Source: Mobula hypostoma
Lineage: Eukaryota
Reading direction: 5' to 3'
Assembly: GCF_963921235.1 (NCBI RefSeq)
Contig: NC_086097.1
Span: 248,001 to 312,000 of the forward strand
Length of the DNA: 64,000 bases
Shown here: positions 1 to 64,000 of the stretch, in pieces
Position numbering within the stretch: the first letter of the stretch is position 1
How the letters are laid out: each line of letters opens with the position of its first letter
Notes under the pieces: model-generated
What the model saw: only the letters and a program-made list of their open reading frames with translations
What the model was told of the DNA's origin: nothing
The model's database searches: none
Position numbers and translations under genes: made by a program

Positions 1-235
1 CTGTGCTTTCATGTCCAATTTCCATGAAATCAGAATTGTCCACGGCCCTTATTTAACAGATACGATATCATTTTTCACCGGAGGGCTGCGCACACGCAGG
101 CGCGCCGCTGCCTTCTCCTCCCACTAACATGTATTTCCCTCAGTTCCTCCATCTCACTGGACCCTCGGTCCCCTACTATTTCCGGAAGATTATTTATGTC
201 CTCCTTAGTGAAGACAGAACCAAAGTAGTTATTCA

Positions 236-1029
236 TTCAGGCCCACCATTCAGGGCCCCAAACCGTCCTTCCAGGTGAGGCATCACTTCACCTGTGAGTC
301 GACTGGGGTGATATGCTGCGTCCGGTGCTCCCGATGTGGCCTTTTGTATGTTGGTGGGACCTGACGCAGACTGGGAGACCGCTTTGCTGGGCATCTGTGT
401 TCTGTCCACCAGAGAGGGCAGGATCTCCCAGTGGCCACACATTTTGGTTCCACATCCCATTCCCATTCTGACATGTCTGTCCACGGCCTCCTCTACTGTA
501 GAGATGAAGCCACACTCAGGTTGGAGGAACAACACCTTATATTCCGTATGGGTAGCCTCCAACCTGATGGCATGAACATTGACTTCTCTGGCTTCCGCTG
601 GGCCCCACCTCCCCCTCGTACCCCATCTGTTACTCTTTTTTATGCACACATTCTTTCTCTCACCCTCCTTTTTCTCCCTCTGTCCCTCTGAGTATACCTC
701 TTGCCCATCCTCTGGGTCACCCCCCCCCCGTCTTTCTTCCCGGACCTCCTGTCCCATGATCCTCTCGTATCCCCTTCTGCCTATCACCTGTCCAGCTCTC
801 GGCTCCATCCCTCCCCCTCCTGTCTTCTCCTATCATTTTGCATCTCCCCCTCCCCCTCCAGCTTTCAAATCCCTTACTCACTCTTCCTTCAGTTAGTCCT
901 GACGAAGGGTCTCGGCCTGAAACGTCGACTGTGCCTCTTCCTATAGATGCTGCCTGGTCTGCTGCGTTCACCAGCAACTTTGATGTGTGTTGCTTGAATT
1001 TCCAGCATCTGCAGAATTCCTGTTGTTTG
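236..1029 (+). mobile_element. Penelope-like element, 5'-truncated: GIY-YIG endonuclease remnant plus 3' (pLTR) region, inserted into a CR1
   Basis: Encodes HFTCESTGVICCVRCSRCGLLYVG... (GIY-YIG region with frameshifts). Perfect 15-bp TSD caaagtagttattca at 221-235 and 1030-1044. Near-identical to 32261-33010 on the opposite strand. Confidence 0.88.
894..931 (+). ncRNA. Minimal type I hammerhead ribozyme motif in the PLE 3' region, core intact
   Basis: tagtc CTGACGA agggtctcggcct GAAA cg TC gactg: helix I agtc/gact, conserved CUGAnGA and GAAA boxes, short helix II, palindromic ACGU in place of helix III, predicted cleavage after GUC (926). Confidence 0.75.
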
Positions 1030-1384
1030 CAAAGTAGTTATTCAATTGGTCTACCATGTCCTTGTTCCCCATGATCAATTCACCTGTTTCTGACTGTAAG
1101 GGACCTACATTTGTCTTAACCAATCTTTTTCTTTTCACATATCTATAAAAGTTTTTACAATCAGTTTTTATGTACCCTGCCAGCTTTCTCTCATAATCTT
1201 TTTTCCCTTTCCTAATTAAGCCCTTTGTCCTCCTCTGCTGGACTCTGAATTTCTCCCCATGCTCAGGTGTGCCGCTTTTTCTGGCTAATTTGTATGTTTC
1301 TTCTTTGGAATTGATACTGTCCCTAATTTCCCTTGTCAGCCACGGTTTCATAGGAATGCTCTACCTTCGGATAGCGGGGGATAC

Positions 1385-2055
1385 CTGTATAGGACCCTGG
1401 TCAGACCCCACTTGGAGTACTGCGCTCAGTACTGGTTACCTCACTACAGGAAGGATGTGGAAGCCATAGAAAGGGTGCAGAGGAGATTTACAAGGATGTT
1501 GCCTGGATTGGGGAGCATGCCTTATGAGAATAGGTTAAGTGGACTTGGCCTTTTCTCCTTGGAGCGACGGAGGATGAGAGGTGACCGAATAGAGGTATAT
1601 AAGATGATGAGAGGCATTGATCGTGTGGATAGTCAGAGGTTTTTCGCCAGGGCTGAAATGGCACAGTTTTAACGAGTTAGTGAGTCTTGACGAAGGGTCT
1701 CGGCCTGAAACGTCGACTGTACCTCTTCCTAGAGATGCTGCCTGGCCTGCTGCGTTCACCAGTAACTTTGATGTGTGTGGCACAGTTTTAAGGTGCTTGG
1801 AAGTAGGTACAGAGGAGATGTCAGAGGTAAGTTTTTACGCAGAAAGTGGTGAGTGTGTGGAATGGGCTGCCGACGATGGTAGTGGAGGCATATACGGTAG
1901 CGTCTTTTAAGAGTCTCTTAAATAGGTACATGGTGCTTAGAAATATAGAGGGCTATGGGTAACCCTAGGTAATTTCTAAAGAAAGTACATGTTTGCCACA
2001 GCATTGTGGGCTACAAGGTCTGTATTGTGTTGTGGGTTTTCTATGTTTCTATGTC
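1385..2055 (+). mobile_element. CR1 LINE 3' end (ORF2 C-terminus, 3'UTR, tctatgtt tail)
   Basis: [33 protein letters not shown] motif; ends tttctatgtttctatg. Confidence 0.9.
1673..1777 (+). mobile_element. 105-nt stand-alone PLE 3' module with hammerhead motif (core C3 changed to U)
   Basis: agtc TTGACGA agggtctcggcct GAAA cgtc gact; perfect 14-bp TSD tggcacagttttaa at 1659-1672 and 1778-1791. Confidence 0.85.
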
Positions 2056-4015
2056 ATGTGGCACAGGCAGTAATCCCAAGATTACTATCTCTGAGGTCCT
2101 GCTTTTCAACTTCCTTCCTAACTCCCTGTATTCTGTTTTTAGGTCCTTATCCCTTTTCCTACCAATATGTACCACGACCTCTGGCTGTTCACCTTCCCAC
2201 TTCAGGGTATCGTGGACTCACCTTGATGCAACCTTAGTGCAACCTTGATGCAACCTTGGCTGATAAAGGAAGTCAAAACCAACATAAAAGCAAAAGAGAG
2301 GGCACATAACAGAGCAAAATTAGTGGGAAGTTAAGAGGACTGGGATACTTCTAAAAACCAACAGAAGGCAACTAAAAAAGCCATAAGGAGAGAAAAGATG
2401 AAATATGAAGGTAAGGTAGCCAATAATATCATAGAGGACACCAAGAGTTTTTTCAGTATATAAAGTGCAAAAGAGAGGCTGGAGCAAATATCAGATCACT
2501 GGAAAATTATGCTGGAGAGGTAGCAACGGAGGACAAACAAGTATTTACTGTGGAAGACACTAGCAGTGTGCTGGGTGGTCAAGAGTGTCAGAGGGCAGAG
2601 GTGAGTGAAGTTGTTACAAGGGAGAAGGTGCTTGGGAAGCTGGAAGGTCTGAAGATAGATACAGTTGCAAGAAAACATTTGTGGACCCTTTACAATTGCC
2701 TGGTTTTCTGTATTAATTATTCATAAAATGAGGTCTGATCGTCATCTAAGTCACAATAATAGACAAACACAATCTGCCTAAACTAAAAACACAAACAATT
2801 GTACTTCTCGTCAATACAATATACACCATTCAAACAATCACAGCAACACACACAGAATGCTGGAGGAGCTCAGCAGGCCAGACAGCACCTTGGGAAAAAA
2901 GTACAGTCGACGTTTTGGGCCAAAATCAATCACAGTCTAGGTTTAAATAAAGTACGTGAGCCTCTTGGGTAATGCCTTCTACAAAAGCTATTTGGAGTCG
3001 GGTGTTCCAATCAATGAGATGAGATTGGAAGTGTGGGTCATAGAGGTGCCCTGCTGTATAAAAAAAAGACACACAAAGTCAGGTTACTGACAAAGCTTGC
3101 TCTTCTCAAGAGATATCTGTTTGTGTGCACCATGCCTCGACCAAAACAACTTTCAGAGGACTCTAGAAGAAGAATTATAGAGATGCATGTCGCTGGAAAA
3201 AGGCTAAAATAGCCTTTCTAAAAATCTGAGTGTTCATCAGTCCACAGTAAGGTCAATGGAGGAAACTCAGTACTGTTGCTGCTCTCCCAAGGAATGGGTG
3301 TCCTTCAAAGATCACACCAAGAGCACAACACAACATGCAATGTTGAAGGAGGTGAAAAAGAACCCAAGGATAACAGCAAAAGACCTGTGGATATCTCTGG
3401 AACTTGCTGGTCTCTGTTCATGCGTTCACTGTAAGAAAAACACTGAACAAGAATGGTGTTCATGGAAGGACACTACAGAGGAAACCACTGCTCTCCCAAA
3501 AAACTTTGCTATACATCTCAAGTTTGCAAAAGACCACCTGAACATTCCAAACGCTTGAGACAATGTTCTGCGGACAGATGTACATCATAAGTTGAACTTT
3601 TTGGCAGAAATGCACACTGCTATGTTTGGAAAAAAAAAAGGGCACTGCACACCAACACCAAAAATTTCATCCCAACTGTGAAGCATGGTGGAAGGAGCAT
3701 CATGGTTTGGGGCTGTTTTGCTGCCTCCGGACCTGGACAGCTTGCAATCGTTGAGGGAACAATGAATTCAAATTGTATCAAGACATTTTTACAGCAGAAT
3801 GTCGGGGGAGCAGTCCATCACCTGAAGCTTAATAAAAGTTGCATTGTGCAATAAGACAATGATCTGAAACACAAAATTAAATCAACAGAATGGTTTAAAA
3901 AGAAAAAAATTCAAATTTTGGAATGGCCAAAAAGAAAGTCCAGAGCTTGACCCAATTGAGATGCTGTGGAGGGCATCTCAGGAGGGCTGTTTGTGCAAGG
4001 TATCCCAGAAATATT

Positions 4016-6530
4016 ACATAGAAACATAGCAACGAAGGGTTCCGGCCGGAAACGTTGACTGATAGTTTCCACGGATGCTGCTCGACCTGCTGAGTTCCTC
4101 CAGCGTGTTGTGAGTGTTGCTTTGACCCCAGCATCTGCAGAGAATTTTGTGTTTACATAGAAACATAGAAAACCTACAGCACAATCCAGGCCCTTTGGCC
4201 CATAAAGCTGTGCTGAACATGTAGAAATTACCTAGGGTTACCCATAGCCCTCTATTTTTTTAAGCTCCATGTACCTATCCAGGAGTTTCTTAAAAGACCC
4301 CACCTTATCTGCTTCCATCACCGTCGCCAGCAGCCCATTCCATGAACTCACCACTCTCTGCAGAAAAAACTTGCCCTGACATCTCCTCTGTACCTACGTC
4401 CAAGCATCTTAAAACTGTGCCCTCTCATATTAGCCATTTCAGCCCTGGGGAAAAGCCTCTGATTATCCACACGATCAATGCCTCTCATCATCTTATACAC
4501 CTCTGTCATGTCACCTCTCATCCTCCGCTGCTCCAAGGAGAAAAGACTGAGTTCACTCAACCTGTTCTCATAAGGCATGCTCCCCAATCCAAGCAACATC
4601 CTTGTAAATCTCCTCTGCTCCCTTTTCTATCGTTTCCACATCCTTCCTGTAGTGAGGCAACCAGAACTGAGCACAGTAGTCCAAGTGGGGCCTGACCAGG
4701 TTTTATCTAGCTGCAACATTACCTCTTGGCTCCTAAACTCAATCCCACGATTGATGAAGGCCAATGCACCGTTTGCCTTCTTAACTACAGAGTCAACCTG
4801 CGCAGCAGCTTTGAGTGCCCTATGAACTTGGACCCCAAGATCCCTCTGAATCTCCACACTGCCAAGACTTTTACCATTAGCACTATATTCTGCCATCATA
4901 TTTGACCTACCAAAATGAACCACTTCACACTTATCTGGGTTGAACTCCAACTGCCACTTCTCAGCCCAATTTTGCATCCTATCGATGTCCTATAACCTCT
5001 GACAGCCCTCCACACTATCCACAACACCCCCATCCTTTGTGTCATCAGCAAATTTACTAACCCATCCCTCCACTTCCTCATCCAGGTCATACACACCACT
5101 GATTATCGACCTTCATGCAGAAAATGACTCGTCTACAACAGTGGTCCCCGACCATTGGGCCGCGTGGAAACGATATGATTCGGCGATATGAAACGATATG
5201 TGTCAGCTGCACCTTTCCTTATTCCCTGTCATGCACTGTTGAACTTGAACCCCCCCCCCCCCCGTCGGCTGGTCTGCAAGAATATCGTCAATATTAAACT
5301 GGTCCGTGATGCGCAAAGGACCCCTGGTCTACAACCACTCTTTGCCTTCTGTGGGCAAGCTAGATCTGGATCCACGAACAATGTCCCCTTGGATCCTATG
5401 CCTCCTTACTTTCTCAATAAGCCTTGCATGGGATACCTTATCAAATGCCTTGCTGAAATCCATATACACTACATCTACTGCTCTACCTTCATTGATGTGT
5501 TTGGTCACATCCTCAAAGACTTCGGTCAAGCACATAAGGCATGACCTGCCTTTGACGAAGCCATGCTGACTATTCCTAATCATATTAGGCCTCTCCAAAT
5601 GTTCATAAATCCTGCCTCTTTGAATCTTTTCCATCAACTGACCAACCACTGAAGTAAGACTCACTGGTCTATAACTTCCTGGGCTGTCTCTACTCCCTTT
5701 CTTGAACATCCGCAACCCTCCAATCCTCCGGAACCTCTCCTGTCCCCATTGATGATGCAAAGATCATTGCCAGAGGCTCAGCAACCTCCTCCCTCATCTC
5801 CCACAGTAGCCTGGGGTACATCTCAACTGGTCCTGGTAACTTATCCAACTTGATGCTTTCCAAAAGCTCCTGCACATCCTCTTTCTTAATATCTATATGG
5901 TCAAGTTTTTCAGTCCACTGTAAGTCATCCCTACAATTGCCAAGATCCTTCTCCATAGTCAATACTGAAGCAAAGTATTTATTAAGTATCTCCGCATTCT
6001 CCTCTGGCTCCATACACACTTTTCCACTGTCATATTTGATTGGTCCTATTTTCTCATGTTTTATCCTCTTGCTCTTCGCATGCTTGTAGAATGACTTGGG
6101 GTATTCCTTAATCCTGTCCGCCAAAGCCTTCTCATGGCCCCTTCTGGCTCTCCTAATTTAATTCTTAAATTCCTTCCTGCTAGCCTTATAATCCTCGAGA
6201 TCTTTATCATTACCTAGTTTTTGAACCTTTCGTAAGCTCTTCTTTTCTTCTTGACTAGATTTACAACAGCCTTTGTACACCATGGTTCCTGTACCCTTCC
6301 ATCCTTTCCCTGTCTCATTGGAACGTACCTATGCAGAACTCCATGTAAATATACCCTGAACTTTTGCCACATTTCGCTCGTACATTTCCCTGAGAACATC
6401 TGTTTACAATTTATGCTTCCAAGTTCCTGCTTGATAGCCTTATATTTCCCCTTACTACAATTAAACACTTTCCTGACTTGTCTGTTCCTATCCCCCTCCA
6501 AAGCTACGGTAAAGGAGATAGAATTGTGAT
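4016..6530 (-). mobile_element. CR1 LINE, 5'-truncated and degenerate, nested in the Tc1
   Basis: Minus-strand ORFs with YRPVSLTSVVG, QHGFVKGRSC, DFSKAFDKV and WQLEFNPDKC; catagaaa tail at the left end. Confidence 0.92.
5139..5326. mobile_element. hAT (Charlie-like) MITE, 188 bp
   Basis: Termini cagtggtcc / ggacccctg; perfect 8-bp TSD gtctacaa at 5131-5138 and 5327-5334. Confidence 0.85.
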
Positions 6531-7531
6531 ATGTTGATGAACTGAAACAGTTCTGTATGGAGGAATGGTCTAAAATTCTTTCTTGCCATAGTGCAAGTCT
6601 GATCAGCAGCTACAGGAAACATTTGGTGGAGGTTATTATTGCTAAAGGAGGTTCTACCTGTTATTAAATACAAGTGTTCACACACTTTTTCGAGCCTGGA
6701 CTATGAATGATTGAACAATGTGTTCAATAAAAGTCATGAAAAGTACAATTGTTTGTGTGTTATTGGTTTAGGCAGATTATTATTGTGCTTTAGATGTAGA
6801 TCAGACCACATGTTATGAGTAATTAATACAAGCATTTGCAAAGGGTTCTCAAACTTTTTCTTGCAACTGTAAGTCACGTAGACCAGATGGACTACATCCC
6901 AGGGTTCTGAATGAGGTAGCTGAAGAGATTCTGGAAGCATTAGTGATGATCTTTCAACAATCAATTGATTCTGGCATGGTACTGGAGGACTGGAAAATTG
7001 CAAATGTCACTCCACTCTTTCAAGGTACTTGGAGGCACAAGATAAAATAGTCCAAAGTCAGAATGGATTCATTCAAGGGAAATCTTTCCTGACAAATCTG
7101 TTGGAATTCTTTGAGGAAATAACAAGTGAGATAGACAAAGGAGTGTCAATGGATGTTGTTTACTTGGATTTTGGGAAGGCCTTTTGCAAGGTGCTGCACG
7201 AGGCTGCTTAGCAAGATATTACAGGAAAGATATTATCATTGATAGAGCATCCTGATTGGCAGGAAGCGAAGAGTGGGAATAAAGGGAGCCTGTTCTGATT
7301 GGCTGCCAGTGACTGTCAGTGTTCGGCAGGGGTCAGTGTTGGTAACGCTTTTTGCACGTTGTATATCAGTGATTTGGATGATGGAATTGATAGCATTGTG
7401 GCCAAGTTTGTAGACAATATGAAAATCAGTGGAGGGGCAAATAGTGTTGAGGAAGCAGGGAGTCATATGAGGAGAATGGACAAAGAAGTGGCAGGTGGAA
7501 TGCAATGTTGGGATGGGTATGGTTATGCACT

Positions 7532-7779
7532 TTTACGATTTAGCCAAAACCGATTTGTAGAAAAAAACAGGCACATACACATATGTGCACGTACACGTAT
7601 GCGCACACCTGCCCACGCAAGGCTTCACGGTCATGGTAGTGTTTCTCGGGGTAAACACAAGTATAAAGCGGGTGTCTTTTTTTGTAAAAGCAAAAATCCT
7701 CTTTCAGTTAGCGAAAACAGGTACTTTCGTAAAAGCGATATGGCGTAAAGCGAACGTTCGTAAAGCAGGGGAAGCCTGT
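7532..7779. mobile_element. Probable pogo/Tigger-like MITE remnant (one end only)
   Basis: Non-CR1 insert ending cgtaaagcgaacgttcgtaaagcaggggaagcctg, resembling Tigger-type termini. No left TIR or TSD seen. Confidence 0.4.
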
Positions 7780-7925
7780 GTAGCTGTAACATTACCTCTC
7801 GGTTCTTAAACTCAGTCCCACAGTTGATGAAGGCCAATGCACCAGCAGCTTTGAGTGTCTTATGGACTTGGTCCCCAAGATCACTCTGATCCTCCATACT
7901 GCCAAGAGTCCTACCATTAATACTG

Positions 7926-8432
7926 CAAGGGGTGATTGATAAGTTCATGGCCTAAGGTAGAAGGACTCAATTTTTAAAAACCTAGCACATTTATTTTTCA
8001 GCGTAGTCCCCTCCTACATTTACACACTTAATCCAGCGGTCGTGGAGCATACGGATCCCTTCTTTGTAGAAGTCGGTGTCTTGGACCTCCAGAAGTGGTC
8101 CACAGCAGGTGTGATTGATAAGTTCGTAGCCTAAGGAAGAAGGAGATGAGTTATTAACTTCACACTTTCTGCATAAGTTGAACTGCACATGCATGTAACG
8201 AGAGCTGTATAACTCGTCTCCTTCTACCTTAATCACAAACTAATCAATCACCCTTGCTGTGGACCACTTTCTGGAGGTCCAAGATGCCGACTTATACAAA
8301 GAAGGGATCTGTATGCTCCACGACCGCTGGACTAAGTGTGTAAATGTAGGAGGGGACTATTGAAAAATAAATGTGCTTGGTTTCCTAAAATTGACTCCTA
8401 CCTTAAGTCACAAACTTATCAATCACCCCTCG
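7926..8432. mobile_element. Mariner-derived palindromic MITE with an internal second TIR pair
   Basis: TIRs c(a/g)aggggtgattgataagtt / aacttatcaatcacccctcg at a TA site (left copy reads TG). The mariner C-terminus EGIRMLHDRWIKCVNVGGDY is present on both strands. Confidence 0.85.
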
Positions 8433-11400
8433 TATATTCTGCCATCATATTTGATCTACCAAAATGAACCACCTCACTGCCACTTCTGGGTTGAACTCCA
8501 TCTGCTACTTCTCAGCCTGGTTTTGCATCCTGTCAATGTCCCTCTGTACCCTCTGACGGCCCTCCACATTATCCACAACACTCCCAACCTTTGTGTCATC
8601 AACCAAATTTACTAACCCATCCCTCCACTTCATCATCCAGGTCATTTATAAAAATCACGAAGAGAAGGGGTCTGAGAACAGGGCCCAGAACAGATCCCTG
8701 AGGCACACCACTGGTCACTGACCTCCATGCAGAATATGACCTGTCTACAACCACTCTTTGTCTTCTGTGAGCAAGCCAATTCTGGATCCACAAAGCAATG
8801 TCCCCTTGGATCCCATGCCTCCTTCCTTTCTCAATAAGTCTTGCATGGGGTACTTTATCAAATACCCTGCTGAAATTCATATACATTACATCTACTACTC
8901 CACCTTCATCAATATGTTTAGTCATGTCACATTCTCAAAAAATTTAATCAGGCTTGTAAGGCACTACCTGCCTTTGTCAAAGCCATGCTGACTATTCCTA
9001 ATCGTATTATGCCTCTCCAAATGTTCATAAATCCTGCCTCTCAGGATCTTTTCTAACAACTTATCAACCACTGAAGTAAGACTCACTGGTCTATAATTTC
9101 CTTGGCTATCTCTACTCCTTTTCTTGAATAAGGGAACAACATCTGCAACCCTCCAATCCTCCGGAACCTCTCCCATCCCCATTGATGATGCAATCTCATC
9201 CCTCACCTACCATAGTAGCCTGGGGTACATCTCATCCGGTCCTGGAGACTTAGCCAACTTGATGCTTTCCAAGTCTACCTTATTACATTTACTGCGTGCA
9301 GTCAAGTATAGCGCCTTCCGTCCTGTATTCACCATTTTGATTTTGCTCCTGTTACACTTTAAGCCATCCCAGAGACTGCAATTTTGCCCTAACATCTGTC
9401 TGTCCTCCCTCACGGTCTTACTACACACTGCATAGACCTGTATACCAACTACACTATCCTTCGCCCTATCACTCAGTTTCCCATCCCCCTGCCAAATTAA
9501 ACCCTCCCCAACAGCTCTTAACAAACCTGCCTGCAAGAATGTAGGTTCCCCTCGATGTTTCAGCCTGAAATGTCAACTGTACTTTCTTTCCATAGATGTT
9601 GCCTGGCCTGCTGAGTTCCTCCAGCAATTTGTGCATTTTGCTCAGATTTGCAGCATCTGCAGATTTTCTCTTGTTTGTAGATGGAATACAATGTCAGGAA
9701 GTTTATGGTCATGCACTTTGGAAAAAGAAGTGAAACGGTTGACTATTTTCTAAATGGAGAGAAAATACAAAAAACTGAGGCGTAGAGGGACTTGTGAGTC
9801 CTTGTGCAGAATTTCCTAAAGGTTAATTTTCAGGTTGAATCTGTGATGAGTAAGGCACATGAGAAGTTAGCATTAATTTCAAGAGGACTTTAATATAAAA
9901 GCAAGGATGTAATGTAGAGGGTTGATAAAGCACTGTGAGGTCTCACTTGGAGTATTTTGTGAGCAGTTTTGGGCCCCATATCTTAGAAAGGATGTGCTGA
10001 TACTGGTGAGGGTTCAAAGGAGTTCACGAAAATGATTCCAGGATTGAATGGCTTGTCATATGAAGATTGTTTGATGGTTCTGAGTCCATATTTACAAGAA
10101 TTCAGATAAAGGAGGGGTGACTTAATTGAAAACCAACAAAAGGCAACTAAAAAAAACATTGACAAGGTAAAGATGGAATGCAAAAGTCCACTAGCCAGTA
10201 ATATTAAAGATGCTACCAAGCATTTCTTAAGATACATGAAGCGTAAAGGAGAGATGAGAGTGGATATCTGACCATTGGAAAACAATGCTGGAGTGGTAAT
10301 AATGGAGACAAGGAAATGATGGATGAACTGAATAAGTATTTTGCATCAGTCTTCACTGTGGAAGACAATAGCAGTATGGTCAAAGTTCCAGTTGTGAGAG
10401 GTCATGAAGTGTGTGAAGTCACCATTACTAGGGAGAAAGCTTTTAGGAAACTCAAAGGTCTGAAGGTACAAAAGTCACTTGGACCAGATAATGTACAGCC
10501 CAGGGTTCAGAAAGAGGTAGCTGATGAGACTGTGGGGGCATTAGTAATGATTTTTCAAGAATCGCTGGATTCTGGAATGGTTCTGGAAGACTGGAAAATT
10601 GCAAATTTCACACCATTCTTCAAGAACGGAGAGAGGCAGAAGAAAGGAAATTATAGCCTAATTAGACTGAACTGAGTGGTTGGGAAGACGCAGGAGTCGA
10701 TTATTAAGGATGTGGCTTTAGGCGGTAGTTAGTATGGTTTCCTCAAGGAGAGAAAATCTTGCCTGACAAATCTGTTGGACTTAATAACAAGCAGGATAAC
10801 AAAGGAGAATCAGTTGATGTTGTGTACTTGGATTTTCAGAAGGCCTTTGACAAGGTGCCACATATGATGCTGCTTAACAAGGTACGAGCCCATTGTATTA
10901 CAGGAGAGATTCTAGCATAGAGCATAGAACATAGAATAGTACAGCACCGTACAGGCCCTTCGGCCCACAATGTTGTGCTGACCCTCAAACCCTGCCTCCC
11001 ATATAAGCCCCCACCTTAAATTCCTCCATATACCTGTCTAGTAGTCTCTTAAACTTCACTAGTGTATCTACCTCCACCACTGACTCAGGCAGTGCATTCC
11101 ACGCACCAACCACTCTCTGAGTAAAAAACCTTCCTCTAATATCCCCCTTGAACTTCCCACCCCTTACCTTAAAGCCATGTCCTCTTGTATTGAGCAGTGG
11201 TGCCCTGGGGAAGAGGCGCTGGCTATCCACTCTATCTATTCCTCTTATTATCTTGTACACCTCTATCATGTCTCCTCTCATCCTCCTTCTCTCCAAAGAG
11301 TAAAGCCCTAGCTCCCTTAATCTCTGGCTATTTTACAGATTCAGTCTGTAGTGAGGAAGGCAAATGCAGTGTTAGCATTAATTTCAAGAGGATTAGAATA

Positions 11401-12685
11401 TGAAAGCTAGGATGTAATGTTAAAACTTTATAGAGCACTGGTGAGACCTCACTTGGAATATTGTGAGCTGGTTTGGACCCTTAGAAAGAATGTTCTGAAA
11501 CTAGAAAGGGTTCAAAGGAGGTTCACGAAAATGATTTCAGGATTGAATGGCTTGTCATATGAACAGCGTCTGATGGCTCTGGGCCTGTATTGATTAGAAT
11601 TCAGAAAATTGAGGGATAATCTGATTGAAACCTATCGAATGGTGAAAGACTTTGATGGAGTGGATGTGCAGAGGATGTTTCCTATGGCGCGAGAGTCTAA
11701 AACCAGAGACACATCCTCGGGAAGTGAAGCATCCTTTTACTATGAAGACGAGGAGGAATTTCGTTAGCCAGAGGGTGGTGAATCTATGGAATTCATTGCC
11801 ACAGGTAGTTGTGAAAGTCAAGTCTTTATGATTATTTAAGGCAGAGGTTGATAGATTCTTGATTGGTCAGTTCATGAAGGGATGTGAGGAGAAGGCAGGA
11901 TATTGGGGCTGAGAGGAATAACGGATCAGCCATGATGATATGGTGGAATAGATTCGATTGGCCAAATTGTCTAATTCTGCTCCTATTATGGTTTAATTTT
12001 TTTGCCCTGATGATATCTTGACAAAGTAGCAAAGGAGTGGTAATGCAGGCTTGAGGGGCCTGTTGGGCTGTTCCTGCTCAAATAGTATTCTTACTGCCCT
12101 GAGCACCTGGGGCTGTCACCTTAAAGGATCTGTTTACGTGTACACAAAGATTCTCTGTACCTCAGTATTCCTTAAGATCCAAAAATTCTCTAATTTTTGC
12201 TTCATTGGACTTCTCAAAATGCTTCTTTCACACTGAGAATTAAATTTCATTGACATGCTCTGCCCATTTTAACTCATTAATTATCTAACATTGCCTACTT
12301 CATTATCAATTTTTAGCCACCTCCGGAATTATTAGTATTTATTAACATTTAAAATATAAAAAATAGGAGTCTTAGTGTTCCTACAGAAAGATTGTGGAAT
12401 GTTGACTGATTGAAAGCACTGTCTTTAGGTCATAAGATACAGGAGCAGAATAGGCCATTCGGCCCATTGATACACATCTTTACATTGATACACATCTTTA
12501 TCATTTCCACATTTCCCATTATAAGCCTCTACTTTTCTGTTTCGCCTTTTATTTTACTGGCTGTTTATTTTGCATCATTTAACTATGCATGGTTGTGGAG
12601 CCTGTGATGTATGCTTGTAAGGAGTCTGGTTGAGAAAGTAGCATTTTTGAAATCCAGCATCATGAATATTTGTTCCTCTTCACAG

Positions 12686-12770
12686 TTGGGATGAAACCCA
12701 CTTTGGAAAAATGGGAAGTTATTATATCAACCAGACATTTTTCTTTGATGTTCATCCTCCACTAGGCAAG
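12686..12770 (+). CDS. POMT2: POMT2 internal coding exon (equivalent to human exon 2), 85 nt: (C)[28 protein letters not shown]
   Basis: Acceptor ttcctcttcacag and donor AAG|gtatga. The translation matches the PMT-family loop-1 motifs ([12 protein letters not shown]) as I recall the human POMT2 sequence. Phase 0 end joins the next exon. Confidence 0.96.
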
Positions 12771-12844
12771 GTATGAATTCCTGCATAAAGAATTAAAAAA
12801 AAGATAATGAGGATTGCCAAGGGATGAGATAGAGCAGTAGAGGA

Positions 12845-13410
12845 ATATATTTATAATGAATATAGAATATATCAGCACAGTACATACCTTTCGGCCCACA
12901 ATGTTAAGCCAATTTTTAACCCACTCTGAGATCAGTCTAATCCTTCCTTTCAACATTACCCTCTATTTTTTTATCATCCATGTGTTTATCTAAGAATCAC
13001 TTTAATGTCCCTAATGTATTTGCCTCTACCATCACTCTCTTTGTAAAGAACTTACCCCGACATTCCCCCTATACTTTCCTCCAATCACCAAAATTATTCC
13101 CCCTTGTATTAGCCATTTCCACCCTGAGAAAAAGCTATGCACTCAACCTATGCCTTATATCGTCTTGTATACCTCTATCATGTCACCTCTCATCCTTTTT
13201 GCTGCAAGGAGAAAAGCCCTCACTCACTCAACCTATCTTCTTAAGATAGGCCCTCCAGGCAGGGCTGCTTCCTGGTAAATCTCCTTTGCACCCTTTCTGA
13301 AGCATTGACATCCTTCCTATAATGAGGCACATAGGATTCCAAGTGTGATCTAACCAGGGTTTCATAAAGCTGCAATATTATCTTGTGGCTCTTGCGTTTA
13401 GTCCCCTGAG
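12845..13410 (-). mobile_element. Old CR1 3' end immediately downstream of the first POMT2 exon
   Basis: Reverse complement of CR1 ORF2 C-terminus and 3'UTR (cagcacagtac...tcggcccacaatg). Confidence 0.75.
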
Positions 13411-13414
13411 TGGA

Positions 13415-14055
13415 TGAGAGTGTGTCTTTGAGAACATAACAGACATATGCAACTCAAAAGCAGTGGAATTTGTGGTCTGTTAGGACTAGATCTGTACCAT
13501 TTCTGACCAATGATCCAGAATTATACAAGAAATTCACGTACAACTGGCAGAAGGTTATCTTAAGGGTGACAAAACAATTCCGATTGAGGTTGGAGACTGA
13601 ATTGCATGCGCGCCAGCTCTGGCAGGGTTTACAGGCCATTACTTCCTACAAAACGAAACCTAACCTCATGAATGGCAGTGATGTTTCACTCCCAGATAAG
13701 TTCAACACCTTTTATGCATGCTTTGAAAGGAAGAATAAAACTACGTCTATGCAAATCCTTGCAGCCTCTGGTGACACTGTGGCCTCTATCTCAGAGGCTG
13801 ATGTCATGACATCAGAACATCTTTCAAGAGGGATAACCCTTACAAGGCATCAGGCTCTGAAAACCTGTGCCAACCAACTGGTCGAATTGTTCAAGGACGT
13901 CTTCAATCTCTCACTGTTGCAGTGAGAGGTTCCCTCCTGCTTCAAAAGAGCAACAATCATACCAGTGCCTAAGAAGAGCAGGGTGAGCTGCCTCAATGGC
14001 TATCACCCAGTGGAACTCACATCTGCTGTGATGAAGTGTTTTGAGAGGTTGGTCA
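13415..14055 (+). mobile_element. Rex1/Babar LINE fragment
   Basis: RQLWQGLQAITSYK, LPDKFNTFYACFE, LKTCANQLVELFKDVFNLSLLQ. Confidence 0.8.
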
Positions 14056-17000
14056 TACATATTGGCACCAACAACATAGGTGGGAAAAGTGAGGAGGTCC
14101 TGAAAACAGACTACAGGGAGTTAGGAAAGAGTTGAGAAGCAGGATCTCAAAGGTAGCAATCTCGGGATTATTGTCTGTGCCACACGATAGTAAGCATAGG
14201 AATTGAGTGAGGTGGAGGATAAATGCGTAGCTGAGGGATTGGAGCAAGGGACAGGGATTCAGATTTCTGGCTCATTGGGACCTCTTTTGTGACACAAGGA
14301 CGGGTTGCACTTGAATCCAAGGGGGACCAATATCCTGGCAGGGAGGTTTGCTAAGGCTGTTGGGGAGAGTTTAAACTAGAATTGCTGGGGGCGTTGAAAC
14401 CGAACTGAAGAAACGGAGGAAGGGGTTGTTGGCTCACAAATTGAGAAAGCTTGTAGACAGTGTGTGAGGGAGGATGGGTAGGTGGTAGAGAAGGGATGCG
14501 CTCAGACTGATGGTTTGAGATGTGTCTATTTTAATGCAAAGAGTATCATGAACAAAGTAGATGAGCTTAGAGCATGGATCAGTACTTGAAGCTATGATGT
14601 TCTGGTCATTACAGAGAGCTGGATGGCTTAGGGACAGGAATGGTTACTTCCAGTGCCAGGCTTTAGATGTTTCAGAAAGGAAAGGGAAGGAGGTAAAAGA
14701 GGTGGGGCGTGGCACTGTTGATCAGAGATAGCGCACGGCTGCAGAAAAGGAGGAGGTTATGTAGGGGTTGTCTACTGACTCTCCGTGGGAACAGGAACAG
14801 GAAAGGGTCAATAAATCTACTGGGTGTTTTTTATATACCACCCAATAGTACCAGGGACATTGAGGAGCAGATAGAGAGACAAATGCTGGAAAGATACAAT
14901 AATAACAGGGTTGTCATGGTGGGAGATTTTAATTTCCCTAATGATTGACATTTGCCTAGAATGAGGGGTTTAGATGGGGTGGAGTTTGTTCAGGGTGTTC
15001 AGACAGAAAGGTTTCAAAAGTACATTTAATGTCAGAGAAATGTATACAATATACATCCTGAAATGCTTTTTCTTCACATCCATCCACGAAAACAGAGGAG
15101 TGCCCCAAAGAATGAAAGACAGTTAAATGTTAAAACCCCAAAGTACCCCCCCCCCAGCTCCCCTCCTTCCCGCGTGTAAGCAGCAGCAAGCAATAGTCCC
15201 ACCTCCTGACACAATATGTAGGTAAGCCTACAAGAGGAGAGGCTGTACTTAATCTGGTATTGGGAAATGAACCTGGTCAGGTGTTAGATCTCTCAGTGGC
15301 AGAGCATTTTGGAGATAGTGATCACAATTCTATTTCCTTTATCACAGCATTGGAGAGGGATAGGAACGGGAAATATAAAGTTGTCAGGCAGGAACTTGGA
15401 AGCACAAATTGGGAACAGATGTTCTCAGGGAAATGTACGGCAGAAATGTGGCAAATGTTCAGGGGATATTTGCGTGGTGTTCTGCATAGGTACGTTTCAG
15501 TGAGACAGGGAAAGGATGGTAGGGTATTGGAACCACGGTGCACAAAGGCTGCTGAAAATCTAGTCAAGAAGAAGAGAAAAGCTTACGAAAGGTTCAAAAA
15601 AACTAGGTAATGATAGGGATCTCGGAAATCATAAGGCTTGCAGGAAGGAACTTAAGAATGAAATTTGGACAGCCAGAAGAGGCCATGAGAAGGCCTTGGC
15701 GGACAAGATTAAGGAAAACCCCAAGGCGTTCTACAAGTATGTGAAGAGCAAGAGGATAAGACATGAGAGAATAGGGCCAATCAAGTCTGACAGTGGAAAA
15801 GTGTGTATGGAACCGGAGGAGATAGCAGAGGTACTTATTGAATACTCAATGGCTCCCATTAGGAACTAAACTTCCAAGGATATATGGTGTATTGGAAAGA
15901 TAGGTTAGTAGGCAGAGGGGGTGGTGTGGCCCTGTGTGTAAGAAATAATTTTAAATCGTTGGAAAGAGATGATACAGGATTGGAAGGTGTAGGGTCTCTA
16001 TGGGTTGAGTTAAGAAATGGGCAAGGGTAAAAGGACCCTCATGGCAGTTGTATATGGGCCTCCGAACAGCAGCCGGGATGTGGGCTACAAATTACAGCAG
16101 GAGATAGAAAAGGCGTGTCAGGCAATGTCATGAAAATTGTTGTGGATTTTAACATGAAAGTGGATTGGGAAGATACTAGCAGGAAGGACAGCAGGGCAGC
16201 AATGGCTGCAATTTCTGCGAAAAATACGGGAAGTGCAAGGAAGATATATTCCAAGTAAGAAGAATTTTTTGAATGGAAGAAGGATACTACCATGGCTGAC
16301 AAGTGAAGTCAGAGCCAAAGTACAAGCAAAGGAGAGGGCAAACAAGGAAGCCAGAGCCAGTGTGAAGATAAAGGATTGGGGAGCTTATAAAAACTTGCAG
16401 AAGGAAACTAAGAAGGTCATTAGGAAGGAAAAGATGAATTATGAAAGGAAGCTGGCAACTAATATCAAAGAAAATACTAAAAGCTTTTTTTAAGAATAAA
16501 AAGGGTCAAAGAGAGTTGAGGGTAGATATAGGACCAATGGAAAATGTTGCTGGAGATATTGTAATGAGAGACACAGAGATGGCAGAGGAACTGAATGCGT
16601 ATTTTGCATCAGTCTTCACAGTGGAAGACATCTGCAGTATACCGGACATTAAAGAGTGTCAGGAAAGTGATGTATGTGCAGTGAAAATTATGACCGAGAA
16701 GGTGATCAGGAAGCTTAATGGTCTGAGGGTGGATAAATCTCCTGGACCTAATTGAATTCACCCTCGGGTTCTGAAGTAACTGGAGAGATTGTGCAGGCAA
16801 TAACAATGATGTTTCAAGAATCGATAGATTCTGGCATTGTACTGGATGACTGGAAAAATGCAATTGTTACTACGCTATTTAAGAAGGGTGAGAGGCAGCA
16901 GATGTGAAATTATGAACCTGTTAGCCTGTCATCAGTGGTTGGGAAATTGTTAGAATCGATTTTTAGGGATGAGATTACAGAGTACATGGAGGCACATGAC

Positions 17001-17500
17001 AAGATAGGCCAAAGGCAGCGGTGTTTCCTAAAAGGAAAATCCTGCCTGACTAACTACTGCAATTATTTAAGGAAATTTCAAGCAGGGTAGACAAAGGAGA
17101 TGCAGTAGATTTGGTGTACTTGGATTTTCAGAAGGCCTTTGACAAGGTGCTGCACATGAGGCTGCTGTGCAAGATCAGGCCCATGGAATTACAGGGAAGT
17201 TACTGGTGTGGGTGGAGCATTGGCTGATCGGCAGAAAACAGAGAGTGGGAATAAAGGGATCCTATTCTGGCTGGCTGCCGATTACCAGTGGAGTTCCACG
17301 GGTTGGTGTTGGGACCGCTGCTTCTTACGATGTACGTCAATAATTTGGACTGTGGGATTAATGGATTTGTGGTTAAATTTGCCGATGATAAAAGATAGGT
17401 GGAGGAATGGGTAATGTTGAGGAAACAGAGAGCATGCAGAGAGACTTAGATAGTTTAGAGGAATGGGTAAGGAAGTGGCAAATGAAATACAATGTTACAT
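14056..17500 (+). mobile_element. Degenerate CR1 fragments (ORF1 esterase end, APE, RT), at least two subfamilies
   Basis: VVMVGDFNFP, FGDSDHNSI, LNAYFASVFT, DFQKAFDKV motifs. Confidence 0.85.
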
Positions 17501-19147
17501 AGAAACATAGAAAAGCTACAGCACAATACGGGTCCTTTGGCCCACAATGCTGTGCTGAACATGTACTTACTTTAGAAATTACCTGGGATTACCCATAACC
17601 CTCTATTTTCCTAAGCAACATGTACCTATCCAGGAGTCTCTTAAAAGACACTATCGTGTCTGCCTCCACTACCATCACCGGCGGCCCATTCCACACAGTC
17701 ACCACTCTCTGCATAAAAAGCTTACCCCTGACATCTCCTCTGTACCTGCTTCCAAGCACCTTAAAACTGTGCCCTTTCGTGTTCGCCATTTCAGCCCTGG
17801 GAAAAAGCCTCTGACTATCCACACAATCAATGCCTCTCATCATCTTATACACCTCTTTATGGGGTGTCAGGGAGGGGTGGCACTTCTGGTGGAGGAACAT
17901 GTCGTGTCCTTTTCAAGGCAGTTAGTCCACCTTTGGTTCCCACCTGGCACTTAGCTCTCACCTGTGGTTCCCTGTAGCTGTTTGCATGCGACAGCGGCTA
18001 CACCCCAGGCAATGACTTTGACAAGCCGGCTAAACCAGGTGAGGGTAGCCGACGGGTCTCAAACCCTCGGTGAGATAGGGAGTTGTCTATCCCAGCATGT
18101 GAAGACAGACTCTGGCTGATTGAGCGGAAGAGACCAATGGAAGGTCCAATGGTCAAGAAGGCAGTCTCTGCAAGCGTCGTGGAATGTCTAGAGCAGGACA
18201 AGATACAGAAGATGTTCTGGTCATCCACTGCGCCTGGTCCCATCTCCAGCCACCTCGACTCTGTCTTGCCACTGGACCCAGATGGGAACTGGGAAGAGAG
18301 AGTGAGGCTGACACTGCGCAACTCTCCCTCACTTAAATCCAAATCAAGTGCTAGTCTGGACACCATCTGGTATCGAGGTCCTCATCGACGTCGACGATGG
18401 ACGAACAACAACACCACCTCTATCAGGTCACCTCTCATCCTCTGCCGCTCCAAGGAGAAAAGGACTCAACCTGTTCTCATAAGGCATGCTCCCCAATCCA
18501 GGCAATATCTTTGTAGATCTCTCTGCACCCTTTCTATAGTTTCCATATCCTTCCTGTGGTGAGGAGACCAGAACTGAGTGCAGCCCTCCAAGTGGGGTTT
18601 GACCAGGGTCCTATATAGCTGCAACATTACCGCTCAGCTCTTAAACTCAATCCCACGATTGATGGAAGGCCAATGCACTAGCAGCTTTGATTGTCCTATG
18701 GACTCGGTCCCCAAGATAACTTTGATCCTCCATACTGCCAAGAGTCTTACATTAATACTATATTCTGCCATCATATTTGACCTCCCAAAATGAGCCACCT
18801 CACTGCCACTTCTGGGTTGAACTCCATCTGCCACTTCTCAGCCCAGTTTTACATCCTATTGATACCCCACTGTAACCTCTGACAGCCCTCCACACTATCC
18901 ACAACACCCCCAACCTTTGTGTCATCAGCAAATTTACTAACCCATCCCCCCACTTCCTTGTCCAGGTCATTTATAAAAATCACAAAGAGTAGTGGTCCCA
19001 GAACAGATCCCTGAGGCACACCACTGGTCACCACCCTCCATGCAGAATACAACCTGTCTACAACCACTCTTTGCCTTCTGTGAGCAAGCTAAATTCTGGA
19101 TCCACAAAGCAAGGTCCCCTTGGATCCCATGCCTCCTTATTTTCTCA
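17497..19147 (-). mobile_element. CR1 3' portion, split by an RTE-tailed element
   Basis: Minus-strand ORFs [37 protein letters not shown]; catagaaa tail at ~17497. Confidence 0.9.
17857..18414 (+). mobile_element. Non-autonomous RTE-related retroelement (SINE-like), ~560 bp
   Basis: 7-bp TSD cacctct (17850-17856, 18415-18421). The 3' end tggtatcgaggtcctcatcgacg...gatggacgaac(aac)n matches the 3' end of the RTE LINE at ~54085-54125. Confidence 0.75.
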
Positions 19148-19149
19148 GT

Positions 19150-19799
19150 GAGGAGAAGATGGTGGCGCGACGCAGCGCGCGCGGCTCCTCTGAAATGATA
19201 TGGGTATTTGTTAAGTAGGTACCATGCACAATCCTGATTTGATGGAGACAGACGTAAGAAGCACAGAGGAACATCTGGAGAAACTTCTGAAATGCCTGCT
19301 TCGCCGTTGCTGCTACTGTGTGATCAAGAATGTTCAGAGGGGAAGGCCCCAAATCCTTGGCTTTGCCTATTGCCTGTTGCCGGGGCCGAGTCGAAGTGCT
19401 CGGTGTCGGAGGGCTGGTTGGAAGCTCGAAGTTTTTGGATGGACTCAAGAGTTGGCTGTGGTCGGGTGCTTCCAGGGTGCTGCATCGGCATGTTTGCGGC
19501 GCTGGAGGTTCATGGCAAGGAGAGTTTTTCTTCCTTCTACCGTCTGCGTGAGATGATGGGACTTTCGAGAGACTTTGAGACTTTTTTTTACCGTGCCCAT
19601 GGTTTGTTCTTTATCAAATTACGGTATTGCTTTGCACTGTTGTAACTATGTTATAATTATGTGGTTTTTGTCAGTTTTAGTCTTGGTCTGTCTTGTGTTT
19701 CTGTGATATCATACTGGAGGAACATTGTATCATTTCTTAATGCATGCATTACTAAATGACAATAAAAGAGGACTGAGAGTCCTCATAATCTAATCTAAT
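19150..19799 (+). mobile_element. Non-autonomous retroelement, ~650 bp, with CpG-rich head and (taatc)n tail
   Basis: Begins ggagaagatggtggcgcgacgcagcgcgcgc, ends aataaaagagg...taatctaatctaat. A related head lies on the minus strand at ~45-120. No credible ORF or TSD. Confidence 0.6.
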
Positions 19800-20139
19800 T
19801 AGATACCTTATCTCGAGGCTGTGTCCCCTAGTTCTAGTCTCACCTATCAGTGGAAACAACTTTCCTGCCTCTATTTTACGTATTCTTTTCATAAATTTAT
19901 GTTTCTCTGAGATCTCCTCTCATTCTTCTGTTTCAGTGAGTAGTCCCAAGAGTAGTCTCTCCTCATAGTACCCTGTACAGTTGCAGCACAACTTCCCTGC
20001 TCTTCAATTCAGTCTCTGTAGCAACAAAGGCTAACATCCCATTTGCCTTCTTGATAGCCTGCTGCACCTGCAACCTTCTGTGATTCATGCACAACACTCC
20101 CAAGTTCATCATGCTCTGACACATCATTATGGATGTTAC

Positions 20140-20480
20140 ATAAACAAAAGAAAATCTACAAACACTTGAAATCCAAGCAACGTACATAAAATGCTGGAGG
20201 AATTCAACAGGCCAGGCAGCATTTGTGGAAAAGAGTAACAGTCGACTTCATCAGGACTGGAAAAAAAGATGAGAAGTCAGAGTTAGAATGTGCTGGTAGG
20301 GGAAAAGAAGTACCACGTGGTAGGTGGTAGCTGAAACTGGGAGTGGGGGAGGGCTGATGTAAAGAGCTAGGAAGTTGACTGGTGAAAGAAATAAAGGGCT
20401 GGAGAGGGTGGTAAACCATGGAAGAAGGGGAAGGAGCACCAGAGGGAGGTGGTGGGCAGGGAAGGACATAAGGTGAGAAA
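20140..20480 (-). mobile_element. PLE 3' region, hammerhead motif with internal deletion
   Basis: Reverse complement reads ccagtc ctgatga ag tc gactgt, so helix II and the GAAA box are missing, followed by the shared gctgcctggcctg...ccagcatttt module. Confidence 0.75.
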
Positions 20481-20494
20481 GGGATATCAGAGAT

Positions 20495-20935
20495 GTAATC
20501 TGGGGTCATCGAGTGTTTCAGGTCTTTCATCATCAGGCACTCTTCCCCAGGCAATTCAGTCGTGGTTGATCAAGCTATGACTTGTGTTCAGGTAGCATAT
20601 GCTGCAGATCCCCACTGACTTGTTCTCTTCATCCAGAGCCATCTTGAGGCTTTCTCTGCTGCCTGGATGATGTTGCCGATGGCTCTCTGCCTCCTTGTAT
20701 TTGAAGACACTGTCTAGTGAAGCTCCAGTAGCCTGCTTCAACGGGCATGCACTTAGACTTCTGTGACCAATTCTCACATCTGGCAAGCTTCCTGTCATGG
20801 CCCTCCTCCCATGGCACTGTCAGCTCCAACAGAATGGTGTATTTTGCTGCCTCTGAGATGAGGAGGATGTCAGGTCTCAAGCTGGTCTTGACAATATGCT
20901 GTGGGATCTTTCGTTGTTTCCCCAGGTCCGTGATT
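20495..20935 (-). mobile_element. HERO-like non-LTR retrotransposon 3' end (restriction-like endonuclease)
   Basis: IPQHIVKTSLRPDILLISEAAKYTILLELTVPWEE, a PD-(D/E)xK-type RLE motif typical of the HERO clade. Confidence 0.75.
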
Positions 20936-20939
20936 ACCA

Positions 20940-22610
20940 TAGTATAAGAGAGGAGTTGGCCAAAGTAAATTAAAAGGAACTGCTGGCATGAGTTTCTGGG
21001 AAAAATGAGGAAGGTGCAGGACAGATATATTCTAAAAGTGGAGAAATACTTAAAATGGCAAAATAATACAACTGTGACAAGGGAAATCAAAGCTAATGTA
21101 AAAACTAAAGAGAGGACATGTAACAAAGCAAAAATTAGCAGAAAGATGGAGGATTGGGAAGCTTTTAAAAACCTACAGAGAGCAACTCAAAGTATCATTA
21201 GGATAGCAAAGATGAAGTATGAAAGCAAGCTAGTAAACGATATCAAAATGGATAGTAAAAGCTTTTTCAAGTATGTGAAAAAAATAAGAGAGATGAGAGT
21301 GGCTATAGGACCGCTGGAAAATGAGGCAGAGAAATAATAATTGGGGGGACAAGGAGATGGCAGATGATCTAACTGAGTGTTTTGCATTAGTCTTTGCTGT
21401 GGAAGACACTAGCAGTGTGCCAAATGTTGTAGTGTGTAAAGGAAGAGAAATGAGTGCAGTTACTATTAAAAGGGAGAAGTTGCTCAAAAAGCTGAACGAT
21501 CTCAGGGTACTTAAGTCAAACTGACCAGATGAACTGCACGCGAGGGTTCTGAAAGAGGTAGCAGAGATTGTGGAAGCATTATCAATGATCTTTCAAAAAT
21601 CATTGGACTCGGGCATGGTGCCAGAGGACTGGAAGACTGCAAATGTCACTTCACTCTTTAAGAAAGGAGGAAGGCAGCAGAAAGGAGGAAGGCAGCAGAA
21701 AGGAATTTGTACACCATTTAACCTGACCTCAGTGGTTGGGAAGGTGTTGGAGCCAATTGTTTTAGGATGAGGTTATGGAGTACCTGGTGACACTGAACAA
21801 GATAAGACAAAGTCAGCATGGTTTCCTTAAGGGAAGATCTTGCCTGACGAACCTGTAGGAATTCTTTGAGGAGATTACAAGTACGATAAAGAAGATGCAG
21901 TCAATGTTTATTTGGACTATCAGCATGCCTTTGACAAGGTGCCACTCATGAGGCGTTTTACCAAGTTAAGAGTATTTGAGGAAGGTTGCTGGCATAAATA
22001 GAGCATTGGCTGGTTGGTAGGAGGCAGCGAGTGGTAATAAAAGGATCTTTTTCTGGTTGGCTGCCAGTGATATTCTGCAGGGTTCGGTGTTGGGACCGCT
22101 TCTTTTAATGCTGTATATCAATGATTTAGATGATGGAATAGATGGCTTTGTTGCCAAGTTTGCAGATGATACAAAGATTGGTGGGGGAGCGGTTAATGTT
22201 GAAGAAACAGGTATGCTGCAGGAAGACTTAGACAGATTAGGACAGTGGTAGCCAGAACGTACCCAGCACATCTTTAAGAAAAAAGACGAAATAAATAAGT
22301 TAATTAATTAGGTGCCGCCCGGCACGTAAATGTCGGTCCAGATTGCGTTGCCTCTGATCTGCGCCAACATTTACGTGCCGGGCAGCACCTAATTAATTAG
22401 CTTGTTTATTTTGGCTTTTTTCTTAAAGATGTTTTGGGTGCGTTCCGACTACAGCTGCCCCACTGCATTCTTCACGACAATGTATCGGTTTGTGGCCTGG
22501 AGGTTGGGGACCACTGCCTTAGGAGAATGGGCAAGAGAGTAACAAATTACGTTGTTGGAAAATGCAAAATCATACACTCTGGTAGTAGAAATAAATGTGC
22601 AGACTATTTT
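20940..22610 (+). mobile_element. Degenerate CR1 ORF2 fragment
   Basis: DSKSFFKYVK, VPEDWKTANVT, KFADDTKIGG. Confidence 0.88.
22243..22516. mobile_element. hAT (Charlie-like) MITE with a long internal palindrome
   Basis: Termini cagtggt / ggttggggaccactg. Imperfect 8-bp TSD gattagga / ccttagga. Inverted arms of ~95 bp at ~22249-22344 and ~22358-22452. Confidence 0.8.
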
Positions 22611-22611
22611 T

Positions 22612-25600
22612 ACATAAGAACATATGAAATAGGAGCAGGAGTAGGCCATCCAGCCCATCAAGCCTGCCCCGCCATTCAATAAGATCATGGCTGATCTGTC
22701 CGTAAACTCAGCTCCACCTACCTGCCTTTTCCCCAGAACCCTTAATTCCCTTACTATGTAAAAACCTATCTAATTGTATCTTAAATATATTTAGTGAAGA
22801 AGCCACACCTGCTTCCCTGGGCAGAGAATTCCACAGATTCACTACTCTCTGGGAAAAACAGTCCTCATCTCCGTCCTAAATCTCCCCTGAATCTTGAGGC
22901 AATGTCCCCTAGTTCTAGTCTCTCATACCAATGGAAACAACTTTCCTACTTCTATCTTATCTATCCCTTTCAAAATGTTGTATGTTTCTATAAGATCCCC
23001 TCTCATTCTTCTGAATTCCAGAGAGTATAGTCCCAGGCGACTCAATCTCTGCTCATAGGTTAACCCCTTCATCTCTGGAATCAATTTGGCAAACCTCCTC
23101 TGCACTGCCTCCAAAGCCAGTATATCCTTCCTCAAGTATGGAGACCAGGCTGCACACAGTACTCCAGGTGCGACCTCACCAGTACCCTGTATAGTTGCAG
23201 CATGACCTCCCTGCTCTTGAATTCAATCCCTCTAGCAATGAAGGCCAATATTCTATTTGCCTTCTCAATAACCTGTTGTACCGGCAAGCCAACTTTTTGC
23301 TATTCATGCACAAGCATTCTGAAGTCCCTCTGTACAACAGCATGCTGCAATCTTTCACCATTTAAATAATAATCTGCTCTTCTATTATTCCTTCCAAAGT
23401 GGATGATCTCACATTTACCAATGTTGTATTCCATGTGTCAGACTTTGGCCTACTCACTTAACCTAACTGTATCTCTCTGCAGGCTCTTCACATCCTCTGT
23501 ACAATTTGCTTTTCCACTCAATTTAGTGTCATCAGCAAATTTTGCAACACTACACTCAGTCCCCTCTTTCAAATCATCAATGTAAATGGTAAACAGCTGC
23601 GGGCCCAGCACCGACCCCTGCAGCACCCCACTCACCACTGACTGCCAACCAGAGAAACACCCATTTATACCAACTCTATGCCTTTTATTGGTTTACCAAT
23701 CCACTATCCATGCCAATACACTTCCTCCAGCTCCATGCATCCGTATCTTATTTATAAGTCTCTTGTGTGGCACCTTGTCAAATGCCTTCTGGAAATCCAA
23801 GTACACGACATCCACCTGTTCCCCTCTACCCACTGCACTCATTATGTCCTCAAAGAACTCCAGTAAGTTTGTCAAACAGGACCTGTCCTTTCTGAATCCA
23901 TGCTGCGTCTGTCTAATGGAACCACTCCTTTCTAAATGTCTCGCTGTTTCTTCCTTAATGACAGCTTCAGGCATTTTCCCAACTACAGATGTTAAGCTAA
24001 CTGGCCTATATTCGCCCGTCTTTTGCCTACATCCTTTTTAAAAAAAGTGACGTGACATTTGCTGTCTTCCAATCAGCCAGGACCTGCCCAGAGTCTAGAA
24101 AGTTTTGATAAATGATTACCAATGCATCTCTATAACCTCCACCAATTCCTTCAGCACCCTGGGATGCATCCCATCAGGACCAGGGGACTTATTTACCTTC
24201 AGGCCCTCTAGTTTACTCATCACTATCTCTTGAGTGACAGTGATTTTATCAAGGTCCTCACCTCCCATTTTGTCCATAACGTCCTTCTTTGGCATATTAG
24301 ATGTGTCCTCCACCGTGAAGACCGAGACAAAATAGTCATTCAATGCCTCGGCCATTTCCTTATCACCCAATATCAATATCCCCTTCTCGTCTTCCAAGGG
24401 ACCTATGTTAAATTTAGCTACCCTCTTCTGCTTTATATATTTATAAAAACTTTTGCTATCTGTTTTTATAATTTGTGCTAATTTACTTTCATACTCTATC
24501 TTCCCTTTCCTTATTTCTTGTTTAGTTGTTCTCTTGTTGCTTTTTAAAGTTTTCCCAATCCGCCAGTCTCCCACTGCTCTTTGTGACTTTGTACACATGA
24601 GCTTTTAATTTGATACTATCTTTTATTTCTTTAGTTATCCAAGGCTGGCTCTCCCCACACTTACTGTCCTTACTTTTGACTGGAATATACTTTTGTTGAG
24701 CACTATGAAAAATCTCTTTGAAACTATTCCACTGTTCCTCAACTGTCCTACCAAATAGCCTGTGCTCCCAATCCACATTAGCCAAGTCCTCCCTCATCCA
24801 GTTGTAATCTCCCTTGTTCAAGTATAAATACACTAGTTTTAGTTCTATTTCATCCTCCATCTGTATGCGAAATTCAATCGTACTATGATCAATCTTTCCA
24901 AGAGGATCCCTGACTACAAGATTGTTAATCTTACCTATCTCATTGCACAAGACTAGATCTAAGATAGTATTTTCCCTTGTAGGTTCACTAACGTACTGCT
25001 CAAGAAAGCCATCATGGATGCAATCTATGAAGTCCTCCTCAAGATTTCCTTGACCAACCTGATTCACCCAATCTATGTGGAGGTTAAAATCCCCCAGGAC
25101 AACTGCCGTTCCGTTCTTACAAGCCTCAGTTTTTCTTACTTAATCACCTCTGCCACTGCAATATTTTTATTAGGTGCCCTGTAGACAACACCCACCAGTG
25201 ATTTTTTTTCCCTTTACTATTATTAATCTCTACCCAGGTGGACTGAACATTCTGCTCCGTAGATCTTATATCGTCTCTCACAATCGCCATGATCTCATCC
25301 CTAATCAAGAGCGCCACCCCACCTCCTCTGCCTTCCTGCCCATCTTTGCATATTACCTGATACCCTTGGATATTTAATTCCCAGTCATCTCCACCTTGCA
25401 ACCAGGTTTCTGTAATGGCCACTAAATCATATGCCTTGGTACTGATCTGTGCCACAAGTTCACTAACCTTGTTTCTAATACTACGGGCATTTAGATAAAC
25501 TGCCCTTAAATTGTCCTTTTAGAATCTGGTGATCTATGCAATTTTTGCTTTTTACTTTTATGCTCTCTACTCTTACTTTTTTCTACACTAACACTAGCTT

Positions 25601-25745
25601 TGGTCTCTGCATCACTTCCCTCTTCTTTACTGTGTGGGTTTCCATCCCCCTGCCATATTAGTTTAAAGCTTCCAAAACAGCACTAGCAAACATTCTTCCT
25701 AGAACATTAATCACGGCTCTACACAGATGTAGACCGTCCGGACGG
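22612..25745 (-). mobile_element. CR1 LINE spanning the end of ORF1, APE, RT and 3'UTR (frameshifted)
   Basis: AITETWLQ, LDLVLCNE, DFQKAFDKVPHKRL, KFADDTKLSG; cataagaa tail at the left end. Confidence 0.92.
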
Positions 25746-25749
25746 TACT

Positions 25750-26500
25750 GGAAAAATGAGGAGAAAATCCAAAAATCTGAAATACAAAGGAATTTGGGAC
25801 TCCTTGTGCAAAACACCGTGAAGGTTAACTTGTAGGTTGAGTTGGTGGTGAGGAAGGCGTATGCAATGTTTGTATTCATTTCAAGAGGTGTAGAATGCAG
25901 GAACAGGGATGTGATGCTGAGGCTTTATAAGGCACTGGTGAGGCCTCATCTTGAGTACTGTGAACAGCTTTGGGCTGTTAGAAAAGATATGCTGGCATTG
26001 AAGAGGTCCAGAGGCTGTTCACAAGGATGATTCCAGGAATGAAAGGGTTGTTATATAACAGATATTTGATGGCTCTGGGTCTGTACCCGCTGGAATTTAA
26101 AGGATGAGGGGGGATCTCATTGAAACCTTTTGAATGTTGACAAGCCTAGACAAAGTAAATATGGAAAGAATGTTTCCCATGGTGGGGGAGTCTAGGACAA
26201 GAGGGCACAGCCTCAGGATAGAGGGGCGCCTATTTAAAACAGAGATGCAAAGAAATTTCTTTAGCCAGGGATGGTGAATTTGTGGAATTTATTACCACAG
26301 GCAACTGTAGAGGCCAGGTCATTCGGTGCGTTTAAGACAGAGATTGATAGGTTCTTGATTTGACATGGCATCAAAGGTTACAGGGAGAAGACCAGGGAAT
26401 GGGTTTGAGGAGGGGAGGAGAAAAACTGTGATTGAATGGTGGAGCAGACTTGATAGGCCAAATGGCATAATTCTGCTCCTTTGACCTATGGTCTTATGGT
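25750..26500 (+). mobile_element. CR1 3' end
   Basis: LYKALVRPHLEYCEQLW; ends tatggtcttatggt. Confidence 0.85.
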
Positions 26501-26509
26501 CATCAGTTG

Positions 26510-28075
26510 CCAGGCATGAGCAGATGCCAGAATCCCTGGGGGTGCCTTTACTTTTGACTCAGTTTGCTCTCCTGCTTTCACAAAACTGATGGTTTGATTG
26601 CAAGTTTGAGCTTGTTTACTGTTAATGTTTCTTAAGAAGATTGCTTCCGCAAGGGTCTTCTATACCTGGTCATTTCTTCAGCAGTATCGGCCCCCTCCAT
26701 AAGCTTTTGGGCAGCAGCTCAGGATGTGCTACAAGGTTCCTCTCCTGGAACACAACAGACAGCCTGTGGCATCAGCCTTCCCCCAGCTATGCAGCTTGGC
26801 TGGACTGGGTAAGATGTCATACACTGCCTGGACAAGGAATGTGATTCGGGTTGGCTCTGCTCGCCAGAGATCAGTCCATGTCACTCTCCTTTCCATGGTC
26901 TGCTTCCACCTAGTCCAAACTCCCTGCTGCTGCTTGCCCACTGCCTCGATGGATCTCTCTTCATCTACATCTGTTCTCACATCCTCCTAGATGAGCTTGT
27001 GCTTCTCCCTCCCCTTAGTCCTGTCATACCTCGGGACCGGGCAGCTTCACAGTCCAGCTCTTCCTTGGGTCACCGCTCCCAACAGGACATTGCGGCACAG
27101 CTGAGATTCAACCTGCTGCAAGGCCTGTTCCGCTTTCCACTTTCTCCCGGTCTTCACAATGACCCCTGGCTGAGCCATCTTTGGGTCACTGGACTCCCTG
27201 TACTGCAGCACCTCTCCTCTCTAGCTCTTGTCACCTTGAACTGTTCCAAGGATTCCAAGGGCAGCGGCAGCTTGGTGTTCTTTCCAGAGAGGGTGATGCT
27301 GCTGACTTTTCTCTCTTGGCTCTCGACAGTGGAAACTGGAATTTCATATAATGCAGTGGCCAAAGAAACCTCAGTAGGATGCTGAGCAACACACACAAAA
27401 TGCTGGAGGAACTCAGCAGGCCAGGCAGCATCAATTGAAAAGAGTGCCGTTTCGGGCCGAAACACTTCGGCAGGACCCTTCGGTTATTCATGAAAGCTCT
27501 TATTGGTGGTTACCATACATACACCAGACTTGCAGCAAGGGCCGCGGCACTCTGATTCAGCAGAATTTGCAATAATATTCATTGCAAGGGCAAAGAGGGT
27601 CACAGGGATAATACAGCATGTGATGATCCCAATCTGCAGCCTGTACCACTCTGATGAAGCTTGGCCTGATGAAGCTAACATTCTGAAATGGTTGTAATAA
27701 TACAGAATGATGTTCCCCTGGAACGTGATGGTTGTCCATGGTAGTCCACACTAACTTGTGGGGGATTGATCCATAGGCATTGGCCAGGTCAAGCCAGAAA
27801 ACCATCTGTTCTTCTGCGCCTCTTGAGTGAGTTGGGTCACCACTCCTGTATGCTGCAAACACCTGGGCATTCCTAGAGTACCTCCCTTCTGCACAAATGT
27901 ATAGCAACCATTCCTGGAGCAGAAAGCTGCCAGCCGCCTTGCGACTATGCTGAAAATTATCTTTCCTTCAACACGGCAATAAGATGATCTTGAACTGGTC
28001 GATGTTCTTGTAGTGTTTCAGGATGCCATCAGCAAATTTCCACTGCTCAGCCACTTTTCCTGTCTGTGAGTAGTT
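26510..28075 (-). mobile_element. HERO-like non-LTR retrotransposon, RT and zinc-knuckle region, degenerate
   Basis: VFWLDLANAYGSIPHKLVW (RT); QQQGVWTRW...FLVQAVYDILPSPAKLHSWGK...CLLCSRRGTL. Interrupted by a PLE module at ~27385-27478. Confidence 0.78.
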
Positions 28076-28264
28076 GGGACAGTGCCTTTCCCAGAGTTTC
28101 ATTCTGAGAATCATCCTCATGAACCTTCTCTGGGCTCTCTCCAATTACATCCTTTCTGAGATTTGGAACTCAAAACTGTTGACAGTACTCTTAAGTGCAG
28201 CCTGATTAGTGTCTTATAAAGCCTCAGCATTATCTCCTTGCTCTTATATTCTATTTCCCTTGAA

Positions 28265-30350
28265 ATAAGATAAGATAAAACTTTATTTATCCTGAAGGAA
28301 ATTATTGTTGCAAGGTTGCTCAGTCAGAAATATAAACTTTAAAATACAAAATGTAAGCATTGAGGTAAAAAAAAACAAAATGTGCATTAAAAGTAATAGT
28401 GCAAAATACAGATGTGCAATGAAACCATATACTTAAGGAAGAGGAGTTGTAGAGTCTTTATAGCCACAGGGAGAAAGGATCTCCAGTGTCATTCAGTGGT
28501 ACACCTCAGTGGAATCGGTCTGGTATTAAAGTTGCTCTTCTGTTTGTCCAGTATGTCATGGAGTGGGTGAGAGGGATTGTCCATAATGCTCTGTAGCTTC
28601 TGCAGCATCCTCCTCTGAGACACAGCCACCAGGGAATCCAGTTCCACCTCCAGAACAGAACCAGCCTTCCTGATGAGCTTATCGATCTTCTTGCATCAGC
28701 TGCTCTCATTGTGCTGCCCCAGCAGACTACAGTGTAGAATGGAAGGTTGGCCAAACTGAGTTGGAGAATATCTGCAGCACAGCACTGGAGACCTTGAATG
28801 ACTGGAACCTCCTCAGGAAGTACAGTCGGCTCTGTCCCTTGTACAGAGCCCCCATGTTTTTAGTCCAGTCTGATTTATTGTCCAGGTGAGTTCCCAGGTA
28901 TTTGTAGTTCTGGACAACTTCCACATCCGTTTCCTTGATGGAGATGGAAATACAGAGTGTTTTCATCTTCCTTATGTAACGTTCCATTATATTGGCTCGT
29001 GTATGTCTAGGGGAAATCCAGCCCAGCACCCGCCTCAACACTCCCCACAGGGTTGGTCGCCACCCGAATCAATCACAAACATCAATCATCAGCCAGCACA
29101 CCCAGTAAATTTTAACAAATACACTTTATAGATATTACTAATTCTATGACATTAATATACATTTGATACAGAGAGGAAAGTAATGAAAAAAAAAGGCGCC
29201 AACACTTATCAAAGTCCAAGTTCTTCGCGCGCTACTGTTGGAGCTCAATTCGACTTCAGATGACCACCCGAATTCCGTCGACTCACGGGTCGGGACCACC
29301 CTGAGTGATTGACCGGAGCCTCTCCACACGTCCGCGGTCCTCCTCGTCTCTCCTCCGACTCCCCGCCAAAACTCAGTCCACAGTCATACCATACAGCATG
29401 GTATCCGAAAACAAAACGATACATAACCACCCATTGGCTAATAGAAGGCTGCTATCTCAATTTAAAGTAAAACAAACTGCTAGCGCAAACTCTCTTCAGC
29501 GTTAAAGCACAACAAAGCCGCATTCCCCAGATTAACATAACAAAGTCGCCATTTTAAATGTAACAAAAGAAAGACCCCGTACACTTAAATCCATAACCCT
29601 GAGGACAGTCCCCTGAGGTGCCCTGTGCTGCTAACCACAGTATCTGATACACAGCCCTGCAATCTCACATATTGTGGCTGTCTGGACAGGTAGTCTGAAA
29701 TCCAGGACATTGTGGAGCATCCACCTGCATCTCCATGAGCTTATTCCCTGGTAAAGCAGGTCATATGGTGTTAAAAATACTGCAGAAATCAAAAGACCAT
29801 GATTCTGACAGTGCTGCCTTGCTCATCCAGATGGGTGTAAGCACGTTGAAGCAGGAAGATAATGATTTCTTAACTTGTGAGGTCAGTGCCACTGGTCCAT
29901 AGTCACTGGGCATGGTGGGACATGTCTTCTTGGGTGCTGGAACTAGGCAGGATGTTTTCCACAGCACAGGGACCTGCTCTAGGCTCAAGTTTAGATTAAG
30001 ATGTATTGAAAGACTACACTCAGCTGAATAGCACACACCTTGGGCTAATGCCGTCCGGGCCTACAGCCTTACCTGTGTGGTCTGCTGTGCTTTCTCCTTA
30101 CCTGCTCAGCAGTGACAGTCAATGTGTCTGGTCGTTAGCTCTCCATTGTCATTGGAGAGAGATGGAGGGTGAAGGCTGAGAGAGGAGGAGCTGGGGGGTG
30201 GATGGCTGTAGAAGGGTAAACAGAAACCTCCTCATCAAAGCTGTTGAAAAACCTGTTTAACTCATTGGCTATGTCCCAGTCCCCTTCAATCACCCAGTCT
30301 CTGGTCTTTTTGTATCCTGCGATCATTTTCATACCATTTCACACATCTTT
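28265..30350 (-). mobile_element. Rex1/Babar LINE, degenerate, split by a solo LTR
   Basis: VPVLWKTSCLVPAPKK, YKYLGTHLDNKSDW, KGQSRLYFLRR; ataag-repeat tail at ~28265. Confidence 0.82.
28975..29583. mobile_element. Solo LTR, probably Gypsy-type, 609 bp
   Basis: TG...CA termini (tgtaacg / cgtaca) with a 4-bp TSD ctta at 28971-28974 and 29584-29587. Confidence 0.78.
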
Positions 30351-30499
30351 TGGTTGAACTCCATCTGCTACTTCTCAGCCCACCTCTCCATCCTGTCAAT
30401 GTCGTGTTACAGCCTGCAGCAACCCTCCACATTATCCACAAGTTCATCTACCTTGATGTCATCTGCAAACTTACTAACCTGTCCTTTCACTTCCTCATA

Positions 30500-31075
30500 C
30501 GAGAATGAATCAGAATCAGGTTCATTAGCACCGGCACGTGACGTGAAATCTGTTAACTTATCAGCAGCAGTTCAATGCAACACATAATCCAGCAGAGAGA
30601 GAGAAAAAAATAATAAATAAAATAAAACATAATAAATAAACAAGTAAATCAATTATGTATATTGAATCGATTTTTTAAAATGTGCAAAAACAGAAATACT
30701 GTATATTTTAAAAAAATAGTGAGGTAGTGTCCAAAGCTTCAACGTCCATTTAGGAATCGGATGGCAGAGGGGAAGAAGCTGTTCCTGAATCACTCAGTGT
30801 GTGACTTCAGGCTTTTGTATCTCCTACCTGATGGTAACAATGGGAAAAGGGCATGCCCTGGGTGCTGGAGGTCCTTCATAATGGACGCTGCCCTTCTGAG
30901 ACAATGCTCCCTTAAGGTGTCCTGGGTATTTTGCAGGCTAGTGCCCAAGATGGAGCTGAGTAGATGTACAGCCTTCTGCAGCTTCTTTCGGTCCTGTGCA
31001 GTAACCCCTCCATACCAGACAGTAATGCAGCCTGTCAGAATGCTCTCCATGGTACAACTATAGAAGTTTTTGAGT
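30500..31075 (-). mobile_element. Rex1/Babar 3' end with (ctgatt)n tail
   Basis: ESILTGCITVWYGG...RRAASIMKDLQHPGHALFPLLPSGRRY. Confidence 0.82.
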
Positions 31076-32055
31076 GAATGAGAGGGTTACTGTATGAGGA
31101 ACATCTGGCAGCTCTTGGGCTGTATTCCCTGGAGTTCAGGAGAATGGGGAGGGATCTCATAGAAACATTCTGAATGTTAAAAGGCCTGACCAGATTAGAT
31201 ATGGCAAAGTTATTTCCCATGGTGGGGGATTCTAAGACAAGAGGGAGCAACTTCAGGATTGAAGGACGTCCTTTTAGAACTGAGACGCAAAGAAATTACT
31301 TTAGTCAGAGGGTGATAAATCTGTGGAATTTGTTGCCACGAGTGGCTGTGGAGGCCAAGACACTGGGTGTATTTAAGGCAGAGATAGATAATCGGGGCAT
31401 CATAGCGTATGGGGTGAAAGCAGGGGAGTGGGGATGACTGGAAGAATTGGATCAGCCATGATTGAATGGCGGAGCAGACTCGATGGGCTGAATGGCCTAC
31501 TTCTGCTGCTATATCTTATGGTCTTATGGTCTCATCCAAGTCATTTATAAAAATCACAAAGAGTGGGGGTCCCAGTGCAGATCCCAGCGGAACACAACCG
31601 GTCACCGACCTCCAGGCAGAGTGTTTGTTCCTCATTTCACTTTTGGAATTCTAACTTGCAATGTTGAATCCTGGTTTTATGTAATCGCATAACGAAAATA
31701 GTTTCCCAAATGTAGCTTAACAGCAAATTGATAATGTTAAATAATTCCGAAGTTTTCTTTAATTCCAAAGCTTTCCAAGTAAAGCTCCAATCTGTACATT
31801 GTGATGCCATCCTTATTTATCTTTTCCATTTTCTTCAGTGTTTTAATTTCCTTCTATAACATAGACTTGAATCTGATTTGACCAGTGTTCTTGTATATTT
31901 TAAAATCATTATTTTTAACTTGTGTGTCTCAGAATAAATTCTAGAATTTTATTTGCTTTTTAATTGTTTTCTTGACCAGAATTGATACTTTTAATGTGTC
32001 ATTTACCCCAAACTTTTTTTATGTATGCGTTCAGTTCTTGCTTTCCTGTTTGCAG

Positions 32056-32160
32056 ATGCTAATTGGATTAGCAGGATATTTGACTGGATATGATGGCACT
32101 TTTCCCTTTAAGAAACCTGGAGACAAGTATGAACACCACCATTACTATGGCATGAGAGCG
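32056..32160 (+). CDS. POMT2: POMT2 internal coding exon (equivalent to human exon 3), 105 nt: [35 protein letters not shown]
   Basis: Acceptor ctttcctgtttgcag and donor GCG|gtaagg, phase 0/0. Close to human [35 protein letters not shown] (recalled). Confidence 0.96.
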
Positions 32161-32260
32161 GTAAGGAATGTAGGTTGAACTGATGGCCAGAATATTCTTA
32201 GGATATAGAAGGTTCAGATTTATTCGTCATGTGCACTTCGAAACATACAGTGAAATGTAT

Positions 32261-33979
32261 GCAACACACATAAAAGTTGCTGGTGAACGCAGCAGGCCAG
32301 GCAGCATCTCCAGGAAGAGGTGCAGTTGACGTTTCAGGCCGAGACCCTTCGTCAGGACTAACTGAAGGAAGAGTGAGTAAGGGATTTGAAAGTTGGAGGG
32401 GGAGGGGGAGATCCAAAATGATAGGAGAAGACAGGGGGGGGAGGGATGGAGCCAAGAGCTGGACAGGTAATAGGCAAAAGGGATACAAGAGGATCATGAG
32501 ACAGGAGGTCCGGGAAGAAAGACAAGCGGGGGGGAACCCAGAGGATGGGCAAGCGGTATATTCAGAGGGACAGAGGGAGAAAAAGGAGAGTGAGAGAAAG
32601 AATGTGCGTATAAAAATAAGTAACAGATGGGGTACGAGGGGGAGGTGGGACATTAGCGGAAGTTAGAGAAGTCGATGTTCATGCCATCAGGTTGGAAGCT
32701 ACCCAGACGGAATATAAGGTGTTGTTCCTCCAACCTGAGTGTGGCTTCATCTTTTCAGTAGAGGAGGCCGTGGATAGACATTTCAGAATGGGAATGGGAT
32801 GTGGAATTAAAATGTGTGGCCACTGGGTGATCCTGCTTTCTCTGGCGGACAGAGCGTAGGTGTTCAGCAAAGCGGTCTCCCAGTCTGCGTCGGGTCTCAC
32901 CAATATATAAAAGGCCACATCGGGAGCACCGGACGCAGTATATCACCCCAGCCGACTCACAGGTGAAGTGTTGCCTCAGCTGGAAGGACTGTTTGGGGCC
33001 CTGAATGGTGGTAAGGGAGGAAGTGTAAGGGCATGTGTAGCACTTGTTCCGCTTACACGGATAAGTGCCAGGAGGGAGATCAATGGGGAGGGATGGGGGG
33101 GGGACGAATGGACAAGGGAGTCGCATAGGGAGCGACCCCTGCGGAATGCAGAGAGAGGGGGGGGAGGGAAAGATGTGCTTAGTGATGGGATCCCGTTGGA
33201 GGTGGCAGAAGTTACGGAGAATAATATGTTGGACCCGGAGGCTGGTGGGGTGGTAGGTGAGGACCAGGGCAACCCTATTCCTAGTGGGGTGGTGGGAGGA
33301 TGGAGTGAGAGCAGATGTACGTGAAATGGGGGAGATGCGTTTAAGAGCAGAGTTGATAGTGGAGGAAGGGAAGCCCCTTTCTTTAAAAAAGGAAGACATC
33401 TCCCTCGTCCTAGAATGAAAAGCCTCAACCTGAGAGCAGATGCGGCGGAGATGGAAAAATTGCGAGAAGGGGATGGCGTTTTTGCAAGAGACAGGGTGAG
33501 AAGAGGAATAGTCCAGATAGCTGTGAGAGTCAGTGGGCTTATAGTAGACATCAGTAGATTAATTCCGCTCTGACTAATCAGTTCCCCTCTACCACCACTC
33601 TGTTCTGTCTAGCGGAATTAGTCCTTACTCTTAATAATTTCTCCTTTGGCACCTCCCACTTCCTCCAAACTAAAGGTGTAGCTATGGGCACCCGTATGGG
33701 TCCTAGCTATGCCTGCCTTTTTGTTGGGTTTGTCTATGTTCCGTGCCTGTTCTGGTATCTGTCCCCCATTTTTCCTTCGCTACATAGACGACTGCATTGG
33801 CGCTGCTTCCTGCACGCATGCAGAGCTCGTTGACTTTATTAACTTTGCCTCCAACTTTCACCCTGCCCTCAAGTTTACCTTGTCCATTTCCGACACCTCC
33901 CTCCCCGTTCTAGATCTTTCTGTCTCTGTCTCTGGAGACAGCTTATCCACTGATGTCTACTATAAGCCCACTGACTCTC
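32261..33979 (-). mobile_element. Penelope-like element: RT C-terminus, GIY-YIG and 3' region on the minus strand (32261-33560), with its 5' RT segment inverted on the plus strand (~33570-33979)
   Basis: ORF 32755-33399: FTCESAGVIYCVRCSRCGLLYIGETRRRLGDRFAEH (GIY-YIG). Plus strand: GVAMGTRMGPSYA and RYIDDCIG (PLE RT). A 31-nt overlap is present in both orientations (33525-33555, 33949-33979). Confidence 0.9.
32323..32361 (-). ncRNA. Minimal type I hammerhead ribozyme motif (core intact, one mismatch in helix I)
   Basis: Reverse complement: ttagtc CTGACGA agggtctcggcct GAAA cg TC aactg. Confidence 0.68.
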
Positions 33980-34575
33980 TTCCTTTTGATTCGAAACGCC
34001 TTAAGCAGGTCTCTAACCCGATCGTTAAATATGCTTTGCGTATTTGGTTTCAATTCAGAAAATTTTTTGATCTTAATCAATTCGGGTTAGCGATTCCTAT
34101 TTTAGGTAACATATTTTTTCCTCCCTCTTTTACGGATCGCGCTTTTCAAACTTGGAAGACTAAGGGTATTTTACGGTTTTTGGATTTATTTTTAGATGGT
34201 TCCCTTATGTCTTTTGAACAATTATCTAATAAATATAACTTATCAAGAATACATTTTTTTAGATATTTACAAGTTAGAAATTTCCTAAGTACTATACTTT
34301 CTTCCTTTCCAATGCTTCCTCCTATATATATTTTAGATTCGATAATTAACCTTAATCCATGTCAGAAAGGTGCATCGGCTATGATTTATAATATTATTAT
34401 GAAACTTAGGAAAGCTCCATTTGATAAGATTAGGGTAGATTGGGAACAGGAATTGGGGCTTACCATTTCTGTGGATGATTGGGGGCAGATTTTACAATTA
34501 GTTAATACTTCCTCTATTTGTGCTAAACATTCCCTAATTCAATTTAAAGTGGTTCATAGAGCACATATGTCCAAA
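33980..34575 (+). mobile_element. L1-clade ORF2 C-terminal fragment, AT-rich, open frame
   Basis: NPIVKYALRIWFQFRK, FQTWKTKGI, SFEQLSNKYNL, FFRYLQVRNF, CAKHSLIQFKVVHR resemble the post-RT region of fish L1 ORF2. Confidence 0.78.
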
Positions 34576-34579
34576 TGTC

Positions 34580-35840
34580 CATTTTAGATCCTTTCTCATT
34601 TCTTCACATTTGGCCTTTTTCCAGTTTAGAACCTCAACCCGAGGACCAGATCGATCTTTATCCATGATCAAGTTGAAACTAATGGTGTTATGATCACTGG
34701 AACCAAAGTGTTCCCTGACACACACTTCCATCACCTGTTCTAACTCATTTCCTAATATTGCATCCCCTCTTGTTGGTACCTCTATATATTGATATAGAAA
34801 ATTTTCCTGAACACATTTTACAAACTCTAACTCGTCTAGACCTTTAACAGTGTGGGAATCCCAATCAATATGTGAAAAATTAAAGCAACACTCACAACAC
34901 GCTGGAGGAACTAAGCAGGTCAGGCAGCATCCGTGGAAACGTTGACTGATGGTTTCCACGGATGCTGTCTGACCTGATGAGTTCCTCCAGCATGTTGTGA
35001 GTGTTGCTTTGACCCTAGCATCTGCAGAGTATTTTGTGTTGTGGAAAATTAAAATCCCCTACTATCACAACTTTATGTTTCCTGCAGTTGTCTGCTATCT
35101 CTCTGCAGATTTGGTCCTCCAATTCTCACTGACTATTGGGTGGTCTATAATACAACCCTGTTAACATGGTCATACCTTTCCTGTTTCTCAGCTCCACCCA
35201 TATGGCCTCGGTAGACAAGCCCTCTAATCTGTCCTGCCTGAACACTGCTGTAACATTTTCCCTGACTAGCAATGCCACCCCCCCCCCACGCTTCATTCCT
35301 CTGCCTCTGTCACGTCTGAAATATCGGAACCCTGGAACATTAAGCTGCCAGTCCTGTCCCTCCTGTAGCAGAGTTTCAGTAATGGCTATAATGTCGTAAT
35401 TCCATGGGTCAATCCACGCCCTCAGCTCGTCAGCCTTCCCCACAATACTCCTTGCATTGAAATAGCCTCACCTCAGAAGATTATTACCACTACACACAAC
35501 ACTTCTATTTGTGACTTTGCATGAACTTCTAACATCATTTATTTTCACCCCAGCCACACTGTCAGCTCTGGCACTCTGGTTCCCATCCCCCTGCAAATCT
35601 AGTTTAAACCCTCCCCAATAGCACTAACAAACCTCCCTGAAAGGATATTGGTCCCCCTATAGTTCAAGTGTAACCCGTCTCTCTTGTACAGGTCCCACTT
35701 GCCCCAGAAGAGGTCCCAATGATCCTGAAATCTGAAACCCTGCCCCCTACACCAGTTCCTCAGCCACGTGTTCATCCGCCAGAGCATCCTATTCCTACCC
35801 TCACTGGCACGTGGCACAGGTAGCAATCCTGAGATTACCA
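34580..35840 (-). mobile_element. CR1 fragment (ORF1 esterase end and APE)
   Basis: VISGLLPVPRASE...DGLHLN; IAITETLLQE; same subfamily as 38195-39262. Confidence 0.88.
34882..35039. repeat. Fold-back insertion of the PLE 3' module: 59-bp inverted arms with an 11-nt loop
   Basis: Arms 34882-34940 and 34952-35010; 14-bp TSD tgtg(a/g)aaaattaaa at 34871-34884 and 35040-35053. Confidence 0.88.
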
Positions 35841-38800
35841 CCCCCGGTCAAAATTTCTGTTACTGTGAATAGCTAAGTGAGTAAAAGATGAACTGATTTC
35901 CAAAAGGCATAAAGTTGAAGATGACACATTTCTTTAATATTTTAAGCAAGAAAACTTTTTTATTTCCATCTTTTACAGTTTCAAAATAACAAAAAAAGGA
36001 AAAGGGCCCAAAGCAAAAGTTTGGGCAGCCTGCATGGCAGTACTTAGTAACACCCATAGAAACCATAGAAACTACAGCACAGAAACAGGCCTTTTGGCCC
36101 TTCTTGGCTGTGCCGAACCATTTTCTGCCTAGTCCCACTGACCTGCACACGGACCATATCCCTCCATACACCTCTCATCCATGTATCTGTCCAATTTATT
36201 CTTAAATGTTAAAAAAGAACCCGCATTTACCACCTCGTCTGGCAGCTCATTCCATACTCCCACCACTCTCTGTGTGAAGAAGCCCCCCCAATGTTCCCTT
36301 TAAACTTTTCCCCCCTCACCCTTAACCCATGTCCTCTGGTTTTTTTCTCCCCTTGCCTCAGTGGAAAAAGCCTGCTTGCATTCACTCTATCAATACCCAT
36401 CATAATCTTATATACCTCTATCAAATCTCCCCTCATTCTTCTACGCTCCAGGGAATAAAGTTCTAACCTATTCAACCTTTCTCTGTAACTGAGTTTCTCA
36501 AGTCCCGACATCCTTGTAAACCTTCTCTGCACTCTTTCAACCTTATTTATATCCTTCCTGTAGTTTGGTGACCAAAACTGAACACAATACTCCAGATTCG
36601 GCCTCACCAATGCCTTATACAACCTCATCATAATATTCCAGCTCTTATACTCAATACTTTGATTAATAAAGGCCAATGTACCAAAAGCTCTCTTTACGGC
36701 CCTATCTACCTGTGACGCTACTTTTAGGGAATTTTGTACCTGTATTCCCAGATCCCTCTGTTCCACTGCACTCCTCAGTGCCTTACCTTTAACCCTGTAT
36801 GTTCTACCTTGGTTTGTCCTTCCAACATGCAATACCTCACACTTGTCTGTATTAAATGCCATCTGCCATTTTTCAGCCCATTTTTCCAGCTGGTCCAAGT
36901 CCCTCTGCAGGCTCTGAAAACCTTCCTCACTGTCTACTACACCTCCAATCTTTGTATCATCAGGAAATTTGCTGATCCAATTTACCACATTATCATCCAG
37001 ATCATTGCTATAGATGACAAATAACAATGGACCCAGCACTGATCCCTGTGGCACACCACTAGTCACAGGCCTCCAATCAGAGAAGCAATTCTCTACTACC
37101 ACTCTTTGGCTTCTTCCATTGAGCCAATGTCTAATCCAATTTACCACCTCTCCATGTATACCTCGTGACTGAATTTTCCTAACTAACCTCCCATGCAGGA
37201 CCTTGTCAAAGGCCTTACTGAAGTCCATGTAGACAATATCCACTGCCTTCCCTTCATCCACTTTCCTGGTAATCTCCTCGAAAAACTCCAATAGATTAGT
37301 CAAACATGACCTACCACGCACAAAGCCATGTTGACTCTCCCTAATAAGTCCCTGTCTATCCAAATGCTTGTAGATTCTGTCTCTTAGTACTCCCTCCAAT
37401 AACTTACCTACTACCGACGTTAAACTTACTGGCCTATAATTTCCTGGATTACTTTTCGATCCTTTTTTAAACAACAGAACAACATGAGCCACTCTGCAAT
37501 CCTCCGGCACTTCACCCATAGACAGCGACATTTTAAATATTTCTGCCAGGGCCCCTGCAATTTCAACACTAGTCTCCTTCAAGGTCCGAGGGAACACCCT
37601 GTCAGGTCCCGGGGATTTATCCACTTTAATTTTCCTCAAGACAGCATGGACCTCCTCCTTTTTGAACTGTACAGTTTCCATGATCTCACTACTTGTTTCC
37701 CTTAATTCCATAGACTTCATGCCAGTTTCCTTAGTAAATACAGACGCAAAAAACCTATTTAAGATCTCCCCCATTTCCTTTGGTTCCGCACATACCCGAC
37801 CACTCTGATCTTCAAGAGGACCAATTTTATCCCTTACAATCCTTTTGCTCTTAATATACCTGTAAAAGCTCTTTGGATTATCCTTCACTTTGACTGCCAA
37901 GGCAACCCCATGTCTTCTTTTAGCTCTCCTGATTTCTTTCTTAAGTATTTTCTTGCACTTCTTATACTCCTCAAGCACCTTATTTACTCCCTGCTTCCTA
38001 TACGTCATACAACTCCCTCTTCTTCTTTATCAGAGTTGCAATATCCCTTGAGAACCAAGGTTCCTTATTCCTATTCACTTTGCCTTTAATCCTGACAGGA
38101 ACATACAAATTCTGTACTCTCAAAATTTCTCTTTTGAAGGCTTCCCACCTACTGAACACATCCTTGCCAGAGAACAACCTGTCCCAATCCACTCTTTTTA
38201 GAACCTTTCTCATTTCTTCAAATTTGGCCTTCTTCCAGTTCAGAACCTCAACCCTAGGACCAGATCTATCCTGGTCTTTGATCAAGTTGAAACTAATGGT
38301 GTTATAATCACTGGAACCAAAGTGCTCCCCTACAGAGACTTCTGTCACTTGTCCTAACTCGTTTCCTAACAGGAGATCCAATATTGCATCCCCTCCAGTT
38401 GGTCCCTCTATATATTGATTTAGAAAACTTTCCTGAACACACTTTACAAACTCTAAACCATCTGGACCCCTAACAGTATGGGAGACCCAATCGATATATG
38501 GAAAATTAAAATCCCCTACCACCATAACTTTATGTTTCCTGCAGTTGCCTGCTATCTCTCTGCAGATTTGCTCTTCCAATTCTCGTTGACTATTGGTTGG
38601 TCTGTAATACAATCCCACTAATGTGGCCATACCTTTCCTGTTTCTCAGCTCCACCCATAAGGACTCAGTAGACAAGCCCTCAAATCTGTCCTGCCTGAGC
38701 ACTGCTGTAATATTTTCCCTAACAAGCAATGCTACTCCCCCACGTTTCATTCCTCTGCCTCGATCACATCTGAAACATCGGAACCCTGGAATATTAAGCT

Positions 38801-40094
38801 GCCAGTCCTGCCTCTCCTGTAGCCAAGTTTCACTAATTACTATAACGTCATAATTCCACATGTCAATCCACGCCCTCAACTCATCCGCCTTCCCCGCAAT
38901 ACTCCTAGCATTGAAATATATACACCTCAGAAGATTTTTACCACCACTCACAACCTTTCTATTAGCGGATTTGCTTGAACTTTTAACATCATTTATTTTC
39001 ACCCCAGCCACACTGTCAGCTCTGGCACTCTGGTTCCCATCCCCCTGCAAATCTAGTTTAAAGCCTCCCCAATAGCATTAACAAACCTCCCTGAAAGGAT
39101 ATTGGTCCCCCTGTAGTTCAAGTGTAACCCGTCTCTCTTGTACAGGTCCCACCTGCCCCAGAAGAGGTCCCAATTATCCTGAAATCTGAAATCCTGCCCC
39201 CTGCACCAGTTCCTCAGCCACTTGTTCATCCTCCAGAGCATCCTATTCCTACCCTCACTGGCAAGTATCACAGCTTGTAAACACTTTTTTTAATCAGCTA
39301 AGAGTCTTTCAATTTTTGTTTGGGGGATTTTCACCCATTCTTCCTAGCAAAAGGCTTCTAGCTCTATGAGATTCTTGGGCCATCTTGCATATACTGCTCT
39401 TTTGAGGTCTATCCACAGATTCTCGATGATGTTTAGGTCAGGGGACTGTGAGGGCCATGGCAAAACCTTCTGCTTGCACCTCTTGAGGTAATCCATTGTG
39501 GATTTTGAGGTGTGTTTAGGTTCATTATCCTGTTGTAGAAGCCATCCTCTTTTCATCTTTGGCTTTTTTACAGATGGTGTGATGTTTGCTTCCAGAATTT
39601 GCTGGTATTTAATTTAATTCATTCTTCCCTCTAACAGTAAATGTTTCCTGTGCAACACAAGCCCAAAGCATGATCGATCCACTCCCGTGCTTAACAGTTG
39701 GAAAGGGGTTCTTTTCATGAAATTCTGCACCCTTTTTTCTCCAAACATACCTTTGCTCATTGAGGCCAAAAAGTTCTATTCAAAAGGTTCAAAGGAACAT
39801 CTAAACAAGCCTGATGCATTTTGGAAACAAGTGTTGTGGACTGATGAAGTTAAAATAGAACTTTTTGGCCGCAATGAGCAACGGTATGTGCCCAAACTTT
39901 TGCTTTGGGCCCTTTTCCTTTTTTGTTATTTTGAAATTGTAAAAGATGGAAATAAAAAAGTTTTCTTTCTTAAAATATTAAAGAAATGTGTCATCTTTAA
40001 CTTTATGCCTTTTGGAAATCAGTTCATCTTTTACTCAGCTATTCACAGTAACAGAAATTTTGATCAGGGGTGCACAAACTTTGGCATGCCACTG
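35839..40094 (-). mobile_element. Tc1-family element with ~190-bp inverted repeats (35839-36027 and 39889-40094), split by a 3.2-kb CR1 and internally rearranged
   Basis: Minus strand QQDNEPKHTSK and WPSQSPDLNIIENLW; plus strand FWKQVLWTDEVKIELFG. The inverted repeats match by eye. Confidence 0.85.
36054..39262 (-). mobile_element. Young CR1 LINE with near-intact ORF2 (APE 37998-39050, RT 36227-38008) and the end of ORF1
   Basis: ORFs of 350 and 593 aa separated by a frameshift. Motifs [38 protein letters not shown]. The catalytic FADD motif reads FPDD. Confidence 0.95.
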
Positions 40095-41097
40095 AGAATT
40101 AATGCTGTTTTAAAGGCAAAGTTTTGTCACGCCAAATATTGATTTGATTTAGTTTTTTTTACTGTTTACTGCTCTTCATAGTTTTTTAATATTTAGAAAC
40201 ATTTCATTTAATTATTCTTGAAAGCATCTTTGCTTTACAGAATTTTTTTGCATGTGCATGAGACTTTTGTACATTTCTGTGTGAGGAGCATTTGATGGCT
40301 CTGGGCCTGTATTCACTAGAGTTTAAAAGGATGAGGGAGGAGCTCATTGAAATCTATCAAATATTGAAAGGCCTAGGTAGAATGGATATGGAGAGGATGT
40401 TTCCTATAGTGGGTAAGTCTAATAGCAGAGGGCACAACCTTAGAATAGAAGGATATCCATTTAGAACTGGGATGAGGAGGAATTCATTGCCATAGATGTC
40501 TATGAAGGCCAAGTCATTGGGTATATTTAAAACAAATATTTGGAGTTTTTTGATTAGTCAGGGCAACAGATGTATGGGGAGAAGGCAGATTAATGGGGTT
40601 GAGAGGGAAAATAAATCAGCCATAATGGAATGTTGGAGCAGGCTCGATGGACTGACTGGCAGAATTCTGCTCCAAAATCTTATGGTCTAATGCAGAATAA
40701 ATTGTGTCAATTGCAGAGTAAGTGTTGCTAAACAATAAGATGCAAAATCATAACTTGGTAGAATGTGAGATTAAGAGACCGCCCCCCCCCCAACTCATTT
40801 TATAGGTTGTGTATATGAGTGCTGACATAACGTCACAAATAGAAAATTCAACAAGATGCTGGGAAGGTACCCAGGCAATGCACAGGTCTCTGTGCAACAC
40901 AGAGAATGATTTCATATATGTAATAAACAGAAGTTAACAAATAATAGAAAAAAACTACATTAAACAAAAACTGAAGATCTTGATTGTGTATTGAAAGAAT
41001 AGATTTATCAGCGACAGAGTGAACATATACTGCTTAACAGTATGCTGATCATGAGCAAAGCAAAGATCTTTCATGGCAAACTGAAAATTGAATGTAA

Positions 41098-41508
41098 TTG
41101 TGAATATTCAGCAGGCTGGTTGCAGAATTTAAGTAAAGGCATACCATAAGATTTTTAAAGATTTGTGGTGATAGAGCAACGGAGAAAATCATTAGAGTTT
41201 GCCAAGGTTGTCGCTGATGAAAATCTAACCTGCTGAATGGTGTAATGAACAAGTGGAGGACAAAGACTGTTTACTGGTACCACATAAATTCAGAGTTGGC
41301 TGTTATGGCAACGACAAACAGCCACTGATTGTCCACCTGGGCAGCTGAGGTAGCGATAGTTTACCTTTTTGATAGTTCAATGTACAGTGTACATTTTATT
41401 GTTTCATTTATAAAATTAACCCTAGGTAATTTCTAAAGTAAGTACATGTTTGGCACAGCATTGTGGGCCGAAGGGCGTGTATTGTGCTGTAGGTTTTCTA
41501 TGTTTCTA
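41098..41508 (+). mobile_element. Candidate SINE or chimeric retroelement: ~320-nt unrecognised body plus CR1 3'UTR (copy 1)
   Basis: Aligns over its whole length with 59263-59655 in inverted orientation. The CR1 tail begins at taaccctaggtaatttc (41417). Confidence 0.7.
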
Positions 41509-41555
41509 TTATTAAAATATTATATAAATCTACATCAGGGCATATGTATAAGCTA

Positions 41556-41746
41556 TACAAACATGAGAAAATTTGCAGATGCTGGAAATCCAAAGCAATA
41601 CAAATAAAATGCTGGAGGAAGTCAGCTGCCCTGGTAGCATCTATGGAAAAGTTTAAACAGTCGACTTTTCAGGTCAAGACCCTTCACATTAGGTACAGTT
41701 CTGATGAAGGGTCTTGGCCCAAATAGTCGACTGTTTACTCTTTCCC
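41556..41746. repeat. Divergent pair of PLE hammerhead modules
   Basis: Minus copy ~41556-41690 and plus copy ~41696-41746 (cagtt CTGATGA agggtcttggccc aaat agtc gactg). TSD atgtataagct at 41544-41554 and 41747-41757. Confidence 0.78.
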
Positions 41747-42599
41747 ATGTATAAGCTGTATATGTAATGTAAATGAATTTTGTGTTTATATTTGTGTCCC
41801 ATCTCCAAGGTATCTCATCATATCAATGCAAATATTCCAGAATCCAAAAAAAAATTCCAAAACACCTCCGGCTCCAAGCATTTCAGATAAGGAATGCTCA
41901 GCCTGTACTAGGAAATCATTTAATATTTTTATAACAGCAGGGTGGAAGCTGTCTTTGAGCTTGTTGGTAGGTGTCTTCAGGCTTCTGTATCTGTTCGATG
42001 GGAGAAGAGAGAATATCTGGGGTGGTGATTGATTATCCTGGCTACTGTACTGAGGTAGTGAAAAGTCTCACAAGCATGTTGCCAAGATTGGAGGGCTTGA
42101 GGAAGAATGAGAGATTGGATAGGCCGGGACTGTTTTCCTTTGAGCAAGGGAAGCTGAAAGGTGACCTTTTTGAGGTCTATAAAATTATGAGCAACAGAGG
42201 TGAGGAGGATAGACGGTCTTTTTCCCTGGGCAGAGGAAGCTGAAACTGCAGGGCACAAGTTTAAGATGAGAGAAAGGATTTGAGGGATTGGTTTCCCACA
42301 CTGAGGGTATTGGATGGAATGAACTGTTAGATGTAGTGAGAAGTAAAATGACAATGTTTAAAAGTCATTTGGATAGGCTCATGAATAGGAAAGGTTCAGA
42401 GGGTGATGGGCCAAACACAGCATTTTAGTTGGCATGGGCAAGTTGGATTGAATGTCTATTTCCATGCTGTATAACTCCGTTAATCTATGAAATGTAAATC
42501 TATTAGTGTACTCTCCATCTTCCAGATGCTATTTTTACATTTCTGATGGTAACCTGTTCTCTTTCTGTCTTGTGTGCTTTTTCTTGTGAATATCTCCAG

Positions 42600-42708
42600 C
42601 TCTGTGCAATCCTGGGGTCTTGCCTCGTTCCCTTTGCATATCTCATTGTTTTGGAGCTGACCAGGTCACTCACTGCTGCACTTGTTGCTGCTGTTGTTCT
42701 GATATTTG
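42600..42708 (+). CDS. POMT2: POMT2 internal coding exon (equivalent to human exon 4), 109 nt: LCAILGSCLVPFAYLIVLELTRSLTAALVAAVVLIF(D), transmembrane segments
   Basis: Long pyrimidine tract ending tatctccag, donor TTTG|gtaagt, phase 0/1. Similar to human [37 protein letters not shown] (recalled). Confidence 0.95.
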
Positions 42709-43679
42709 GTAAGTTTCTCACTGATTATATTTTAATATCTTGTTTCAATATGTTGGTGTCATTGGAAAAATTCAGATTATGCCAAGGTATATATCCAAAC
42801 AAACATTTTTTGTGAAATGGGCCCGTTGGGGCATCCAAATGCCTTCTTTACTCCCTCATCCAATTGTCTTGCCACTTTCAGCAAGCTATGGACTTGCAAC
42901 CTAATGTCTCTCTTCACTTGAGGCTCCTTGACATCCATTCACTTGCTTTATGTGTCATCCAGAATTGCACTTCCCAAAGTACATTACGGTACATTTGTCA
43001 TGATGAAGTTCCATTTGCCACTACTGTACTTAACCTTATAACTAATCCATGTCCTGCAGTATTCAAAAAGAATATTGTTTGTTGTGTACAACTCTAGTAA
43101 TTTTCTTGTTGTGTATAAATTTACTCAACATCTAGCACAAAAAAAACTGCTAGTGTAACTCAGCAAGTCAGGCAGTATCTATGCAGGGAAATAGACAGTT
43201 GATGATTCAGGAAGACTCTTCATCTGAACGGGTATTCAAATGATAGATATATTAAATAATAGGTGTATTAGGTACGGAGGAGATGTCGGGGTAAGTTTTT
43301 TATGCAGAGAGTTGTGTGTGTGTGGAATGGGCTGCCAGCGACGGTGCTGGAGGCGGATATGACAGGGTCTTTTAAGAGACTCCTGGATAGGTACATGGAG
43401 CTCAGTAAAATAGATGGCTATGGGTAACTCTACGTAATTTCTTGGGTAAGGACATGTTCGGCACAGCTTTGTGGACCGAAGGGCCTGTACTGTGCTGTAG
43501 GTTTTCTTTGTTTCTATGTCTGTTTGGTTCCACCTAACCTGTTTTGTAAGCATAAGACATAGGAGCAGGATTAGACCATTCGGCCCATTGAGTCTGCTCC
43601 ACTATTCCATCGTGGTGATGTATTATCCCTCTCAACCCCATTCTCCTGTCTTCTCACCGTAACCTTTCATGCCCTGACT

Positions 43680-45345
43680 CAGTGAATACTTCTCTTTGTT
43701 ATTTACCAATGAGAGGGAACTTGATGACGGTGAGGACAATATGAGTGAGGTTGATGTTCTGGAGCATGTTGATATTAAGGGAGAGGAGGTGTTAGAGTTC
43801 TTAAAATACATTAGGATGGATAAGTCCCCAGGGCCTGACGGAATATTCCCCAGGCTGCTCCACGAGGCGAGGGAAGAGATTGCTGAGCCTCTGGCTAGGA
43901 TCTTTATGTCCTCGTTGTCCACGGGAATGGTACCGAAGGATTGGAGGGAGGTGAATGTTGTCCCCTTGTTCAAAAAAGGTAGTAGGGATAGTCTGGGTAA
44001 TTATAGACCAGTGAGCCTTACGTCTGTGGTGGGAAAGCTGTTGGAAAAGATTCTTAGAGATAGGATCTCTGGGCATTTAGAGAATCATGGTCTGAGCAGG
44101 GACAGTCAGCATGGCTTTGTGAAGGGCAGATCGTGTCTAACAAGCCTGATAGAGTTCTTTGAGGAGATGACCAGGCATATAGATGAGGGTAGCGCAGTGG
44201 ATGTGATCTATATGGATTTTAGTAAGGCATTTGACAAGGTTCCACACGGTAGGCTTATTCAGGGATCCAGGGAAGTTTGGCCAGGTGGATTCAGAATTGG
44301 CTTACCTGTAGAAGGCAGAGGATCGTGGTGGAGGGAGTACATTCGGATGGGAGGGTTGTGACTACTCGTGTCCCACAAGGATCAGTTCTGGGACCTCTAC
44401 TTTTAGTGATTTTTATTAACGACCTGGATGTTGGTGTCGAAGGGTGGGTTAGCAAGTTTGCAGACGACACAAAGGTTGGTGGTGTTGTGGGTAGTGTAGA
44501 GGATAGTCGAAGATTGCAGAGAGACATTGATAGGGTGCAGAAGTGGGCTGAGAAGTGGCAGATGGAGTTCAACCTGGAGAAATGTGAGGTGATATACTTT
44601 GGAAGGACAAACTCCAAGGCAGAGTACAAAGTAAACGGCAGGATACTTGGTAGTGTGGAGGAGCAGAGGGACCTGGGGGTGCATGTCCACAGATCCCTGA
44701 AAGTTGCCTCACAGGTGGATAGAGTAGTTAAGAAAGCTTATGGGGTGTTAGCTTTCATAAGTCAAGGGATAGTGTTTAAGAGTCGCGAGGTAATGATGCA
44801 GCTCTATAAATCTCTGGTTAGACTGCACTTGTAGTACTGTGTCCAGTTCTGGTCGCCTCACTATAGGAAGGATGTGGAAGCATTGGAAAGGGCACAGAGG
44901 AGATTTACTAGGATGCTGCCTGGTTTAGAGAGTATGGATTATGATCTGAGATTAAGGGAGCTGGGGCTTTGCTCTTTGGAGGGAAGGTGGATGAAAGGAG
45001 ACATGATAGAGGTATACAAGATATTAAGGGGAATCAATAGTGTGGATAGCCAGCACCTCTTCCCCAGGGCACCACTGCTCAATACAAGAGGACATGGCTT
45101 TAAGGTAAGGGGTGGGAAGTTCAAGGGGGATATTAGAGGAAGGTTTTTTACTCAGAGAGTGGTTGGTGCGTGGAATGCATTGCCTGAGTCAGTGGTGGAG
45201 GCAGATACACTAGTGAAATTTAAGAGACTGCTAGACAGGTATATGGAAGAATTTAAGGTGGGGGCTTATGTGGGAGGCAGGGTTTGAGGGTCGGCACAAC
45301 ATTGTGGGCCGAAGGGCCTGTACTGTGCTGTACTATTCTATGTTC
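43680..45345 (+). mobile_element. Young CR1, RT through 3'UTR
   Basis: Three successive RT ORFs (43696, 44277, 44874); tail tattctatgttct; same subfamily as 56361-58810 and 10915-11325. Confidence 0.93.
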
Positions 45346-45349
45346 TGTG

Positions 45350-48300
45350 TAATCAAGAACCTATCAACCTCCATCTTAAATGTTCCCAATGACTTGGCCT
45401 CCACAGCTGTCATTGGCAATTCATTACATAATTTTCTTACCCTCCAGGTAAAGAAATTCCTCCTCAACTCTGTTCCAGATGGACATCCCTCTATTTTGAG
45501 GCTGTGCCCTCTGGTCCTAGACTCCTGACTTCCCCATGATAGGAAGCATCCTAATCACATCCATATTTCCAGGACTTTCAGTATTAGATAGGTTTCAGTG
45601 AGATTCCCCCACATTCTTTCAAATGTCAGTGAGTTCAGGTCCAGACCATCAAACACTCTTCATACATTAACCCATTCATTTCAGGAATCATTCTTGTGAG
45701 CCTCCTTGGACGTTCTCCAATGCCAGCACATCCTTTCGTAGATAAGGGGCCCAAAATTGCTCACAGTCCTCCAAGTGCAGCCTCGTAAAGCATTACATCC
45801 TTGCTCTTATATTCTGGTTCTCTTGGAATGAGTGCTAAGATTGCAATTGCTTTCCTTACCACAAACTTACCTTGCAAGTTAGCCTTTAGGGAATCCTGCA
45901 TGAGGATTCCAAATCCCTTTTTACACTTGCAATTTCTTAGTTCTACCCACAAAGATTCTGTCTGCTTTCCAATCGTCTGTCTCCTTTTTTGAACAATTTG
46001 ATTTCATTTTTTTACCAACAGAGCAGTGCCATCCCTTCTGCCTTCCTATATTTCCTTTTGATAGTGTGCATTCTTGAATATTAAGCTCCAAATATGATCT
46101 TCAGCCACGACACAGTGATGCTCACAATGTCAGAGCTGCTAATCTCTAATTGTGCTACGAGATCATCTACTCTATTTCGTCTACTACGTGCATTCAAATA
46201 TAACATATGCAGTCGTATTTTCATCACCCTTTTCAATTTTAGACCATTTCAAAGGGGCAGAATTAGGCCATTGCTAAGGATGTTCTAAATACCTCAGCTC
46301 AGTCCCCTGCAATTTCTGCACTAGCCTCCTACAAGTTCACAGGCCCTGGTGATTTATCCACCCTATGTTAGACCATAAAACCATAAGATATAGCAGCAGA
46401 ATTAGGCAATTTGGCCCATCAAATCTGCTCCGCCATTTCATCATAGCTGATCTATTTTTTCTCTCAGCCCCAATCTCCTGCTTTCTCCATGTATTCCTTC
46501 GTGCCCTGACCAGTCAAGAATTTACCAACCTCTGCCATAAAATATATGTGAGCTCTTGGCCTCCACAGCCACCTGTGGCAACAAATTCACCACACTCTGG
46601 CTAAAGACGTTCTTCCTCATCTCCGTTCTAAAAGGATGCCCCTCTATTCTGTGGCTATGTCCTCTGGTCTTAGATTCTCCCACCAAAGGAAACATTCTCT
46701 CCACATCCACGCTATCAAAGCTTTTCAAAATTTGATAGGTTTCAATGAGGTAACCCTCATTCTTCTGAATTCCAGTGAATACAGGCCCAGAACCATCAAG
46801 TGCTCTTCATATGACAAGCTATTCAAACCTAGAATCTTTTTAGTAAAACTCCTTTGAACCCTTTCTAGTTTCAGCACATTCTTTCTAAGATAAGGGGCCA
46901 AAACAATTTACAATACCCCAAGTGAAGCCTCACCAGTGCTTTTGCATCCATGTTACACTTCAACTCATCCCACTGACTTCAATTTTGTCCTATCATCTGC
47001 CTGTCTTTCCTGACAGTCTCAGTACATACTGCATCTACCTGCAAGGTTATTGGTGCCCCTTGTAATCTGTCCTTTTTGTACAGGTCATACCCTCCCCAGA
47101 AGAGATCCCAATGATCCAGAAATCTGAAACCCTGTCCCCTGCACTAATTCCTCAGATATACCTTCATCTGCCAAATCTTCCGACCAAACTCCGTACATTC
47201 TTTCTTCAGAACCTCATCCCTTTTCCTACCTACATAGTTTGTACCACTATGTACCCACAGCGGGGAAATCGGGTGTTCTTGAAAAGTTGATCTTGTGTCA
47301 TCAGACTCTTGTCCTGTGCATTGATGCCTCCGTCCCAGATGATGATGCAACTAGTCAGGATGGCAGTCAAGGGAGCAATGAAAGGCAGATAGGGGAGTCT
47401 ATTCTTTGTGCAGTAAACCAGGAGGTGGAGAGGAGCAAAAAATAAGTAATGGGTGGCTGCATACAGGGTGGCATATGATAAGAACAAAAATAGGTTGACT
47501 GAAAGGAGAGCACTGGAGATAAGGATTACTTGAAACTTGAAAATTCAGTGTTTACATCTCATATCTCAGCTGGGTAGTCCACAACACTGCCAAGAACATT
47601 GAATTTTCCATTTTCAGATACCACGTGCTCCCTTCTCTGCCGATCCACCCATGTTCTCTCTCCCATTCTGCACATCACTGCCACTGAGGAGACGTTGGAT
47701 TTTGTCGAGGGAGAGAGAGTTCAAAAGTTGCGAATGGGGACAGCTGAGACATTCTGCATGCGAGGAGGTGTTGGATTGTGCATCACTAGGCATCTGGCAA
47801 GGGCCAACATAAAGAAGTAGGAGTGTGCCAGTGTTTGAGTTGTGAGATTAGGCTTTGACTCTTCGAGGCTTTAGCAAAGAGAGACAAAGGTTGTTGGAAG
47901 ATGTGCACATTTTATTGCAAGGTGTATCGTACGAAAGGTAGTTAAAAAATACATGTGGACTGAGATGTTAACTGTCCTGTGCTGTCACCAGTGGGATCAT
48001 CAGTTGATCTGCCACCTGTCCTCAGCAGTTTCGGCCCGCTTATGATCAAGACTCCCTCGAGGTGGTGGGCCAGCAGTGCTAAAGTGTATCAGGTAGATGT
48101 ATTTTGAGCACAGATCAGCACAATGAATTAAGACATTATCACCATTAGTGAGACGTGGTTGTAGGAGGGGCAGGACAGGCAGCTCAGTGTTCTGGGGCTT
48201 CATTGTTTTAGATTTGATGGAGGGAAGGAATTGAAGGGGGAGGGTGGCATTACTAATCAGAGAAAATGTCACAGAGGTGCTCAGTTTGGACAGTCTGGAG

Positions 48301-48430
48301 AACTCATTTAGTGAGACTTTATGCGTAGAATTGAGGAATGAAAAAGGAATAACCACGTAAATGAGATTATATTGTAGACCACCCAAAAGTCAGCAGGATT
48401 TAGAGGAGCAAATTTGTAGAGATTGCAGAC
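45350..48430. mobile_element. Mosaic of degraded CR1 fragments with small PLE and other remnants
   Basis: Scattered CR1 motifs (ERMFPLVGESKTRGH, WVELRNCK). Boundaries not resolved. Confidence 0.65.
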
Positions 48431-48431
48431 T

Positions 48432-51400
48432 GTTCAAAATTCAGAAGTTCAAAGTAAATGTTTTTATCAGAGTGCATACATGTCACCACATACAACCCTG
48501 AGATTCTTTTTCCCATGGACAAACTTGCAAATCTATAGAACAGTATCTGTAAACAGGATCAATGAACAACAATCTGTAAATGAAAATATTAAAAAAGAGC
48601 AATGAATAACAAGAATGAAATGACAAGATGAAGAGTTTTCAAAGTTAGACCATCGGTTGTGAGAACACCAGAAATAGGATGAATGTAGTTATCACCTTTA
48701 GTTCAAGAGCCTGATGGTTGAGGCGTTGTTAGAAAAATAGAGGAGCTATGGGTGACCTTAGGTAATTTCTAAGTAAGTACATGTTCAGCACGGCATTGTG
48801 GCTGAAAGGCCTGTATTGTGCTGTAGGGTTTCTATGTTTCTATGTAGTAACTGCTCTTGAACTTGGTGGTGTGAGTCCTGAAGCACTTGCACCTTCTATC
48901 TGGTGGCAGCAGCGAGAAAAGAGCATGAACTGGGTGGTGAGGATCTTTGATGATGGATGCTGCTTTTCTACAGCAACGTTTCATGTAGATGTACTCAATG
49001 GTTGGGAGGGCTTTATCCATGAGGTACTGGGCTGAATCCGCAACCTTTTGTAGGATTTTACGCTAAGGCATTGGTGTTTCTATACCAGGATGAAATGTAG
49101 CCAGTCAGCACACTTTCCACAGATCTATATAGGTTTGCCAAGGTTTTTGATGACATGCCGAATCTCTGCAGACTCTTGAGGAAGTAGAGGCGCTGTCATG
49201 CTTTCTTTGAAACTATATTTATATGATCAGTTCAGGACAGGCCCTCTGAGTAAGACCATAAAACAAAGGAGCAGAAGTCGGTCATTCGGCCCATCGAGTC
49301 TGCCACGTCATTTTATCATGAGCTGATCCATTCTCCCATTTAGTCCTACTCCCCCACCTTCTCACCATAACCTTTGATGCCCTGGCTACTCAGATACCTA
49401 TCAATCTCTGCCTTAAATACACCCAATGACTTGGCCTCCACTGCCGCCCGTGGCAAAAAATTCCACAGATTCACCACCCTCTGGCTAAAAAAATTTCTTC
49501 GCATTTCTGTTCTGAATGGGCGCCCTTCAATCCTTAAGTCATGCCCTCTCGTACTAGACTCCCCCATCATGGGAAACAACTTTGCCACATCCACTCTGTC
49601 CATGCCTTTCAACATTCGAAATGTTTCTATGAGGACTCCCCTCATTCTTCTAAACTCCAAGGAATACAGTCCAAGAGCAGACAAACGTTCCTCATATGTT
49701 AACCCTCTCATTCCCGGAATCATTCCAGTGAATCTTCTCTGTACCCTCTCCAACGTCAGCACATCCTTTCTTAAATAAGGAGACCAAAACTGCCCACAGT
49801 ACTCCAAGTGAGGTCTCACCAGCACCTTATAGAGCCTCAACATCACATCCCTGCTCCTATACTCTATTCCTCTAGAAATGAATGCCAACATTGTATTCGC
49901 CTTCTTCACCACCGACTCATCCTGGAGGTTAACCTTAAGGGTATCCTGTACGAGGATTCCCAAGTCCCGTTGCATCCCCATTTAAATAATAGTCTGCCCG
50001 TTTATTTCTTCTGCCAAAGTGCATAATCGTACACTTTCCAACATTGTATTTCATTTGTCACTTCTTTGCTCATTCTTCCAATCTATCCAAGTCTCTCTGC
50101 AGGTTTCCTGTTTCCTCAGCACTACCGGCCCCTCCACCTATCTTCGTATCATCAGCAAACTTAGCCACAAAGCTATCTATTCCGTAATCCAAATCGTTGA
50201 TGTACAATGTAAAAAGAAGCGGCCCCAACACAGACCCCTGTGGAACACCACTGGTAACCGGCAGCCAACCAGAATAGGATCCCTTTATTCCCACTCTCTG
50301 TTTCCTGCCAATCAGCCAACACTCTATCCATGTATGTAACTTTCCCGTAATTCCATGGGCTCTTATCTTGTTAAGTAGCCTCATGTGTGGCACCTTGTCA
50401 AAGGCCTTCCGAAAATCCAAATATACAACATCCACTGCATCTCCCTTGTCTAGCCTACTTGTAATTTCCTCAAAAAATTGTAATAGGTTTGTCAAGCAGG
50501 ATTTTCCTTTAAGGAATCCATGCTGAGTTCTGCCTATCTTGTTATATGCCTCCAGGTACTCTGTAACCTCATCCTTGACAATCGACTCCAACAACTTCCC
50601 AACCACCGATGTCAAGCTAACAGGTCTATAATTTGCTTTTTGCTTCCTTGCCCCCTTCTTAAATAGCGGAGTGACATTTGCAATCTTCCAGTCCTCCGGA
50701 ACCATGCCAGAATCTATCGACTGTTGAAAGACCATCGCTAATGCCTCCGCAATCTCCACAGCTACTTCCTTCAGAACACGAGGGTGCATTCCATCTGGTC
50801 CAGGAGATTTATCTACCTTTAGACTATTCAGCTTCCTGAGTAATTTCTCTGTTGTAATTGTGACTGCACACACTTCTCTTCCCTGCCACCCTTGAGTATA
50901 CTGCTGATGTCTTCCTCAGTGAAGACTGATGCAAAATACTCGTTCTGGCTCATGGACCTGTCGTTTCCCCCTCCTGAAGTCCACAATCAGTTCCCTGATC
51001 TTATTGACATTGAGAGATTGTTGTTATTACACCACTCAGCTAAATTTTCAATCTCCCTCCTCTATGCAGATTCATCATCACCTTTGATATGGCTCACAAC
51101 AGTAGTATCATCAGCAAACTTGTAAAGTATATGGTGTTGAAGCTGTACTTAACCACATAGTCATAGGTGTAAAGCGAGTGGAGCAGAGGGCAAAGCGCAT
51201 ATTCCTGTGATGCTCCTGTGCTGATAGAGATTGTGGAGAAGACGTTTTTACCAATCCGAACTGACTGGCATATGCAAGAGAGGAAATCCAGGATCCAATT
51301 ACAGAAGGGGGTCTTGAGGTCCAGGCCTTTGGTTTACTGATTAGTTTTGAGGGATGATTATAGTAAATGCTGAGCTGTAAATGGTAAAGAGCATCCTGAT

Positions 51401-51750
51401 GTATGCAACTTTGCTGTCCAGATGTTCCAAGGTTGTGTGAAAAGCCAATGAGATGGTATCTGTTGTAGACCTGTTGCTTCTGTAGACAAATTGGAGCAGA
51501 TCCAAGTCGCCACTCATACAGGAGCTGATCTGTTTCAACGCCAGCCTCTCAGTACACTTCATCACTGTGGATGTGAGTGCCACTGGACGATGGTCATTGA
51601 GATAGGTTACCATACTCTTCTTGGGCACCATTATTATTGAAGCCTGCTTGAAGCAGGTGGGTACCGCACACTGGTGGAGTGAGAGATTGAAGATATCTGT
51701 GAACACACCAGCCAGTTAATTAGCGCAGGCCTTCACTACTTGGCCAGGTT
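48432..51750 (-). mobile_element. Rex1/Babar LINE (48432-49250 and 50950-51750) split by a young CR1
   Basis: [54 protein letters not shown]. Confidence 0.8.
49251..50945 (-). mobile_element. Young CR1, RT through 3'UTR
   Basis: ORFs 50070-50873 (267 aa, FADD intact) and 49346-49981. Confidence 0.93.
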
Positions 51751-52832
51751 GGAATTGGAATTTGGAATTTTTTGCCACGAGCGGCTGTGGAGGAAAAGTC
51801 ATTGGGTGCATTGAAGGCAGAGATAGATAGGTTCTTGATTAGCCAGGGCATCAAAGGGTATGGGGTGAAAGCAGGGGAGTGGGGACTGGAAGAATTGGAT
51901 CAGCCATGATTGAATGGTGGAGCAGAATCGATGGGCTGAATGGCCTACTTCTCCTATATCTTATGGCCTTATGGATGGGAGGAGTATGGAAGGTTTTGGT
52001 CCCTGTGCAGGTCACTGGATCTAGGCAGATTAATAGTTCAGCATGGAATAGATGGACCGAAGGGCCTTGTTCTCTGCTGTCGTGTTCAATGAGTCTCTGA
52101 CTCCTTTTTCTGAGCACTCACACTCCCCCAGCACATCACTCAATTTTGTTTCCTTTGCCAACCTTGTATCTACTTATGATACAAAGAGTACATCATGTGA
52201 GTGTCCTCTCCACTCTTCCAGCTCATTCCATCTGCCAGCCCTTTCTACCTGAACGTCCTGCCTTCTTTATTTAGTAAATTCCATCATCTGCTGCACTTTG
52301 TCTCCACTTCTCGCCTTACAGCCTCTGTCTCCCTTCCCTCCCGTCTGGCACTGTCTGCCCTTACCTTCCTTCTCCTTGTCTGTTTCTGTCCATCACAGCA
52401 TGCGGTGTTTCTGCTTTTTGCTCTTAGTCATAGTCATAGTCATGCTTTATTGATCCCGGGGGAAAATTGGTTTTCGTTACAGTTGCACCATAAATAATAA
52501 ATAGTAATAAAACCATAAATAGTTAAATAGTAATATGTAAATTATGTAAGGAAATAAGTCCAGTCTTGTGAAGTGCATTCTGTTCTGCGTATTGCTTCAT
52601 TGTTTCTTCAACAGTGTTGGGGCTTTGTTCATATGTTTGACAATGGCATTGTTAATTGTAATCTGAGTACCCCAGATTGTTGAAGAGAATTTAAGTGTTG
52701 ACCAGGTCTGGACCAGCTTTGATCTGAAATCTGTGGTGTTGATGGAGCTGATGCTGTTCAATCCATATGCAACAATATCTTTCTATTGGCAGACATTGGA
52801 TGAATTACTGTAACTTTTGTTTTTCTTGGCAG

Positions 52833-52941
52833 ATACTGGATGTATAACTATTTCACAGTATATCTTGTTGGATCCTATCCTAATGTTCTTTATTCTGGGA
52901 GCAGTCCTGTGCATGCTGAAGTTCAATGCCATGAAGGGCAG
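52833..52941 (+). CDS. POMT2: POMT2 internal coding exon (equivalent to human exon 5), 109 nt: (D)[35 protein letters not shown](R)
   Basis: Acceptor ttttgtttttcttggcag and donor GCAG|gtaagt. Phase 1 start matches the previous exon (G|AT = Asp). Contains the [14 protein letters not shown] motif of POMT2. Not shown in the ORF track. Confidence 0.95.
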
Positions 52942-53105
52942 GTAAGTATAAATCATCCATAAATCTGATGAAGTGCATGATAAATATGCCACATGGGGTT
53001 TTTACCACACAAAAAAATAGTTTTTGCTTGATATCTTTTAACCGAGCAGAAGATCGAAAGTCAATGGATTTTACTTTTCATCCCATCAGCCAACACATTG
53101 AGCAT

Positions 53106-53290
53106 CAAACAAGAGAAAATCTGCTGATGCTGGAAATCTAAGCAACACACACAAAAAGCTGGAGGAATTCAGCAGGTCAGGCAGCATCTACGGAAAAAGT
53201 CCTGCCAAAGGGTCTCGGCTTGAAACATCAACTGTTTTCCATAGATGCTGCCTGGCCTGCTGAGTTCCTCCAGCATTTTGTGTGTGTTGC
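53106..53290. repeat. Fold-back PLE module: ~56-bp inverted arms enclosing a degenerate hammerhead
   Basis: Arms 53142-53197 and 53235-53290; loop agtc ctgccaa agggtctcggctt gaaa catc aactg. Confidence 0.82.
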
Positions 53291-53334
53291 AATGCATTCA
53301 GCATATCAATTTTCATAATTTACACCAGCTACAA

Positions 53335-53515
53335 TGTGATCCCATCACCTCTCCACGGCTCCCTGGTCTGTTCATCCCTCTCTATACCCTGGCACTTTTC
53401 CTTCAATGGTAGCAGGTGCTATATCTGTCCCTGCACTTCCTCCCTCACCACCATCCAGGATCCTAAACTGCCCTTCCAGGAGACACAGAGATTCACACGC
53501 ATCCCCTCTGACCTT
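53335..53515 (+). mobile_element. Old PLE remnant (region preceding the GIY-YIG motif)
   Basis: SRCYICPCTSSLTTIQDPKLPFQETQRFT matches NKCYTCPYTSSLTTIQGPKQSFQLRQHFT in ORF 32755-33399. Confidence 0.7.
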
Positions 53516-54081
53516 GTTGCTTATTGGTTGTTTTTTCATTGTTATTGTCACATATACAGTGGAAAGTGTTTGAGTTTCATCCGGACAGATCATGCCATAC
53601 TTGAGTCTTAAGAATATAGTGTAACAGAGAAAGTACAATGTGTGTAAACAAATTACATGAGATTAGCTGGATATGTGAAGGACTTTGACAAAGTATTGCA
53701 CATGAGGCTGCTAAGTAAGTTGAGCTCAAGGCAAGATGCTCAAATGGATGGAAGACTTGCTGTCTGGCAGGAAGTAGAGAATGGGGATAAAGATGTTCTT
53801 TTTAGGATTGGTGCCTGGGCTCGGTGATGGGATCACAGTTTTTCATGTTACACGTTAGTGATCTGAACGACAGAACTGAAGGCATTGTGGTCAAGTTTAG
53901 TTGATTGGAGTACTGTGTAGACACAACAGGAGTGTTCCTATGCACGTCCAACAAAAAGCTTGAAAAAGTAGTAAGTTTTTAAATGGTACTTGTTGATTGG
54001 AGTACTACGCAGATGTAACAGCAGCATTCCCACGGAGGTCCGACAAGGAGCATTTAAAAACCCAGTTTCCATAAAAGAGAG

Positions 54082-55030
54082 GTGTGGTTCGTCCATCATC
54101 GTCGATGAAGACCTCGACACCATTAGTCACTTTGAGACTGGATGCGGTGTGTCCGAAGATGACTGGTCAGGCCAATTCAGGCACGGAATATCCTGGCTCA
54201 TGTTGGGCAGACGTGTAGGCCCTGCAGTTGTTGCGCTGGTGGCTCTGGACTTGTGCAGCTCGCGCTTATGTTGTGCTTCAGCAATGCGCCTTGCTTCGTA
54301 AGCTTGACAGCCCTTGTGGATGAGGCCGTGCCAGGTAGGGCGGTTTTGTGCCAGCATTTCCCAGGAGGTTGTGTCTATGTCAAATGACTTCAGGGAGGCC
54401 TTTTGTGTGTCTTTGTAACGTTTCTTCTGCCCTCCATGCAAGCGTCTTCCAGCAGAGAGTTCCCCAAAAAGGAGCTGCTTGAGTATGCGCTTGTCCGGCA
54501 TGCAGATGACATGACCTGCCCACCGGGTCTGTGCTCTCATCAGCAGTGTGTGGACTGATGGTAGACTTGCTCTAGAAAGAACCTTAGTGTTTGGTACTTT
54601 ATCTTGCCATCTGATGCCTAATATTCTGCGAAGACAAGTCATGTGGAAATGGTTGAGCTGTCTTGCATGTCTTCGATACACAGTCCACGTTTCACAGGCA
54701 TACGGGAGGGTAGTGAGTACCACGGCTCTGTAGACCTTCAGTTTTGTTGCTGGACTGATTCCTCGACGTTCCCATACAGTGAAGCGCAGTCTACCGAAAG
54801 CAGAACTTGCCTTTGCTATTCTGCAGTTAACTTCTGTATCAATCGTCACTGCTCGGGAGAGGGTGAGGCCAAGTAAGTAAACTGGTCCACTGCTTGTAGT
54901 TTCTGTCCTTTGACTGTGATTTTTGATTCTGTGTACGGTGCATGAGGGGCAGGCTAGTGCATGACTTCGGTCTTTTTGATGTTGATGGTGAGTCCAAAGT
55001 TGTCACAAGCCGTGGAGAATTTATCCATAA
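54082..55030 (-). mobile_element. RTE-clade LINE 3' part
   Basis: ORF 54127-54849: RIAKASSAFGRL, TKLKVYRAVVLTTLPYACETW, RWAGHV, GGQKKRYKD. Confidence 0.9.
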
Positions 55031-56190
55031 GAGAGGTACCGCCTGCTGGAGTGGTCATCGTGGGAACAGTTGTCGTCGGAGCAGTCTTGAGTCAGAGTAG
55101 TAATACTTTGGCTCAGTTTGGCTGTAGCGAGAACAGGCTTTGGCAAGGCAAGTTCATTCCTTAATTCTTATTTAACTAGAGAGAATGGAAGTATATCTGC
55201 AGAGCTGGTGTTCTGTTCTGGGTGTCAGGCAAAGGATTTCCTGGAGACTCCCAGCCTCCCCAGTGGCCACATCTGCGCCAGTTGCATCAAGATGCAGTTC
55301 CTTAGAGACTGCATTAGGGAAATGAAGCTGCATTTTGATGACCTTCAGCTTGTTAGGGAAGGTGAAGCAGTGATAGACAGGAGCTGCAGGGAGATAGTCA
55401 CCCCAAGGCACAGGAGACAGATAAATGGGTGACTGTCAGGAGAGGGAAGGGAGAACATCAGATGGTGGAGAGCACCCCTGAGGCCATGCCCCTCAACAAA
55501 AGTACTCTATTTTGAATACTGTTATGGAGGGGACAACCTGCCTGGGGGACACAACAGCGGGCGTGCCTCTGGCACTGAGTCTGGCCCTGTGGCTCAGAAG
55601 GGTAGGGAACTGAAGGAGATGGCAGCAATAATAGGGGACTATAGAGGATACACAGGCAATTCTGTGGACGTGAAAAGGAAACGTGGATTGTACACAAAAT
55701 GCTGGAGGAACTTAGCAGGCCAAGAAGCATCAAGCTAATATGGCAGGGGTTTGGGAACAAGTGTGATAGAGCTGAGGCTGAGCCAGTAAGTTTACAATTA
55801 GATGATGAGTGTAACAGGCTGCATCACTGCCTGGTATGTCTTCACAGGACTGAAAGAAGCTGCAGAGGGTTGTAAATATAGTCGGCTCCAGCATGGGTAC
55901 CAGCCTACAAAGTACCCAGAACAGCTTCAAGGAGCGGTGTCTCAGAAAGGCAGCGTCCATTATTAAGGACCTCCAGCACCCAGGACATGCCCTTTTCTCA
56001 CTGTTACCATCAGATAGGAGATGCAGAAGCCTGAACGCACACACTCAGCGATTCAGGAACAGCTTCTTCCCCTCTGCCATCCGATTCCTAAATGGACATT
56101 GAACCCATGAACACTACCTCACTTTTTTAATATATATTATTTCTGGTTTTCGCATGATTTTTAATAAATTCATATACGTATACTGTAATT

Positions 56191-58853
56191 AAGTAGAAGA
56201 AAGCCCTTAACTCCAAGTGGAGTCATCGGGACGCTGTCATGATGGCGTTTTTTCAGCAGGCTTTCTTATTTTTATGAGGCCGAGTTGCCAGCTCGATGTT
56301 CAACCCAGCACGGATGGAAAGCGTGCAAGGGAGCCAGCTGGTTTCGAACTTGGGAGCCTTCATAGAACATAAAACATAGAATAGTACAGCACAGTACAGG
56401 CCCTTCGGCCCACAATATTGTGCCGACCCTCAAACCCTGCCTCCCATATAACCACCCACCTTAAATTCCTCCATATACCTGTCTAGTGGTCTCTTAGATT
56501 TCATGAGTGTATCTGCCTCCACCACTGACTCAGGCAGTGCATTCCACGCACCAACCACTCTCTGAGTAAAAAACCTTCCTCTAATATCCCCCTTGAACTT
56601 CCCACCCCTTACCTTAAAGCCATGTCCTCTTGTATTGAGCAGCGGTGCCCTGGGGAAGAGGCGCTGGCTATCCACTCTATCTATTACTCTTATTATCTTG
56701 TACACCTCTATCATGTCTCCTCTCATCCTCCTTCTCTCTCCGAAGAGTAAAGCCCCAGCTCCCTTAATCTCTGATCTTAATGCATACTCTCTAAACCAGG
56801 CAGCATCCTGGTAAATCTCCTCTGTACCCTTTCCAATGCTTCTACATCCTTCCTATAGTGAGGCGACCAGAACTGGATACAGTACTCCAAGTGTGGCCGA
56901 ACCAGAGTTTTATAGAGCTGCATCATTACCTCGCGACTCTTAAACTCTATCCCTCGACTTAGGAAAACTAATACCCCTTAAGCTTTCTTAACACCCCTAT
57001 CTACCTGTGAGACAACTTTCAGGGATCTGTGGACATGTACCCCCAGATCCTTCTGCTCCTCGACACTACGAAGTATCCTGCCATTTACTTTGTACTCTGC
57101 CTTGGAGTTTGTCCTTCTAAAGTGTACCACCTCACACTTCTCCGGGTTGAATCCATCTGCCATTTCTCAGCCCACTTCTGCATCCTATCAATGTCTCTCT
57201 GCAATCTTTGACAATTCTCTACACTATCCACAACACCACCAACCTTTGTGTCGTTTGCAAACTTGCCAACCCACCCTTCTACCCCCACATCCAGGTCGTT
57301 AATAAAAATTACGAAAAGTAGGGTCCCTGATCCTTGTGGGACACCACTAGTCACAATCCTCCAATTCGAATGTACTCCTTCCACCGCGACCCTCTGCCTT
57401 CTGCAGGCAAGCCAATTCTGAATCCACCTGGACAAACTTCCCTGGATCCCATGCCTTCTGACTTTTTGAATAAGTCTACCATGTGGAACCTTGTCAAATG
57501 CCTTACTAAAATCCATATAGATCACATCCACTGCACTACCATCATCTAGATGCCTGGTCACCTCCTCAAAGAACTCTATCAGGTTTGTTAGACATGATCT
57601 GCCCTTCACAAAGCCATGCTGACTGTCCCTGATCAGACCATGATTCTCTAAATGCCCATAGATCCTATCTCCAAGAATCTTTTCCAACAGCTTTCCCACC
57701 ACAGACGTAAGGCTCACTGGTCTATAATTACCCGGACTATCACTACTACCTTTTTTGAACAAGGGGACAACGTTCGCCTCCCTCCAATCGTCCGGTACCA
57801 TTCCCTTGGACAACGAGGACAAAAAGATCCTCGCCAGAGGCTCAGCAATCTCTTCCCTCGCCTCGTGGAGCAGCCTGGGGAATATTCCATCAGGCCCAGG
57901 GGACTTATCCGTCCTAATGTATTTTATCAACTCAAACACCTCCTCTCCCTTTATATCAACATGCTCCAGAGCATTAACCTCACTCATATTGTCCTCACCA
58001 TCATCAAGTTCCCTCTCATTGGTGAATACCGAAGAGAAGTATTCATTGAGGATCTCGCTTACTTCCACAGCCTCCAGGCACATCTTCCCACCTTTATCTC
58101 TAATCGGTCCTACCTTCACTCCTGTCATCCTTTTGTTCTTCACATAATTGAAGAATGCCTTGGGGTTTTCCTTTACCTTACTCGCCAAGGCCTTCTCATG
58201 CCCTCTTCTTGCTCTCCTCAGCCCCTTCTTAAGCTCCTTTCTTGCTACCCTATATTCCTCAATAGACCCATCTGATCCTTGCTTCCTAAACCTCATGTAT
58301 GCTGCCTTCTTCCACCTGACTAGATTTTCCAACTCACTCTTCACCGGGACAAATTTATCCCTAACATCCTGCAAGAGATCCCTAAACATTGACCACATGT
58401 CCATAATACATTTCCCTGCAAAAACATCATCCCAATTCACACCTGCAAGTTCTAGCCTTATAGCGTCATAATTTGCCCTTCCCCAATTAAAAATTTTCCT
58501 GTCCTCTTTGATTCTGTCCTTTTCCATGATAATGCTAAAGGCCAGGGTCACTGTCCCCCAGATGCTCACCCACTGAGAGATCTGTGACCTGACCCGGTAC
58601 GTTACCTAATACTAGATCTAGTATGGCATTCCCCCTAGTCGGCCTGTCAACGTACTGTGACAGGAATCTGTCCTGGACATACTTAACAAACTCTGCCCCT
58701 TCCAAACCCTTGGAACTAATCAGGTGCCACTCAATATTAGGGAAGTTAAAGTCACCCATGATAACAACCCTGTTATTTCCAAAATCTGCCTCCCAATCTG
58801 CTCCTCGGTATCTCCGAAGTCCGGCGCTGATGCTACTGCGCCACCAACTGGCT
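56191..58853 (-). mobile_element. tRNA-derived SINE of ~215 nt in two pieces (58811-58853 and 56191-56360), split by a CR1
   Basis: Box A tggcgcagtag and box B gttcgaaac on the minus strand; ctt-rich tail; 13-bp TSD gtatactgtaatt at 56178-56190 and 58854-58866. Confidence 0.8.
56361..58810 (-). mobile_element. Young CR1, APE C-terminus through 3'UTR
   Basis: 494-aa ORF 57085-58569 with CR1 RT motifs; catagaa tail at 56361. Confidence 0.94.
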
Positions 58854-59262
58854 GTATACTGTAATTGATTTACATATTTTTTTCTTCTATATTATGTATT
58901 GCATTGAACTACTGCTGCTGCTAAGTTAACACATTTCACAACACATGCCGATGATAATAAACCTGATTCTGATCTGGAATGAATGTCGGAAGGGTCTTGG
59001 CCCAAGACATCTGCTGTAGTTTTTTCCATAGATGCTGACTGGCCTGCTGAGTTCCTCCAGCATTTTGTGTGTGTTGCTTGGATTTCCAGCATTTGCAGAT
59101 TTTCTCTTGTTCGTGAAGGAAACACGGATGGCAGTTTGCCTCCCAGGTGCCAGAGTCTGAAATATTTCTGGACGCATTCACAGTATTCTGAAAAGAGAGG
59201 GTGAGCAGCCAAAAGTTGTGGTACATAATGGTACCAATGACATAGGAGGAAAAAAGGAGAAG

Positions 59263-59655
59263 CATAGAAAACCTACAGCACAATACAGGCCCTTTGGCCC
59301 TCAATGCTGTGCTGAACATGTACTTACTTTAGAAATTACCTGGGGTTAATTTTATACATGAAACAATAAAACGTACCCTGTACATTGAACCATCAAAAAG
59401 TTGAACTATCACCACCTCAGCCGCCCAGCTGGACAGTCAGTGGCTGTTTGTCGTTGCTATAATTGCCTACTCTGAACTTATGTGGTACCAGTATGCAGTC
59501 TTTGTTCTCTACTTGTTCATTACACCATTCAGCAGGTTAGGTTTTCATCAGCGACAACCTTGGCAAACTCCAGTGAATATCGCTGTTACTTTATCACCAT
59601 AAATCTTTATAAATGTTTACTTAAATTCTGTAACCAGTCTGCTGAATATTCACAA
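59263..59655 (-). mobile_element. Candidate SINE or chimeric retroelement (copy 2), inserted in a CR1 ORF1 fragment
   Basis: Reverse complement of 41098-41508 with the same body/tail junction (59348). Confidence 0.7.
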
Positions 59656-60107
59656 AGGTAGTAATCTCAGGATTGTTGCCTGTGCCATGTGACAGCGAAG
59701 CTAGGATAGAATGAGGTGGCAGATAAATGCGTGACTGAAGAATTAGAGAGGGGACAGGGGTTCAGAGTTTTGGATTATTGAGACCTCTTCTGGGGCAGGT
59801 GGGACCTGTATAAAAGATATCAGTTGCAAATGAATCCAAGGGGGACCAATATTCTTGCAGGCATAAGAACATAAATAGGAGCAGGAGTCGGCCATCTGGC
59901 CCATCGAGCCTGCCCCTTCATTCAATAACATCATGGCTGATCTGTGCGTAAACTCAGCTCCATCTACCTGCCTTTTCTCCATAACCCTTAATTCCCTTAC
60001 TATGTAAAAACCTATCTAACTGTATCTTAAATATATTTAGTGAAGAAGCCTCAATTACTTCCCTGAGCAGAGAATTCCACAGATTCACCACTCTCTAGGA
60101 AAAACCG

Positions 60108-60600
60108 AGTGATCAACAGTACTGGGGCTCCACAGGGGACTGTCTTGTCTCCCTTTCTCTTCACCATTTACACCTCAAACTTCAACTACTGCACAGAGTC
60201 TTGTCATCTTCAGAAGTTTTCTGATGACTCTGCCATAGTTGGATACATCAGCAAGGGAGATGAGGCTGAGTACAGGGCTACGGTACGAAACTTTGTCACA
60301 TGGTGTGAGCAGGATGATCTGCATCTTAATGTGAAAAAGACTAAGGAGCTGGTGGTAGACCTGAGGAGAGCTAAGGTACCGGTAACCCCTGTTTCCATCC
60401 AGGGGGTCAGTGTGGACATGGTGGAGGATTACAGATACCTGGGGATACAAAATGGACAATAAACTGGACTGGTCAAAGAACACCGAGGCTGTCTACAAGA
60501 AGGGTCAGAGCCGTCTGTATTTCTTGAGGAGACTGAGGTCCTTTAACATCTGCCGGACGATGCTGAGGATGTTCTACGAGTCTGTGGTGGCCAGTGCGAT
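60108..60600 (+). mobile_element. Rex1/Babar RT fragment
   Basis: STGAPQGTVLSPFLFTIYT, QKFSDDSAIVG, KGQSRLYFLRRLRSFNI. Confidence 0.88.
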
Positions 60601-61954
60601 CACGTGCACCCACATGAACATTCCAAATCTTCCCCAACCAGAAGAACAAACATAAAACCATAAGAAATTGGAGCAGGAGTCGGCCATCTGGCCCATCGAG
60701 CCTGCCCCGCCATTCAATAAGATCATGGCTAATCTGTCTGTAAACTCAGTTCCATCTACCTGCCTTTTTCCCATAACCCTTAAACTACTTCCCTGGGCAG
60801 AGAATTCCACAGATTCACCATTCTCTGGGAAAAGTTTCTCTTCATCTCCATCCTAAATCTTCTCCCCTGAATCAGATTTACTCCAGCCATTTGGAGTGGT
60901 TCAAACTAACATGGCAGCGGGTTGGGAACCAGTATGATAGAGTTGAGGATGAGCTAGCAGGTTTACAAGTAGATGATGGGTGTAACATGAATATAGGAAG
61001 GACAAGCCAATGATTGGGTACAAATGCAGACAGAACAAAGAGTTAAATTGTACCACAGAGGCAAATTTCAAAAGGGTAAAGAATGCAGGACAGAAGGCGC
61101 GTACCATTCGGAATAAGGTGGACCAACTTGTGGCACAGTTAGAGATTGGTTTGTGTGATGTTGTGAGCATCATTGAGTTGTGGCTGAAGGAGGGCCACAG
61201 TTGGGAATTTAACATTGAAGGATGTACTTTGTACCAAAAGGGCAGGCAGGAGGGCATAGATGGTGGTGTGGCTCTGTTGGTGAGAGACTGAACTTAGAAA
61301 AAGGTGACGTGGGGTCAGAGAATGTTGAATCTTTGTGGGTGGAGTTGAGAAATTGCAAGGATAAAAAAAAATTATGGGAATCGTATATAGGCCTTCACAT
61401 AGTAGCCAGGATATGGGGTTGAGGTTGCAAAGGGAACTGGAAAAGGCATGTAATAAGGGTAATGACATAATTGTAATGGGGGACGACAATTTGCAAGGGG
61501 ATTGGAAAAATCAGGTTGGTGTCGGATTGCAAGAGAAGGAACTTGTTGAATGCCTACAATATGGCTTTTTTAGAGCAGTTTGTGCTTGAGCCTTCTTAGG
61601 GAAAGGTATCTTAGATTAGGTGTTGCGTAATAATCCAGATTTTATTAGTCAGTTTATCATAAAGGAACCCTTAGCAGGCAGTGATCATAACAGGATTGAA
61701 TTCATACTGCAATTTGAGAGGGAGAAGCATAAGTCACATGTATCATGGAGCTATGGTGTTGTGGCCATTACAGAGAGTTGGATGGTGCAGGGGCAGGAAT
61801 GGCTATTTCAAGTGCCAGGCTTTAGATGTTTCAGAAAGGACAGGGAGGGAGGCAAAGAGGTGGGGGTGTGGCAGTGTTGATCAGAGATAGTGTCATGGCT
61901 GCAGAAAAGGAGGAAGTTATGGAGGGGTTGTCTACGGAGTCTCTGTGGGTGAAA

Positions 61955-62379
61955 GTTAATACACCATATGCAATTAACTGATTGAACTTTATAAATCTTA
62001 ATCTGAATATAGGGTTAGTAAAGAAAATAAAAAGAAAAAGGCCCCATTTTAAGAGAAAAGTCAGAAGTGCACGTTGGCACTCATAAATACAGCCATTCAT
62101 CAACCATCAACCTCTTCCAAGCGTCATCTACCTTCAGACCCTCGCTCCCGGTCCACTCCGTCCAGTGGTCTACCAGCTGTCTCCGTACGTGTCTTCCTTC
62201 TTCTCCTCTTGCTGACCAAAGACCGCGAAAATCTCTCTTCCAAACTCACAAGAAACAACAGCATGTCTCATTGGATAGGCCCCCCCACATTCCAAGCCCT
62301 GTTATCTCCAGTCATAACCCAAACATTGCTGCTACAGAGAAACCATTACATTAGCAGTGAAACCTTACAGCGTGCTACA
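61955..62379. mobile_element. Probable partial LTR
   Basis: Composition and layout resemble the solo LTR at 28975 (A-rich block, pyrimidine block, cattgg, ending ...taca). No left terminus or TSD seen. Confidence 0.4.
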
Positions 62380-64000
62380 TCTATGTATCTTTATCTTATG
62401 GACAAGTCTTTTATGCACTTTATCGAACGCCTTCTGGAAATCCAAGTAAATAATGTCCATCTGTTCCCCTTTATGCACTGTGCTCATTATATCCTCAAAG
62501 AACTCCAGTAAGTTTGCCAAACAGGACCTGCCTTTGCTGAATCCATGTTGCGTCTGCCTGATGAATCCATTGCTTTCCAGATGCCTCGCAATTTCTTTAA
62601 AGATAGCTTCAAGCATTTTCCCAACTACAGATGTTAAACTAACTGGCCTAGTTACCTGCCTTTTGTTTACATCTTTTTTTGAACAGAATCAGAATCAGGT
62701 TTATTATTACCAGCATGTGACATGAAATTTGTCTCACAGTGGCATGACATTCGCCGTCTTCCAATCCGTTGGGACCTGCCCAGAGTCCTGAGAATTTTGG
62801 TAAATTATCACCAAAGCCTCTACTATAACTTCTGCCATTTCTTTCAATACCCTTGGATGCATTCATCAGGTCCAGGGGACTTTACTCTTTTCAGGCCCAC
62901 AAGTTTACTCAGCACTACCTCTTTAGTGATAGCTACTGTATCGAGGTCCTCATCTCCTATTGGATCCATAACATCTCTCTTTGGCATGTTAGACGTGTCC
63001 TCCACCGTGAAGACCGACACATAATAGTCATTCAAAGCCTCTGCCATTTCCTCATTACCCAATGTCAATTCCCCCTTCTCGTCCTTCAAGGAACCTACAT
63101 TCACTTTAGCCACCCTTTTCTGCTTTATATAATAAAAAGTTTTACTATCTTTTTTTTATATTTTGTGCTCATTTATTTTCATAAACTAGCTTCCCTTTCT
63201 TTATTGCTCACTTTGTGAGCAATAAAGTTTTAAAGTTTTCTCAATTTTCCAGTTACCCACAATCCTTGGCGACTTTGTAACCATGAATGGTTCAGCACAG
63301 CCAAGAAGGGCCAAAAGGCCTGTTTCTGTGCTGTAGTTTTTCTATGGTTTCTATGAGCTTTTAGTTTGATGCCTTCTTTTATTTCCTTAGTTTCCAAGGC
63401 TGGCTCTCCCCACTTTCACTGTCCTTGCTTTCAACTGGAATATACTTTTGTTGAGCACCGTGAAAAATCTCTGAAAGTCTTCCACTGTTCCTCAACTGTC
63501 CCACCATATAGCCTGTGTTCCCAGTCTACACTAGCCAAATCCTCCGTCATCCCATTGTAGTCTCCATTGTTCAGGCATAATACAGAATCAGAATCAGGTT
63601 TATAAACACTGGCAGGTGTCGTGAAATTTGTGAACTTAGCAGCAGTAGTTCAGTGCAAAACATACAGAAGAAGAAAAAGAAATAATAAGTATATGAATAA
63701 GACCATAAGACAAAGGAGCAGAAGTCGGCCATTCGGCCCATCGAGTCTGCTCCGCAATTTTATTATGAGCTGATCTATTCTCCCATTTAGTCCCACTCCC
63801 CTGCCTTCTCACCATAACCATTGAGGCCCTGGCTACTCAGATACTTATCACTCTCTGCCTTAAATACACCCAATGACTTGACCTCCACTGCTGCCCGTGG
63901 CAACAAATTCCATAGATTCACCACCCTCTGGCTAAAAAAATTTCTTCGCATTTCTGTTCTGAATGGGAGCCCTTCAACCCTTAAGTCATGCCCTCTTGTA
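62380..64000 (-). mobile_element. CR1 fragments (RT region and a separate 3' end at ~63697-64000)
   Basis: QTQHGFSKGRSCLANLLEFF, EALNDYYVSVFT; the 3'UTR matches 49251-49550. Confidence 0.87.

Follow-up and report, generated by a model that had tools for sequence, protein, structure and literature searches.

Hammerhead-bearing modules in 64 kb of Mobula hypostoma DNA as 3' ends of Neptune-type Penelope-like retrotransposons

Results

Module copies in the window

The window analyzed here is a 64,000-nt stretch of Mobula hypostoma contig NC_086097.1 (positions 248,001 to 312,000), and all module counts below refer to this 64-kb window only. It contains 17 arms of a short module at 14 loci (nhmmer profile, E <= 1.5e-5), each locus at the position and on the strand given in an earlier note made from the sequence. 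The profile was made from 13 arms and returned 26 rows, 9 of which (E 0.47-9.4) were dropped; a non-circular search with a single sequence recovers 16 of the 17 arms, and the reversed window, searched as a control, gave 0 nhmmer hits. Copies of the module and of the Penelope-like element (PLE) to which it belongs are listed by window position and strand, with target site duplications (TSDs) and, for short copies, the start relative to the predicted hammerhead cut.

236..1029 (+): 5'-truncated PLE copy, variant A, with GIY-YIG end, pyrimidine-rich 3' UTR, intact hammerhead motif, tail and 16-20 A-to-G changes (tblastn to shark PLE proteins; 91.5% identity to the 32 kb copy; substitution spectrum); exact 15-bp TSD at 221-235 and 1030-1044
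894..931 (+): minimal type I hammerhead motif, the sole intact one, predicted cut after C926 (sequence; pair probabilities)
994..1029 (+): optional 36-nt PLE tail, the gap between two 3' end classes (3' ends cluster at about +67 and +103 relative to the cut)
1673..1777 (+): short copy of variant A, tail absent, core altered by C3U, within a LINE-like stretch; exact 14-bp TSD at 1659-1672 and 1778-1791
2844..2923 (-): short variant B copy beginning in helix II, without tail; 12-bp TSD with 1 mismatch; start -13
4030..4152 (+): short variant C copy beginning in the core, with tail; exact 16-bp duplication in a short repeat tract, hence partly ambiguous; start -25
9555..9677 (+): short copy of variant B, tail present; no TSD found; start -18
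20142..20490 (-): longer variant B copy with ~250 nt of pyrimidine-rich UTR, hammerhead minus helix II, and tail; upstream end approximate, colinear matches to the variant A UTR short and individually weak
27385..27482 (-): short copy of variant B, core CUGCCGA, tail absent; no TSD found; start -31
32261..33558 (-): longest PLE copy, variant A, with RT thumb, CX4CxxC linker, GIY-YIG, UTR and hammerhead with a helix I mismatch, without tail (Pfam GIY-YIG match at E 6e-4, below cut-off; a Rhincodon typus protein matches at 64%; alignment); no TSD found
33564..33978 (+): 5'-inverted RT core piece of the 32 kb insertion, ~33 bp duplicated at the junction (tblastn; self-blast)
34885..35039 (both strands): two variant C arms inverted head to head, the tail on the plus arm only, 6-nt microhomology joint; 14-bp TSD (1 mismatch) enclosing both arms
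41558..41746 (both strands): two variant B arms inverted head to head and 10 nt apart, the minus arm carrying the tail and the plus arm consisting of the hammerhead only; 14-bp TSD (1 mismatch) enclosing both arms
43137..43226 (-): old diverged short copy (E 7e-9); no TSD found; start -26
53106..53290 (both strands): two variant B arms inverted head to head, the tail on the minus arm, the tailless plus arm beginning at helix I; 14-bp duplication, 11/14 matches
55691..55733 (-): fragment from downstream of the cut site only (E 1.7e-8)
58988..59112 (+): short variant B copy whose start lies in the core, tail present; no TSD found; start -23

Its sequence identifies the module as the 3' end of a Neptune-type Penelope-like retrotransposon, made up of the pLTR end and an optional tail of 36 nt. 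Two copies retain GIY-YIG/RT sequence and carry the module ~300 nt past the GIY-YIG ORF, which bears out the pLTR assignment of the earlier note. The RT core (the inverted piece) and the thumb-GIY-YIG segment match RT+GIY-YIG proteins at 39-64%, in a partial, broken ORF, and RT is followed by a C-terminal GIY-YIG endonuclease as in EN+ PLEs. The CX4CxxC in the RT-EN linker of the 32 kb copy corresponds to the CX2-5CxxC motif of the Neptune clade, a clade marker to be read alongside a published description that ascribes a Zn-finger-like RT-EN linker to Nematis as well as Neptune. Neither a full-length element nor a tandem pLTR was found within the window. At least three sequence variants (A, B, C) are present, as had been noted; the minus-strand module at 20140 is likewise where it was placed, but had been missed as a longer copy with UTR.

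State of the hammerhead motif

The consensus built from the arm alignment agrees with that of the earlier note. It has a core of CUGAnGA (899-905), GAAA (919-922), A-CG-U (922-925) and C17 (C926), with helix II at 907-910/915-918 and helix I at 894-898/927-931, the predicted architecture of a minimal type I hammerhead whose helix III is the palindromic, minimal A-CG-U. CUGAnGA, GAAA and UH in order, together with helices I and II, occur in the alignment consensus and in 1 of the 17 arms. The strict core pattern by itself is a poor discriminator: it has 8 matches in the window (2.0 +/- 1.5 by chance), two of them module copies. Rfam models gave no hammerhead in the window at E <= 5; five weak Rfam microRNA matches, two on inverted pairs, were rejected as hairpin artefacts.

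Only the 894 arm has a full core and both helices. The CUGCC core is possibly a subfamily variant (A6C) rather than damage because two copies, at 27476 and 53198, have it in common; A6C is described as leaving low but detectable activity in one phage hammerhead. Both CUGCC copies are also damaged at other places.

Fold prediction for the 894..931 motif gives helix I and II pair probabilities of 0.74-0.97. In the predicted lowest-energy monomer fold the core pairs with the CGUC segment, an inactive form; an unconstrained two-copy fold did not yield the active dimer, and 885-1030 folds no more stably than its shuffled versions (z -0.03). Across the alignment 85% of 80 cells in helices I and II are paired, with a covariation score that does not rise above shuffles (30 of 500 reach it); the three two-sided changes are all in helix I, where non-homologous flank makes up part of the 5' columns, and helix II changes are one-sided only. 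No core position is altered among the best 40 of 117 difference rows for family contigs. Motif pattern scans gave 0 matches in viral contigs and 0 in prokaryote genomes, and a single metagenome match (L001), dissimilar to the window and to PLE protein, was set aside as a chance match; the outside scans having yielded no homologues, there were no outside sequences for covariation. Lunse et al. have reportedly described dimeric cleavage of hammerheads. The hammerhead of the parent element is predicted to be functional probably only as a dimer or with protein help, and the dispersed copies would nearly all be dead.

Insertion hallmarks

TSDs of 12-16 bp (AT 64-86%) bound 7 of the 14 loci, including all three head-to-head inverted pairs; none was found at the other 7. 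Three are exact at 14-16 bp, and an exact 14-bp match occurred in 2 of 3000 random flank pairs. The inverted pairs (3/14 loci) each lie under a 14-bp duplication, with 1, 1 and 3 mismatches, as in EN+ PLEs, and the two arms of a pair are one insertion event. One of them (53106..53290) sits inside an older PLE ORF remnant (~53070-53518), its flanks translating to adjacent PLE peptide. The 3' ends fall into two classes 36 nt apart, the spacing expected of an optional tail: 8 arms are long, 8 short (2 of these ragged) and 1 ends early. In two of the three inverted pairs the tail is on one arm only, as the PLE literature describes. Neither the TSDs nor the two 3' end classes were recognized in the earlier note.

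Where the short copies begin

Eleven of the 14 short arms begin 8-36 nt upstream of the predicted cut, a 29-nt zone (starts at -36, -32, -32, -31, -26, -25, -23, -23, -18, -13 and -8); three begin at ~+10 to +19, and three further copies are long. None starts at the cut, and this speaks against short copies having been templated by cleaved linear RNA. Among arms that reach the cut, 11/14 stop within 42 nt, versus 21% expected at a constant rate (p 8e-6), a test that overstates significance if rates differ between copies. A comparison of unequal widths around the cut gives p 0.003, and one of equal widths (28 nt either side, 3/16 vs 7/14) p 0.12, not significant; these are small-sample statistics from a single window, and 4 of the 11 clustered starts are at loci without a TSD. 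With a profile that contained the source copy, simulated 40-nt fragments from the downstream side of the cut were detected 36-39 times out of 40, and 30-nt fragments at 15% divergence only 18 times out of 40.

The earlier note had offered two accounts of these copies, very heavy 5' truncation or a non-autonomous family, and neither fits well. Under the first, the hammerhead has no special role and the clustering is an effect of short cDNAs and a small sample, in line with the strong 5' truncation known for PLEs, with the non-significant equal-width test and with starts spread across 29 nt. A smoothly falling stop rate, however, predicts more starts downstream of the cut, where only 3/16 lie though such fragments are detectable. 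The +67 and the +103 class of arms share one zone of starts, which ties the stop to position rather than cDNA length, and all three copies that pass -42 continue for 200-1200 nt. Plain random truncation fits poorly because so many short arms start within one zone, and we regard it as unlikely.

The second account would have a dedicated SINE-like or retrozyme-like family of ~110-140 nt, with short master copies transcribed and PLE protein supplied in trans. That 11 of the 14 loci lack UTR or ORF, at a density of ~1 locus per 4.6 kb, is what such a family would produce; variant C is represented in the window by short copies only, and pLTR sequences are described as able to act in trans and as the source of retrozymes. 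But the module has no fixed 5' end (-36 to +19) and no tRNA-type head, none of the 5 tandem arrays in the window involves it, and non-LTR retrozymes are by definition tandem repeats with complete ribozymes. Long copies exist in both variants A and B, and short copies share their variants with longer ones, the short copy at 1673 being 92-93% identical to ORF-bearing copies. Genome-wide contig depth of the module is 3.4-6.4x that of the UTR, a depth ratio that is not copy number and is in part explained by other subfamilies with their own UTR, because the top loose end at 895 continues pyrimidine-rich. A separate family of this kind is in our judgment improbable.

A third possibility, that spliced PLE RNA is the template, so that the apparent 5' end is an exon junction or a short first exon, draws on a polypyrimidine tract and CAG that immediately precede helix I in both variant A and variant B. 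The D. virilis Penelope intron is described as starting 46 bp after the transcription start and ending at the 5' end of helix I, and four arms here begin at -31 to -36. Yet the entire UTR is pyrimidine-rich (75-82%) and the AG is needed for helix I anyway; short copies have no common upstream exon, seven starts fall inside the motif, and among the best 15 of 314 joints none ends before helix I. Splicing is thus a very remote prospect, though it is compatible with the explanation preferred below.

Discussion

We consider it probable that the modules are minimal insertions by autonomous EN+ (Neptune-type) PLEs, that is, short cDNAs of uncleaved RNA ending at the ribozyme, and not a separate family. 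By analogy with the anole PLE, the RT-GIY-YIG protein would nick AT-rich DNA, cDNA would start at either of two internal sites ~67 or 103 nt downstream of the hammerhead cut, and priming on both strands would produce head-to-head pairs. The RNA template is presumably uncleaved, because copies run through the cut site. cDNA that passes the cut would usually end within the next 8-36 nt, either because the template begins there or because the folded or protein-bound ribozyme stalls the RT, and a minority would read through to give UTR- and ORF-bearing copies. In the anole PLE, internal RT start, both-strand nicking, unprocessed RNA as main substrate in vitro and protein-assisted cleavage have been described (PMC11167929).

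The element class, the motif and the insertion shapes are already known; minimal hammerheads, tails and inverted arms have all been described in PLEs. PLE minimal hammerheads (Cervera and de la Pena 2014, PMC4209133) share with the present motif the core boxes, the extra nucleotide between 9 and 10.1, a short helix I and the palindromic 15.2-16.2 region, and they too are mostly single motifs tied to truncated PLEs, with close opposite-strand pairs. Helix II, by contrast, is 4-5 bp here versus 7-8 bp in the schistosome motifs, and variant A has G-U at 10.1-11.1 in place of G-C. Cartilaginous fish and the position of 5' ends relative to the motif do not figure in the portion of that paper covered here. 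EN+ PLE insertions (Arkhipova et al. 2013, PMC3846280; Craig et al. 2021, PMC8557442) show the same head-to-head arms sharing a single TSD, a tail confined to one arm, insertions within older PLE copies and junctions at microhomology, with an optional tail of 30-40 bp, whereas TSDs are 8-10 bp in rotifer and 12-16 bp here, where most units are just 80-190 bp.

The Anolis Poseidon element PAc (Frangieh et al. 2024, PMC11167929) is alike in having two tail-defining 3' end sites downstream of the hammerhead, AT-rich targets and an uncleaved RNA template (the last presumed here); it differs in that our element has a Neptune-type Cys linker and no ORF start identified in the motif. Non-LTR retrozymes (PMC7229834; bioRxiv 10.64898/2026.07.22.740005) are likewise non-coding, hammerhead-bearing and pLTR-related, and are reported in one chondrichthyan. 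Unlike those tandem repeats with at least two complete hammerheads, the present copies lie scattered as monomers or as inverted pairs with TSDs, and 16 of the 17 motifs are no longer intact; the chondrichthyan retrozyme families of the latter report may include the present family.

To this known picture two things are added, the short-copy starts inside the ribozyme motif and the A-to-G copy at 236-1029. The 16-20 changes in that copy are on the sense strand, have an ADAR-like 5' context and remove three invariant endonuclease residues, a substitution spectrum that suggests a hyperedited RNA template fixed in the genome. A literature search found no report of inherited ADAR-edited retrotransposon or PLE copies, a weak absence given that most subscription journals were outside its coverage.

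More tentatively, and with the balance somewhat against it, the hammerhead may be the physical limit of the PLE template, so that most insertions would be programmed strong-stop cDNAs from uncleaved RNA and not random truncations, leaving a short unit every 5 kb, about one-fifth of them fold-backs. RNA from inverted loci would then be double-stranded, ADAR-hyperedited, reverse transcribed and inherited, a fossil record of ADAR action, as the 236-1029 copy suggests. Many short TSD-bounded copies in one genome offer a natural readout of where RT starts and stops around a ribozyme, and if the A-to-G copy was indeed ADAR-edited, genomes would hold a searchable record of germ-line RNA editing on retrotransposon RNA.

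Modules and parent element

We searched the window with a profile made from 13 arms, an arm being one copy of a short hammerhead-bearing 3' end of a Penelope-like element (PLE). The 26 rows returned give 17 arms at 14 loci (E <= 1.5e-5), with 9 rows at E 0.47-9.4 left out of the count. All 14 module loci listed in the earlier note were recovered, the reversed window gave no matches to the same profile, and a single-sequence search recovered 16/17 arms; the module is real. Its proposed derivation from PLE ends is borne out by two arms that terminate copies matching RT/GIY-YIG proteins, as the 3' ends of longer elements at 236-1029 (+) and 32261-33558 (-) that are 91.5% identical over 760 nt. 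The coding part of the latter, a variant A copy, includes an RT thumb, a GIY-YIG domain (below the Pfam cut-off at E 6e-4) and, between them, a CX4CxxC linker. Among 54 matches its closest proteins are from Rhincodon typus (64%) and Chiloscyllium punctatum (54%), followed by RT + GIY-YIG proteins at 39-50% across most of the query. These matches suggest a cartilaginous fish as the probable host. A CXnCxxC-type linker is described as a Neptune feature in the consulted part of PMC8557442, and by this feature rather than by a tree the parent is presumably an EN+ PLE of Neptune type. Contigs from one public set (X1) map to 201-1100 in such number (170,888) that the PLE family must be very abundant in a close relative. 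The lineage example is new; the kind of element is already known.

Related copies and other repeats in the window are:

33564-33978 (+), inverted RT core piece, part of the 32261-33558 insertion
20142 (-), longer variant B copy with ~250 nt of pyrimidine-rich UTR
53070-53518 (+), older decayed PLE ORF remnant, split by an inverted module at 53106-53290
36227-39077 (-), LINE fragment with Pfam RT and AP endonuclease matches
43678-45287 (+), LINE fragment
50070-50915 (-), LINE fragment
57085-58605 (-), LINE fragment

The long PLE copy has a twin-priming-like 5' inversion (33526-33564 / 33945-33978) with ~33 bp duplicated at the junction, and the other end of the inverted piece adjoins a fragment of a different LINE-type ORF. 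The LINE fragments, which we take to be CR1-like, hold several inserted modules. Tc1/mariner-like transposase remnants were seen by eye at ~3050-3990 (+) and 39618-40142 (+), the latter giving no match in a Pfam search; self-complementary stretches at 7928-8430 and ~22308-22392 are unrelated to the module.

Hammerhead motif

894-931 (+), hammerhead motif: helix I 894-898/927-931, CUGACGA, one extra A, helix II 907-910/915-918, GAAA, CG, UC

By its sequence this motif is a minimal hammerhead and a putative ribozyme, with a predicted cut after C926. Its architecture matches the minimal PLE hammerheads in the available part of PMC4209133, where monomers are inactive and dimers weakly active, and motifs are mostly single, sometimes in close opposite-strand pairs. 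Only the arm at 894 is intact (1/17); in the other 16 the core is altered, CpG-type decay or deletions are seen, or the 5' start falls within the motif, in agreement with the earlier remark that most cores are damaged or truncated. A CUGCC core (A6C) is common to 27465-27475 (-) and 53198-53208 (+), and could reflect a subfamily variant instead of decay. An Rfam search of the window gave no hammerhead match at E <= 5, and helix I/II covariation in 12 arms does not exceed that of shuffles, 30/500 of which reach its score. When the 894 monomer is folded, pairing is predicted with probability 0.74-0.97 for helices I and II; the lowest-energy fold also pairs core 901-904 with the CGUC (helix III) segment 923-926, which would block the active form, so that the monomer may be self-inhibited.

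Insertion structure

Flanking duplications of 12-16 bp (64-86% AT) occur at 7/14 loci (three exact, three with one mismatch, one with three) and were not found at the other seven; exact 14-bp matches occurred in 2/3000 random flank pairs. All three head-to-head pairs are enclosed by one duplication each and, because both arms sit within it, each pair is one event. Counted from the predicted cut, 3' ends fall at ~+67 in 8 arms (2 ragged), ~+103 in 8 and ~+20 in 1. The 36-nt gap between the two main classes is the PLE tail, present on one arm and absent from the other in 2/3 inverted pairs. In tail, inverted arm and TSD the modules are like the PLE insertions reported in the consulted parts of PMC8557442 and PMC3846280. 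The portion of PMC11167929 consulted accounts for the tail by two internal RT start sites, with both strands nicked and extended at AT-rich sites and unprocessed RNA as main template.

Direct support exists for the PLE origin, the TSDs and the two classes of 3' end, for each inverted pair being a single event, and for read-through of the cut site. We consider it probable, taking the mechanism as a whole, that cDNA would be primed internally at two sites, that inverted pairs would come from priming on both strands, and that cDNA synthesis would end at the ribozyme, where either the RNA begins or RT stalls.

Clustering of 5' ends

The starts of eleven short arms lie between -36 and -8 from the cut and those of three at ~+10 to +19, three copies extend upstream by ~250, 690 and >=1200 nt, and 0/17 arms start exactly at the cut. 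A TSD or inverted arm bounds 7/11 clustered starts, and the remaining four have flanks other than pyrimidine-rich UTR. Plain 5' truncation, offered in the earlier note as heavy truncation of PLEs, is improbable: of the 14 arms that reach the cut, 11 stop in the 42 nt upstream of it, against 21% expected at a constant stop rate (p 8e-6). Starts in the 42 nt above the cut differ from those in the 28 nt below at p 0.003, but with equal 28-nt windows the difference is not significant (p 0.12). Simulated downstream fragments were recovered in 36-39/40 cases at 40 nt and 18-36/40 at 30 nt, with a profile that includes the source copy. Position outweighs length, since the two 3' classes share one start zone. 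The distinct non-autonomous family also proposed there fares worse and is quite unlikely, given starts spread from -36 to +19 and three longer copies.

A 5' end defined by splicing would suit the polypyrimidine tract and CAG directly 5' of helix I in two variants (873-896 (+), ~20258-20285 (-)), which resemble the D. virilis Penelope intron in the source material consulted and could be an intron acceptor; pyrimidine richness, however, spans the entire UTR, and we hold this reading very unlikely. For cDNA ending at the ribozyme, four of the 11 clustered starts are at the motif's upstream edge and seven within it, so an RT stall is as possible as a template end. Contig depth of module over UTR is 3.4x in X1 and 6.4x in a second public set, X9, depth not being copy number, and a loose contig end at 895 leads into pyrimidine-rich sequence of other subfamilies; this ratio does not decide the clustering. 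Short duplications of motif sequence at 5' junctions (1673-1690 (+), 27476-27484 (-)) suggest RT slippage or re-priming at the cDNA end.

A copy with A-to-G changes

The copy at 243-993 (+), part of the 236-1029 element, carries 16-20 sense-strand A-to-G changes, mainly at 301-600. Against the 32261-33558 copy it has 21 G/A and 4 A/G differences (p 0.0009), with 12 C/T and 8 T/C; of 16 repeat pairs compared across the window, no other is as asymmetric. Among 40 of the 117 difference positions, at least 80% of X1 family contig depth reads A at at least 16 G/A sites, and confirmed A-to-G changes number at least 16 against at least 4 T-to-C (p 0.0002 given base counts). Of 18 invariant residues checked, three differ in this copy, all by A-to-G, which marks it as derived; the changes abolish three invariant endonuclease residues. 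ADAR prefers a 5' U or A, the neighbour at 18 of 20 candidate sites (G at 2), and 0/52 CA sites changed (5'-context p 4e-7, or 0.003 with CA omitted, as a new CG could decay back). We think there is a good chance that this single copy was made from an RNA template hyperedited by ADAR and so fixed the edits in DNA; in the literature as partly consulted, a search on inherited ADAR-edited retrotransposon or PLE copies found no matching report. Together, the clustered 5' ends and the A-to-G copy lift this module family above the routine.
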